From: Trichoplax adhaerens
Taxonomy: Eukaryota > Animalia > Placozoa
Reading direction: 5' to 3'
DNA length: 64,000 nucleotides
NCBI RefSeq assembly: GCF_000150275.1
Contig: NW_002060949.1
Span: 3,788,449 to 3,852,448, forward strand
Positions 1 through 64,000 of this stretch are shown here, one piece after another (position 1 is the stretch's first letter; each line of letters starts with the position of its first letter). The translations under genes were made by a program, and so were the position numbers. Under the pieces are notes generated by a model. That model was not told the DNA's origin. It did no database searches and saw only the letters and a list, made by a program, of their open reading frames with translations.

Positions 1-3
1 TAG

Positions 4-571
4 GCTGCAGCAAGAGTAATTTTGTCTTGTATGGCAGTGGCTACATCAGCTACAGCATTTGCTCTTCACCTATATGGAACAAGAACGAAGATTTCTGTTT
101 ATCTTAGCGCTTTTCTAGCTGTAGGCTTTGTTTGCAGTATGACTAAAACCTCCATTGTAAGTTACGATTGTTGCCGGACTTTGACAACCGAGGTAAAAAG
201 TGTTGACGAATTTCATTTTAAGTTACTATTTTAATTCAGCTGTATTATAAACGCAATATAAATTTATGGTCACTTTCATTCTCGTTCAACATATAAACAT
301 AAAATTTTTCCTTTTGTGACTGTAGGAAGTAAACCGAACTACAGTAGCTCCAGCAGTGAATTATCCTTATTTACAAGTTCCTGTCTTCGTTGAGCCTGTT
401 CCACGATATAGTAATAATACCATCCCTCTTCAAAATCTTCGCTCTCATCATAACGAAAATCCAATTATCGTTAGTTATCCGCAAAGTCATCAATTTCCGA
501 TGTCGCAAACCTATAGCAATAATCCATCGGCTTTCGTTACTTACAAGCCAGCTAATAAAGTGGAAGCTTGA
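4..571 (+). CDS. G1: 3' part (last two exons) of a small multi-pass membrane protein, probable divergent member of the tetraspan cluster; 5' end outside window
   Basis: Exon 4-156 (TAG acceptor 1-3, GTAAGT donor 157) = AAARVILSCMAVATSATAFALHLYGTRTKISVYLSAFLAVGFVCSMTKTSI, two hydrophobic helices. Phase-0 intron, then exon 326-571 (TGTAG acceptor) = P/Y/Q/N-rich tail EVNRTTVAPAVNYPYLQVP...KVEA*. AATAAA at 721. No canonical PPxY, and this exon is shorter (153 nt) than exon 3 of the other loci. Confidence 0.7.
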
Positions 572-2141
572 GCACACGATAGGAGTAAATATTAACAGTT
601 TGTAGAGCAGTTATTAGCAGCAGGGATAAATTTAACGATTCAACAAGACCGAGACAGTAGAATGGTTACTCTTTAATATGACTGGCATATGATTTTTCTA
701 CACTATAAGCCTACCGTATCAATAAATACTTATTTCTTTCTTAGATCAGTCAAATATGCAGCGTACAAACGCTACTGATTACTATATCTCACTTGGTCGC
801 CCATAAAAATAATACTAGACGCACTTCTACTTTGCTTCTTGCTTTAACAGCATTGCATACATATCAATTCAAAAATCATGAAATAGAATAGAACAACTTC
901 TAAAACCTAATCAACAGGGATATTTTCGGTATCAACGATAGCATCAGGTATAATATCTGTATGCTGTATGTATATACATAAAAACATAGTTATCACCTTA
1001 CTATTTCTCCTTAATAAAAACCTACTATACCTGTTCTTTATATATAGCAATATGAATTTATTTCAGAAGATTATAATAAGTTTTTACCGTTTTAAAATGT
1101 AAATACATAAAAATAGTAATAGAATTAACTTTAATTTAAGGTTTAAACTTAACCAGATTAAGATTAAAATAATAAGAAGCAGAGTATTAGATGAATTTTG
1201 TTACTTTCCGTTCTTCAATCGATACTCAGTTTAGATAGTACGTAATACATTTAATACTATAGCAGCTAAAAATTAACAATTTCGACGTTTTGATTTCTTC
1301 TAATTATAAATCAGAGCCTCAGAAGGAGCTTTTTCTAACTGTTATTGCCAATGCCAATTGATTATCTTAATTTGATCTGTTCATATCGAGGCCATTAACA
1401 CGTTTCATACTTCATCTCACTAATTAGTTGGTTTATGGCCGATCTTGATTTAATTTTTCTCACATTGTGACGATGCATTTTTAGTTATTATGATGAATTT
1501 CAAAACTATAAATATAAATTCTAACTCTATTAAACAGTTGATCTGTATACGGATGCCCAATAAAATTTTTAAAACGTTGCGAACAGGCTAATGGCCAAAG
1601 CTGTTATCATACTGTGTAAATCTATAGACTGCAGTAATTTTGCTTTCAATTATTACGTTCGTTCAATTACTATTCTACTCAACGGACTGAAATTCGTTAA
1701 AATATCGAACGAAAAATGAAGTAATAGTTAAGGTATTAGTACATACAGTGCTTTACATCGAAAAATTTCGTCATTCTCTATTTTTTAAAAGCTATTAACG
1801 AGATATTATGGAAGCTTTCTACTTACAGTACTATTATTGTAAAATTTTAATAAACAGCCGTTTATGATACTCCCAGTAATGAATCAAGATGATTATCATT
1901 ATCTGTACTTCAACAAGTAATAGTGGCTGGTTGAATTCGCACATTTTAAGTATGTATTGATATAAAAATAAATTGTTTTACCGTTTATATTTGTATTTGC
2001 AGTACTTATACTACTAGTACATGTATATAAAGAATAATTTTCAAAATTCTATCGATTCACCTTTGCAATCGATCTATAATAATTTATTACCGACGTGACT
2101 TTAAATCTTTGATCATTTCCATATCTACTACGTAAAATAAG

Positions 2142-2191
2142 NNNNNNNNNNNNNNNNNNNNNNNNNNNNNNNNNNNNNNNNNNNNNNNNNN
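2142..2191. other. Assembly gap (50 N); others at 14434-14483, 16001-16050, 31420-31469, 47199-47248
   Basis: Fixed-length N runs. Confidence 1.
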
Positions 2192-5100
2192 GAAATTATC
2201 ACTTATAGACGACATCAAATATAGCATGAAATTCTACTCAAATAGCACCCAAACATTGGTGCAATAACTATTGATAACGTTAAAGTCATAAAATCAAGGA
2301 TAAATTGATAGTATTAAGGACGTGGATGTTATTTAGATATTACTAGACTAGTCATCTAATAAACATGCATGCCGTATAGTTGCATTTCTTTCCGGATATT
2401 AGCCAAGGCTTATTCATTTTGCAAGCGTCAATATTAAAAATTTCAGGCTATAAAGCATTAATTCCCTCCGTTTTCCGCTCGATTATAGAAGAGAACACAT
2501 GGAATGTAAACTGTACCTGCACTACGCATATTGAATTAAAGCACCGCTGATTTGTAATAGGAGTATGCGTAATTATTGGTGATGCTAACTTCAAAACATC
2601 CGACAATTAAAATTTTTATCTATTAAATTAAAAACTAACCATATTCTCATCACCAAATAGGCCAAAGAATCTATGATCATATGATTTTAAACAAAATGTA
2701 GTATTCACTTCTGCTAATGAAGCCACTCTTGAAACTAATATGTGTAATTTCTTTAGATATTGGTATGTTTCTAAACAATACTACCAGAAGACATATTGCC
2801 TATTCAAAGGCATCACTTCTAACCTTAAGAGTTATCGACTGTAGTCACTACGTATTTACGAATACCTTAAAGTATTATTTCGCCAGCTCGAAATTGTAAA
2901 GCCCTTTAACTATTGTTTTAAAAATATTATCGTTTAAAGGAGTAATAACTCGAAATTAATATAACAGGAAATTCAATTTCTAGGAAATTTCAATTGATTA
3001 CTTGAGTTGCTTCTCCAATCAAGGCGAAAGACATGAATTATTTCTAATGTCTTGTATAAACATAATTCAAACAGAATTTTATTATTCGGTTTACAAGATT
3101 TATCTTTTTTTGGATTATATTCCATTTCCATATCTACATATTATACCTTATATATTTTAGAATAGAGTGATTCATATCTAAAATAGCAAAATTAGCTATC
3201 AGTGATAGTTGTATCGAATTATAATCATAACTATTGCAAAAGGTTAAAGCTCCTATAGTTTTAAGTCCTAAAAGTAAATACGTCTTATACAGTACGCGCT
3301 ATTTGTAAACGTATATGAACAGTAATCACTATTAGGAGACTTAATAAATTTTTTTCGAGTTAGTCCATGATATTGGCCTACTTTCGTCATATTTCACTTT
3401 GTAATACGTCATTTTTTTATATATAAGCCCATGAACATATCATGAATGAGATGTCTCAATTGACTTTAGCAGTATGAAAATCTAACATAGGGAGTATGTT
3501 GGTTGTAGTACTTTGGGTAGCGTAGCATTCAATAGATATTGGAGATATGAAGAATTGGTTATTCTCCTTTATTCACCATGTTTTCACACTATTACGTTCA
3601 TAACACGCGATGCGGTAAAGCATAAAGTCTCGTAGCTTAGTCTATAGTGTCGATAATTAATTAATATCATCGTATTTTGCATAGATAAGTAATGATATTT
3701 TATAGCGTAAACGGACTAGTATTGTATGATAACAAAATACTACAGTACATTAGCAGTATGTGTAATAATAAAAATATAAAATAAATGGCTACCGTGACAT
3801 GTAGCTATAGCATAAATGATTCGCTTTAAAAGGGGTTTCCTTATAGAAAATAATTCATAATATCATAAAGTTATAAAGTAATAAGTGTCTTATTCTGATT
3901 ACGTATTTCTGCACATAATACTCATTCAAATTAATTAACACTCTATATTCCCTCATATCATAATCTAACATTTCGAATTTAAAAGTATTAAATATCGTAA
4001 TAAAAGAAATCTATCATTTGGTCATCCATTATAAAATATGGACAATTTCCTCTGATAAAAATATACTTTCCCTTACTCCGATTCAATCAATGTAGAATTT
4101 TTTTCTCTTCCGTCGATGGCTTATTCTAACCAGAATAAATTGATAGGAATAAGTAAATGGACTACGATGATTAGCAAGCATGATCGTTGAAAAATCAAAC
4201 GTCAGCGGCCACTACTCATTTAAAATTTAGCCTGGACATATAGACAGCGACAGAGACATTCAATGATTTTGTTTAATTAGTACTATTGAAATTAATATCG
4301 ACAGCTGTTAATGGATACTGTATATCCTTTTAATACAGTATCGATGTTATCAAACAATAGCCGCTACAAATTTCTTTTAAAAATAGTACTATTCTAATCC
4401 TCTGGCTTGTTGAATGAATAATTTATCAATATAATTTGCAACGCCAAATTGATGAAGAAAGCTAAACTAGCTATCGGTTTTAATCCATTAATAATAGATT
4501 AAGTATAATTGACACTAGTTATCAAAATATTATGACTAGACAATTAAAGTACCACCAGACTCTTTCTTTATTACCAGGTATGATTGACTTTGACATCGAT
4601 AATTGAACCGCGGTAAAAAGACTTATTCATCCAATTATGATAATAGTTGTTACAAGAGAAATGCGTTCTATCGCATTAAATTGATAAACTGATGATGCAG
4701 GCATTAGAGTTTTAAGTATAGATTTTTTAGCACCTAGAATGGGATAAATTTTGTTCAATTTTATGCTTGGCCTAAATTTCAATCATTGACTTTAAATTTG
4801 GCTGCCTGCCATGAGCAAGTTGTATCTAGTAATGGCATAGTATGTCATTCTTGGATTTTTATCAACCGTTTATGGTATATTTCCGCTTAGCAATTTGAAT
4901 ATCTGTTCTTTAAAGGGAAATAAGGATAATTTTCAGTTGCTAATCTTGCATTATTTTAATATGACGATATTATCCATTAGAATAAAACGTCTATTCAATA
5001 GTTACTGTATGCCTATATTATCCATTTGAAGATAATAGACGTGACGTGTAAAAGTTTGGAGTATTTACCAGAAATGAAGACTAAACGTTGCTATTTATAT

Positions 5101-6272
5101 TCTACTAGCTAATGGACTTTTGAATGCTATCATTGAGTTATTATTTGAACAGTTGTAGAATAAGTATACTTGCAATCGATCGAAATTTATCGACATAAAG
5201 AACGACAAATTTTGACATACGGATTGAAAGGACTTTTTAATGGATAACAATAAGGCTATATTTGATCAGTTGCTGAGGAATTCAAATTGATTTATTATGA
5301 TACATCAAAAGTAGTGTAGCAAAATAGGATACTTGAGTGGTTATTTACAAAGTTTCTTCTTCCTGTTGACAAGATAAAATGTAATAGCTAATCGACGTAT
5401 GTCTTGCCATTACAATGATATATTACAGTTATTACTTTAGTGAAGTTAGATTGTTCAATTCCTCTAAGGCTTACTCATGGTATAAGGTTATCGCTGCTTG
5501 ATTGTTGATGATCGATATTTAACGGGTAGATTTACTACTGATTGTAGAAATACACTTGCAAATATATCTTGTAGATCATAGCTCGCTGCATTGCCTTCCA
5601 TTTGCTTCCATATTATCAATAACATTAATTGATTCCACTACCTTAGCTGAGAGTTAAAACAACAGTCGGATTGACTAATGATGGCCGAGGTAAAAATAGA
5701 AAAGAACCTTCAAGTGATTAGTTATTGCTTAATTCAACAAATTAAGGGAAAATTTACTTTGCAGAATTTCCATAACAATCGATCAAGTTAACTAGCGTGG
5801 TCAATCAACAATAGATTATGTTGACATCTTGCATAATTTTGATATCTATGTCGCCATATTACTGGCTTAGATGTCGTCATTTGCTAGCTGATTTGATCAG
5901 GGCTATAATAAGAATGAACTAACAACAGTGGTTTTATTCGTATTAAAAAAGGAATCATTATACAATCATTTAATTATCTGTAAGTAGTAGAGTTAGTGAA
6001 TTGATTAAAATATTGAGTTGTTGATGGGAAAAAGAAGACGAAAAACCACAGTTTGGGCAGTTGACCTAAATGTATGCAGAGTGATGAGCCGATAGAGAGA
6101 AAACGTGCTGAGATTATTTCGATGACCAAGGAAGCTTTTTTACATCATTTTAAAGGATAGACGGGAAAAATATAGTAATACCATTTTTTTTTGTCATTGG
6201 TGTTAGCAATTTTACCCTTTTCAAGACGTAAAAGCTTGCTATCACTCTAAAGTGCTGTTGGCAGGGAATGCC

Positions 6273-9259
6273 ATGGAACTCCATGCTAAGCGAAGACTTG
6301 ATCGTAATTTAGGCCAACTTATCCGTTATTCCATCATTCAACTTATATGTGGCATTGCTTGCCTTAGTTGTGCTATCGTTAACTTTGTATTAAATCCACA
6401 GAGTGCACCAAGTTATCAATTGATTTTGCAATGTGTCTCGGCCGGAGTGGTAAGTATTCTTGTAATGTATAGCCAATTCTTCGTAACTAGCTGGTATACT
6501 ATGCATCAACGTATGAAAAACGATAATGGCGATAAAAGCCTTATTTTTGCCCGTAATAGAAAAAAAGTTCAATTATTTTCAATCTCAGACATCATTTTTG
6601 TTAATGATGCCATTGTAAAGGGAAAAAAGTAACAATTTTTCTTATGGATCAATCTTTGAAGCTGCCAATAGCTATTTTATTATTACTTTACATATCTTTT
6701 ACTTGATACCTTTTCTTCTCACTAGTGAATTTTATTGTTATTGGCGACAATGTCCTTCGATAAGTATCTACGGCTATAACGTAAGCGGGTTCAGCATTGA
6801 GGATTAGATATTAATCCCATTGTAATTTAGGTCAATTCTTTTTTTTCCATTCTCATTTTATTTCACTGTACTATCGAGGAATGGCTCTTCCTTTACTATT
6901 TTTCTATTTCTATGATTAGTAAGACAGGACTAAGTGTTAACGGTCATGATGCCGCCATATCGCCTGTTAAATAGCGTATCGTAGTCTGCCTGGTTGTTCT
7001 GTAAATTCGAGCGCCTGGGGGTTTATTTCATTGTTAAATGCTACAATTTTTGAAATTTCCTTCCCAACTTTGATGCCTTTTTATTCTAAAAAATTCTTTA
7101 TTACGATAATAGCCTGTAGCGTATCCTATTTTACGTTAGTTTAATCTAGTGAAATGACTAAAAGAACCAAATTATCAATCACCAAAATAATGCCGTTATC
7201 CTTTGAGAAAATATCCTTCTTTTCAATCATGGGTATGAGTACTCGCCGACGAAATCTAGAAGGGTTAACGTAGAAAGTATTCCTATTGTAAATTAAATCG
7301 ATATAACCACTCTAGATTTAGGCAGGAATAACATTCTTTCCTATATTTTATGCTGTTAGAGTGATTGACGTTCGAGATTTTGCTGGGATTGTGATATCAA
7401 AGCAAGTATTTATATTCCTTTCGCACTATCATCGACCGTAAGCAGATTATTCTTTCTTTTTCGTGATCAAGTGGTCGAGGATTGATGTTAACAACAACAA
7501 TAACCGATTCAGCAACTACGATATCGAATAGAAAATATATCTCGTTGTAGCGAGGGAAATTTTCTGTTTTACAGCGCTAGCCAATTTGTCTACCTTTGAT
7601 TAAGCAAGGGAAACGCAAATAGGATAATACTAAAAAAATCAATAGTAGATTTACAGTCAAAACAAGTCGGTTCATTTTACTTTTATACGACAATCAATTG
7701 ACAATGCATGTGTGTCCTCGATATTAATTACATTAATCTTGTTAGTGATGTTTTTATTCAGATAAATTTACTTCTGGGTTGAAAGTTGTTTAAAAATTCC
7801 AGCCCTTCGTTCTTATTTTTCTATAGGCATTGATTTGCATGCCTATTTACAATAACTAACATCGATCACCGTCGCTTACCATTTTCAACAAGGAAGTTAA
7901 TTAGGACTCATTCTTTGTTTGCTATTTTTTAATCTGTGTATAATCTAATTAAATCGTACATCGTTGATGAAACACTCTTGCATATGCTTCTGACGTGTGT
8001 ATCCTTACCCCTCTACCAGTAATTTGTTGAAGCAAGTTACAGCCATCTCTTGAGAAGCATCATATAAATATATGTTGAATTTTTAGTTGGAATATCGCTA
8101 GATTTAAGTACTTTAGCAACGTATAAAAAAATAATTTATCTGGTTTGACTTGAATTCAATAATATGAAAAATTTCGTTTTCATAACGATTAATAGTTAAG
8201 CGTTTCTGCTGCCATGATATTTGGAGGCTTGTATAAGAGAAGATTTATTCCGTGGATTGCGTATAGGGTAAGAATGTAGATTATGTAGAGAGAAATCAAG
8301 TTACACAATTGATTTCAGTCAAAGACTAGCTTTTAAATTTATTGTCGCCTAGTCTAGAGTAGAACTCCTGTAAAGGAGCTTGCTGCAATAAATTCAGAAT
8401 AAAGTAATAGATTTAATAAAATGATAGAATTGGAAGCATCGATAAGGAGCAACTGGTACAGAATCATTAACACACTGTTAAAATACGACTTAGCCATAAC
8501 TTGGTTTTACCTCTATGGTTGATGGAAAGACGAAGTTACTCTACTCTAACTACAGTGTAAACGTTTGTGTGAAAAGTAAAAGGATGGATATGATATGAAA
8601 TGGCTTTACCGCTACAATTTTGATCAGTTCTTATGTAGCTATTACTGAAATAGGCTATAATAGTATAAGAGACATAAAATATCTGACTAGTGTTACTAAT
8701 TAGCTGCAGCATCCAATTTAATCCATCAGTTTTCAACATTGACCAAGTCTTGCTTGCATTGTAGCTGAAAATAAAGATTTCTTTCGTAATTTTTCCAAGA
8801 GATCATTTATGATCGCAAAGGCTAATTAGCTACTCTTGGTAATATTGTAAAATAAAATTAATGAATTGACGTATTCATTTGCATTAATTCCTTCCTTTAG
8901 CCGTTAACATTTCAAATTTTGAATACTGGACTTAATATCCCACTGTGGATGACCGTAGTTATATCAGCATGGAATTATCCATACCTGTATAATCAATCGT
9001 CAAGATACGCTAATGGAGTATACTTGGGTATCGCTTTCTGCAGTGTTGTTTTATATGGATTAATTACTGGTACACTTAGGCTGAACATGGACGCTTTGAA
9101 GGTAAGCTGGACTAGAACTAATTAGTGTGTAGCAGCGAATCTTGATAGACGAATATCATGGTTAAAACATCATGGAATCATAGTTAAATGATTATTTTTT
9201 CTTTTGGACAGTGTCTAGTGTACTACCTATTATTTCTCTACGATACTAATACAAGTTAG
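6273..9259 (+). CDS. G2: tetraspan-family member, possibly decaying (exon 2 unresolved, very short tail)
   Basis: Exon1 6273-6449 (GCCATGG start, MELHAKRRLDRNLGQLIRYSIIQLICGIACLSCAIVNFVLNPQSAPSYQLILQCVSAGV, GTAAGT). Exon3 8901-9101 (201 nt, PLTFQILNTGLNIPLWMTVVISAWNY...LNMDALK, GTAAGC). Candidate exon4 9212-9259 (CLVYYLLFLYDTNTS*). Best exon-2 candidate 7827-7895 has an in-frame TAA at 7857. Confidence 0.55.
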
Positions 9260-10924
9260 CCTATACCTAGTGGATACTACATGAAAGTATTTATGACCTA
9301 ATCACTTCTCTAAATATAAAACTAGGCAAGCATAGAAGAGTCGAAACCAGTAAATGAGAATGGAACGAAAGAAAGAAGTAGTAGAAGTTCTTATTACGAT
9401 TCCAGTGTTTGATTCAAGCTTTGTTAACGTGTGAATAATTTTTGATAGAGATTAGCTGGCTTCTACCGAAACTTCAATTTTAACTAGTATGAAAATTACA
9501 ATTTGTTACCGCAATAATTACCAAAAAGTTTGGACTACCTTAATGTACAGCAACTGCAATGCTATATTAGACATTTCATTTGTACTTAGTATGTATCGAA
9601 ATATTATCAAATTTACAGACTCTATACCTCCTAATAAGTAATCTGAGCCTAGATGATTCCGTTCAATTTTGTATTATATACTATCAAGATACGAGAGCAT
9701 GGAAATGCAATGTATGCAATTATATGCTTTATTTTATTCCTTTCGACGTTCACGCTGAAATAAGTTTAGCTAATTGGAATTTTAATTTTTGATACCGATA
9801 AAAGTTGTGTAATCAAGGTATTTGTTACTATAAGTATTTCAAATGCAATTATACTTGCTTCAATGAAATATATCAAGTTGTAATCCAGATTTATAGTTAA
9901 CCATATTGTCATTTTTTTTATCCTCCTAAGCTACTGTATCTACAATTTCATTTTCGATGGTTCTGTAGTTGTATATTGGCATATATTTTTACGCCATGAT
10001 GGATACAAGATATTATACTCTATGAAATCGCCCATGAACTATTCGCATTTGTCATCGTAGAATGATCACTTTGACCTTTGTGATAGGCCATCAAGGCTTT
10101 GGTTAATGAATTCATTCCAAGTGTTTTCAATTTTGCCGGTATTAAACTATTTGCGTTCAATAGCTATCCATTATGAAGAGAAAATAAAAGTATTATACAT
10201 ATGAAGCATATTGACCTTTAGGCAATCAAAATGGTTACACTACTTGCACTATGCCTATTCATCATTCTTTATTTATTTCTTTCACATTGGATTTTACTAT
10301 TTGAGTTTATACGTACTTACTGACGTAATATCCAATGTCTGCCTTGGTCTAAGCTAATCGTAGTGAGATATTAAAAGTCTGATAGTATAGGCAACAAATT
10401 AGTATCAATGACCACCTCCGGAGACTTACAGTGGAAAACATAATTTCATAATGCTCTTATTCCAACGGCTATATGTCTGATACATTGGGCTCGTTTTTTT
10501 CAGGTATTTACTTCCATGTATTACTGCAATTATCAGTTTATACAGTCATATACAACATGGGGTTGGAGACATTTGTATTTAAAATTTTATTTGCTTCAAC
10601 ACCATTTATAAATAGATTCAAATTCAGAGATTAGCAGAAACCAAGAACCAGTTAAGGATACATTTTTAGACGGAAGCATTGTGATACAACACTGTCAGAA
10701 ATTGAAGATATCAATAATTGGTTTAAATTATGTAGTATCATATAAATACTTACTTCCTTAGACTTGCTATGTCAGCAGTAAGAGTAGGACTATGTACAGT
10801 ATTGTACTAATAAATTCATTTTAGAAGCATTAAGATATGCGGATGGAAGGTTCAATTTAGTCATACAAATACAAAATACCTTTAGTTTAGCCATTGCTAA
10901 AGCCCCTCCAAAACAAGTATAAAA

Positions 10925-11632
10925 GTAGGTAAAACACAACAGTTACAGGACAAGGATTAGTAGCTGATTGAAGGCAGTCACCATCCTCAGACAAATTTCT
11001 TTTAGCGACATCTGAATGTCAGTATAAATATTACACTGCATCAACGTTAGCAATAGCATGCACGATGTTTTTAATAGTTAGAGCATAAACACAACAGCTA
11101 CAGGACAAGGATTACTAGTTAACTTGAGGCAGTACCATCCTCAGATAAATTTCTTGAACGAATCTGAATGTCAATATAAATATTACATTGCATCGACATT
11201 AGCTACAGCATGTACTCCTATGTTATAATAGTTAGAGCATAAGCACAAAAGTTACAGGACAAGGATTACTAGTTAACTTGAGGCAGTAACCATCCTCGGG
11301 CAAATTTCTTTTAAAGACATCTGGATGTCAACATGAATGTTGCATTGCATCCATGTTAGCTACAGCATGTACTCTTATGTTTTGATATTTAGAGCATAAA
11401 CGAGTTAGAATGGAGCTTTATGGTCGAATCAACGTAGGTAAAATACAACAGTTACAGGACAAGGATTACTAGTTGAATTGAGGCAGTAACCATCCTCAGA
11501 CCCATTTTTTTTAGCGACATGTGGTTGTCCATATAAATGTGATACTGCACTGCATCCACGTTAGCTACAGCATGTACTCTCGTGTTACAATATTTAGAGC
11601 ATAAACGAGTTAGAATGGAGCTTTATGGTCAA
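10925..11632. repeat. Tandem repeat, 4 diverged units of ~155-200 bp, directly 3' of the G3 stop codon
   Basis: Motif CAGGACAAGGATTA recurs at 10946, 11101, 11255, 11455 with alignable sequence between. Confidence 0.9.
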
Positions 11633-11639
11633 ATGATTA

Positions 11640-14409
11640 TTATCTGACTAAGGCGATGCTAGTATAGTCTGGTGGGGCTGATGCGCGCTCACATTGGTGG
11701 CCATTGTTGACATCATTATATGAAGGTGGCGAAACCCTGCGAAATTGATGATTCCTTATTCTTGCATGCTCGAAACGAGTCGTTGGGGATACCGTTGTTG
11801 TGGCGGCTTGGGTAGATTGTTCAATCCTGCTCATTTGATATGACGTATTTGAAGTTGAATCCTAAATAGTGTTACAATATCTGATTCAATCCAGTTTTTG
11901 ATCGAAATTATTTTATATAATTGAAGTAGGCTCCTTATTAGATATCTATTTCATTTAACAACGACATTTTCAAGTGATCCATATGTGAAACACATGGATC
12001 ACTTTATTAATTAATTATTGAATTACCGGTGCACAGTGTAATGCTTTTTGCAGTATCACATTGCTGGCCCCAACGACGATAATAGCGGCAGTAGCACTCG
12101 TTAGAAACAATATATTAGCAATAAGAAGGCCAATGAAGGATCCAGGTATCGATCTAAAATTCCACGCGGTCAAAACAAGAGCCATAGCAGGCAAAGTAAT
12201 TTGTGCAAGTAGTACTACTTGAAATCGTCTTGGCTGTAGGATATTTTAAGATAGCAAAAAAGTGAGTTTATGCAGTATACTTAATTGGTCTCTCCAAATT
12301 TCTAGTTATCACTACGTTGAGAATCATTAATATAACTAATGAATGAGCAGCAGAATTGCGTTAGCGCTGATCTATTAGATAACCTGGAAAATACTGCAGT
12401 TATTAACTCTACTAATAACATTATCTTCGCCGTAGCTGACATACCTCGTTCAAGAAGAAGCGCAAACGATTTCTTCCAGCAAAAGTAATCAGCATTTGCG
12501 TACTGATGATTACAATCTGAGCAAATATAAAAACAACACCGAAACTGATTAATATAAGCGTGTGTATTTAATTAGAAGAACATCGACAAGTGCCTTGTGA
12601 AATTGCAATACGAATGATAAAATAGACCAAGGCCTCCTAGGAGGTATATTTTAATTTGACAAGACGATCTAATTTCAACAGAAATTGTTTTCTACAAGGC
12701 AAGGGTATACGGTACAACCTACTGTGTCAAAACGCAATTGTGTACGTAAAAACAAGTAAACGGTGTCCAAAATGTGTCCGTTCAGTTGACTGTTGGTATG
12801 AATTGATGGCTTATCACATGTGGAAAATTGTTGGCCTAGTATTATTCATTGCTAACCCTTGGTGTATTTTATCCATTTAGAACGATTGCGTCCAAGAATG
12901 TTATGAAGGAGACTAGTTATCCTGCTTTTGCATAGATGAATTTGATTGAGGTATTGATTCGAAAAGAATACTGTAACGTGAAGTCAAGTAATATATCGTA
13001 GATTGATTAATATAGCTACAATTGAAACTATCTTCATTGTGATCGAGGAGTAAAGTAGGTTGGAGTTTTTACAACTACTTTATTCTGATCAAGCACTCTT
13101 AAGGCAATCAAACAGTGCTATTCAAGTAAAACCTCGACTAATTGTAATGAATCATCACGAGTTGGGATGATAATACTATAATTTGTAGTAGTCTGTGGAA
13201 AACCAATACTAGTATACCATGATAACAGAGCAGAATATATCAACATGACACCCGAACAATAACAACAAGAGGCGCTTGATCGTCAAGGTAAACCGGCAGA
13301 TGAAAGTGCTTGAGGATACGATCGATCCATGGTCAAAGTAGCAAGACTATGGTCATCCTTACGTCGACTAACACTATTTTAATAGGATTCTACCGTAGCG
13401 GTACTACAACAGGTTGATCGATCGAAGAAGAACAGTCCGTGTTGGCAGTTTTCCACGTCGTCCATTCTCTTTCCAATACAATTTCCCTAGTCAATTTAAC
13501 TACTTTATCCTGATCAAGCACTCGTACTTGTGATGAATAATCATCAATTGGGATGATAATACTATAATTTGTAGTAGTCTGTGGAAAACCAATACTAGTA
13601 TACCATGATAACAGAGTAGAATATATCAATATGACACCCAAATAACAACAACAAGAGGCGCTTGATCGTCAAGGTAAACCGACAGATGAAAGTGCTTGAG
13701 GATACGATCGATCGATGGTCATCACTATGTCGACTAGTACTATTTTAATAGGATTCTACCGTAGAGGTACTACAACAGGTTGATCGATCGAAGGAGAACA
13801 GTCCGTGTTGGCAGCTTTCTACGTCGTCCACTCTATTTCTAATTCAATTTCACTCTTGAATTCAACTACTTTATCCTGATCAAGCAAGCACTAGTACTTG
13901 TAATAAATCATCATGAGTTGGGATGATAATACTATACTAGCATACCATGATAACAGAGTAGAATATATCAATATGAAAACCGAACAACAACAACAAGAGG
14001 CGCTTGATCGTCAAGGTAAACCGACAGATGAAAATGCTTGAGGATACGATCGATCGATGGTCATCACTATGTCGACTAGTACTATTTTAATAGGATTCTA
14101 CCGTAGAGGTACTACAACAAGAGAACAGTCCGTGTTGGCAGTTTTCCACGTCGTCCATTCTATTTCCAATACAATTTCCCTCGTCAATTCAACACTACTT
14201 CTACAAGACTTGGACAACTCGACAATATTGCTTACCGCGACAGCAGCGATGTACTGGAAAGCGATCGTGTAATCAAATGTATAGGACAGAAAATCGCACA
14301 TAATCGCACATACTAAACACGTTATTCCAAGGCTTAACATTGCGATACCATATCGAATCGATTGGCGGACGCAGTAATCAAATTGGAGAGCATTGCTACC
14401 CGAATTCAT
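11640..14409 (-). CDS. G3: intact 224-aa tetraspan protein with PPSY and SAPPDY tail motifs
   Basis: Minus-strand exons 14409-14236 (MNSGSNALQFDYCVRQSIRYGIAMLSLGITCLVCAIMCDFLSYTFDYTIAFQYIAAVA), 12516-12445 (72 nt, IVIISTQMLITFAGRNRLRFFLNE), 12233-12027 (207 nt, PRRFQVVLLAQITLPAMALV...QKALHCAP), 11861-11640 (DSTSNTSYQMSR...PPSYND...SAPPDYTSIALVR*). All GT-AG, phase 0. Confidence 0.88.
13075..14190. repeat. Tandem ~345-385 bp repeat (about 3 units) inside G3 intron 1
   Basis: TCAAGGTAAACC and its flanks recur at ~13283, 13668, 14011; the duplicate locus has two units (~17023, 17365). Confidence 0.85.
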
Positions 14410-14483
14410 TGCAAAATGATGCGAAAAGTTGCANNNNNNNNNNNNNNNNNNNNNNNNNNNNNNNNNNNNNNNNNNNNNNNNNN

Positions 14484-16000
14484 GTGAATGCTACATCATA
14501 CTGTCTCCCCATAGTAATCCTTATAAATGGATTGCTTTAGTATTTTTCATTATTCACGCTATATTTCAAGAAGTATTGACTATTAAGTACTAGATCAGTT
14601 TATATGAGAAGTATTTCAAGTTGCTGGCTAAAATTAGTCGATGTTAAACGTTTTAATCGGAAAGATTAGAGTGCGTCAAGAGTTGTGCAATTTTCTTAGT
14701 ATCGTGTAGCAAATACTTCGTATATACTGATATTAAACGTGTAGAATCGCAATACGAAAGTAAAGTGTATCATACTGTTAAGACACTATGTCGATGGAAA
14801 GTGTTCTTTACCAATAGTATCTCCCAATACGAATCCTTATAAATTAATTGCTTTAGTATTTTTCATTATTCACGCCATATTTCTAGAAGTATTGACTATT
14901 AAATACTAGATCAGTTTATATGAGATGTATTTCAAGTTGCTGGCTAAAATTAGTCGATGTTAAACGTTTTAATCGGAAAGATTAGAGTGCGTCAAGAGTT
15001 GTGCGATTTTCTTAGTATAGTGTAACAAGTGCTTAGTGCATGCTGATATTAAACGCCTAACATCGTAATACAAAAAAAAAAGCGTATGATACTGTATAGG
15101 ACACTATATGCTTGCAAAGTCTTCTCTACCAGTTCTATCGCCCAATAGTAATCCTTATAAATTAATTGCTTTAGTATTTTTCATTACTCACGCCATATTT
15201 CTAGAAGTATTGACTATTAAGTACTAGATCAATTTGTATGAGATGTATTTCAAGTTGCTGGCTAAAATTAGACGATGTTAAACGTATTCATCGGAAAGAA
15301 TAGAGTGCGTCAAGAGTTGTGCAATTATCTTAGTATAGTGTAGCAAATGCTTCGTATATGCTGATATTAAACGTGTAGAATTGCAATACGAAAGTAAAGT
15401 GTATCATACTGTTAAGACACTATGTCGATGGAAAGTGATCTTTACCAATAGATTCTCCCAATACTAATCCTTATAAATTAATTGTTATAGTATTTTTCAT
15501 TCCTCACGCAATCTTTCTAGAAATATAGACTATCAAATACTAGATCAGTTTGTATGAGATAGATTTCAAGTTGCTGGCTAAAGTTAGACGATGTTAAACG
15601 TATTCATCGGAAAGATTAGAGTGCGTCAAGAGTTGTGCAATTTTCTTAGTATAGTGTAGCAAATGCTTGATGCATGCTGATATTAAACGTGTAGAATTGC
15701 AATACGAAAGCAAAGTGTATCATACTGTACAGGACACTATATCGATGGAAAGTGTTCTTTACCAGTTCTATCTCCTAATTCTAATCCTTATAAATTAATT
15801 GTTTTAGTATTTTTCATTCCTCACGCCATCATTCTTGAAATATTGACTATCAAATACTAGATCAGTTTGTATGAGATATATTTCAAGTTGCTAGCTAAAG
15901 CTAGACGATGTTCAACGTTTTAATGGGAAAGATTAGAGTGCGTCAAGAGTTGTGCAATTATCTTAGTATAGTGTAGCAAATGCTTCATATATGCTGATAT
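14484..16000. repeat. ~317-bp satellite array, ~4.8 units, bounded by gaps
   Basis: AATCCTTATAAAT at 14516, 14832, 15150, 15466, 15783. Confidence 0.95.
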
Positions 16001-16184
16001 NNNNNNNNNNNNNNNNNNNNNNNNNNNNNNNNNNNNNNNNNNNNNNNNNNCCTACGTTGAGAATCATTAATATAACTAATGAATGAGCAGCAGAATTGCG
16101 TTAGCGCTGATCTATTAGATAACCTGGAAAATACTGCAGTTATTAACTCTACTAATAATATTATCTTCGCCGTAGCTGACGTAC

Positions 16185-17778
16185 CTCGTTCAAGAAGAAG
16201 CGCAAACGATTTCTTCCAGCAAAAGTAATCAGCATTTGCGTACTGATGATTACAATCTGAGCAAATATAAAAACAACACCGAAAATGATTAATATAAGCG
16301 TGTGTATTTAATTAGAAGAACATTGACAAGTGCCTTGTGAAATTGCAATACGAATGATAAAATAGACCAAGGCCTCCTAGGAGGTATATTTTAATTTGAC
16401 AAGACGATCTAATTTCAACAGAAATTGTTTTCCACAAGGCAAGGGTATACGGTACAACCTACTGTGTCTAAACGCAATTGTGTACGTAAAAACAAGTAAA
16501 CGGTGTCCAAAATGTGTCCGTTCAGTTGACTGTTGGTATGAATTGATGGCTTATCACATGTGGAAAATTGTTGGCCTAGTATTATTCATTGCTAACCCTT
16601 GGTGTATTTTATCCATTTAGAACGATTGCGTCCAAGGATGTTATGAAGGAGACTAGTTATCCTACTTTTGCATAGATGAATTTGATTGAGGTATTGATTC
16701 GAAAAGAATACTGTAACGTGAAGTCAAGTAATATATTGTAGATTGATTAATATAGCTACAATTGAAACTATCTTCATTGTGATCGAGGAGTAAAGTAGGT
16801 TGGAGTTTTTACAACTACTTTATTCTGATCAAGTACTCTTAAGGCAATCAAACAGTGCTATTCAAGTAAAATCTCGACTAATTGTAATGAATCATCACGA
16901 GTTGGGATGATAATACTATAATTTGTAGTAGTCTGTGGAAAACCAATACTAGTATACCATGATAACAGAGTAGAATATATCAATATGAAATCTGAACAAT
17001 AACAACAAGAGGCGCTTGATCGTCAAGGTAAACCGACAGATGAAAGTGCTTGAGGATACGATCGATCCATGGTCATCACTATGTCGACTAGTACTATTTT
17101 AATAGGATTCTACCGTAGAGGTACTACAACAGGTTGATCGACCGAAGGAGAACAGTCCGTGTTGGCAGCTTTCTACGTCGTCCACTCTATTTCTAATTCA
17201 ATTTCACTCTTGAATTCAACTACTTTATCCTGATCAAGCAAGCACTAGTACTTGTAATAAATCATCATGAGTTGGGATGATAATACTATACTAGCATACC
17301 ATGATAACAGAGTAGAATATATCAATATGAAAACCGAACAACAACAACAAGAGGCGCTTGATCGTCAAGGTAAACCGACAGATGAAAGTGCTTGAGGATA
17401 CGATCGATCCATGGTCATCACTATGTCGACTAGTACTATTTTAATAGGATTCTAACGTAGAGGTACTACAACAGGTTGATCGATCGAAGGAGAACAGTCC
17501 GTGTTGGCAGTTTTCCACGTCGTCCATTCTATTTCCAATACAATTTCCCTCGTCAATTCAACACTACTTCTACTAGACTTGGACAACTCGACAATATTGC
17601 TTACCGCGACAGCAGCGATGTACTGGAAAGCGATCGTGTAATCAAATGTATAGGACAGAAAATCGCACATAATCGCACATACTAAACACGTTATTCCAAG
17701 GCTTAACATTGCGATACCATATCGAATCGATTGGCGGACGCAGTAATCAAATTGGAGAGCATTGCTACCCGAATTCAT
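16185..17778 (-). CDS. G3': second copy of G3 exons 1-2, truncated by the assembly gap (allele or recent duplicate)
   Basis: Exon1 17778-17605 and exon2 16256-16185 encode the same peptides as G3. Region 16051-19960 mirrors ~12312-16000. Confidence 0.75.
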
Positions 17779-18132
17779 TGCAAAATGGAGGCGAAAAGTT
17801 TGCAATCTTTCCTAAATTGGAGTTAGAAGATGGCTCATGACTCAAGTCTGTGATTAGTATAGCAAGATGACGGACTGATATTGACAGTGAATTGTATGGT
17901 CGCTCGCTGGTACTTGGGCAGTTGTTGTCATGTGGGGTTAGTCGATTATGGGCGGTGGTCGCGATGCTATAGTAAGTACAGGCTACTGCTTGTGTCATGT
18001 CATCGTGATGAATCACTGACTGGTTATGTTGAAGAGCGTGTTGCGATACGAAATCGTTTGAGATACTTTTTATGCCGTATGTAGGCCGAATGTTGGTGTA
18101 CGTATGCGTACATCAACAGTCAATCAAAATGA

Positions 18133-20310
18133 GTGAATGCTACATCATACTGTCTCCCCATAGTAATCCTTATAAATGGATTGCTTTAGTATTTTTCATT
18201 ATTCACGCCCTATTTCTACAAGTATTGACTATTGAGTACTAGATCAGTTTATATGAGATGTATTTCAAGTTACTGACTAAAATTAGTCCATGTTCAACGT
18301 TTTAATCGGAAAGATTAGAGTGCGTCAAGAGTTGTGCAATTTTCTTAGTATAGTGTAGCAAATGCTTGCTGCATGCTGATATTAAACGTGTAGAATTGCA
18401 ATACGAAAGTAAAGTGTATCATACTGTTAAGACACTACGTCGATGGAAAGTGATCTTTACCAATAGATTCTCCCAATACTAATCCTTATAAATTAATTGC
18501 TTTAGTATTTTTCATTATTCACGCAATCTTTCTAGAAATATAGACTATCAAATACTAGCTCAGTTTGTATGAGATAGATTTCAAGTTGCTGGCTAAAGCT
18601 AGACGATGTTAAACGTATTCATCGGAAAGATTAGAGTGCGTCAAGAGTTGTGCAATTTTCTTAGTACAGTGTAGCAAATGCTTCATATATGCTGATATTA
18701 AACGTGTAGAATTGCAATACGAAAGTAAAGTCTATCATACTGTTAAGACACTATGTCGATGGAAAGTGTTCTTTACCAATAGATTCTCCCAATACTAATC
18801 CTTATAAATTAATTGCTTTAGTATTTTTCATTATTCACGCCATCTTTCTAGAAGTATTGACTATTAAGTACTAGATCAGTTTATATGAGATGTATTTCAA
18901 GTTTCTGGCTAAAATTAGTCGATGTTCAACGTTTTAATCGGAAAGATTAGAGTGCGTCAAGAGTTATGCAATTTTCGTAGTATAGTGTAGCAAATGCTTA
19001 GTGTATGCTCATATTAAACCCCTAAAATCGTAATACAAAAAAATGCGTATGATACTGTATAGGACACTATATGCTTGCAAAGTCTTCTCTACCAGTTCTA
19101 TCGCCCAATAGTAATCCTTATAAATTGATTGCTTTGGTGTTTTCATTACTCACGCCCTATTTCTACAAGTATTGACTATTAAGTACTAGATCAATTTGTA
19201 TGAGATAGATTTCAAGTTGCTGGCTAAAGCTAGACGATGTTAAACGTATTCATCGGAAAGAATAGAGTGCGTCAAGAGTTGTGCGATTTTCTTAGTATAG
19301 TGTAGCAAATGCTTGCTGCATGCTGATATTAAACGTGTAGAATTGCAATACGAAAGTAAAGTGTATCATACTGTTAAGACACTACGTCGATGGAAAGTGA
19401 TCTTTACCAATAGATTCTCCCAATACTAATCCTTATAAATTAATTGTTATAGTATTTTTCATTCCTCACGCAATCTTTCTAGAAATATAGACTATCAAAT
19501 ACTAGATCAGTTTGTATGAGATAGATTTCAAGTTGCTGGCTAAAGTTAGACGATGTTAAACGTATTCATCGGAAAGATTAGAGTGCGTCAAGAGTTGTGC
19601 AATTTTCTTAGTATAGTGTAGCAAATGCTTGATGCATGCTGATATTAAACGTGTAGAATTGCAATACGAAAGCAAAGTGTATCATACTGTACAGGACACT
19701 ATATCGATGGAAAGTGTTCTTTACCAGTTCTATCTCCTAATTCTAATCCTTATAAATTAATTGTTTTAGTATTTTTCATTCCTCACGCCATCATTCTTGA
19801 AATATTGACTATCAAATACTAGATCAGTTTGTATGAGATATATTTCAAGTTGCTAGCTAAAGCTAGACGATGTTCAACGTTTTAATGGGAAAGATTAGAG
19901 TGCGTCAAGAGTTGTGCAATTATCTTAGTATAGTGTAGCAAATGCTTCATATATGCTGATATTAAACGTGTAGAATCGCAATACGAAAGTAAAGTGTATC
20001 ATACTGAACAGGACACTATATCCATTTAGCAGTTCTGTTTACCAATAGTCGTTGATTGCTTTGGTATTTTTTCATTCCTCACGCCATCTTTCTAGAAATA
20101 TTGACTATCAAATACTAGCACAGATTGTTATGAGATGTATTTCAAGTTTCTGGCTAAAATTAGACTTTATTAAACGTATGGATTGGAAAGATTGGAGTGC
20201 GTCAACAGTTATGCAATTTTCTTAGTAGAGTGTTATGCATGCTGATATTAAAAGTGTAGCCTTCTATGCACGACAGTATGTCGAATTGTCGATGCAAAGT
20301 GTTCTATGCC
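18133..20310. repeat. ~317-bp satellite array, ~6.8 units, last unit degenerate
   Basis: Same unit as 14484-16000, periodic at ~316 bp (e.g. 18164, 18481, ~19113, ~19745). Same left junction GTGAATGCTACATCATAC as at 14484. Confidence 0.95.
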
Positions 20311-22316
20311 ATCCGACCAGTGCTGATGATTCGGATTGAGTAATTTCTGTTATGCAATCCTAGACTAGAAAGTTTTTCTACCAGTCTACACAGGCAATGA
20401 CCAGCCCGTTTGGCTTGGTTTTTGCCAATGATGCAAAGTATTTCAGCAAACTAGTAAAGGAGAGACTTTTGAGGAAACCCCATGATATTGCCACTTTACG
20501 TGGAAAAGGACTAAACCCTGCCTGCCCCACTTGAAAATATTGTAATCAAATATCCGAAAATAACTGAGAGAAAGTTGGGGATGAGAACGGTCATTAGCGA
20601 TGAGTTGGATGAAAGAGGAAGACAGACTCGTGGATGAGTGTCTGGATGACTTAGTCCTGGACTGGTAGCCATGTTGAAAACAGCTCGAAATTCCCAGTAG
20701 TGTAGTTGGTAGCACTGTACACTGCATTGGCATCGGAAAGGATTCTTTCAACCAGTCCGTGTTCCTGCCTTGGACTCTGTCAAGAGTCAAGCCATCATCG
20801 ACTTATTCAATGCATAGACCCAATGGAGTATAAATGAATTAACAGCACTACAGGCATTGAATTCAATTTAGCCAACTACCATGTTGTTGATCATCATCAT
20901 CACTGACTTCATTGATGAATCATTGATGGATCGTAGGTATATTCTAGTTCTGCCGACTGCCATCAATAAATGGATTGATGTCTATCGGCTTTCTGGAACC
21001 AAGGCCATCTTCATTTGAGGAGCGGTAGTCCAGGGTAGCCTAGCATGGACAAGTCGGTGAGCGCTACGCTGACTAATACTTGCTAGGCTTTTGAATTATT
21101 CAAGCGGTCTCCATTAAAATCAGGCCGCCAAAACAACCTTTTGCCTTTGCTCGAAATGATCGATTGAGCACGCATACAAGGCCGACAAACTACGGCTACC
21201 GTATCCGATGGCAGCAACCATCTCCAATGGTTGCTAGGCTAGCTCCACCGCATACGGACGGCGGCACTCCGTCGCCATAGGACCCATCGGCCTTACCTTT
21301 GCCTGTAGACGAAGGGGTTTAACAAAAGGTAGAGTAGAGTAGTAGTCCATAGCAGGACATCTAGCCATCGCCAATAGCTATATTAGTAGCATAATCAACT
21401 TGCGTGTAGTAATTGACGAAGAAAACGCCAAGCACAACCCCAACACTTTTGGCTATTGCCTTCCTTCTATTCCAATTAATTAGTAGACCTTTAATTGACT
21501 CGCCACGTTACCAGTAGCATCACGTAAGTATATCCTATGTTTATTCCGGCTTGTAGAAATTAGAATCAATAGCGGGTATCCATCACGAGATAGAATTGCT
21601 GAGTGATGATGATGATGATGATGATGAGCAAGTTGGTCCATTTCGATCCTAGTGCCTAGTGGAGAAAATCACTAAACCCTATTTGGATTTCTTTCGCCTT
21701 TGCTGTATAAAACACAAGCTGTCAAATGGACTAGTAGTTAATTGCATTACATGCGTAGCAGTCATCGCCATGGGACTATTTTTCAATTGGAGAAGAATAG
21801 GGGAGGAAAAAAATTAGTCTTGATTAACTACATACAGTACATTGTAAAATAAAATAAATAAATTATACAGGGAATATCAAAGTAATAGACAAGAGTGCTT
21901 CCTATATCACCCTAGTGAAATTCGTTGTCAATCGTTTTAAAAGGCCTTTTTTAAATCCAACTCATTCCATTAGCGTACAATCATGAACGCCAAGAGACAA
22001 AATTGATATCACGCATTTGGATTCAATATGGTTGATCCATATCGATCGATAGTCTACGTCTAATTGAAATAAAAACTTAATTTTAATTGCAATTGGTAGG
22101 ATCAATCAATCAACGTCGTCATGTCTTGACGTTGGGATATCTTTACCCATTAAAAATGGGCGTCTGTTACTTCTCCTTCATAAAGCTATTGAATTATACA
22201 ACCATTTCAACTCATTTCGTTCTATTTTTTCTATGCCTAACTATTCTACTTGGTTTTTTTTTTTACAGTTTTCAACAGTTCTCCTACTTCCAATCAGCTA
22301 CACTATCTCTCAAAAA

Positions 22317-25149
22317 ATGCCTATCCTGGTCAATAACGCAGAATTTTATCAACGATACCGCCAGCAAATTGATGGCATTCGAAATTGTAACATTGCCAAG
22401 CTTCTCTTCAGTTTTTGCTGTTTTGCCAATTGTATCGCCATAGCAGTCTTAATTCGTTATCACAATCAAGCCTTTATCGTCATCCCTTTCATCGGTAGTA
22501 TTATTGTAAGTTGCAATGCTAGCGTAAGGAAATTGAAATGAACTGGATCATCAAATATCATTTTCTTCTCCCCTATTTGCCAAAGTAATACTTCTCCTAT
22601 CATCTAGTGACGATAAAAGATTCACCAGTACTGTAGCTAGCATGGATGGCACTTTTCTTTCAGGCAGTTGACATCATTTAGGCTCAAAATGGCTTCTTCT
22701 TTATTACCGTAGATTGTTTAGTACACTATGCATTTCTTAGAAAGTTCGTTCAATTAATCCTATGGTCATAAAGTATAACTGTTATCAAAGTTGACTTGTA
22801 TCCTCCATTGAACTCAACCTTACATGGTTCTCAAGCTCTTGATACAGTTATAAAAGAACTGATTAGGATCGATAATTATTCTTAGCTCTAGAAATTGTTA
22901 GCTTGCAGTTAGTTAGCCAAACTCGAGTTGTAAATATTCAAACCAATAGACAATAGTTTATCATGAGACGCCTAATTTTACCTTACCATTGTAGTTTTTA
23001 ACATATACAAAGCCATTTTACGCCAGTATTCGTTATACGACACAATTGCCTTAGGTCATTTCTTGAATATACTTTGTTATTCCAACACTTAATTACTGTA
23101 ATACCAAGGTCTATATCTTGAATCAAAAATATGATCTATTTCAGTTGGTAAAGTAGATTACATTCTGTTCGACATCGATGGGAAGTTTCTATCAATTTTT
23201 ATATTAGGCTACCGATCGTTCGACGATACTTTTCTTCATTAATTTTAATTTTATAACCCTTTAAGATTTTTATTTCTCTGTGCGTGTCGATGTGCTGTGG
23301 TAATAATACGTGTATACTATACTTTATGGTGGCATGAATTAATAATTTCTACCGTAAGAGATGAATGTTTGCAGCTCAAATGAAAGTCATAATCATTTGT
23401 AAATGAGAAATCTATAAATTCAAATTGGTATCAGGAACTACTTTTACATAGTCCTAGACAAAACATCTAATTTAAAGGAGTCTAGCGATTGAAACGTTTA
23501 AATATCTATCAACCTTAAGATAATGTCAAATGAACGATATTCAATACGGAGTAATGTTATCTATTTCATTCTCGTCGTCTAATCATTCTAGGCTTTTGGT
23601 TCATCAATTTTGAACATTGTCACATTTAGCTCAGAACAGCGAATTGCTACATTCACCAAAAATGTAAGTATTTTCGAACAATATTATTTACCAGTTTCAA
23701 TTTTACCTTCTATGTAACTATCCGTGCCATCAAATAAAACGATACCGAGTTTATTTTTGCTATATTAATGGATATTTTCTCCTTACCCATTTTTCACTCG
23801 AAAAGAATAATAATAATAATATTGCTTAGCATATACGCGTATATTATTTCTCGCTTTCAATTTCCTTGACAGAAAGCATTATAAATTTTTTAATGATGAT
23901 GAGACGGTATTGATAGTTTTTGAAGATGAGAAGCAATGTGCTTCTCTTCAAAATGGATGACTTTATTGTTAGTTTTGATATTTAGTATGCAATTAGATTG
24001 ATTTCACAATAGCTATGGTGCGATACCAACCTTACATGCCCTTAATTTAGTCCACGCTTGTTGATTAATTTCCTCTTTTTTTTGCAATCTTGTGGTTATA
24101 CGAGTATTTCCATTAACTTAGGCATAAAATGCTAATTCTACTGTAGATACAAAATTTCTCCCTAGTTAGCGTAGTCAGATCTCAATGTAGACGCATATTA
24201 CTTTATCGAGTACAGTAAAGTGCACTAAAGAAGCTTTTCCTTGGTCAGCATTGAATCCCTGTATGAATTGATTCGTAACAACCGTATAAATTCGTTAATA
24301 GACAGTAAAATAGGAAGAACATAAATTTTCAAATGTTGCTCTTTCACCTTGGTAACTGGCTTAGCGATTTTTACTCATATTGGAGATATCGTAGGCGCAT
24401 TCTCGCAATTCTACTTGGACTTTAAGATCTACTCCCAACCACTTGACTCAATTTCTTAGACAGTTTCAGTTATTAGGGTTGATTATTAATTAATACTATA
24501 TTTAAATGTTTTCGTTAGCATTACTGATAGCCATTGGGACCCATATTCAGTCAAGAAAGACTGCTGATCCTACTGCCAACGCCCAGTTCTATGTAGCAAC
24601 TTACAGTACAATGCTATAGTTTCTTACTGAGAACACTCATACATTTATCCTATCTTTTATGCCTTTAAACAATTTGATGGTTTAAAATCTTAATTTTTGA
24701 GTAATAACGACATATCTTTACTTTTATGACGTGTTCATTAGCCTGTAGGATACAGATATGGCGTGTCTTTTTCTGATATACCTATTGCAGTTGCCTTTGG
24801 CATGTATATCTATCTTTCAATTGTGACAAGTTCATCCTATGCTGCGATCAGAGCTCCAATTATTAGTTTCACTGTTTTGGCCTTATTGGTACTCCTAATG
24901 TCAACTGCTTATGAAATCACTATGAAAAGAATAGTCGCTTTTGCGATCGTGAGTTTTATTTTAATTAGACTATATCGCGGAAATTAGCAGCTGTAAAAAT
25001 TAAATTCCATATTTTGTTCTAAATTTACATAGGTGCATTCGTCTATACCTACAACTGTAGTACCAGGCGCTACTGTAGCTGTCACCCAGACTGCTTATCC
25101 TCCGAACTACCCACCCAATCAGTACCAATCAGTATACCAATCAGTATAG
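22317..25149 (+). CDS. G4: tetraspan protein (194 aa as assembled); tail frameshifted, ancestral stop probably at 25318
   Basis: Exons 22317-22505 (MPILVNNAEFYQRYRQQIDGIRN...IVIPFIGSII), 23592-23663 (72 nt, AFGSSILNIVTFSSEQRIATFTKN), 24742-24948 (207 nt, PVGYRYGVSFSDIPIAVAFGMY...IVAFAI), 25033-25149 (VHSSIPTT...AYPPNYPPNQYQSVYQSV*). All GT-AG, phase 0. Confidence 0.85.
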
Positions 25150-26071
25150 TGCCAATTATGGTCAACAGTATCCTCCACCAGCCGGCCAGGTACCACAAGG
25201 CATGATAGCTCCATCCACAGCGAATATGCAGCCATACCCTGCTTCTCAAGTTCCATCACAATTGCCACCAACATACACTGATGTCCAGAAACAGGCACCA
25301 CCACCGGATACAAAATAAGAATGTAATATTCTTCGAAATCATGTGACAATTCATTGATATCTTTCGGATGTAATGTTCTACAAATTATGAATTAGGATAG
25401 GAAAGATATTTCTGGATTCTCTCGACGTTTCTAAAAGTATTTGGAAACCTTAAATATTCTACTGAGGAGCCATAATATTCATTACGATATAATATATTGT
25501 GTTGTTTGTAGTATTTTCTAGCTTCAGTTAGAATAACCTAAATATTCGTATAAGCTGGTGCCTTTTACTCGGTATTAGAAGTGTTCTATATCGGGTCGCT
25601 AATTTATTATTACAAGTAATCATACTAGTATATTTAAGCTACTAAAATCGTTATGTTAAAATGTTTGGTTTTCTTCTGCCTGTCTAACTTTCTACATATA
25701 TAGTATACGATACTTTGAATATCTAATTAAAGGATGCGAAATCATTCTGAAAATCTGTAAAGACAAAAGAGTGTCAGTATACTCATTGCGTAGATAAATT
25801 TGCCATTAAATGACATCTTATTAGTTCGCAGTTGATAGACGAGATCCTCACTACCTATTTTAATTGCCATTTCTAAAGTACGCATATCTTCTGCTCATTG
25901 ATCGGCTTTGCTATTTCAGTAGATGGCATACTAACAAAGAATGTTAAACACAAGTATGGCAGCTATTAAGTTGTCGCGGTAATCACCTTACTAAACCAAC
26001 CATGCGGCTATTAACATTAACAAGATAAAGCACTACTACTGTTAGTTGTACCTCGCATTTTGCTATATCAT

Positions 26072-26126
26072 TTACTGGCTAAAAATGTTAAATAAAATGA
26101 GTAAATAACCAATTTTTAGCCAGTAA
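26072..26126. mobile_element. Tiny inverted-repeat element, possible TA-target MITE remnant
   Basis: TTACTGGCTAAAAAT (26072-26086) and its exact reverse complement (26112-26126). Can be read as TA + CTGGCTAAAAAT...ATTTTTAGCCAG + TA. Confidence 0.35.
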
Positions 26127-28655
26127 GCTATCTTAACTACAATGTCCAAGGCCAAGGATAGTCGTGGAAGGGAGAAAAATGATTGGAGCAATTTGCTTTT
26201 AATGGGTTCACCTTATATGCAGTTACCTTAAATTTGATAATACGAGTAGTAACAACTGGTTCAATTGAATACGCTTATAATAAGAGCATAATGCTTGATG
26301 CCAAACTGAATACTTTTACTGGCACGTAATGAAACTAGGACGATGAACTGCAACTTTGATGAAGCAAGAATATTGTATATTTATCAGTAGTATTTACAAT
26401 TAGTCGAGATTCGGCATTTCGCATAACCTACAATTCATTGCAGTCTACTGTAGCAAGGGTTAACAAAGGTGCGCGCAAATTTATTGTACACAGTCGTCCG
26501 CGACGAAACAACGACTTAAATAAAGCATGCAAGGAGCACACTTTCATATAATTGATTCTAAGCGGGGTATTCATATACGTCTAGGTGCACTAGCTGTTAT
26601 GTAAAATATACGATATAAAGTAAGTATATATCAGTCATGGATATTAGAAATTTATATAATTATATAACTATGCTCGTAAAGGTATAATCTAATTTTAAAG
26701 CCTTAACAGTTCTAGACAGTTTAAACTACCTAGAGCTACTATCTGAAATGTAATAGTAATAATTGTTAGATACGGTACTGATGGTAGTTTAGATGTAGTT
26801 ATAGATCTTTCATTATACATTTACTAGTGATATACGTAATACGGTATTGAGGTATGAGATAGCTGCATATTATTGTACACGCTGTTCTTACCTATTACAG
26901 CACTAGTTGAGATATCAGTATAATAAGTTAGAGTAAAGGTAAAAGGTCTATGATAGGTCTAAAGTAAATCGTTAGGGATAAGCAGGTCATTATTTAATTC
27001 TATTTATTTAAGGCAGGGAGTGAGTGTAAGAGAATAGGTACATAGCTGTGAGCTTCTCTGTAAAAGCTACGAGCCGTGATGTATAATCACAAATAAAAAC
27101 TCGTTACAGTAATAGATATACCTGCCGGAAATTGGCCGCGAACAACAACTATAATAGTTGTAGTTACCTGGACTTTTATTAGACAGTAGCCTACAGAAGC
27201 AGCAACAGTTAGTAATAAAAGTCCTGGCAGTACAGATCTGAAGAAAACTATATAAGGTTACAGCGTATATAAGGACGTGAACTAATCAAATAGCTATAGT
27301 AAAGTGAAATAGGTAAAGTGCGCAAGCTTATCGTGTATATGGCGGAACTAACTAACAAGACAAATGCATAAGTATAGCTATTATAATGTAGGAAGCAAAA
27401 CGAAGGAAAATATTCATAAACGCTAATGAGTAATGAGAATAGCTTACTTCTATATAAGGAGATTTTTACTGTACAATGGGATTAGAGCATAAAGTGATTT
27501 TCACAATATAAGTTGCTAAGTATAGATCATACATATAAGGAGTTAAGTAAGAAGACAAGATTGATATCGTTTGTTTAAGTTAGACGCTGTGAATTGCTTA
27601 CAGAATCATCGTATGACTAATGAATCGTTACGATAACAAATTTATTTTATAGGTTAGATACATAACTACTTGATCAGCCAATTTTAGGAATCTAAACATC
27701 GAAAGTTGATCGCTTTTTAAACTTATAACCGAGAATTTAATAAAAGAGTTCTGTAATATTGGGTAGCAGTTTTAAAATTATCTCGCTCTGATTACCAGGA
27801 TCAATTAGTGAATTTGTCAGTAAGCATGCAGCAATTGGCTCTTCTACGATTCATATGTTCAATACAATAACAAGCAATAGGTTCTTATTATTACATAAGT
27901 GTAAAGGTTTACTTGATCTCAGATCAAAATTACTTGCGAAAAGTTTAGCAGTGATATTGTGTATTAAGACTACACTTACTGAAGTATCTATAGATACTGA
28001 GGAGATAAAGCGAAATAGCGATTAATCTTTCATCGGTGGCTGCTTCTGTCGAAGTAAAAGTTGCGAAGTTGCTGATCGTTAAAAGAGGCGAAGCACACGT
28101 AGAGTAGATATACGTCACTTTGTTAAAGATCACCGTATAGTATACAGTAAATACGTTGTATTGATTGTTTTGCAGTAGATAACTTGCCGTTATGGTTATA
28201 GGTTATAAAACTAATTCATTTTCCAGTAAGGACAAGTGAACTAATTAGTTAGATACCTAATCTATAACAGACCTCGACGGCCAGATCGTATTCTGATCAG
28301 AACTGATCTCGTGTTATATGCGTGCTGTAAAGTATTTTACAGTAGAATCCAAAGCTATACAGATTTAGGTCTAATAATATACTACAGCAATATCGTTAGT
28401 TAGTATTAACTTCTAGTATAAACTGTGTAGCCGCTCACAAATATAGATACAAGGTATAAAAACGAGTACTTTTATAATAAAGAGAGTTCATTATTTTACC
28501 GTTTACGTGTGTCGAGTCGATCTACATATATCGTTTCTTCTGTGAAACTTAAGGAAGAAGTTTCTAGTTGTCACGGAGAACTACAGTGATCAAGATCAGT
28601 AGTTGGAGATAGAAAGAGACCCAGAAATATCTGCGATATACCTTTGTCGCATGTG

Positions 28656-28866
28656 TATATACATTTTGTTAGTGACGATATACTAGTATCAAATTGGGTA
28701 AATTTACATTGAGAGAAGAATTACAAGAATTACCGGAAAGTTCAATTTAGCTGTATGATGATCACCGGCTTGCTCATTACGAGAATAGCTATTTTATTGG
28801 ACTGAAAATGAATGATGGCAAGATCGTATTTTAAGCTGTACATAATTTACTAATGTAGAGGCTATT
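28656..28866 (+). repeat. ~210-bp dispersed near-identical duplication (other copy ~34955-35165)
   Basis: TATATACATTTTGTTAGTGACGATATACTAG...AATGTAGAGGCTATT occurs at both positions. Confidence 0.9.
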
Positions 28867-30326
28867 GTTACAAATATATTACTTTAGATATTTTCTTAAC
28901 AGAAAATTTGTAGTTTACATCACTCGTATACATGCTCATCATCATGTATACTATAACCTGTCATTATGCTGTAGTGTATAATTCGTAGTAAAGAAATACA
29001 TGAATGATATTGTTATTCCTGTGTAAGTGGAGAGGTGATCAATATCGGACCCTACAGTATTTTGCTTTCGTTGCAAAACACGGATACCCAATGATCACAA
29101 TTATCAACAATAGTTGCTTAGATAACAACAAATCTTACCTCTTTTAAAACTACTTTATAATACCATACAAATTGAGTCGGGTGAATGAATCTATTGCTAT
29201 ATACACAGCAGGTGTAGTAAGTCGATTTTTAAGGGCCCACAATAAATCAGTCTAACTGGATTAAAAGCCGAATTGAGCTTTATTACAATAAAAACCAGCC
29301 GTAACTGTAATTACAACAAACTATGAACAAGAAGAACTCTCGATCTACTCGTTGCATACGCTTATAGATCGTAGTGCATGACCTATTTGGTAATAGTAGT
29401 AACGTTATCACGCTTCCAAGCGTTAAGCACGGACATTGAAAGAACATATTTTACCGGGACACGAGCAATAACTAATCGCATGAAAGTACGCAAGTATTAT
29501 AGTCTACGGTAGTGGATATTCGTAATTCTATACTTAATTAAGAATTTAACTGAAGTACGAAACTCACGGCACTACATTCACCCCAGGCATCTAGAATTTG
29601 ATAGCATTAATTCATATATAATTTTAGGAAATTCTATCTACAAATCTTTAGAATTGTACGATTCATTATTATACGTATAACAATGACACATCACAATAAT
29701 AACATTTAAATCACTGGCTATTACTAATGATCGTACAATAATCTAGACCAAGCATCAGCATTTCCGTTTTGCGCCCATTTTCGATATTGCATGGTAGTAA
29801 TTGGCTCACGTAACCATAGGAATAAAGGTCCATTGCAAAATATGAGTAAAATAAGGAACTGTTACTCGGAATAACCAATAGTTTATTACAGTGAGTGTAT
29901 ATTCTCTTTCAAAAGGCGAACGTAGCAACGGCCCCGATAATACTCATGGCAAGCCTTGGAAACAGCTATCCGATAATAATAATCGGTAATTGTTGTAATG
30001 GTACTTTGCCAGGTTTTGGTGTTACCCTTTGGCCAACATCGCAATCTTTACAATATGCTGCTAAAGTGGAAGACTGGTAGTGCAGGTTCATCGGTCAATC
30101 GCCTTAAAATCTTGAATTTTCGGCTACGGTGATTATGCTAACAGTCATTTCTTGTGAATCGGCTTTGGGGGAACCGCCTAAAATCACGAGATCTCCGAAT
30201 ACGTCATTGAACCTTATTATACTGTACATCTGGATTACGTCATGGTACTTTATGAAATGGAGTTACAGTACGATCGAGGTGGTTTACACTGTAACTCAGC
30301 GATTTTGCACTGTTTTTTTTTTTACA

Positions 30327-30653
30327 TACACTGTACAGTACAGTACAGTACAGTACTGTACAGACTGTACTGTACTGTAGTCTACAGTGTATAGTGTACA
30401 GTACTGCAGGCCCTGCTACTGTATTGTACTGTAGTTCCCCATACTGTACAGTACAGTACAGTACAGTACTGTACAGTGTATAGTGTACAGTACGTTGATG
30501 AAACTGTGCTTCTGTAACACCGCAGAACCAATATGCCTGGCAGAAGGTAATTGACAATTTTTAACAGAATGAATTGATTCATTGTGTTGAATTGTTACAG
30601 TGTACTGTACACTGTACAGTGCAACCAGCCTGTACCCTGTACTGTACAGTACT
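30327..30653. repeat. (TACAG)/(CTGTA) pentanucleotide-derived microsatellite upstream of G5
   Basis: Runs such as TACAGTACAGTACAGTACAGTACTGTAC; these generate the spurious YSTVQ/YCTVL ORFs. Confidence 0.9.
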
Positions 30654-30761
30654 GGAAGCGGTTATAAATAAGCACGAGAAGCGTCATTTCCGGTTGCTCC
30701 CGCAGCGCGCAACTTGGAAGACACCTTTTCTCTCGAATTTCTCCGACGCGATTGGACAAAA

Positions 30762-33700
30762 ATGGCTGATCAAGACGTTTCACTGAATGAGCAATTCCGC
30801 AAACGTATTGCTGGCTATATGAAAGTCATTCTCATTTTTATCGATTGGAGCTCTGGTCGTTGCAATTATGATGACAGTAAACTTTCCCTCCATAGCAGCA
30901 TACTATCACGTGTTTCCGTTGGCCGGTGCTTCAGTGGTAAGTGTTCGCCATCGTTACCATGCGTATTACGGTAGTTGACCGTGACGATAATGGCGTCATA
31001 GTGATGGTGCAATAGTACAGTACAATAACGGATCCACCAACAGCTACCTACCTTGAACTTACTGCAAGTGATCAAACTCATTGGCAAAACTACAGTGCAG
31101 CAGGAATATGGCTTGCATTCTTTTTGTGAATTTCATTTCACATAAAATGGAATTTTGCCTTTTTCCTTGCATTTTTTTAGAAGCATTACGAGTACGCGTG
31201 TATATGTCATATATACTCAGCACAATTGGTGCCAATGACTGGACATGATTCACTTTGAGATGTTATGTTTTCAATTACTTGGCGTGGCTGTATAGAGTGT
31301 TAGGATCATATCGGATATAGCACAGTACTGTACTTTAGATATGAGTATAGGATTTGATTTGAGCCAACTGACTGTAAAGTGAGTAATTTAGACTTGAATT
31401 TGAAATAAATATGGATAATNNNNNNNNNNNNNNNNNNNNNNNNNNNNNNNNNNNNNNNNNNNNNNNNNNATATGCCTGGCAGAAGGTAATTGACAATTTT
31501 TAACAGAATGAATTGATTCATTGTGTTGAATTGTTACAGTGTACTGTACACTGTACAGTGCAACCAGCCTGTACCCTGTACTGTACAAACAGCTACCTAC
31601 CTTGAACTTACTGCAAGTGATCAAACTCATTGGCAAAACTACAGTGCAGCAGGAATATGGCTTGCATTCTTTTTGTGAATTTCATTTCACATAAAATGGA
31701 ATTTTGCCTTTTTCCTTGCATTTTTTTAGAAGCATTACGAGTACGCGTGTATATGTCATATATACTCAGCACAATTGGTGCCAATGACTGGACATGATTC
31801 ACTTTGAGATGTTATGTTTTCAATTACTTGGCGTGGCTGTATAGAGTGTTAGGATCATATCGGATATAGCACAGTACTGTACTTTAGATATGAGTATAGG
31901 ATTTGATTTGAGCCAACTGACTGTAAAGTGAGTAATTTAGACTTGAATTTGAAATAAATATGGATAATATACAATAGATATGTTCATATATACTGTAGAT
32001 ATATCTATATCTAGATATTAATTTACAGATTAGCATGCTTGCAATGATTTCGCAAAGGACTCTTTCCTCGGCTTATATAACGGGACTCTTTGCAGTCCTT
32101 GTGAAATGCGATGTTTATTGGTCTGTGTGTGCTTCAAATTCCATGGTGCGGATACAGTGCTGGTCTAAATTCTGTCATAGGACGGCTCTCTTTGATGTTG
32201 GACCTTTAATAATTAAGCTAATAAAGTACTTAACCTTAGTTAAATCGTCTTTGTTAGTTTTTTCTAAAAGTCTCTACAATAATTTACTCAACCGAGCGGT
32301 GCAAACCCGATTTGGACTAAATCGGCTATGCGCCGCTCGGTTTTTCACTGATCTTCACCATGAAATACAGTACTACATCGGTAGGACTGTTTCAGCGAAG
32401 TGTACAATGAATTTAGCGCAAAACAAATGGGGCTAATGCTAATCTACTCATATCTCTCTCTATACTGGACACTGAGTGTGCAGTACAGTACTGTATGTAT
32501 GTTTTATTACTATATTTTGCGTTTCAGATTCGATCGCTAACAAATGTTGGAACAGTCTACTGTACTCTACAGTGTACAGGATATTGCAAGTTTAAAATAT
32601 ACCTGAGTTTACACTACTAAGCGGACATGGTTAATTAATTTAGGATATTCATATAGATACTTTACCGTTTCCATGTCTTTCTTTTTAGTAATCTTTGATG
32701 TGTATTCCATTGTAACATGATTCTGCTAGTAGTAAATGAAGCAACAGACCAAATTACATACAAAACACTGGTACATTAGTATGGACGTGGCAGTCTGTTT
32801 TGCTGACTCCGAATATTTCAAGCAAATTGCCCCTACCTACAGTGTAGTACAATTGTTGCATATACATTGCAATCAGAATAGATGTCAGCTGATACGCAAC
32901 TATTAGCTCATCAAGCAAAGGAAGCACGAATGACATTTTAGTAAGAAAGCAATTTCTATACTCTGGTACAGTATTTCATGGCATATTTATTTAATTATCA
33001 TTTTTTACGGGTTAATCGTCATGACTACATACAATACTGTACATGCACTAGTTCCGTAGATAACAACAGTCATAGCTTCCTTGATGCCAGTAAATCTATA
33101 ATGCTTACGGGGTTTTGTCTAAATATGAAACGGGATTTACCCGACTACTGTTATCTTACTGTGAACTATTGTACTGTACAATGTACAGTAGATCCAGCCA
33201 TTTTGAAATTTAGTCTTTCGTACACCTCGCTGAAACTACGCTGCCGATGCATTATGTCCACTGACAGTATGTGTATTCCCTCTTAAATTGCAATCTTTTA
33301 AAATTTTTTCTCGCAGAGTTGTTATTATCTATTTGGTATCAATAGCTAGTCTTGACGTAACGTGCAGTCATTGCAATTCTCGGATTTTCATCAACTTTTT
33401 TCGTCAATTGTTAATTTTTAGACAATCTTCGCTTCAGCCGCTGTTGTATATGTGTTCATTTCGGAAGAAAGAAAAGAGCATTTCATCAGTAATGTAAGAA
33501 TGTCAATATAATGTAAACTAGCTATCACAACGTTTACATCTAACCGTAAATTGATGTATCTTGCAAATCTGATAGGTAAACCTATACCTCGTAGGAACAA
33601 CTGCAGGCGAGATACCGATGGCTATCGCATTTGCTGTAAATTTGCATTATATTTCTACTTCTTATTTGGACAATACACTGGCTGTAGTGTACGCTGGCAT

Positions 33701-33974
33701 TTATGCCCCTATATCATCTTGTATAGTTGGAACTTCGATATGGATGCAAAGAGTTAAAGCTGTCAAATGGGTAAGTCGTTTTTGATGCGATTGTAAATCA
33801 AAACGGTCTACAAAACTTGAATCGAATTGTGAACATTTTTTGTACATATTTAATAATATAATCATAATCCCTCCGTAGCTCATGCTGACTAGTTCGGTCA
33901 GGAATACTGCTTCTGCAACTGCCGATCGATTCCCGCCAGGATATGGGTTTAGTACTTCTTCGCCTTCTGTCTAA
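30762..33974 (+). pseudogene. G5: pseudogenised paralogue of G7
   Basis: Exon1 30762-30936 is 175 nt versus 195 in G7 (20-nt deletion after ...ILIF, frameshift). Exon2 33422-33493 (TIFASAAVVYVFISEERKEHFISN), exon3 33576-33770 (VNLYLVGTTAGEIPMAIAF...VKAVKW) and exon4 33879-33974 (LMLTSS...FPPGYGFSTSSPSV*) remain open. The copy right of the 31420 gap lacks exon 1 altogether. Confidence 0.82.
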
Positions 33975-36275
33975 CGGAATTTATATTTTATCTATCGACT
34001 CATTCATTGCTTGTTAATGCTAAGTTTTGAATCATTTCTATGCTGATCAATTAATCAGCGTATAAATATCCAAAGCTTACGAATATGATTTGTTAACGTA
34101 GAAATGATTTTTCATATTATAACTTGCATCACATTTTGTTTGAAAAATCATGCATAGTACTATATGTATTTTTGGCCGTACCACGTTAAATCGCTATAGA
34201 AAGATCATCAATCTTATGGATTGTGCCTTGCGAAATAAGGACATTTAATAACTTTTTACCGTTGTAGTTTTACTCGTAGTTAATGTAGTACGATCCGTTG
34301 ATTAGTTATTTCATGATAAAGAAAAGCCATATGCGCATGTAGGCGCTTTACTTTTGGTCTTGATATTATTCTCCTATATTACAATAAAATCGACATGTTC
34401 AATATTCATAACAGCGTGAATAGCAGCATTATAAAATGTACTGCATTATGTACAGTACATTGATAAAATATATTATATTACCTCCGTACTTCGGAGCATT
34501 GAGTCTACTAGTCTTCGTAATTTGCATAGGAACCAGTCGAACCCTTGCTCGTGATACTTGATATTCTATATGCTTGTATTGTAGTTTTACTTTACAGTAC
34601 ATATTACTGTCACTACTGCACCATGACAGATTAGTTGTATAGCCTTAAAAATGAAGTTGCAATCGTAATTATGTAAGTCTCGGTTTGAAGTAATTTAATG
34701 AGGATTTACTATCCATACTATACCACCACAAGCGACCCTGTTACGCACCTAGCTTTATAGATGTGGGTGCGCTTTATACGGCCAAACAGAGAGTAGGTGT
34801 ATGCCAGAAACACAATGTTGCAGCGCTTGACGTTGCTTAAATTTATTGTAATTTAATATGCGATATACTAAAATTATATGTAGAAATTTCTATGTGCAAT
34901 TAGTGGACGTTACTTTAAAATTAGGCCGATAATGCTACGCGGGTTGTATACATATATATACATTTTGTTAGTGACGATATACTAGTATCAAATTGGGTAA
35001 ATTTACATTGAGAGAAGAATTACAAGGATTACCGGAAAGTTCAATTTAGCTGTATGATGATCATCGGCTTGCTCATTACGAGAATAGCTATTTTATTGGA
35101 CTGAAAATGAATGATGGCAAGATCTTATTTTAAGCTATACATAATTTACTAATGTAGAGGCTATTATTATTAATTTATTCCTACGAGTAAGGAATATCGA
35201 AAATTTTTCATTACTATTTAAACTGATTGATAGAGGTAATACCGCATTTGCTAAATGAGTCGAAATAAAATATTTTCTATAATATTTGAAGAAACTTTTG
35301 AAATTTAGAATTATCACACCAATAGGTGTTACAATGGATTATAAAGATAACGGGCATCATGCATTAAATTTAAAGTTAGGTATAGCATATAGATTACTCT
35401 GTATTACAAATAAACAAATATATATACATGCTTGGTAAATACAGTTATAAAGCCTTTATAGTAAAATACTACGACAGAGAATATCGTTCCTGGTACTCTA
35501 TAAATTTAAGAAGATGATATATTATAGTATACATTTCATGATATCTTTCTTTTATTTTCATAGATTATCAAAGAACTTAAATCGTCAGATAAAAAATATA
35601 TTATCTACAATAACATAGTAGTAAATAAAAATAAATCTTTTGCTATATTTGTAAAGCAGATTTCGTCATAGCTATCGGTAATAGATCAATTCCTAACTAG
35701 AATAGTTTTACTTTCACCGGTATGGCTATTACAGTATAATGGATAGCGGCAGGTAAAACCTCTATTTTCTGCTGACTATAAGCCGTAGCAATGATATGAA
35801 TCAGATGGACAATATTAAATATTTGTTATAATCTGTCGATAAAATCTGAGTTAGTCTCTAAGTATAGAAACTTTCTTTCAATTTAAGATTTACATTTATA
35901 GTAACTATAATGCGTAATGTTCTGAATAAGTGACTAACTTAAGATAAAACACGGAAAATCAACAGATTTATCAAACAAAATAAAATTATAATAACACTAG
36001 GATTAGTAGAGCACTTACAAAGATTATGCCTTGGAAGAAAAATTTCTGTAGTTTAACGTAACTAGATAGAATCATCCCTGCCATAAAACTGCTAGAAAGT
36101 AAGAGAAATTTGAAAACATTGTTAATTAGTCAGATGGCTTTAATCCGTTTTGGATGCTCATTAGGTACTTCTAACACCTACAGTACTTAGTTTTCGTCGT
36201 AGTTTTTCCGCAACAGAATCGAGTAATCAATTAATTCTTAAAGTATAATATTGTTATTACATAAGATTCAAGTTA

Positions 36276-36342
36276 AGATAGAGAAGACCTGGACCCCCGC
36301 GAAAAATAATAACAAAAAGATAATAAAAGGTCTTCTCTATCT
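36276..36342. mobile_element. 67-bp MITE-like element with 15-bp TIRs and 6-bp TSD
   Basis: AAGTTA | AGATAGAGAAGACCT ... AGGTCTTCTCTATCT | AAGTTA. Confidence 0.7.
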
Positions 36343-38154
36343 AAGTTACCCATTTTAAAATACGCCAGGAAAAACTTGGTGACACTAGTTTGATCAAATC
36401 TAGGGATGTTACGTTGGATTAGAAACTTAATGGAAAGGTAATTTATAAGTTACTGCAAGTAATAGCATGGTTTATACAAATAGTATAACTGAAATGTGAA
36501 TTATAAATTATTCAAATAAATTAATCTCTATTATAAAATTCTCTTAATTGTAATAATCGAACACGCTAAGCTTTATCTTATAAGCAGAAATTAAGCCTGC
36601 AGTACATTTACGTAGACATTGTTTTGATTAATTAATAATAATTGGAGCAATCAACGCTTTACCGTAGAATTTGACTATGGGTGTTATTTTCTGACTCAGT
36701 AAATAATAAAGAAATAGAATTGCCAAGTTCGGAAAATTACCAGATTAACTATGTCTATGATTAGGATTTAATATTTCAAAGATTTCTTGATGTAAAATTT
36801 GATGGAAACCTCTTACGTACTGTATTTCCTTTCATTTATAATTGAGAAAAAATCTACTTTCACGATGAATTAAGGTATCCAATGTTTATATCAGCATGTT
36901 GAAAGTCTACATGATGATGATGTTGAATTACAGTTCGTTCATACTCAAAATTGATAAACTTTTATGCAAATCGTTATTAGCTTAGTAACTTATTCAGTTA
37001 GTACTCTGGATTACTGTATGTAAGTGCAACAAGTAGTTATACACAAAGATATAGTGTATACGAGTTCTTTTCAAAGTTATTTATATTCTTCTATTTTGAG
37101 CCTCCCGATTATTTGTCGAATACTCTTATTGAAATATAATCCTGCAATCCCTTATATTCTACTTCCATATGATGCGAGTGTATAATTTTAATTCTCAAAT
37201 GCTTATACTTCGAACTTGTAGTAAGCTATAGAAAGGATATTATCCATATTTATCACATTTGTGATCCCATAACGGGGAAGTAACATTTTATACTCGTATT
37301 TCTATTTTCAGTCGCAACCTGTATCGCATTTAAACAGAAAGTTCGATAGAATTGCATAAGTAGATTCCACGATTTTTTGTTTTATTTGTACTTTGCAGTA
37401 GATTTATTACTCTTCAAGTACAGTCTATTACTTTAACCTCAGCAATTATTAATAGATGCAGCTAATAAATACGGTCATAAAAATACAGAAATAGGATGTC
37501 TATAGCTCTTAATGAAGTAACCATGGCAATATTGATTCAATTTATTTATTGAACGTACAGTATTATCAATCAACTGCATTTAGCCTATTGAAATTACAAA
37601 CATGATGATTTGTCTACATATGATATTTGCATACGGTATGCATAATTATTTTGTCAGTCTACCCATAGCATGTCGTTAGTGTTGAGTTTAGGCTTCTGTA
37701 AAGCACTAAACCACCTCTGAGCGCATGGCTTTCACTCTACACTAGTACATTAGAATCCAGTCATCATTCTGCTATTAATAAATAAGACACTATTTCGAGT
37801 TTTCGTCGGAGGCCTTTCTTGCTATCGTATATTTTAATCTCTAGCAATTCGTTAAGCTGTCATTAAGAGAACGTTTTATACGGTGCTTGACTTCTTGATT
37901 ATCGCTTGATTCTATTTTCGGTAGGCTGATTAAAATTATTGATCAAAGATTTTCCGTAAACATTTTAAACACAAACTCAGCAGCTACTAGCTAGCTATAA
38001 ATAGTAATTCCAATTACAATAATGCAATCATGTAGCTCAACTTTAATAGCAATTTAGACTCAAGATTTATGAATACATTTATTATTAAATATTTCTGCCG
38101 TCTAATAATTATAATTTGTTTCTTATACGTTTTACTAGGCCGTAAAATCGAAAA

Positions 38155-40418
38155 ATGCCCTCTCCTGTCGTTATAAATGCAACCGATTTTTACACTCGAT
38201 ATCGGTTGCAGTTAGATAGCATTCGCAATTTTAGCATACTTAAGTTGCTCTTTTCAATCGGCTGTCTAATATGTTGTATTCTGTTGGCTACTTTCTTCAC
38301 ATTTTACTTTGACAACGCTTTTATTATAGTTCCTTTTATTGGTTGTAGCATAGTAAGTAATTATGATAACTAAAATTATTTTATTTTAATGACATCGAAC
38401 GATTCTCTTATTAAATAATTACTACGGTTCGATGTCGATATTCAAAAAGAGCCAATTACAGCCACAAGCTTTTAAAATGAATCTGTAGGCTACGGATTTT
38501 GCATTATAAACTTACACGTACTGTATGATATTACTACAAGCGTATTCTCGATTGTGCTAGAACTGTTTCGGTGACATAGCTCTTAAATCTTTGATTTATT
38601 TATGTTAACCAGACCTTGCAAATTAACTTTAATAGTATCGTATTAGATAGTGATTCGTTAAATAAAATGTTGGTGCCTTAACAATGACATACAACGCAAA
38701 TAAGTACTTGAATGTATCGAATTGTACTAGACGTGTGAGTGTATCCATTTCTCTTAACGTAATTTCGGTACAATCTATAGTCATTATGATTTTATAAGTC
38801 TTCATGCAGCCAATTTAGTCGATTAAGATCTGTTTAACACATTTGTAATTACTAAAGTTACATTATAGGGTGTGTATATACTATGATATGATCATTATTG
38901 ACTATAAACTAATGACAGAAAAACGCTAAATTTTTATGTTTTAGACTATTCTTTCTTCCATCATGAACGCTTATATTTTCTCAGCAAAAACCCGTCTTGG
39001 TACTTTCTTGAGTAACGTAAGTAACTAATAATTTGTAGCATACGTTCTTAATATCTTCAAGCTATCATATGTATATTTTACTGTTTTAAACAAGGCAATA
39101 ATTATCATTAATTAATTTATCACTATAAAGTATCATTATGTTTACTGTAACATGGTTTTATCGGAGATAAAGTTAACCCTTCCCAATTTACTCATACATA
39201 TTTCGTAAGCAATCGACTATAGGAATCCTACATTAGCTCCTATACCTGAAGATTAATACGAATACAGTTGATCATTTCATTATTTTGACCACATCAATTT
39301 TGCTTAAAATAAGGATTTTATTTTATCCATTACAACTTGTTTTTAACCAACATTATAGATAACGATTTGTTACGTATCTTAATTTACATCATCTGATTAT
39401 CTTGTAATAGATTCTTTAAGTAGAGACGATTCACTCACTAACTCTAGCCTATTAAATTAATCGATTTTGTACAAGTTTGATAATGTCTGTGTTGGCAAAA
39501 ATTCGGCTTTAATTTTTAATAATTACGTTATGATATAAAATAAATTTGATTGCAGTACAGAAACTACTTAAATTTACGATAAGTATATTTTTGATCGGTT
39601 GAAATATGATCACTACTCTTACATTTAATTATTTCTCTTCATCTATAATAATCCTATATTAGATAGTACCGCAGCATTTTTTTCTTAGAGAATCACAATC
39701 ATTTAAATCTTTTAAATTAAATTTTATGTTTTTACTTGGTCATAAGCCGGCAGGATACCGATATTTCATTGCTGCACTTGATCTTCCTCTTGCAGTGGCT
39801 TTTGGCATGTATGTTTACTTATGTATTAATGCGCCAAGTGACAACAGGATAAAGCCAACAATTGTCAGTTTTACAGTTCTCGCCTTCTTAGCACTGTTAT
39901 CGGCAGGCTATTTCGAGACAACTATGAGAAGTGTATACATCTCGGCATATGTAAGTATGGCAGTGTTTCCTTTATAAAAACGGTACATGGTGATATATTA
40001 GAAAGTATTGAATGCATTGCTAGGTATAATATACGCATTTTTCAAATACTCGTATATGACCAAGAATTATCATTTTATGGAGAATGACTTTCTGTGACAT
40101 AATATTTTAAAGCAAAGTTATCCTGGATAATCATGATTCACTATTAAGTGAGGTATTTTTATTGTCCTTGAATTATAGCTAAGAGCAGTTCAGATACGGA
40201 ATCGCAGAAATCAGCGTCGTTCTCGAAATACTAATACGCCTACCAATACCAATGCAAATGTTGAAAGTAGTTATGTTGACAATTATAGTAATCCTCCGGT
40301 CGCTAACCCGAGTGCAATGCCGTCTCGATCTGCAGTTGACGAGCCACCAACAGCCCCTATGGATCCGCCGCCATATGATGATGATGATGATGATGATGTG
40401 AAGCCATTAGTTCCATAA
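38155..40418 (+). CDS. G6: intact 237-aa tetraspan protein, paralogue of G4, tail with PTAP, PPPY and acidic run
   Basis: Exons 38155-38352, 38945-39016 (72 nt, TILSSIMNAYIFSAKTRLGTFLSN), 39747-39950 (204 nt, PAGYRYFIAALDLPLAVAFGMY...ISAY), 40179-40418 (LRAVQIRNRR...DEPPTAPMDPPPYDDDDDDDVKPLVP*). All GT-AG, phase 0. Confidence 0.9.
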
Positions 40419-41275
40419 ATGCGCTAATAAAATGTAGAGAGATATAGATTAATACAACTTCATAGCTGCTATTGGTATTTATATATGCAATAATAAATTA
40501 ATAGTGTCTGACTGTAATTTCTAAATTGACTATTAAAATTCACTGATAACTTAAAGAATTATCTAGTAAAATAGTATGTTAAAAATTAAAGCGAATATTT
40601 AGTGTCTAGTTGATTTTAATTGCTTAATAACCACTAAAGACGTGATAGCCGGTAATGGATAGAGATTATATCAGCTGTTATGCTCAGTGTAGGATACGAT
40701 ACTGATGGTAGTTTAGATGTAGTTGTAGATATTTTGTTTCTAGCGATATACGTAATACAGTATTTCAATGTTAAATAACTATATATTGCAAGCGCTGTTC
40801 ATATTTAATATGGTACTAGTTGAGATGTTAGTATAATAAGTATAATTAAGTCTAATGTAGCTCGGTAGCGATAAGCAAGTCATTATTTACGGTTAATTAT
40901 TTAAGGACCGCGTGTAAGGGAGTACATTTGTTTAGGTGTTCTTCTTCTCTGTAAGAGCTACCAGCCGTGAGATATAACTGTAAATAAAAACCCATTTCAT
41001 GGTAACAGAAAGGAGATTAAAATATTTGAGAAAGATACAGCTATGGTTATTCTACTATATAAGACCCAGCTCGAGTATTGGTATTTAATAAATACAATAA
41101 CAATAAATAACGTATGTTAAGTACGCGTAATATAAATTCGCTCACTTATTTTTGTAAGTTAAGGAAAGTCGAATATAGGAAAGGTACTGTGCTACATTTT
41201 ACTGTAATTAAGCTTGCCGTATTGTACTGTGTCACTATCCTCAAACCACGAACAGTAACTCGTAATTAATTAATA

Positions 41276-42644
41276 CTAGTGCAAACTCCCGTCGCTTTAC
41301 TGACGGTTTACGATAATGTGCTCATTTAACAGAGGTTCAGTAACTATCAGATCGCTGACTAACGAACATTATCCTCTTAGAAATACTTTTTGTAATATGA
41401 TATATAGCAATCAAAAATAACCGGGACAGGGGAACTATAGTAGGGTAACACTACGAATTGCAAGAGAGCAATAGAACTAAGAGTACCTACTGATGTGTAT
41501 CAATCACTTTTCAAATTTCGTTAAGTAACTTTCGTATTAGTATGTTTACCGAATAAGGATGGTTACTATATACAGTATAGAAATCAAAAGTAATTGGGAC
41601 AGGGGAACTACAGTAGGATAACACTACGAATTGCAAGAGAGCAATAGAACTAATAGTACCTACTGATGTGTATCAATCACTTCTACCTTCTCAATAATAT
41701 TTACATAAATCCTACAGATCATTCATTTCTATACCAATTCAAATTTCGTTAAGTAACTTTCATATTAGTAATCGGGACAGGGGAACTACAGTAGGATAAC
41801 ACTACGAATTGTAAGAGAGCAATAGAACTAATAGTACCTACTGATGTGTATCAATCACTTCTACCTTCTCAATAATATTCACATAAACCCTACAGATCAT
41901 TCATTTCTATACCAATTCAAATTTCGTTAAGTAACTTTCGTATTAGTATGTTTACTGAATAAGGATGGTTGCTATATACGGTATTAATGCTATGTTAAGG
42001 TTGGTGAGCGAAACTTTCAAATATACGTTTATGGTCAATTTCTTAATAAAATTAACAGATAGTATTATCATTCGATATTATATATATCCTAGTAACAGTA
42101 ATATACTATGCTATATTAAGATTAGTTAATGGTCCAGAGCACATTATGATAACTAATGTACAGTGATGGACATACCAAGTTAAGATTAGCAGGTACTGTA
42201 AGATATCTACAGTGCGGTAGAATGTCCTTCGTACTGTGGTCAATTCTATACCAATCATTATAATGTGTCTAAGGATCGCTGTCGTATGCAAGCAAAGCTT
42301 GCTCTGTCGATAACAACCGTTATAAGAAAATGTAACAATCAAAATGGCTGTATAGAAAACTCTATAAAGATTCTATGTTTATTCAATTTTCATCAGAATA
42401 TTACATGAAATCAAAATTTAAAGGCCCAGTGGCCACCCTTAGCGATATAACGAATACTATTTTAATAATCAGTACTCTGCAGAAATTACTACCTTAGAGC
42501 TATTCGTTTTACATGAAGAAATCTTTAGGTTAAAAGTACTGTAAGAATCTTATACTGACCTATTGAAATGAACCCATAATCAGAGTCATTTAACAGTAGT
42601 ATAAATACCCCCGCGCTGCTCATTTCAAGGGACGGTGGGTGGGA
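41276..42644 (-). mobile_element. Non-autonomous Helitron, copy 1 (1369 bp)
   Basis: On the minus strand it starts A|TC (42644) and ends hairpin CCGTCagtaaagcGACGG + 9 nt + CTAG|T (41276). No TSD. Three internal tandem units beginning GGGACAGGGGAACTA. Homology to copy 2 ends within 1-2 nt of these termini. Confidence 0.82.
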
Positions 42645-42991
42645 TAAGTTACCTTTTCTGTAAGCTATTCTCATGGAAATTATGAATGACTATGTGAACA
42701 TCGTTGTTATAATTTACTCATACGATTGTAGATTGATTCCTTCACAAATCTGATTAATGAATTAGATTCTTTTTTGAGTTTCAAGCCTTTTTCTTTCGTA
42801 TTACAGTAGAATTTATTTATTTATTTATTACTCACTTCTAAGCGTAGGTATGAGAAGTACTGATATTAACGAACAGTAAATTTAACATGAACTAACAAGT
42901 TTACCTACTGAGTATAATTTTACTGTAAAGAAACTTTTGAATATTTTTATTTCAGTGTACTGTAAGTGGAGAGGTGATCAATATCGAACCC

Positions 42992-43308
42992 TGTAATGAG
43001 GGGGGGGGGGGAGTTTGTGTGTTGTTGTAATTGGATGGGTATATCCTTAGTATGATATGAGAGAGATTCTAAAGGAAGAAGAGATCCTTTATTTAGACAT
43101 AGAGGAGATCATAAGCGTACTCTAAGCAGGAATAGGACAAGGTAGACAATTGTGAGACATGCAATGAGATAAGAATTGAGTAATGCATCAATTATTTTAT
43201 AGAAGTGTATAACTATTTATACAGTAGTGTGCTGCCCTATAGGACTCTACTACAAGACATATCGTAGTTACAACTTTACATGAAGTACACGAAGTACATA
43301 ATATTACA
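42992..43308 (-). mobile_element. Solo LTR (317 bp) with 5-bp TSD
   Basis: TGTAAT...ATTACA termini, flanked by AACCC/GACCC. Empty site AATATCG-GACCC-TACAGTAT in the paralogous block at ~29041. Minus-strand TATAAAA (43201-43195) and AATAAA (43093-43088). Confidence 0.75.
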
Positions 43309-45607
43309 GACCCTATAGTATTTCGCTTTCATTATAAAACACTAATAATACGCAATGATCACAATTTTCAACAAAAGTTGCTTAGATAACTTGGATAGCA
43401 AATCTTACATCTTGTAAAATTACTTTATGACACCAGACATACAGAATTGAGTCGGGTGAATGAATCTATTGCTAAATACACTGGATGATATGCAGTGCTA
43501 TGATTTATTTACAAGTTCTTCGATGGTATTTAAGTCAAGCGCTTTATACGTATGGTTTTAAGCCTAAAATTAACAAGCTTTCATGAATGTTTGGAATAGC
43601 ATTACAGTTCGTAACGATTTGTTTTAATATCCAATTCATAGTGTAGTGACTCTATTAACAATCATCAATGTTTTAAATATTGTTAGAGTACCTTATAAGT
43701 TCTACGAAATGGTCACATCAGATATTTATGTACTTGTGTCTAAAAATGCCTATTGGAGTAACTAAGTTCGTAGCTGAGTCTGATTAATCCGCTGTAGATA
43801 TTGGCGTAGCGGCCAGTGGATTACCACAAGAATATGCATTTAATACTGCTTCACCCTCAATTTAGCGAAATTACGTATTCTATTCATTGTTATTCATCCA
43901 GGTTTTGGATCAATCATAATGTACTTAATGGATTAATTGATACAGGTATCTAGATCATAACGGTTTTAAACCGAACCGAACCTTTCTCAGGTCTAGATAC
44001 AGCTAGGGCACATAGCTGTCATAATATTTAGTTCAAAGAATCTTTTATTACACTTACTGCAATAGAACAGTAAATAGTTCTAAAAATGGAGTTAATTTAT
44101 ATATTTTGGCTTAGTCACGATCTGCTATCTTTAATATCATCTTTAATTGAATATTTAAGTAGAAACAATCAGTGATAATTTGTTATGTATATAATTATAC
44201 AGTATTGCATATCATAGCATGCAGCGGATTCATGATTATGGCTAAAGCAGAAAGCTATATATAGAGGCTTCATCTCTTTGATACTGCACATGTATACTTC
44301 AATAAGTCGCAATGGCGAATTACATACAATATAGAATTTGGAGAGCAACAGTTCCAGGCTGGACGAGTGTTTGATCCATTTAGCAAAGCCTTACGCACAA
44401 TGTTTTCATTATCCAATTGCAATTATCGAGTTAAAGAGATACTAGAGTGTTTATCTAAAAACGTTAGAGCTCTGTATGAAATTATGCATACCATATATTG
44501 CCTTACTAGTGTGATTTGCCGAGCAAATAAGTAACATTTGAAGTACAAGATAAGTTCTTGCAGTTGCATTGATAGCCCTATTCAATGTTAATTGAATAAA
44601 ATTACTTTATTACTGATCCTAAGCTATACGGTATATAAAAAATCGCTCAAGACTCATATCCATCGATCAACTTGTATTGATTTCCTTGTATAAATTGTTC
44701 TTATGGGGTCATTCACAACTATGCCAATTTCGTCATAACTAGGCTGACTAGTGGCCGCTGTCATACTAGTGCATGCAGTTATACAACTTATACGCCTTGA
44801 TCGCTTTGTCATCAGTTCAGACCTGGCTCGGCAATAACGTTGGAATCGTGATATTGACTGTACTGTGCTTTTACAGGTTCATCTGTCAGTTGTATTGAAA
44901 GTCTTTAATTTTCGGTTTGAGTGATTATGATAATACTCATTTATTGTGAGCCGGCTTGGATATCACTAGCAATAGTGTTTGCATCAAGTCGATTGCTGTA
45001 GGTTCTTATGATCGACTTGATCCTAGTGTTTTTACGTAGCAGCAACAGCAATTATAATACCGCCAGCTCTAGAGCATCTTAGAAGTTGCTGGTCTTACCT
45101 TGCCTAGACTGCTGTACAGTACAGTACAGTACAGTTAGATTTAGCATCTTTCTAAAGTTAATACTGTAAACAAAAATTGAGAGAGTGATCGCCAAGTTCA
45201 TTAACGAACCTGAGAAACGTTCAGATGCGGAAATTTCAGCCTTCTTAGACTTTAACTTTAAGACATGGTGACTAAAAGTTAGTTGGTTAATGAAAATGGA
45301 GGAATGTATGGGCAGGGATTACTTAATAACTTTCGAGCAGCCCCTGTTTTAAAGGGGGGAGGGACCTAAGTAGGCACCGCGTAGATCATGGGGATCTCCG
45401 AATGCGTCATTAACTAACTCTTCGATGTCCACGTGACCATCAAACAAGGCATACAGTACAGTACAGTACAGTACAGTACTGTACCGAGTATAAACGCTTA
45501 AAATACTGTAGGAAAAGCATCCACTTCCCGCATCCAGTGCGCAACTTGGAAGACATTGAACGAAAGATATTTCTTCTCTGTATTTTCTCATACGCGATTG
45601 AACAAAA

Positions 45608-47198
45608 ATGGCAGATCAAAGCGCTTCACTGAATCAGCTATTCCGCCAACGTATTGCTGGCTATATGAAAGCCATTCTTATCTTTAATAGTTGTAAATTA
45701 GCTGCATCTATTGGAGCTCTGGTCTCTGCAGTTTTTATCAGACTAAACCTCCCCGGGATTCTAGCATACTATTACGTGTTGCCTTTGGTCGGTGCTTCGG
45801 TGGTAAGTGTTAGCCGTCGTTAGGATGCGTATTGTGGTAGTTGACCGTTAGTACATTACTACAATAGCCTAATATTGGTAGTGCCATAGTACTGTACAAT
45901 AATAACAGATCTACGAACTGCATTCAACTTCAGTTACGAAACTCTTTGGCAAAAGTACAGCACAGTGTATTTCACGTGAAATGGAATTGTCCCTTTGTCC
46001 TTGGGTTCTATTACAGTAGAGTACATCATTCACATTTATATGTTACGTTATTAATTACTTACTTTAATGTGGCTTTATGAAACGTATCAAACAATCAATA
46101 GGAATGATCGCAAAGGGCTCTTTGCTCGGGTTGCACACAGTATGATACAACACTACATCGGGGACTCTTTGCAATCCTTGTGAAATAAATATTTTATTGG
46201 TCTGTGCGTGCTTGAAATTCCTTTAATACGGACACAATGCTGGTCTAAATTCCGTGATAGAACGGTTCCCTTTGATGTTTGACTTTTATTAATGAGTCCT
46301 GTCGCTGTCTTTCTTTTTAGTAGTTTTTGATATGGATTCAACTGTAACATGATTCTGCTAGTAGTAAATGAAGTAACAGACCAAATTCCATACAAAATAC
46401 TGGTACATTATTAGGATGTGGCAGCCTACTTTGCTGCCTCCAAATATTTCAAGCAAATTGCCGCTACCAGGGACTACTCGACTAAAAATTCTCCCCTCAA
46501 AGCCGTAACTAAAAATATTTCCCCTATTCCAAAAATACATTACAGTACAGTTGTTGTATATGTCATATATATACTGTACATTACCATCAGAATAGATGTG
46601 AGCTCATCAAGCAGAGGAAGCACAAATGACATTTTAGTAACAAAGCAGTTTCTGCACTCTTGGACAGTACAGTACAGCATTTCATGGCATATTTATTTAA
46701 TTATAATATAATGATTTACTGTTAATTACCCAAGTTGTCATTACAATACTGTATATGTACTGTACTAGTTCCGTAGATAACAACAAATCTCACAGCTTCC
46801 TTTATGCGGTAATTACATCTATAACGACGTTTTGTCTACATAATAAAGGGGATTTACCCAACTGCTGTTATCGTACAGTTAGCAATTGTACTGTACACTG
46901 TACAGTCGATCTTACCATTTTGAAATTCAGTCTTTCGTACACCTCGCTGAAACTGCTCTGCCGATGCATTATATCCACTTACTGTACAGTATAGCCCTCT
47001 TCATTAAATGGCAATATTTTAAAAAATTTTTCTCGCAGAGTTGTTACTATCTATTTATCTGTAAGCTATACCATTGGCTGTACGTACTTGACAATATCTA
47101 GTATTGATGCAACGTGCAGTTATTACAATTCTCTAATATTCATCAACTTTTTTCGTCGATTGGTAATTTTTAGACATTCATCGCTTCAGCCGCTGTGT
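45608..47198 (+). CDS. G7': copy of G7 (exon 1 and start of exon 2), truncated by assembly gap
   Basis: Exon1 45608-45802 (195 nt, MADQSASLNQ...FIRLNLPGILAYYYVLPLVGASV, GTAAGT). Exon2 starts 47174 and runs into Ns at 47199. Confidence 0.78.
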
Positions 47199-47442
47199 NN
47201 NNNNNNNNNNNNNNNNNNNNNNNNNNNNNNNNNNNNNNNNNNNNNNNNGCGTCATTAACTAACTCTTCGATGTCCACGTGACCATCAAACAAGGCATACA
47301 GTACAGTACTGTACTGTACCGAGTATAAACGCTTAAAATACTGTAGGAAAAGCATCCACTTCCCGCATCCAGTGCGCAACTTGGAAGACATTGAACGAAA
47401 GATATTTCTTCTCTGTATTTTCTCATACGCGATTGAACAAAA

Positions 47443-49395
47443 ATGGCAGATCAAAGCGCTTCACTGAATCAGCTATTCCGCCAACGTATTGCTGGCTATA
47501 TGAAAGCCATTCTTATCTTTAATAGTTGTAAATTAGCTGCATCTATTGGAGCTCTGGTCTCTGCAGTTTTTATCAGACAAAACTTCCCCATTCTTCCAGC
47601 ATTCTATTACGTATTGCCTTTGGTCGGTGCTTCGGTGGTAAGTGTTGACAATAGCGTAATATTGGTAGTGCCATAGTACTGTACAATAACAGATCTACTA
47701 ACTAAATTCAACTTAAGTCACGAAACTCTTTGGCAAAAGTACAGCACAGTACGAGTATGCACACGGCTTGCTTTTTTTCTGAATTCCACTTCACGTGAAA
47801 TGGAATTGTCCCTTTGTCCTTGGGTTCTATTAACAGTAGAGTACATCATTCGCATTTATATGTTACGTTATTAATTACTTACTTTATTGTGGCTTTATGA
47901 AACGTATCAAACTATCAATAGGAATGATCGCAAAGGGCTCTTTGCTCGGCTTTCACACAGTATGGTACAACACTACATCGGGAACTCTTTGCAATCCTTG
48001 TGAAATATTTTATATTGGTCTGTGCGTGCTTGAAATTCCTTTAATACGGACACAATGCTGGTCTAAATTCCGTGATAGAACGGTTCCCTTTGATGTTTGA
48101 CTTTTATTAATGAGTTTAAGCACTCTCTGAATAAACCCAAAATGGACATTGTTAATTATTTTTTTATAATATTCATATAGACACTAAACCGTTTCCTGTC
48201 CCTGTCTTTCTTTTTAGTAGTTTTTGATATGGATTCAACAGTAACATGATTCTGCTAGTAGTAAATGAAGTAACAGACCAAATTCCATACAAAATACTGG
48301 TCCATCATTAGGATGTGGCAGCCTACTTTGCTGCCTCCAAATATTTCAAGCAAATTGCCACTACTAGGGACTACTCGACTAAAAATTCTCCCCTCAAAGC
48401 CGTAACTAAAAACATTTCCCCTATTCCAAAAATACATTTTACAGTACAGTTGTTGTACTGTACTGTATATGTCATATATTTACAGTACATTACCATCAGA
48501 ATAGATGTGAGCTCATCAAGCAGAGGAATGTTATCGTACAGTTAACAATTGTACTGTACTGTACTGTACACCAGTCGATCTTACCATTTTGAAATTCAGT
48601 CTTTCGTACACCTCGCTGAAACTGCCCTGCCGATGCATTATAGCCACTTACTGTATAGCCCTCTTCATTAAATGGCAATATTTTAAAAAATTTTTCTCGC
48701 AGAGTTGTTACTATCTATTTATCTGTAAGCTATACCATTGGCTGTACGTACTTGACAATATCTAGTATTGATGCAACGTGCAGTTATTACAATTCTCTAA
48801 TATTCATCAACTTTTTTCGTCGATTGGTAATTTTTAGACATTCATCGCTTCAGCCGCTGTTGTTTATATGTTCATTTCGGACGAAAGAAAAGAGCATTTC
48901 ATAAGTAATGTAAGTATGTCAATATATTATGAACTAGCTATTACAACGTTTACATCTAACCGTAAATTGATGTATTTTGCAAATCTGATAGGTAATCCTA
49001 TACCGCATAGGAATTATTGTATGCCAGATACCGTTGGCTGTCGGATTTGGTTTAAACATCTATTTAGTTTCTATTTCTTCTTATGCCTATATACCGTCTA
49101 TTGTGTACCTTGTCTTTTCTGGCCTCATCATATTCTTCCTTGGAATTGGAAGTTCGGTATGCATGCGAAGAGTTTACGCTATCAAATGGGTAAGTCGTTT
49201 TTGATGCGATTGTAGATCAAAACTGTCTTACAGAATTTTAATGGAATTGCGACCATTTTTATGCACATATTTAATATTGTAATCATAATCCCTCCATAGC
49301 TCATGCTGATTAACTCGGCCAGGAATACTGTTCCTGCATCTGCCAATCAATACCCGCCAGGATATGGGTTTAGTACTCCTTCGCCTTCGGTTTAA
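47443..49395 (+). CDS. G7: intact 186-aa tetraspan protein with PPGY tail
   Basis: Exons 47443-47637, 48838-48909 (72 nt, TFIASAAVVYMFISDERKEHFISN), 48992-49189 (198 nt, VILYRIGIIVCQIPLAVGFG...VYAIKW), 49300-49395 (LMLINSARNTVPASANQYPPGYGFSTPSPSV*). All GT-AG, phase 0. Confidence 0.9.
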
Positions 49396-50640
49396 CGTAA
49401 TTTATCTTTTGTATCTACTCATTCATTGCTTGTTGATGCTAAGTTTTAAATCATTTTTATGCTGACAAATTAATCATCAGTGTATAAATGTCCAAAGTTT
49501 ACTAATATGATTTGTTAACGTAGAAAGGACATTTTTTAACTGTCATCACATATAATTTGAAGAACCATATATAGTACTATATTTTTTAGCCGTAGCACGT
49601 TGAAACACCGTAGAAAGATCTTCAATCTTATGGATTTTGCCTAGCGATGTAAAGGCATTTAATAGTTTTTTACCGTATTCATTTTACTCGTAGTTAATAT
49701 AATACGATCCGTCGATTAGTTACTGCATGCTAAAGAAAAGCCATATGCGTATATCGACTCTTTACTTTTGGTCTTGATATTATTCTCCTATATTACAATA
49801 AAAATCGAAATGTTCAATATTCATAACAGTGTCAACAGCAGCGTTATAAAATATAAAATATATTGCATTATGTGCAATATATTGATACATTGTATTACTT
49901 CCGGACTTGGGAGCATTGAGTCTACTAGTCCTCGCAATTGACATAGGAAGCAGTCGAACCCTTGCTCGTGATACTTGGTATCTACTGTATATACTTGTAT
50001 TGTATTTTTTACTTTACAGTACATATTACTGTCACTACTGCACCATGACAGATTAGTTGTGTAGCCTTAAAGATGAAGTTGCAATCATAATTGTACAAGT
50101 CTTAGTTTGAAGTAATTTAATAGGCATCTATTATTAATTCATTAATTAATCTACAGTATACTTACTGTATATACAGTACAGTACATCAAGTAGAAGCCGA
50201 TTTTTTTGGTAATACCATCACGGCCAAACGGAGTAGGCGTATACTAGAAATATCATGTTCCAGCGCTTGACGTTGCTCAAATTTGTTGTAATTCAATATA
50301 CAATATACTATATTACATGTAAAAATTTCTATGTGAAGTTAGTAGACATTGCACGTTACTTTACAATTTGGGCGATAATGCTTGGCTACGCGGGTTATGT
50401 TTACAGTATTGTCACGGTACGCCGTTACCAAATGAGTAAGTAACTGTTAATGAATGTATAATCAAATAAGGCTATACAGTATGTCGTATGTGATAGCTTG
50501 TAGCTACCTAAGGATGAGAATATCTACTGCATGTACTGTACTGTACATATTTAGTAATGTATGATAGTGATAACGGTAACTTAAATTCTCACTGCTTAAC
50601 ACTGGAATTCATTGTAGAAATCTATTTAAGCGCGTGTGTA

Positions 50641-52000
50641 CTAGTGCAAACTCCCGTCGCTTTACTGACGGTTTACGATAATGTGCTCATTTAACAGAGG
50701 TTCAGTAACTATCAGATCGCTGACTAACGAACATTATCCTCTTAGAAATACTTTTTGTAATATGATATATAGCAATCAAAAATAACCGGGACAGGGGAAC
50801 TATAGTAGGGTAACACTACGAATTGCAAGAGAGCAATAGAACTAAGAGTACCTACTGATGTGTATCAATCACTTTTCAAATTTCGTTAAGTAACTTTCGT
50901 ATTAGTATGTTTACCGAATAAGGATGGTTACTATATACAGTATAGAAATCAAAAGTAATTGGGACAGGGGAACTACAGTAGGATAACACTACGAATTGCA
51001 AGAGAGCAATAGAACTAATAGTACCTACTGATGTGTATCAATCACTTCTACCTTCTCAATAATATTTACATAAATCCTACAGATCATTCATTTCTATACC
51101 AATTCAAATTTCGTTAAGTAACTATCATATTAGTAATCGGGACAGGGGAACTACAGTAGGATAACACTACGAATTGTAAGAGAGCAATAGAACTAATAGT
51201 ACCTACTGATGTGTATCAATCACTTCTACCTTCTCAATAATATTCACATAAACCCTACAGATCATTCATTTCTATACCAATTCAAATTTCGTTAAGTAAC
51301 TTTCGTATTAGTATGTTTACTGAATAAGGATGGTTACTATATACGGTATTAATGCTATGTTAAGGTTGGTGAGCGAAACTTTCAAATATACGTTTATGGT
51401 CAATTTCTTAATAAAATTAACAGATAGTATTATCATTCGATATTATATATATCCTAGTAACAGTAATTAAGATTAGTTAATGGTCCAGAGCACATTATGA
51501 TAACTAATGTACGGTGATGGACATACCAAGTTAAGATTAGCAGGTACTGTAAGATATCTACAGTGCGGTAGAATGTCCTTCGTACTGTACTGTGGTCAAT
51601 TCTATACCAATCATTATAATGTGTCTAAGGATCGCTGTCGTATGCAAGCAAAGCTTGCTCTGTCGATAACAACCGTTATAAGAAAATGTAACAATCAAAA
51701 TGGCTGTATAGAAAACTCTATAAAGATTCTATGTTTATTCAATTTTCATCAGAATATTACATGAAATCAAAATTTAAAGGCCCAGTGGCCACCCTTAGCG
51801 ATATAACGAATACTATTTTAATAATCAGTACTCTGCAGAAATTACTACCTTAGAGCTATTCGTTTTACATGAAGAAATCTTTAGGTTAAAAGTACTGTAA
51901 GAATCTTATACTGACCTATTGAAATGAACCCATAATCAGAGTCATTTAACAGTAGTATAAATACCCCCGCGCTGCTCATTTCAAGGGAGGGTGGCTGGGA
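50641..52000 (-). mobile_element. Non-autonomous Helitron, copy 2 (1360 bp)
   Basis: Near-identical to 41276-42644 with the same A|TC and hairpin-CTAG|T ends, but unrelated flanking DNA. Confidence 0.82.
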
Positions 52001-52437
52001 TCAGTAGTTGGTCAAAAATGATGCAAGACTCGTATCGTAAAGAATAATGTAATATATTCAGTTATTTGTGGAGTTCAGCCGAGAAATCGAGTTGTCGTAT
52101 ATCACTAACATAGAAACTGGAGATACTGGGAGAAGTAAGCCGAGTCATTATCGTTGCACGAGAGATTGTTTACTTCGTTCAAGTACGTTTCCTTTGTCAC
52201 CAAGAGAGGGTTGCGACAAGTACAGTACTGTACTGTATATCTGTTACGGGCAATGTATGAAATTATTTAATACAAATGCCATACAGCTATTTTTATGCTA
52301 AATAATCCAATAGACGTTTTGTGGAGAAATGCCCGGTTGACCGTGGCTGGTTATTAGTTAGTGATTGATAAAAGCGTCGGAGGTCGTAAATGTTACGACA
52401 GGTGTTTTTACGTCCACTACCGTATTATGAAGTGTCG

Positions 52438-52577
52438 TACTGTACTGTACACTGTGTACTGTACACTGTGTACTGTACTGATCGACCAACTGCAGTACTG
52501 TACTGTACAATCATCGACTGCAAGCCCCTTGGTACTGTGGTATTGTACTCTACGACGTACAGTACAGTGTACTGTAC
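52438..52577. repeat. (CTGTA)/(TACAG)-type microsatellite region
   Basis: TACTGTACTGTACACTGTGTACTGTAC... runs. Confidence 0.85.
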
Positions 52578-52710
52578 GTGTTGCAGTTTTCCAAGTCTTA
52601 TCACATGACTAAACACTAACGACTGTCTGGCATGTTGACTCATCACTTTTTGTGAGTGTTATTTCATAGATCCCGCACTCGCAATGACTAGCCAGGAGTT
52701 GTTGGTGAGC

Positions 52711-53410
52711 AATAACAACTCCAACGCCTTGTAGAACTGTAGTGCAGCTTGTGTAAGCATACTTTGAGCTCTGAGGTTAAAACTGAAAAATAACTCCAAC
52801 ACCTTGTAGAACTGTAGTGTAACTTGTGTAAGCATACTTTGAGCTCTGTGGTTAAAACTTCAGAATAACTCCCAACACTTTGTAGAACTGTACCGTAACT
52901 TGTGTAAGCATACAGTTTGAGCTCTGAGGTTAAAACTGAAAAATAACTCCAACACCTTGTATGTAGAACTATAGTGTAACTTGTGTAAGCATACTTTGAG
53001 CGCTGTGGTTAAAACTTCAGAATAACTCCCAACACCTTGTAGAACCGTACCGTAACTTGTGTAAGCATACTTTGAGCGCTGTGGTTCAAACTTAAGAACA
53101 ACTCCCAACACTTTGTAGAACTGTATCGTAACTTGTGTAAGCATACTTTGAGCTCTGTGGTTAAAACTTCAGAATAACTTCCAACACCTTGTAGAACTGT
53201 ACCGTAACTTGTATAAGCATACTTTGAGCTCTGTGGTTCAAACTTCAGAATAACTCCTAACACCTTGTAGAACTGTACCGTAACTTGTATAAGCATACTT
53301 TGAGCTCTGTAGTTAAAACTTCAAACTTCAGAATAACTCCTAATACCTTGTAGAACTGTACCGTAACTTGTGAAAGCATACTTTGAGCTCTGTGGTTCAA
53401 ACTTCAAACT
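52711..53410. repeat. Minisatellite, 9 units of ~76 bp
   Basis: GCATAC anchor (mostly GCATACTTTGAG) at 52757, 52832, 52908, 52989, 53065, 53141, 53217, 53293, 53376. Confidence 0.95.
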
Positions 53411-54085
53411 CATACAAAACAAGTAAAACGCAATAGCCCGCAAGACACCCAAATACTTGGGCTACATTGCGCTCGACTGGTACGGTTCTGCAGTACAGTA
53501 CTGTATTTTTACTGTTCTTGAGTGCCTCTTGCACTGTCCTATACCCTTTTCTTTCATACTTTACTGTACACTATACAGTACAACGGACACCATACTCATT
53601 CTTAGTAGGCTTATATAAAGTATTGTACGAATATTTATTTATAATACAGTACTGTCTATCAAGTGGAAGGGTGTCACCAAGTGCCACCGTGAAGGTTAGA
53701 ATTAATTCTACTGTAATTGAAAAAATTTCAATCCAATCGGTGTCCACTTTCGAAAGAGATCATCAAGACTACAGTAACAAGTGGCCTGTGCGACTTGCTT
53801 GAAAATTACAAGAAAAACCAACTCTTGGTCATATTTGAAATCGAATTTTATACAATAATTGCCAATTATGTTTGGATTGACGTGATGGAAACATTTAGCC
53901 TGTGCTTAATTGTATTTCATGTATGGCTAATTTCAGATGTTGACGATAGGCAATTATAGAATTAATCGTAACAGTCAAACACTTTTGAAACATCGACATA
54001 CATCCAAATAACTATAATCCATATTACTACTACGGAGCACTGATTGTCAACCGCTATATACAGTCTTAATCTGCAAAATTACAGC

Positions 54086-55958
54086 ATGTCGACGAATAAT
54101 GCTCTGAATCGGAGGCAAGAAGAACTTATCCGCCTTGACCTGCGAAGGATTCACGTCGTCTGTTGGGTCACTGTTGTATGTAACATTGGATCTTTAGCTT
54201 GTTGTTTAATCTACAATATGAACGCTCAATATCCTCGCAACATAGGTATAATTTATGTGGCCATAACTTGTGTAAGTATTGCTTAAAAACCAACGATTAA
54301 TGATTGATAGCTAAATTTATCGGAAGTAAAGAAAGTCGCTTATTACGTACGATAAGTACACGTGTAGAACGAAGTTAAAGTGTGATAAGAAAAAGTGATT
54401 AAAATAGAGATGTCAGTATAGATACGCGTATACGAGGCAATAGACTACTATTTACCTACTGCACTACCGATAGAAAACTAATGGATTCTTCAGTTTCACT
54501 GGATTTGATCTAAAATTTCTTCCTTTAATTTAAAACGAATGATTAAAAATTTACTATATTTGTTAGTGCTTTAGTAGAGTATTCGACTTGTACCGTAGAG
54601 CGAAAGAAGTAAAACTGCTGATAAAGAAAGTACATATAGTCGTATACTGTACGTTGGTGATAGTAGGTGTTAGGCATTGAAGAAAAAATTTGATTAGTGT
54701 GCAATCCCTGATAGGTGTTGTCTGTTATTTTGTTATGTAAACGCTCTCGCTACTCGCTATAATGAGAAAGGGAGTTAGTTTCGATGACATTTTATGAATT
54801 GAAATCTTTGACGGGTACTGTAATTCGTACAGTATGATGAAAATTGAGTAGTCAATGAATGACAGTAATCAACTTTTCACCATGTTCGATAGTCAAGGTT
54901 TCACGAACCACCACATACTTTCAATCGGATCATTACACTTATAGACTTTAATGTAATCATTTAATTAGCTTTACAGCAGTTGTATACTTTAGCGAAGTTA
55001 AAGTTCTTTAGCCTTAACTGATGAGCAAATCAATAGTTGTAAGGCCTTGATGACAATACTTGCTGTACTGTATACAATTTATATACGTATAGGAAAGAAT
55101 TGACTGAGTCATAATGTTATGTTTTTCCATCTTTTTTATAGATATTTCTTCACACAGCAATGCTGATCGTTCTTTGCAACAAAGATGCCGGACCTTTAAT
55201 CATTTCTGCGAATGTAAATGACATCAATTGCTTTAGATATTATTATTTTTATCAAGCATTTTTCTCAGATCCTGTCATTTGCGAATGTACTGTATAATCG
55301 TTTGTTTGTGAGTACTTTTTGATAGCTCATATTTTCATTTTTGACATGCTAGATGAGACGAATATCCGGAATTTCGGGCATTAGTAATATTATGCCTGCT
55401 GTTGCTGTGGTAGCATGTGCAATTAACGTTTCTGGTAGTCGCGGGCCGATAACTACTGCTATGAGTGCCTGTATGATGGCGTTATTTGTTATGATTTTTA
55501 TTACTCAAAATTACTGTGTCAGTATCTTGAAGAAGAGTATTCCAGGCTTTCTGGTTAGTATAAACATGCCAATTGTCAAGATTTAAATACTAGATTCCTC
55601 ACAGTTATTATTATTGTTCTTGCTTGACTGCATTCTACTACTTTAGACTTTAAGAAGATTACGTGTACATGCTGGAGAACGCAGAAGCCGAAATAGGGCG
55701 ACAAACACAAATACTGTTCCTGAAGTTCCAGCTGTATTACCGAGTTATAACCAAGCTACCGGAGCACAGGATGTAACGGAATCTCAAGATCAAGCTACTG
55801 ATCTACCTTGCTACGAAGATGTTTATAACAATAATGACAGCACGAATGTGTCTCAGCCTATTCCACCCAGTTATGACGAGGTTATCGTTAACAATACTCC
55901 TATATCTGACGGTTCTACTAACGGAAATAATTCCACAGCGCGATCCAAAGTAAAATAA
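54086..55958 (+). CDS. G8: intact 256-aa tetraspan protein with three PY motifs (LPSY, LPCY, PPSY)
   Basis: Exons 54086-54271, 55142-55213 (72 nt, IFLHTAMLIVLCNKDAGPLIISAN), 55353-55553 (201 nt), 55647-55958 (TLRRLRV...VLPSYNQ...DLPCYEDV...IPPSYDEV...SKVK*). All GT-AG, phase 0. Confidence 0.9.
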
Positions 55959-58900
55959 TCAATTTACTTTGTAATATGTCAATGATTCGTAAAGTAATCA
56001 ATCAAAGATGCTCTGCTGTGTACTACAATAGTTTATAAAGTTAAGGTTCATACTATTTTGTAACCGATTAAAAATGGTATACTTCTATCAGCATTCTTTT
56101 ATTTGATTCGTTGCTGTAAAACTGAAGTTTTGGCGGTTATTTATTGATAAAAATACTTGAATATCGCTGCTGTTCCTATATTAAGATTAAGAAAGCAAGT
56201 AAAAGAATATAGTTTTGACGTATCTACGGTAGTACCGTGTAATATCTGATTTTTTCTGCGGTTTCATTTTTTTATGTAAATGTGCTAAGCAAGTTAATAT
56301 TTTGTACATTATGCAAATAGTAAAGGAAATCATTAGTTGGTTTTGTTGCGTTGTTGCTAGACAGGTTATCTTTCTAATTTGCATTATCGTGAGATTAAAA
56401 TCATTTTAACGAAAGGCACTATGAATAAATCTATTAATTGTACTTGAGTGTTACTTGAACACGTACTGTATATGTTCTGTGTTGCAAATATTTAGTTAAA
56501 CTTGTTGGTTTAGGGATACACTCATATTGAATAATAACACGACGAAATCCTATGTTTAAAATATAGTGTAAACGGTAGTTGTAGTTAAAATAAATGTATA
56601 AGAATTTAAAACAATTTTACGTTCAAATCTTCCCGCTGATGTTTAAATACTTGCAGATTAACTTAACTGTTTCCGTAACATTTTTATGCAATTAGAAGGA
56701 TCGTTAATTATTATATACGTTTTTACCACTTGGATTCTGTGGGTTGACTACAATACGTACTGTATGTTTAGATTTCAGGAATATAAATTGCAAAAGATAT
56801 AGTTTATCTATTACAACGATTTTCATAGAAATGTTCCATTAAATATCCGTAAATTTCAATATTGTGTTTTCTTGCTCTAAATCTATTTTCAAAATGCCCA
56901 CTTAGTCTATTCCTGGAATACATTAAGGAATCTATGCTTTGCAATATGGTAATTAGGATGGTAAGCAAATCGTGAAATCCGGGCGAATTAACAATACGTA
57001 TTTCCCCGTACTATTAGTTCATTACATTCGATAGGAAGCCGATAAAGTTCAACCAATTGGCAATCATTATGACTGATTTTGGCCTTGATGGCATGCGCTA
57101 ATTATGCTTATAATGCAATTACAATTATTGGAAATTAGAATAATTTTAAGATTTTATCTTTACGTAAGAAATATGCCAACTAATATTTGACAAAAAATAT
57201 GGAGAAATATAAAGTTGAAAGAGCAACATACAATAATTTATTTGACACAATCTCACAAGTATTTACCAATTCTAGTAAACAACAGTATTTACACTTACTG
57301 CCAATTGAAATCATAAAAGTTTAACTAGATCTTGTTGATGATCGCATATTGTAGGGTGTTCGACAACATGTCTAGTGCATTTCAATTTGATATATCTAAA
57401 TACTATTTTAGTAACTCGACCAAGGGAAATATGATGTGAAAAGTTATGATCGGAATTAAAGCTTTCGTGGTATTTCCATGAGTTGTTCAGATCTGGTTAA
57501 TTCGAATTTTCTTACAGAAGTTAAGAATAGCAAATTACGGAAACATCACTAGTCGGCTTATACGCATACAGTATGTACTATAATTTCATTTAATTACTTT
57601 TAACTGTAGAACAGCACGAGGGCAGGTGATATTTATTTAAGCTAGAGTAAATACATTATAACTGGCTTATAACAGCAATGTGGAGACCTTATGTCGTTGT
57701 TTGTTATATATTCGTAGGTAGTAAATATAATAAGTAATTTTCCATGACTATTCCGGTTTCATTGATTCCTCGATGAGTACAATATCCAGTTTTAACATAC
57801 AGAAGTACATCACAAACGATGTAATTCTTGTAGTATGCTTTGAACTTGACTCATTATCGATAACTCCTTCTTACCGCCCTTTGAACTGGCTGTCAATAAA
57901 TGCATGGCCATGATGATGTAACTAGCACTAAATAATATACAGCAATTGTAGATGCTACGCCCTTTGAACTGGCTGCTAATAACAGTATGGCCAAATGGTC
58001 ATGACGACACAACTTGCACTGTGTAAAATCATGTCCTAGAAGGCTAATCGCTAATTTTTTTTCATTATTTACATTTTATCTTGTTACTAAAATTGTATCT
58101 ACAAAATAATTAGGTACGTGCCAGCGTCGACAGTCTCAAATCGCCGTGCTTGCCCTGTTAAGATACTGAAGAGGAAATTGTTGTGCAACATTCCGTAAAA
58201 ATTCTATGACAGCATCGTACGTATTATACAATTCTGCTTTATTAACTAAGATACGTACCATGCTATGGTACACTCACGAATTAAGTTTCAACTTTTAAAC
58301 ATTTAGTAAAAACTGATCAATTTTCAACATACTTCCTAAGAATGACTGAGAATTGGTAACCCAAACGTGTTACTACATCACTAGAAAAATTGTACTAAAG
58401 TGTCGGCAACGCCTACGAGCCCACACAAGAAACTTCCATACTGTCAATTTAAGTGAAAGTTCATTGTAGACGATACCCCTTTCAAGTTGCTTCTCTCCAT
58501 CGGCTGATTCCATGTATCTACTGTATATGCAATTATCGGAAAGGCACGTAGGTTTAATTGGCAGTATTCTGTACAATAGTAATTATCCATTTATAGTAGT
58601 TCAACATGATGAAGCTGTTCGTAATACTTATTAAGTGATCATCTTCTGTAATTGAGAAAGAGTATTCAATACTTATAACTGCCTGCGTTAATTTATTTAT
58701 TGGAACCACATCGTGTGCTTAAGTAGCTATCAAACACGCTAGAATTTTGTACTATACAATGCACTGCTAAAATTTGGTACAGCGTAATCCACACATGCAG
58801 ACATGGATGATGGCTTTATTGTACATCATATTGACTTTCAAACAAGAATAGCCGATATTATAGCTTACTAAAGAAACGTTTTATGTTATTATGGCTTTCG

Positions 58901-59887
58901 CCGTGAAGGACTGTCCATCTGATCAATTATGACTGCATTACATTACAGTATATAATGTGCTCAGTAGATCGCATAAACGATTCCTGACTGAAAAGTAACC
59001 TGCTGTTAAGCGACTTCCCCATTACAGTATTTATTTTTGGGGGGGGCTATGAACTCCGGTACTGTATATTGCATTGGGTGTACAGTATAAGTGTATTTGC
59101 AATACCATTAACTGCGGTATCCCATATGACTAATTGTTAACGTCAGCAGACATCTTTGTCGCACGTGCTGAACTCGATAAAGGTATTGACCTGATTTTTG
59201 TGTAATACTGCCTGCGCACACGTGTAACATGGTGAATTAAAATTAAAATCACGATTGATTCCTTACATGTAAAGATCGATTACACAAGTTGTAACATGTT
59301 TGCCCAAAATAAAAAATACGACCCCGTAATTGATGTGATTCAATTTTAGCTGTTTTCAAACTTGACATTGAAGCGCACGTTTACTTTATCCTATCAAAAT
59401 AAATATGCTTACAAATATCCGTAGTTGGATGTAACTCTATTTTCAATGACGTACAAATAAGGTCATATCGTATTTTGACGACGATTACGTTGATAATGAG
59501 TTCATGAATGCTTAGGCCCAGTATATTTGTGGTGAGTTGTCGCTTCCGTACCGTATTAATAATTGAATCATTACTGCGAATACGTATTTTATTTATTTTA
59601 ATAGCAAAAGTTGAGCTCTACTTAGAGGCATTGTGTTGGTGTTGGCCTTGATTATGTTTCTACCGCACTCATATTTAATAATACAATTGACATTAACGAA
59701 AAGGAAAAGTGCAGTACAAGTGTACACAATCCACTAGCTGGTAGCATAGCAAAGCGAGAACTCGATCATTCTTTACACGATTACCACCAACTCAAGGTTG
59801 CAAAGCTTCAAAATTTAACAATTTTTTCTTGTCCGTGTTTGAACGTTTGCATTGTTCCATTGTGCCACTCTTGCTAGAATACCAAAT

Positions 59888-60090
59888 CCTGTACAGTACG
59901 CTGCACTGTACACTGTACTATACTGTACAGTACTGTACTGTACAGTACTGTACTGTACAGTACTGTAGTGTAGTCTACAGTACAATCGTGTGTCAAAACT
60001 TGGACTGCAATTCAATATTGAATGTTCTCGTACTACAGTCTATGGTACTGTAAGCTAGATACTGTAAAGTACTGTAGGCAGACTGTACTG
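59888..60090. repeat. (CTGTA)/(TACAG)-type microsatellite upstream of G9
   Basis: TACTGTACAGTACTGTACTGTACAG tandem and palindromic runs. Confidence 0.85.
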
Positions 60091-60496
60091 TAACGCACTA
60101 ATTCAAAATTGATCAGCCCACCTGATTATCTATGGGCACAGCGACAACGTTTCAATGGTATCAATCAACTCTGTACTGTATAGACAATAATTGAATCATA
60201 ACAACTTATTTTTTTTTGTCTTTTAATTTTAAGTAAACAAAACGTCTTGAATTTCTTTTTAACTTATGCAGTTCAAACGGCGACTTCATGGACCGATCAA
60301 TCTGATACAATTGCTATCATTGCGACGAAGTGTATGACACTATATAGACTGGCTCGATGGACGGTAATGAAAAGGTCTTAACAGTAATAATGACCTTGGC
60401 TTAATCATGCTTATATTGTATCATACAGTTGATACGCAATTGATTAGCTATCTTCCCATCAGCTTTTGTTCATAAGCAAACTTCATTTTGTGCAAA

Positions 60497-63400
60497 ATGG
60501 ATGTTGAACTTGGTAGCCAAAATACCAATGATGGTGGAACGAATGGACAAGATGGTCATCGATCGCCGCCTAGCTATAGTAGAGTACGATATGAACAGCA
60601 AAGACACAAGGAAGTCAAGCGTGTTCGTATCCTATCCATCATGGTTTGTGTAATGGGCATTATCCTGGTATTGCTTGTTTTCTTGCATATCGTCTTTACG
60701 AAAACTACAAATTATTTGCCGTTAATGTTCTCATCCGCTGGACTAGTAAGTATCATTACCAAACCATGCTTTCTGCCTCATGACTGCAATTGTCATCATA
60801 GTAGATTTCAAATGGGATAACTTTGTCTTCTACCACATCTTCATTTCGCTTGCAACAAGTTAGATTGCGCTATCTTTTCTAAAAAAAAATAGGGCCACAT
60901 CGTCTTAGTAAACTTGTTTTGACATGTTTTAGTTTGTTACCAACTTTTTTAAATGATTCAACTCTTCATTACTATCGCTTTCATTGATCAATTTTTTCAT
61001 AAGGCCGAACACTTTGTAGATCGCCGTAGTTTCCTTGCGATATACTATAAATCTCCGCTAAAAGCAATATGGAAGTAATATCGCAGCTAGATGTTAAATT
61101 ACTCTACCCTGCTTCTACAAAGGACCATTGAGGCAGCTGCGGTCACGATTACAGAAGTAATGAGTGTCTCTACTCCACCTAGTCCTTGCTAGGTACGAGT
61201 ACTAGTCTATATAGAAATTTCTAGTAGAACGAATTTTTTCAGTACGTATTTCTTAGCCGTAGTAGCCAAGCTAACAAAAATCCAAGTGTTACTATTCGAT
61301 GGCAATTTCATTGCTTACTAGATAAATAGAAAATGGTGCAGAAAATAGTAGATGCTAGATCGGTACGTACTGTAGTATCGGCTAATGCGGTTAAAACGAA
61401 AAATCTCCTCATTTATTTAACATTTCGTGAAATGTTCGATAGTCGCTGCAGCATGCTGTAAGCATTATGACATGGCTATATTGCCAAGAGTCGCCAATTT
61501 TTTGAATCAAATGTATACTTTTTATCATCATTTACTGTGATTATACTGTATTTTACTGCACTATATAGCATCGTAGTTTCGCATGGACTGTCCTGATTTT
61601 GTTAAGCGCTTTGTGTATGATACGATGCGCTAAGCATTTAAATCAACTAGGATCGGAACATAATAATACTGTATTTCTAGTCTGGCACTTTTATATACTG
61701 TATACATGTTACTGACAGATTCTAATCTTTGTAGACTATAAACCGAAGACGTCATTCATTTTTTTTTTTTAATCTGTCTCGACTTAACTAGATAAATTTA
61801 TCGGCACAATCAACTTACGTTAATTATCAACTTTCTCAACTGGATTTAAATGTTCACTTTACGCCTCTACGCTGAATATTAATGCCTATGACTTATAAGC
61901 ACTTATCATCAATAAATTTCAGATCGTTTTCTGCAGCAGCGTTCTAATCTATTCCAGCAGTGTGGAGAATGGAACGAGACTTTTAACATCCCATGTAAGT
62001 CTATTTACAGAATTATTCAAATTACAATACAGTAGTAGTCTGATTGAATACACCGTACACAGATATCTACACCAAGTTGTATAATGTGTTAACGTTTTAG
62101 GTTATTGTTTTGACAGTTGATGTTACTATTTAGTCGCATTGCTAAGTGCTATGTTTAATTAATTGGTTGAGTTAGATCTGGTCGATGTTGCCTTTCTACA
62201 TTAATTTCTCTCTATTACATAATAATAAAAAAATATTTTGCACTGTACTTAATAATATAGTCGTTGGTCCTTGCAAGACTGCAGACAATGTACGGTACTG
62301 CGCGTAAACACATTACTAGATTAGGTTAAGCAGTAGGGGGCACTAAAAGGATAGCAGGCATCGTACTATGGAAATTAATTTTGACCTAATCTGAGCAACC
62401 TCAGAACGTCAATCAAGTCTTTGTTCAATCTCTGACCAATCAGCTTTATGGACGTACAGTACAGGACTGTGATTGTTAGTACAGTACTTTGTAGTTAGAT
62501 TACGTAATGTAGCTTGTAAGTTGTAAACATAGTTGTCACCAATAAAATCATTTTGGTGTAAAATGAAGTAAAATAAATTTAATTTTTTGTTTTGCTCGAT
62601 CTGTTTTGAGCGTACCGTTTACCTATCACTTGTTTGTCTAGTGTAGTAGGAAGAGTTAAGAACAAAGTAAAAAGGAAATATCAGTAATTTTATACAAATT
62701 TCCAAGCACACACTTCAATTCAGTAGCGCTTGCTGAATTTACTCATGTATCAGCGCTGTAGGCTGCCTTGAAGGCTTGAGAAGACACCTGCTCATCCTAA
62801 GGATTCATTTTTTTTAGATACTGTATTGATGTGAATGAATGAATTAATGAAATGACCTTCTCACTCTAGTCATATTAGAACTAATGTACTGGGCTCGGTG
62901 CATACGTCCTGCACAGTACCAGATAATACAGTGCAGTCAGCACCGTACTACTTTATCATATACTGTATAGTAAAATAAAAAAAAACTAATTATTATTTTT
63001 ATATTCGTATTTATTATCTTTTATGTGTTTACTGCCAATTCTGAACTTGAACTCATGTGAAAATGAATCTTGTGTCAAATACTGTACTGTTATGGTTCGT
63101 ACTACGAATTTCGTAGTGTACATTGGCCATAGGGAAGGCGACATTTAAAGTTGTGCGTGGGTTCAACATTTTAACACCCATGTAGCCCTGGTTTCCACAG
63201 TGTTCCACGATAGTTCCCATGAAGAACAATATAGTATCCAGTACTGTCATGAATCACTAGATAACTTTATCAAGTATCTAGTGATCCTTGGTACTGTCTA
63301 CAGTGTCCAGTATTAATTCAAGAGCAGTTGATTATAATTACACGGAAATTGTAGTCTTTCAATGGATACTTTGCAGTGGTCTGCTGAGTCATTTTGCTGC

Positions 63401-64000
63401 ATTCATATTTATATATGCGCTGCTCGATGTACAAATTTGCAATTGAAATTTGTACTAAATGTACTACTTGTAAGATAATTTATAATTATAGAATGGAAAA
63501 TAAATGTTCATTTTATGATCATTGAATACAGAAAAATATTTCGTACTGCTTGTTGGGATGTTGCTGCATTCTATCCTTCGCTACTGGTATTGTGAGTGGA
63601 TTTAATGCCTTCCAAAATAGTATTGGTACATCAATCATTATCAACATTTTCATCTGCTTTTTCAATTTGATGTGCACTTGGGCCATCTATGCCGCTGGCT
63701 ATTCTATTCACCATAATAGAGTGGAAATCACTGTAAGTACTGTACATTGAAGTAAATTGGAGATATTGGTATGAGTGCTTTCCTTGATAGATACTATAGT
63801 TATTATTGATAATTAAGATATACTTAAATTGAACTGACAGAGAGCATCACGATGTGTGCAAAGTTCAACCTTACCTTCTCCACCAAGTTATGACTCCTGC
63901 TTGGCAACTACGGGCACTCCATCACAGACAAATTTGCCGATTTATGTTATAGAAACAGAGATCGTAAAGCTCCCTAACTACGATGAAGCATTGAAAATGA
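60497..64000 (+). CDS. G9: tetraspan protein with N-terminal PPSY and C-terminal PPSY, LPIY, LPNY; runs off the window end
   Basis: Exons 60497-60745, 61923-61994 (72 nt, IVFCSSVLIYSSSVENGTRLLTSH), 63532-63732 (201 nt, KNISYCLLGCCCILSF...RVEIT), 63841->64000 (RASRCVQSSTLPSPPSYDSC...NLPIYVIETEIVKLPNYDEALKM). All GT-AG, phase 0. Confidence 0.88.

What the first reader, a model, noticed from the sequence alone, without database searches (positions are those of the whole stretch)
4..64000. Hidden tandem array of a divergent four-TM gene family with PY-motif tails: candidate receptor or ubiquitin-ligase adaptor repertoire
Seen: nine loci plus two duplicate copies that appear only after splicing. 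Protein similarity between most loci is very low, yet the architecture is fixed: exon1 = basic N-terminus + TM1 + short loop + start of TM2; exon2 = exactly 72 nt in all seven loci where it is resolved; exon3 = 195-207 nt (TM3-loop-TM4; 153 nt in G1); exon4 = disordered tail; every intron phase 0. Seven loci carry PPxY/LPxY motifs. Established: PPxY/LPxY bind WW domains of NEDD4-family HECT ligases; LAPTM4/5 and ENTREP/FAM189 are membrane proteins with such tails; vertebrate MS4A genes form a tandem tetraspan cluster, some acting as chemosensors in mouse necklace olfactory neurons. Inference: G2 TM1 (IIQLICGIACLSCAI) and G4/G6 TM2 (IPFIGS/VPFIGC) echo MS4A motifs (QIxxG, YPFWG). This may be a lineage-specific MS4A/CD20-like expansion coupling variable membrane recognition surfaces to one conserved ubiquitination/endosomal output.
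Basis: partly seen in the sequence, partly recalled or inferred. Interest (0 to 1): 0.88.

Follow-up and report, generated by a model that had tools for sequence, protein, structure and literature searches.

The report
Placozoan tetraspan gene cluster, PY tails
This stretch of the Trichoplax adhaerens genome holds a real tandem cluster of small four-helix membrane protein genes found only in placozoans. Their cytoplasmic tails carry far more ubiquitin-ligase docking (PPxY/LPxY) motifs than chance allows. Most of the genes already have database models, and the proposed CD20/MS4A kinship is not supported by any test I could run.

Summary
The window (T. adhaerens Triad1, C1408:3788449-3852448) carries eight genes (G2-G9) built the same way. 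Exon 1 covers the N-terminus, TM1 and half of TM2. Exon 2 is exactly 72 nt. Exon 3 (195-207 nt) covers TM3, a loop and TM4. Exon 4 is a disordered tail. All introns are phase 0. A ninth member (G10) lies 2.8 kb past the window.

Database proteins reproduce my models for G2, G3, G4, G7 and G8. RNA-run contigs show the predicted junctions of G9 (exon 3-4) and G10 (all three). Profile tests unite G2-G10 (hhalign P 8.6e-9). G1 is not recognisably related.

The two "duplicate copies" sit at assembly gaps, and Trichoplax sp. H2 lacks them, so they are probably haplotypes assembled twice. In this assembly G5 (20-nt deletion in exon 1) and the G4 tail (2-nt deletion) are broken relative to H2.

The tails hold 15 [L/P]PxY motifs against 0.68 expected, and the charge distribution places them in the cytosol. 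The genome encodes WW-HECT ligases.

No homologue appears outside placozoans. Pfam CD20 detects real Trichoplax CD20-like exons but none of these. Fold matches are unspecific.

Best reading: an orphan tetraspan family that docks NEDD4-type ligases. Earlier scan notes concern this same window only.

The parts
4..571 (+). G1 (TRIADDRAFT_58213), exon 3-like 4-156 and tail exon 326-571; exon 1 lies 1.2-1.4 kb upstream of the window. Doubtful member.
   Evidence: The database model P0007 joins exon 1 directly to 4-156, with no 72-nt exon. The family profile does not recognise it, z 0.4. No [L/P]PxY motif.
6273..9412 (+). G2: exons 6273-6449, 8196-8267 (72 nt), 8901-9101, 9326-9412. Short 28-residue tail without a PY motif.
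   Evidence: My exons 1-3 equal TrispH2_000678 (P0011, 178 aa). Exon 4 was located from that protein.
11640..14409 (-). G3: exons 14409-14236, 12516-12445 (72 nt), 12233-12027, 11861-11640. Tail has PPSY and PPDY.
   Evidence: The model equals TRIADDRAFT_58215 (P0006, 224 aa).
16052..17811 (-). Second copy of G3 exon 2 (16256-16185) and exon 1 (17778-17605) only. Probably a redundant haplotype or assembly duplicate.
   Evidence: It is bounded by the gap at 16001-16050. The exon stretches are 99-100% identical to the first copy. The Trichoplax sp. H2 locus has one copy.
22317..25318 (+). G4: exons 22317-22505, 23592-23663 (72 nt), 24742-24948, and a tail from 25033. In this assembly a 2-nt deletion at about 25122 shifts the frame. 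PPNY is kept and the distal PPTY is lost unless the deletion is an error.
   Evidence: Exons 1-3 equal TrispH2_000680 (P0001, 249 aa). H1/H2 DNA alignment. No T. adhaerens model was found.
30762..33974 (+). G5: exon 1 at about 30762-30957 carries a 20-nt deletion (frameshift in TM1). Other exons: 33422-33493 (72 nt), 33576-33770, 33879-33974 (PPGY). Probably broken in this strain.
   Evidence: Alignments with G7 and with the intact H2 copy. TRIADDRAFT_58216 (P0005) reads through the shifted frame. The sequence after the gap at 31420-31469 lacks exon 1 altogether.
38155..40418 (+). G6: exons 38155-38352, 38945-39016 (72 nt), 39747-39950 (or from 39663, as in the database models), 40179-40418 (PPPY followed by an acidic run).
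   Evidence: TrispH2_000682 (P0010, 265 aa) and the partial TRIADDRAFT_58217 (P0002). Which exon-3 acceptor is used is not resolved.
45608..49395 (+). G7: exon 1 at 45608-45802 (variant a) or 47443-47637 (variant b), then 48838-48909 (72 nt), 48992-49189, 49300-49395 (PPGY).
   Evidence: TRIADDRAFT_64090, named 'expressed protein' (P0013, 186 aa), equals the variant-a model. The first copy ends 23 nt into exon-2 sequence at the gap 47199-47248. H2 contig 40 has a single exon 1. H2 holds variant a on a separate 2256-bp contig.
54086..55958 (+). G8: exons 54086-54271, 55142-55213 (72 nt), 55353-55553, 55647-55958. Tail has LPSY, LPCY and PPSY.
   Evidence: The model equals TRIADDRAFT_58219 (P0008, 256 aa).
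60497..64000 (+). G9: exons 60497-60745 (PPSY also in the N-terminus), 61923-61994 (72 nt), 63532-63732, and 63841 to the stop at 64006-64008, just past the window. Tail has PPSY, LPIY and LPNY.
   Evidence: RNA-run contigs join 63732 to 63841 (GT..AG), and a contig ends in poly(A) about 1.07 kb past the window end. H2 calls a 229-aa gene at the orthologous place, the length of my model. I found no T. adhaerens protein for it.
14463..20072 (.). Two arrays of a ~316-nt satellite (14463-16029 and 18112-20072) that flank the duplicated G3 5' part.
   Evidence: Repeat families D1 and D2. H2 has one array.

Best explanation
G2-G9, plus G10 just downstream, form a placozoan-restricted tandem family of small (about 180-260 residue) membrane proteins with four transmembrane helices.

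The N-terminus, the TM2-TM3 loop and the C-terminal tail face the cytosol. The two outer loops are very short.

The conserved functional element is the disordered tail. In all members but G2 it carries one to three [L/P]PxY motifs, often in the form PPxYx[D/E]V.

Inferred mechanism:
- The motifs dock the WW domains of NEDD4-type HECT ubiquitin ligases, which this genome encodes.
- The proteins would therefore be ubiquitinated and sorted through the endocytic pathway.
- They would act either as membrane adaptors or activators that bring the ligase to neighbouring cargo (as NDFIP, LAPTM and ENTREP do), or as cargo whose own surface level is set this way (as in ENaC).

Shown here: gene structures, family unity, motif enrichment, predicted topology, presence of the ligases, and expression and splicing of G9 and G10.

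Inferred only: WW binding, ubiquitination and the adaptor role.
For: - Shared exon architecture with a 72-nt exon 2 in nine loci.
- Models reproduced by database proteins and by RNA-run junctions.
- Family homology: pairwise z up to 49, leave-subfamily-out z 2.9-9.9, hhalign probability 95.7% with P 8.6e-9.
- AlphaFold2 model of P0001: four long helices with core pLDDT 65-79, then a disordered tail.
- K+R counts: N-terminus 34, loop 1 3, loop 2 25, loop 3 6, tail start 31.
- 15 [L/P]PxY motifs in eight tails against 0.68 expected, 0 of 2000 shuffles.
- Three loci with WW domains next to a HECT domain on the same strand: C1411 5476394-5479626, C1412 3178355-3181793, C1413 5706394-5708835.
- PPxY-dependent ITCH binding by a membrane protein is documented for ENTREP (PMC8811627).
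Against: - No binding, ubiquitination or localisation data exist.
- G2 has no PY motif.
- PY motifs also bind the WW domains of non-ligase proteins.
- The topology rests on the positive-inside rule and a medium-confidence model built from a thin alignment (8 rows).
- Expression is shown only for G9 and G10 here, and by the database name 'expressed protein' for G7.
- Two members are frame-disrupted in this assembly, so the family may be under weak constraint.
Confidence: 0.55

Rival explanations
1. The family is a very divergent, lineage-specific branch of the CD20-like/MS4A superfamily. Its members would act like MS4A proteins, as membrane receptor subunits, channels or chemosensors. The PY tail would only tune their turnover.
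For: - Same four-helix topology.
- Real CD20-like genes of the same genome share the intron logic: exon 1 ends in mid-TM2 in phase 0, a short phase-0 exon 2 (57 nt against 72 nt) follows, and exon 3 encodes TM3, a loop and TM4.
- The top Foldseek rows are Fc epsilon RI beta (MS4A2), at E 0.2.
- VIA-align lists sarcospan (Z 11.4) and Fc epsilon RI beta (Z 9.5).
- A CD20/ENTREP cluster appears among the weak ESM Atlas neighbours of G4.
Against: - PF04103 finds no member at E<=10, but does find exon 1 of the real Trichoplax CD20-like genes.
- Profile and hhalign comparisons with those genes are at noise level, P 0.15, equal to reversed controls.
- Fold scores lie in the range the tool itself calls unspecific for helical bundles. 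TTYH1 and synaptophysin score higher.
- For G8 the nearest named Atlas cluster is LAPTM5, not CD20.
- The outer loops are only 5-14 residues long.
Confidence: 0.25
2. The PY tails recruit WW-domain proteins other than NEDD4-type ligases, such as a YAP/Yorkie, WWOX or MAGI/KIBRA-type protein. The family would then tether signalling proteins at membranes rather than drive ubiquitination.
For: The genome has WW-domain loci that are not next to a HECT domain, for example two tandem WW domains in one frame at C1407 2773879-2774127. PPxY is the general class-I WW ligand (established knowledge).
Against: Known small multi-pass membrane proteins with several PY motifs (NDFIP, LAPTM, ENTREP; established knowledge and PMC8811627) work with NEDD4-family ligases. 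Several motifs here also fit the tyrosine-based sorting pattern YxxV, which points to endocytic sorting.
Confidence: 0.1
3. The genes are fast-evolving orphan genes of little or no function, and the PY motifs are a by-product of Pro/Tyr-rich low-complexity tails.
For: - No homologues outside placozoans.
- G5 and the G4 tail are frame-disrupted in this assembly.
- Paralogues are very divergent.
Against: - Motif enrichment of 15 against 0.68 holds after controlling for composition.
- Exon structure and reading frames are kept in nine paralogues.
- H1/H2 orthologues are almost identical, with few nonsynonymous changes except in G7.
- G9 and G10 are spliced and polyadenylated.
Confidence: 0.05

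Closest known systems
CD20-like / MS4A family (Pfam PF04103), including Fc epsilon RI beta and sarcospan
   Same: - Four TM helices with both ends in the cytosol.
- Tandem gene clusters.
- Same intron logic as the real CD20-like genes of this genome.
- Best, though non-significant, Foldseek rows.
   Different: - No HMM match and no profile-profile similarity.
- The TM1/TM2 signature seen in the real Trichoplax CD20-like exons (..LG..Q/H I..G.., APIWSG) is absent from G2-G10.
- PY-rich tails are not a general MS4A feature (my own knowledge).
LAPTM4A/4B/5 (Pfam PF03821, Mtp)
   Same: - Four-TM proteins with C-terminal cytosolic PY motifs that bind NEDD4-family ligases (established knowledge).
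- LAPTM5 is the nearest named ESM Atlas cluster for G8, at a weak score of 0.82.
   Different: No PF03821 match in the proteins or in the window. The loops here are much shorter.
NDFIP1/NDFIP2
   Same: Small multi-pass membrane proteins whose PPxY motifs recruit and activate NEDD4-family ligases (PMC8811627 discussion).
   Different: NDFIP proteins have three TM helices and N-terminal PY motifs. No sequence similarity was found.
ENTREP / FAM189 family
   Same: Membrane proteins with two or more cytosolic PPxY motifs that bind ITCH and promote endocytosis of a cargo receptor (PMC8811627). A CD20/ENTREP_C cluster is a weak structural neighbour of G4.
   Different: Those proteins are much longer (450-650 residues) and carry a recognisable CD20-like domain and the ENTREP_C domain. 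Neither domain is detected here.
Extended PY motif of ENaC subunits (PPPxYxxL)
   Same: Several tails here have [L/P]PxYxxV: PPSYNDV, PPTYTDV, LPCYEDV, PPSYDEV. That is a PY motif overlapping a YxxPhi sorting signal, as in ENaC (my own knowledge of ENaC).
   Different: ENaC is an unrelated two-TM channel. The similarity concerns the motif only.

Membership tests
CD20-like / MS4A (PF04103) | Match to the Pfam CD20 profile | tested here: not met
   No PF04103 hit at E<=10 for P0001, P0004, P0006, P0007, P0008, P0002, P0003 or P0005, nor for single exons. A six-frame scan of the genome gives no hit in the window. Positive control: exon 1 of two real CD20-like genes (L008) hits at E 2e-4 and 2e-3.
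CD20-like / MS4A (PF04103) | Sequence or profile similarity to undoubted members of the same genome | tested here: not met
   Family HMM against CD20-like genes A and B: z 0.8-0.9. The reverse comparison gives z <= 2.2. hhalign gives P 0.15, equal to reversed controls. Both profiles are thin.
CD20-like / MS4A (PF04103) | Four TM helices, N- and C-termini cytosolic | tested here: met
   AlphaFold2 helices at 7-45, 51-76, 88-115 and 121-158 of P0001. The K+R distribution puts 90 charges inside and 9 outside. These are predictions, not measurements.
CD20-like / MS4A (PF04103) | Fold match to solved MS4A structures that stands out from other four-helix membrane proteins | tested here: inconclusive
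   Foldseek: Fc epsilon RI beta on top, but at E 0.2. VIA-align: TTYH1 Z 13.6, synaptophysin 12.3, sarcospan 11.4, Fc epsilon RI beta 9.5. All lie in the range the tool calls common for helical bundles.
CD20-like / MS4A (PF04103) | Shared intron positions and phases with CD20-like genes (supporting, not defining) | tested here: met
   Trichoplax CD20-like genes at C1409:5090-5097 kb have exon 1 ending in mid-TM2 in phase 0, a 57-nt exon 2, and an exon 3 with TM3, a loop and TM4. I did not compare with vertebrate MS4A genes.
LAPTM (PF03821, Mtp) | Match to the Mtp profile | tested here: not met
   No hit in any protein. The genome scan finds one weak hit, elsewhere on the contig.
LAPTM (PF03821, Mtp) | Four TM helices plus C-terminal PY motifs | tested here: met
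   This is a functional resemblance only.
NDFIP1/2 | Three TM helices with N-terminal PPxY motifs | tested here: not met
   Four helices are predicted and the motifs are C-terminal. Only G9 has an extra N-terminal PPSY.
ENTREP / FAM189 | CD20-like domain plus ENTREP_C domain | tested here: not met
   No Pfam domain was detected. The proteins are 178-265 residues long.
Class-I WW-domain ligands (PY-motif proteins) | [L/P]PxY motifs present beyond chance in a cytosolic, disordered segment | tested here: met
   15 motifs against 0.68 expected, 0 of 2000 shuffles. Tail pLDDT is below 50. A cytosolic location follows from the charge bias.
Class-I WW-domain ligands (PY-motif proteins) | Physical binding to a WW domain | not testable with these tools
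   This needs a pulldown, ITC or two-hybrid experiment. The one complex prediction gave no verdict (see Tried and rejected).

The most novel reading that the evidence does not exclude
The cluster is a placozoan-specific, polymorphic surface-recognition repertoire, descended from CD20-like genes, wired to a common NEDD4/endocytic output.

Its short outer loops and its TM3-loop-TM4 exon would diversify under selection. Three observations fit this:
- G5 and G7 exon 3 are 71% identical, while the flanking introns are 89-93% identical.
- The two G7 exon-1 variants differ only in outer loop 1.
- Both variants are present in H1 and in H2.
Probability: 0.12. Interest if true: 0.8.

Novelty: new variant of a known kind. 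Interest (0 to 1): 0.45.

Why it matters
Placozoans are among the simplest animals, and how their few cell types regulate membrane proteins is poorly known. If the reading is right, NEDD4-type ligases had already been coupled to a lineage-specific set of small tetraspan PY-motif proteins in this phylum. This would have arisen independently of, or very remotely related to, the NDFIP, LAPTM and ENTREP adaptors of bilaterians.

The family has no Pfam model. The library search for six of its gene identifiers found no paper. Defining it gives a concrete, testable entry point: tail peptides against placozoan WW domains.

It also corrects gene models. G9 has no T. adhaerens model, G10 has no model that I could find, G2 and G6 are partial, and the G6 exon-3 acceptor is unresolved.

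The work also flags assembly artefacts at three gaps.

The signs of exon-specific and allele-specific divergence would matter more if they hold up.

Tried and rejected
1. A composite alignment of one full-length protein with single-exon rows (A2). MAFFT misplaced the divergent exons, so I did not use it.

2. Spliced models were never sent to any search tool as joined sequence. Searches used single exons by reference, read-through open frames by reference, or database protein ids. Joined exon translations were built only inside local scripts, from window.fa and the loci, for pairwise, leave-one-out and hhalign statistics among the cluster's own genes.

3. A full-length search with P0001 found only itself. 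The third protein search, meant to fetch CD20-like proteins for a deeper profile, returned one unnamed Logan protein without a Pfam match. The CD20 comparison therefore rests on two same-genome genes that I modelled myself.

4. The profile of A4 against PDB sequences gave nothing.

5. The second AlphaFold2 job (P0008) reached only pLDDT 48.8. It showed the same helix order but was too poor for a fold search.

6. The ESM Atlas neighbours are weak and inconsistent: CD20/ENTREP for G4, LAPTM5/DUF4728/MARVEL-like for G8. I treated them as leads only.

7. Complex prediction of a WW domain of the C1411 WW-HECT locus with the G8 PPSY segment gave 'no answer' (score 0.13, mark 0.34). This is no evidence either way.

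8. Paper searches for six of the gene identifiers, and for Trichoplax with CD20/MS4A, found nothing relevant.

9. H1/H2 dN/dS has too few differences to test selection.

Full report
**Identity of the window.** Composition (about 33% G+C), introns and database hits show an animal genome. The window is G000:C1408:3788449-3852448 of a 105.6-Mb, 1414-contig assembly. Proteins encoded here are named TRIADDRAFT_58213 to 58219 and 64090 of Trichoplax adhaerens. Earlier scan notes had already named the species. The closest other genome is Trichoplax sp. H2, whose loci I fetched as L005 and L009.

**Checking the observation.** I worked from six-frame translations, hydropathy, and a scan for phase-0 exons bounded by AG and GT.
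Coordinates are in the parts list.
- Exon 2 is exactly 72 nt in all eight. Exon 3 is 195-207 nt. The introns of all models are phase 0, and most donors read gtaagt.
- A ninth member, G10, lies 2.8-5.7 kb past the window end (L002: 2829-3047, 4291-4362, 4711-4908, 5423-5695).

**The models are not only my construction.**
- A search with a read-through open frame of G4 exon 1 returned TrispH2_000680 (P0001). Its sequence reproduces my exon 1/2/3 joins exactly.
- An exhaustive HMMER search of 1.84 billion representative proteins, using a profile of the ten exon-3 translations (A3), returned nine proteins at E<=0.001. Eight belong to T. adhaerens or Trichoplax sp. H2 clusters; the ninth (P0009) is an unnamed Logan protein that resembles G1.
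- Among those hits are G3 (224 aa) and G8 (256 aa), identical to my models. Cluster look-up added G7 (186 aa, 'expressed protein'), identical to my model, and full-length H2 models of G2 and G6.
- H2 also calls a 229-aa gene at the place orthologous to G9, which is the length of my model.
- So the genes are largely annotated, as uncharacterised proteins. What was 'hidden' is that they form one family.

**RNA evidence.** I laid contigs of four public runs on 6 kb spanning the end of G9 and all of G10 (L006 coordinate = window coordinate minus 60400). Two of the runs are on record as RNA.
- Three runs show GT..AG joints at 3332>3441 (G9 exon 3-4), 6638>7882 and 7953>8302 (G10 exons 1-2 and 2-3), exactly as predicted.
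- They also show a joint at 8498>9013 for G10 exons 3-4. This is one base left of my prediction and gives the same codon and phase. A synonymous A/G difference at the last exon base would explain it.
- A fourth run has a contig ending in a poly(A) run at L006:4675, about 1.07 kb past the G9 stop codon.
- The junctions of G2-G8 were not tested with reads, because only one call was allowed.

**Is it one family?** Pairwise similarity is clear within G4/G5/G6/G7 (z 8-49) and G2/G3 (z 13), with a G3-G6 link (z 7.7). It is not detectable for G8, G9 or G1.
- Profiles built without the tested subfamily still recognise every member of G2-G10. Against within-exon shuffles, z is 4.1-14.7. Against a stricter null that shuffles only within 8-residue windows, and so keeps the hydropathy profile, z is 2.9-9.9. 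The weakest are G7 (7 of 400) and G9 (3 of 400).
- hhalign of G2/3/4/6/7 against G8/9/10 gives probability 95.7% and P 8.6e-9 over 96 columns.
- G1 is not recognised (z 0.4), and its gene model has no 72-nt exon. I do not count it as a member.
- Genome-wide six-frame searches with the full-length alignment (A4) and with the exon-3 profile (A3) hit only this cluster. The next-best hits have E above 0.5.

**Gaps and 'duplicates'.** No gap lies inside an exon.
- The second copy of G3 exon 2 and exon 1 (16052-17811) and the two G7 exon 1s (45608-45802 and 47443-47637) both abut N gaps.
- The first G7 copy runs 23 nt into exon-2 sequence and then stops at the gap.
- H2 has a single G3 5' end and a single satellite array.
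- On its contig 40, H2 has a single G7 exon 1 preceded by the sequence that in H1 precedes copy a.
- H2 carries the other exon-1 variant on a separate 2256-bp contig, together with exon 2. That fits an allele better than a tandem copy.
- I therefore read both 'duplicates' as two haplotypes assembled one after the other. A real strain-specific duplication is not excluded.
- Around the gap at 31420-31469, the flanks repeat 300 nt exactly. The post-gap version joins sequence upstream of the G5 start directly to intron 1, so it lacks exon 1.

**Broken copies.**
- Relative to H2, G5 exon 1 in this assembly lacks 20 nt inside TM1. The T. adhaerens model simply reads through the shifted frame (P0005).
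- The G4 tail lacks 2 nt at about 25122. The frame from 25033 then ends after 38 residues, keeping PPNY but losing the distal PPTY.
- These may be real strain differences or assembly errors.

**Protein features.**
- AlphaFold2 on P0001, with an eight-row alignment, gives four long helices (core pLDDT 65-79) and a disordered tail.
- Lys+Arg counts over eight members are 34 (N-terminus), 3 (loop 1), 25 (loop 2), 6 (loop 3) and 31 (first 25 tail residues). By the positive-inside rule, both ends and loop 2 are cytosolic. The outer loops are 5-14 residues long.
- The eight tails contain 15 [L/P]PxY motifs against 0.68 expected from composition-preserving shuffles, with 0 of 2000 shuffles reaching 15. 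Only G2 has none.
- Several motifs read [L/P]PxYxxV or are followed by acidic residues.
- The genome has at least three loci where WW domains are followed by a HECT domain on the same strand. That is the NEDD4-family arrangement.

**What it is not shown to be.**
- No Pfam family matches any member at E<=10.
- PF04103 (CD20) detects exon 1 of two real CD20-like genes of this genome at E 2e-4 and 2e-3. It detects nothing in the cluster.
- HMM and hhalign comparisons between the family and those two genes are at noise level.
- Foldseek puts Fc epsilon RI beta (MS4A2) on top, but at E 0.2. VIA-align ranks TTYH1, synaptophysin, designed bundles and sarcospan similarly, within the range the tool calls unspecific for helical bundles.
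- ESM Atlas neighbours are weak and differ between G4 and G8.
- PF03821 (LAPTM) is also negative.
- The one positive hint for CD20 ancestry is gene structure. The real CD20-like genes also end exon 1 in mid-TM2 in phase 0, have a short phase-0 exon 2 (57 nt), and encode TM3, a loop and TM4 in exon 3.

**Explanation.** I commit to an orphan, placozoan-restricted tetraspan family whose selected feature is a cytosolic PY tail. The tail would dock NEDD4-type WW-HECT ligases and so route the protein, and probably associated cargo, into ubiquitin-dependent endocytic sorting. This is functionally like NDFIP, LAPTM and ENTREP (PMC8811627). Binding and ubiquitination are inferred, not shown. A CD20-like origin remains possible, at about one in four. 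The 'receptor repertoire' reading is speculative, but it is not excluded by the exon-3 and loop-1 divergence patterns.

**Limits.**
- Joined spliced sequences were not sent to search tools.
- Full-length tests used database proteins of five to seven loci.
- The CD20 comparison uses two self-modelled genes.
- No genome of a distant placozoan could be searched.

Noticed in passing
window 33422-33974 versus 48838-49395: Between the paralogues G5 and G7, exon 3 (TM3-loop-TM4) is only 71% identical. Exon 2 is 92% identical and the two flanking introns are 93% and 89%. The coding exon has therefore diverged far more than the non-coding DNA beside it.
   Followed up: partly
window 45608-45802 and 47443-47637: The two G7 exon-1 variants differ by a cluster of about 12 substitutions within about 40 nt. 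These change six residues of outer loop 1 and nothing else. Both variants also occur in Trichoplax sp. H2, as TrispH2_004456 and TrispH2_012136. H1/H2 G7 orthologues show 6 nonsynonymous and 2 synonymous differences, while the other genes show 0-1 nonsynonymous.
   Followed up: partly
window 14463-16029 and 18112-20072: Two arrays of five to six copies of a ~316-nt satellite (76-96% identical to the reference copy) lie between G3 and G4. H2 has one array.
   Followed up: partly
window 41271-42649 and 50639-51886: A ~1.3-kb block is repeated at 100% identity, 9.36 kb apart, once between G6 and G7 and once between G7 and G8. In the H2 locus L009, positions 3659-5023 align to both H1 copies. It may be a mobile element or a recent duplication.
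   Followed up: no
window 30240-30557, 52390-53800, 59850-59950: Simple repeats rich in TACAGTAC-like units give long spurious open frames made of YSTV/LYCTV runs on both strands.
   Followed up: no
L008 (G000:C1409:5088000-5097000): 2391-2564, 2741-2797, 3007-3252; 6688-6873, 8440-8496, 8622-: Two adjacent real CD20-like genes (PF04103 on exon 1) have a 57-nt phase-0 exon 2 and the same exon logic as the cluster genes. A third CD20-like exon lies at C1408:3618838-3618963.
   Followed up: partly
L006:6994-7150 (G10 intron 1, about 3.0-3.15 kb past the window end): Contigs of three runs skip 155 nt with GT..GC ends inside the intron. The depth there equals intronic background, so this looks like an indel polymorphism rather than splicing.
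   Followed up: no
L003:4693-4956 and L001:9757-9957 (upstream of the window): Upstream of G1 lie a small single-pass membrane ORF (also noted earlier by the scan) and an exon with two hydrophobic helices. Neither is hit by the family profiles.
   Followed up: no
window 31470-31587 joined to 31585 onward: The sequence after the gap in G5 intron 1 equals H2 sequence from upstream of the G5 start joined to intron 1. It skips the 407 nt that hold exon 1. It is either a second, exon-1-deleted G5 haplotype or a misjoin.
   Followed up: partly

What the first reader, a model, noticed from the sequence alone, without database searches (positions are those of the whole stretch)
48992..49189. Exon 3 has diverged far more than the adjacent intron between G5 and G7: visible diversifying selection on TM3-loop2-TM4
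Hand alignment of the first 39 codons of exon 3 (33576.. vs 48992..) gives 12 identical codons, 26 amino-acid-changing and only 1 purely synonymous. There are 32 differences in 117 nt, 26 at codon positions 1-2 and 6 at position 3. The adjacent 82-nt intron 2 differs at only 6 sites and exon 2 at 6 of 72. Neutral decay of pseudogene G5 cannot make an exon diverge about 3.5-fold more than its intron or favour positions 1-2. Hydrophobic character is kept while residues change, as expected for a ligand-, pathogen- or allo-recognition surface (inference).
Basis: partly seen in the sequence, partly recalled or inferred. Interest (0 to 1): 0.85.

Follow-up and report, generated by a model that had tools for sequence, protein, structure and literature searches.

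The report
Fast-evolving exon in placozoan membrane gene
Two neighbouring copies of a small four-helix membrane-protein gene of the placozoan Trichoplax have swapped 46 of 65 amino acids in one exon while the silent sites and introns around it barely changed, a clear mark of natural selection for change; what the protein does is unknown.

Summary
In the first 39 codons of exon 3 there are 32 differences, 26 of them at codon positions 1-2; intron 2 differs at 6 of 82 sites and exon 2 at 6 of 72.

Over the whole exon, 46 of 65 aligned codons change the amino acid and only one is purely synonymous.
- dS is 0.125, the same as the non-coding flanks (13.2%).
- dN is 0.458, giving omega 3.7 (NG86) or 5-6 (ML; LRT p = 2-3e-4).
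- dN against non-coding divergence gives p = 4e-9.
- No closer donor exon exists in the genome.

Corrections to the reading:
- The excess is about 2.2-fold over the wider non-coding background, not 3.5-fold.
- G5 is not an old pseudogene. Its Trichoplax sp. H2 orthologue is intact and has the same exon 3; H1 only lacks 20 nt in exon 1.
- Most changes lie inside TM3 and TM4 and halve G5's hydropathy. Family-conserved positions changed mainly in G5.
- "G6" is the other haplotype of G7, not a paralogue.
- G7 exon 3 is polymorphic: 8 of 198 nt differ between H1 and H2, against 2 of 1,949 beside it.

A recognition role remains untested. The scan had noted this gene cluster before.

The parts
48992..49189 (+). 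G7 (TRIADDRAFT_64090) exon 3, 66 codons: TM3, loop 2, TM4. This is the finding.
   Evidence: Splice joints 48909>48992 and 49188>49299 in RNA run X19, whose exon 3 has 0 differences from the window. Translation. Matches P0007 residues 90-155.
33576..33770 (+). G5 (TRIADDRAFT_58216 / TrispH2_000681) exon 3, 65 codons; the paralogous partner in the comparison.
   Evidence: Identical in H1 and H2. Present in P0004 and P0005.
48910..48991 (+). G7 intron 2 (82 nt), 6 differences from G5 intron 2 (33494-33575).
48838..48909 (+). G7 exon 2 (24 codons; end of TM2 and the intracellular loop); omega 0.49 against G5 exon 2 (33422-33493).
47443..47637 (+). G7-type exon 1 (65 codons: N-terminus, TM1, loop 1, start of TM2).
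   Evidence: Joint 47636>48837 in RNA.
49300..49395 (+). G7 exon 4 (C-terminal tail with an invariant PPGY motif, plus the stop codon).
49052..49144 (+). Cluster of 8 differences between the window (allele a) and the H2 contig L008 (allele b). It gives 6 amino-acid changes at exon-3 codons 21, 28, 29, 30, 32 and 39.
   Evidence: 49079 T and C each at about half depth in two DNA runs of organism A.
45089..47198 (+). 'G6': the second haplotype of the G7 locus (5' flank, exon 1 at 45608-45802, intron 1, first 24 nt of exon 2). The assembly laid it in tandem before the N gap 47199-47248.
   Evidence: The H2 haplotig L010 carries the G6-type 5' part contiguous with exon 2 and intron 2 up to 48971. 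L008 and L010 share the same upstream flank. The two types each lie at about half depth at 47950-48012. P0007 joins G6-type exon 1 to exons 2-4.
30762..30936 (+). G5 exon 1 in H1, 175 nt. It lacks 20 nt after 30835 that H2 has (L009:10339-10358), which shifts the frame within TM1.
33879..33974 (+). G5 exon 4 (C-tail, PPGY, stop).
24751..24939 (+). Exon-3-like piece of a more distant paralogue (Ga), used as an outgroup.
39756..39938 (+). Exon-3-like piece of a more distant paralogue (Gb), used as an outgroup. Its exon-2-like piece is at 38945-39016.

Best explanation
G5 and G7 are two functional tandem paralogues of a placozoan-restricted gene. It encodes a protein of about 186 residues with four helices. 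The 3' two-thirds of the two genes last shared a common sequence about 0.13 substitutions per neutral site ago.

Since then exon 3, which encodes TM3, the short loop 2 and TM4, has fixed amino-acid replacements about 3 to 4 times faster than neutral sites changed. The cause is positive selection for amino-acid change, not decay and not a foreign exon. At positions conserved across the family the changes fall mainly on the G5 lineage, whose two helices became much less hydrophobic (inference: new function, or a new helix-packing or partner interface). The G7 lineage also keeps changing in and around loop 2, where its alleles differ.

Shown: the rates, their significance, the equality of dS with the flanks, the absence of a donor, the intactness of G5 in H2, and the transcription and splicing of G7.

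Inferred: the polarity of the changes, the membrane topology, and any functional meaning.
For: Codon table: 46 of 65 codons replaced and 1 purely synonymous; differences by codon position 20/25/11.

NG86 for exon 3: Sd 5.5 over S 47.7, Nd 50.5 over N 147.3, dS 0.125, dN 0.458. Exons 1, 2 and 4 together give omega 0.79.

GY94 pairwise ML: omega 5.2-5.9, LRT 12.9-13.7, p = 2-3e-4. The first 29 codons, which need no gap, give omega 6.2, p = 0.019.

dN of exon 3 against non-coding divergence gives p = 4e-9, and against dN of the other exons p = 2e-5. dS of exon 3 against non-coding gives p = 1.0.

Only two DNA copies exist in the genome, and no protein-level exon-3 match is better than 38% identical.

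G5 is intact in H2 with an identical exon 3.

G7 is spliced as modelled in RNA, and the source record of its H1 model names it 'expressed protein'.

G7 in H1 against H2: 8 of 198 differences in exon 3, against 2 of 1,949 in the rest of 47249-49395 (binomial p = 2e-7). The three other paralogues have no H1/H2 difference in or near their exon-3-like pieces.
Against: Only two paralogues and two or three alleles are available, so no site or branch-site model could be fitted.

The result for the second half of the exon depends on the alignment. A protein-guided alignment with two indels gives omega 2.0, p = 0.08. That alignment is worse at the nucleotide level: 62 differences and two indels, against 56 differences and one indel.

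The exon was picked by eye from many, so the p-value of the synonymous-versus-nonsynonymous test needs discounting for multiple looks.

Polarity rests on outgroups that are only 35-39% identical, and only on conserved positions.

The allelic cluster in G7 has N:S of 6:2, which alone is not above neutral. Both assemblies are unphased consensus sequences (PMC6057997).
Confidence: 0.72

Rival explanations
1. Recognition-surface diversification. The two short outer loops and the helix ends beside them bind a variable ligand, microbe or conspecific molecule, and balancing or diversifying selection keeps many forms, between paralogues and between alleles.
For: Replacement density peaks at two places: codons 31-55 (end of TM1, loop 1, start of TM2) and exon 3. 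The 12 allelic amino-acid differences of G7 fall only in codons 46-54 and 110-128 (permutation P < 5e-6). At least three exon-3 versions of G7 are seen across the assemblies and runs. The positive-inside rule puts both loops outside (inference).
Against: Loop 2 has about 9 residues, and most replacements lie inside TM3 and TM4. The exon-1 allelic cluster is the first 59 nt of a 1.1-kb haplotype block that is 6-14% diverged throughout, so it needs no selection. Allelic N:S is 13.5:3.5, close to neutral. G5 exon 3 shows no variation between H1 and H2. Changes at conserved positions are one-sided. No function is known. No placozoan allorecognition gene turned up in the papers listed by the search.
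Confidence: 0.25
2. Mosaic history. The flanks, and even exon 2 and the introns, were homogenised by gene conversion between G5 and G7, while the core of exon 3 escaped and keeps an older divergence; or exon 3 was imported from another paralogue.
For: The pair does have a mosaic history. The exon-1 region is much more diverged (67-72% identity, dS 0.29) than the 3' part (about 87%, dS 0.12-0.15). One 54-nt identical run in the 3' flank is longer than expected (P = 0.002).
Against: An older or imported exon must be diverged at silent sites too. Silent divergence in exon 3 is 0.125, equal to the flanks. Only 1 of 47 differing codons is purely synonymous. No donor exists in the assembly. No unusually long identical tract abuts exon 3.
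Confidence: 0.06
3. Relaxed constraint or pseudogene decay in G5, with or without mutational bias.
For: The H1 assembly has a frameshifting 20-nt deletion in G5 exon 1. G5 lost family-conserved residues.
Against: Decay cannot exceed the neutral rate, yet dN is 3 to 4 times the non-coding and silent divergence. G5 is intact in H2 and its exon 3 is identical there, so the deletion is very recent or an assembly error. Positions 1-2 are hit far more than position 3 or the introns, which no strand-wide mutational bias explains.
Confidence: 0.03
4. Assembly or annotation artefact: collapsed haplotypes, a chimeric consensus or a wrong reading frame creates the apparent divergence.
For: The locus is badly assembled. 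G6 is a haplotig laid in tandem, N gaps are present, and the window's G7 may itself be a mix of two haplotypes. Both assemblies are unphased (PMC6057997).
Against: G5 exon 3 is identical in two independent assemblies. G7 exon 3 of the window is reproduced exactly by an RNA contig from another laboratory's run. The frame is fixed by the spliced joints and by three independent protein models. Swapping G7 allele a for allele b changes only 8 of the sites compared.
Confidence: 0.03

Closest known systems
CD20/MS4A-like tetraspans (Pfam PF04103), including mammalian MS4A genes in tandem clusters
   Same: A small protein of about 186 residues with four predicted helices, short outer loops and charged N- and C-terminal ends. 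The genes lie in a tandem cluster of diverged paralogues with a shared exon plan. The best named look-alike in the ESM Atlas is a CD20 cluster, but at a score (0.81-0.84) that chance also gives. Earlier notes of this scan call neighbouring genes CD20-like.
   Different: No PF04103 match for P0001 or P0004 even at E = 10. None at this locus in a six-frame genome scan. No match to any solved structure by profile. The AlphaFold model is too poor for a fold comparison (pLDDT 51). Membership is therefore not shown.
Exon-limited adaptive divergence with conserved flanking introns, as at the peptide-binding exons of MHC genes (my own knowledge, not tested here)
   Same: One exon carries a large excess of replacements, while the neighbouring introns and exons stay similar between copies and alleles.
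   Different: Here most replacements lie in membrane helices, only two paralogues and two or three alleles are known, and no binding function is known.
Asymmetric acceleration of one copy after gene duplication (neofunctionalisation, or escape from paralogue interference; general knowledge)
   Same: One copy (G5) departs from family-conserved residues, while the other (G7) keeps them.
   Different: The acceleration is confined to one exon and is extreme: 71% of its codons are replaced at dS 0.125. The other copy also varies between alleles.
MARVEL-domain four-helix proteins (PF01284)
   Same: Four-helix membrane protein of similar size; weak Atlas look-alike (0.77-0.83).
   Different: No Pfam match.

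Membership tests
CD20/MS4A-like (PF04103) | Match to the family profile at or above the curated cut-off (27.9 bits) | tested here: not met
   hmmscan of P0001 and P0004 at E up to 10 gave no CD20 row. The exon-wise scans gave none either. A six-frame genome scan with PF04103 found nothing at this locus.
CD20/MS4A-like (PF04103) | Four transmembrane helices with both ends in the cytoplasm | tested here: met
   Four long helices in the model (3-47, 52-77, 80-117, 125-164) and four hydropathy peaks. The orientation is inferred from the positive-inside rule only.
CD20/MS4A-like (PF04103) | Fold similarity to a solved CD20 structure | tested here: inconclusive
   The AlphaFold2 model has mean pLDDT 51 and pTM 0.29, so no fold search was run. 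A profile search of PDB sequences gave no match at E up to 10.
Genes under positive selection | dN/dS significantly above 1 | tested here: met
   Omega 3.7 (NG86). Omega 5.2-5.9 with LRT p = 2-3e-4. In the ungapped first 29 codons p = 0.019. With the poorer protein-guided alignment p = 0.08.
Genes under positive selection | Replacement rate above an independent neutral yardstick (introns and flanks) | tested here: met
   Nd/N is 50.5/147.3, against 152/1,151 in non-coding DNA (Fisher p = 4e-9).
Genes under positive selection | Silent divergence of the exon equal to that of the flanks (no older donor) | tested here: met
   dS is 0.125 against non-coding 0.13-0.15 (p = 1.0). No donor in the genome.
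Genes under positive selection | Recurrent change at the same sites in several lineages (site models) | tested here: inconclusive
   Only G5, G7a, G7b and a third allele seen in contigs are available. Codon 28 has three states, I, N and T. There are too few sequences for M7/M8.
Polymorphic self or non-self recognition loci | Many alleles in natural populations, with replacement polymorphism in an exposed part | not testable with these tools
   All data come from two sibling clonal lineages (PMC6057997). At least 3 exon-3 versions are seen.
Polymorphic self or non-self recognition loci | Genetic link to fusion or rejection, or to binding of a partner | not testable with these tools
No gene of this kind in placozoans turned up in the papers listed by the search.
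MARVEL (PF01284) | Match to the family profile | tested here: not met
   No row.

The most novel reading that the evidence does not exclude
This orphan tetraspan locus is a placozoan recognition gene, for self versus non-self, for a symbiont or for a pathogen. Its two outer loops and the helix ends beside them are kept diverse by selection: deeply diverged haplotypes are shared by H1 and H2, and a recently split paralogue (G5) has been driven to a new specificity.
Probability: 0.15. Interest if true: 0.8.

Novelty: new member of a known kind. Interest (0 to 1): 0.58.

Why it matters
Placozoans are among the simplest animals, and nothing is known of how they tell partners, microbes or conspecifics apart. 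A lineage-restricted, expressed surface-type protein with one exon evolving several times faster than neutral is a concrete candidate for such a role, or else a clean case of a duplicate acquiring a new function, and it can be tested.

The work also corrects the local annotation. One 'paralogue' (G6) is a haplotig. The 'pseudogene' (G5) is intact in the sister lineage. The G7 locus carries two very different haplotypes in both lineages, which bears on the hybrid-origin picture of H1 and H2.

Tried and rejected
- Pfam scans of single exons and of the full database proteins gave nothing meaningful.
- A profile search of PDB sequences gave nothing.
- A PF04103 scan of the genome found nothing at this locus.
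- The ESM Atlas gave only chance-level look-alikes, with CD20 and MARVEL as leads.
- AlphaFold2 on the two-sequence alignment gave pLDDT 51. I therefore ran no fold search and did not map sites on a 3-D model; I mapped them on predicted helices instead.
- A HMMER search of 1.84 billion representatives with exon 3, and two word-indexed searches with the full proteins, found only Trichoplax proteins. No orthologue from other placozoan genera was available, so no branch-site or M7/M8 test could be run.
- A search for a conversion donor of allele b in the H1 genome found only G7 itself.
- A simple longest-identical-run test found no tract next to exon 3.
- Hydropathy of the outgroup exons (1.2 and 0.7) did not settle which copy changed its hydropathy.
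- The supplements of Kamm et al. that are held do not list these genes. No paper names TRIADDRAFT_64090 or TRIADDRAFT_58216.
- The protein-guided alignment of exon 3 was rejected in favour of the single-gap alignment, because it needs more substitutions and more indels.

Full report
**What the locus is**

The window is G000:C1408:3788449-3852448 of a 105.6-Mb, 1,414-contig, 34% G+C eukaryote assembly. Database proteins identical to the window's exons are named Trichoplax adhaerens TRIADDRAFT_64090 (P0007, 'expressed protein', 186 aa) and TRIADDRAFT_58216 (P0005). Their nearest relatives are from Trichoplax sp. H2. I therefore take the window to be T. adhaerens (H1).

G7 has four exons: 47443-47637, 48838-48909, 48992-49189 and 49300-49395. 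All have canonical ag/gt borders. An RNA run (X19) has spliced contigs with exactly these three GT..AG joints, and its exon 3-4 contig has no difference from the window.

G5 has the same plan: 30762-30936, 33422-33493, 33576-33770 and 33879-33974.

The protein has four predicted helices, at residues 3-47, 52-77, 80-117 and 125-164 (low-confidence model), and four hydropathy peaks. By the positive-inside rule both ends and the exon-2 loop are cytoplasmic, and the two short loops (about 46-54 and 117-125) face outward (inference). Exon 3 encodes TM3, loop 2 and TM4.

**How the spliced model was handled**

I sent no self-joined spliced protein to any search tool. Exons were searched one by one, by reference. 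The full-length proteins I used (P0001, P0004, P0005, P0007) were all returned by the databases. The only place where exons were put in order was a sliding-window count inside a script.

**Check of the observation**

- First 39 codons: 32 differences in 117 nt, 12/14/6 by codon position.
- In those codons: 12 identical, 26 replaced, 1 purely synonymous.
- Intron 2: 6 of 82. Exon 2: 6 of 72.

Over the whole exon, with the one-codon gap that minimises nucleotide differences, 56 of 195 sites differ (28.7%). Of 65 aligned codons, 46 change the amino acid. Only codon 22 (AAC/AAT) is purely synonymous.

Pooled aligned non-coding DNA of the same duplicated segment differs at 152 of 1,151 sites (13.2%; Fisher p = 3e-7). 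Intron 2 happens to be the least diverged neighbour. The fair figure for the excess is therefore about 2.2-fold raw, or 2.6-fold with correction, rather than 3.5-fold.

**Is it selection?**

| Test on exon 3 | Result |
|---|---|
| NG86 synonymous | Sd 5.5 / S 47.7, dS 0.125 |
| NG86 nonsynonymous | Nd 50.5 / N 147.3, dN 0.458 |
| NG86 omega | 3.7 |
| dS against non-coding | p = 1.0 |
| dN against non-coding | p = 4e-9 |
| dN against dN of the other exons | p = 2e-5 |
| ML (GY94) omega, single-gap alignment | 5.2-5.9, LRT 12.9-13.7, p = 2-3e-4 |
| ML omega, first 29 codons (no gap) | 6.2, p = 0.019 |
| ML omega, protein-guided alignment (two indels) | 2.0, p = 0.08 |

The silent divergence equals that of exons 2 and 4 (0.149 and 0.131) and of the non-coding DNA. 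Exons 1, 2 and 4 give omega 0.74, 0.49 and 1.25.

The protein-guided alignment needs more substitutions and more indels. The codon table shows why it is wrong: third positions line up under the single-gap alignment.

- dN/dS not above 1. This fails to refute: omega is well above 1.
- An exon imported from an older paralogue with proportionally high dS. This also fails to refute: dS equals the flank divergence. In addition, the whole assembly holds only these two DNA copies, and no protein-level exon-3 match is better than 38% identical.

**G5 is not an old pseudogene**

The H2 orthologue (P0004, TrispH2_000681; locus L009) is intact through TM1, and its exon 3 is identical. H1 differs in the exon-1 region only by the absence of 20 nt (L009:10339-10358) after window position 30835. 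The remaining 3.4 kb holds 7 substitutions and one 2-nt indel.

The frameshift is therefore very recent, or an assembly error. I could not check it in reads. Either way, decay cannot explain a dN three to four times the neutral rate.

**Where the changes fall, and in which copy**

| Segment | Positions that differ (G5 vs G7) |
|---|---|
| N-terminus | 5 of 19 |
| TM1 | 9 of 26 |
| Loop 1 | 4 of 9 |
| TM2 | 6 of 24 |
| Intracellular loop | 3 of 16 |
| TM3 | 15 of 22 |
| Loop 2 | 8 of 9 |
| TM4 | 16 of 22 |
| C-terminal tail | 13 of 39 |

These counts are; the TM4 count includes the one-codon gap. Most of the signal is therefore inside the membrane helices.

Mean hydropathy of the exon is 1.48 in G7 and 0.78 in G5. 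At codon position 2, 13 of 25 differences have C in G5 (Ala, Thr, Ser or Pro codons). In non-coding DNA only 18% of differences are to C.

Two distant paralogues serve as outgroups (exon-3-like pieces at 24751-24939 and 39756-39938, 35-39% identical).
- G5 is derived at positions 5, 17, 20, 24, 25, 59 and 62, and more weakly at 8, 15 and 23.
- G7 is derived at position 18, and more weakly at 10.

This points to directional change, mainly in G5. The evidence is limited to conserved positions, and the outgroups' hydropathy does not settle the direction.

**Mosaic background**

The exon-1 region of the pair is much older (67-72% identity, dS 0.29) than the 3' two-thirds (dS 0.12-0.15). A past conversion probably reset the 3' part, and the burst in exon 3 came after it (inference).

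**The allelic dimension**

The H2 contig L008 carries the G7 orthologue or allele (P0001). Against the window:
- 1 difference in 1,743 nt upstream of exon 3;
- 8 differences in the 198 nt of exon 3, all within 49052-49144, giving six amino-acid changes;
- 1 difference in the next 206 nt (binomial p = 2e-7).

Using G5 as outgroup, five or six of these changes are derived in allele b and one in allele a. Codon 28 has three states.

In two DNA runs of organism A, position 49079 shows T and C, each at about half depth. A DNA run of organism B has a third version. The RNA of organism B carries the window's version. This fits Kamm et al. 2018 (PMC6057997). In that paper H1 and H2 are sibling-like clonal lineages that share alleles, the assemblies are unphased, and mean dS between them is 0.024.

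The three other paralogues show no H1/H2 difference in or near their exon-3-like pieces.

Taken alone, the allelic N:S of 6:2 is not above neutral. I treat this as supporting evidence, not proof.

**'G6' is a haplotig**

Several lines agree.
- The H2 assembly has a 2,256-bp contig (L010, P0006) with the G6-type 5' region running straight on into exon 2 and intron 2, up to 48971.
- L008 and L010 start in the same upstream flank.
- G6-type and G7-type contigs each lie at about half the local depth at 47950-48012.
- In the window, G6 ends at the N gap 47199-47248.
- The H1 gene model and the RNA contig both join G6-type exon 1 to exons 2-4.

G6 and G7 are therefore two haplotypes of one gene. Their nine exon-1 differences (six amino acids, codons 46-54) are the start of a 1.1-kb block that is 6-14% diverged throughout. 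That cluster needs no selection to explain it.

**What the protein is**

No Pfam family matches, including CD20 and MARVEL. No solved structure matches by profile. No relative outside Trichoplax was found. The CD20-like label that this scan gave to neighbouring genes remains a lead for G5 and G7, supported only by chance-level Atlas scores.

**Verdict**

The more specific claim of a diversifying recognition surface is possible but unproven. The 'pseudogene' premise was wrong.

The kind of event, positive selection on one part of a young duplicate, is well known. The gene and the strength of the signal are new.

Noticed in passing
window 45089-47248: 'G6' plus the 50-N gap is the alternative haplotype of the G7 locus laid in tandem by the assembler, not a truncated paralogue. 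The two haplotypes differ by 6-14%, with indels, across intron 1, and both occur in H1 and H2.
   Followed up: yes
window 30835/30836 (L009:10339-10358): H1 G5 exon 1 lacks 20 nt that H2 has, which shifts the frame within TM1. The H1 gene model TRIADDRAFT_58216 works around it with another splice. It was not checked in reads.
   Followed up: partly
window 31036-31419 and 31585-31968: A 384-nt stretch is repeated at 99.7% on both sides of the N gap 31420-31469, inside G5 intron 1. The H2 locus L009 has it once, so it is probably an assembly duplication.
   Followed up: partly
window 49354-49365 and 33933-33944: A PPGY (PPxY-type) motif in the C-terminal tail is invariant between G5 and G7, within an otherwise variable tail. 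It could be a docking site for WW-domain ubiquitin ligases (inference).
   Followed up: no
window 41274-42649 and 50639-52005: A 1.38-kb element repeated at 98.2%, with internal tandem units of about 173 nt, lies downstream of two of the tetraspan paralogues.
   Followed up: no
window 14484-20259, 52711-53410, 10919-11634: Long tandem arrays (units of roughly 317, 76 and 155 nt). The first is interrupted by two N gaps and flanked by 93-96% duplicated blocks (12312-14430 against 16052-17800), which may again be haplotype or assembly duplications.
   Followed up: no
window 47249-47357, 48448-48665, 50410-50500: Read-contig depth is 20 to 100 times the single-copy level, with many loose ends at 47319 and 48550-48571. 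This is a short GTAC-rich interspersed repeat.
   Followed up: no
window 33576-33770 against 48992-49189, codon position 2: 13 of 25 second-position differences have C in G5 (T>C nine times, G>C four times), so hydrophobic or Gly codons in G7 correspond to Ala, Thr, Ser or Pro codons in G5. Only 18% of non-coding differences go to C.
   Followed up: partly
window 22308-25305, 38155-40418, 54080-55950: Three more four-exon paralogues of the same family (H2 models of 249, 265 and 256 aa). They share the 24-codon exon 2 and the motif around 'P-[LI]-A-V-A-F-G' in TM3. Their H1/H2 differences (0.5-0.8%) avoid exon 3.
   Followed up: partly
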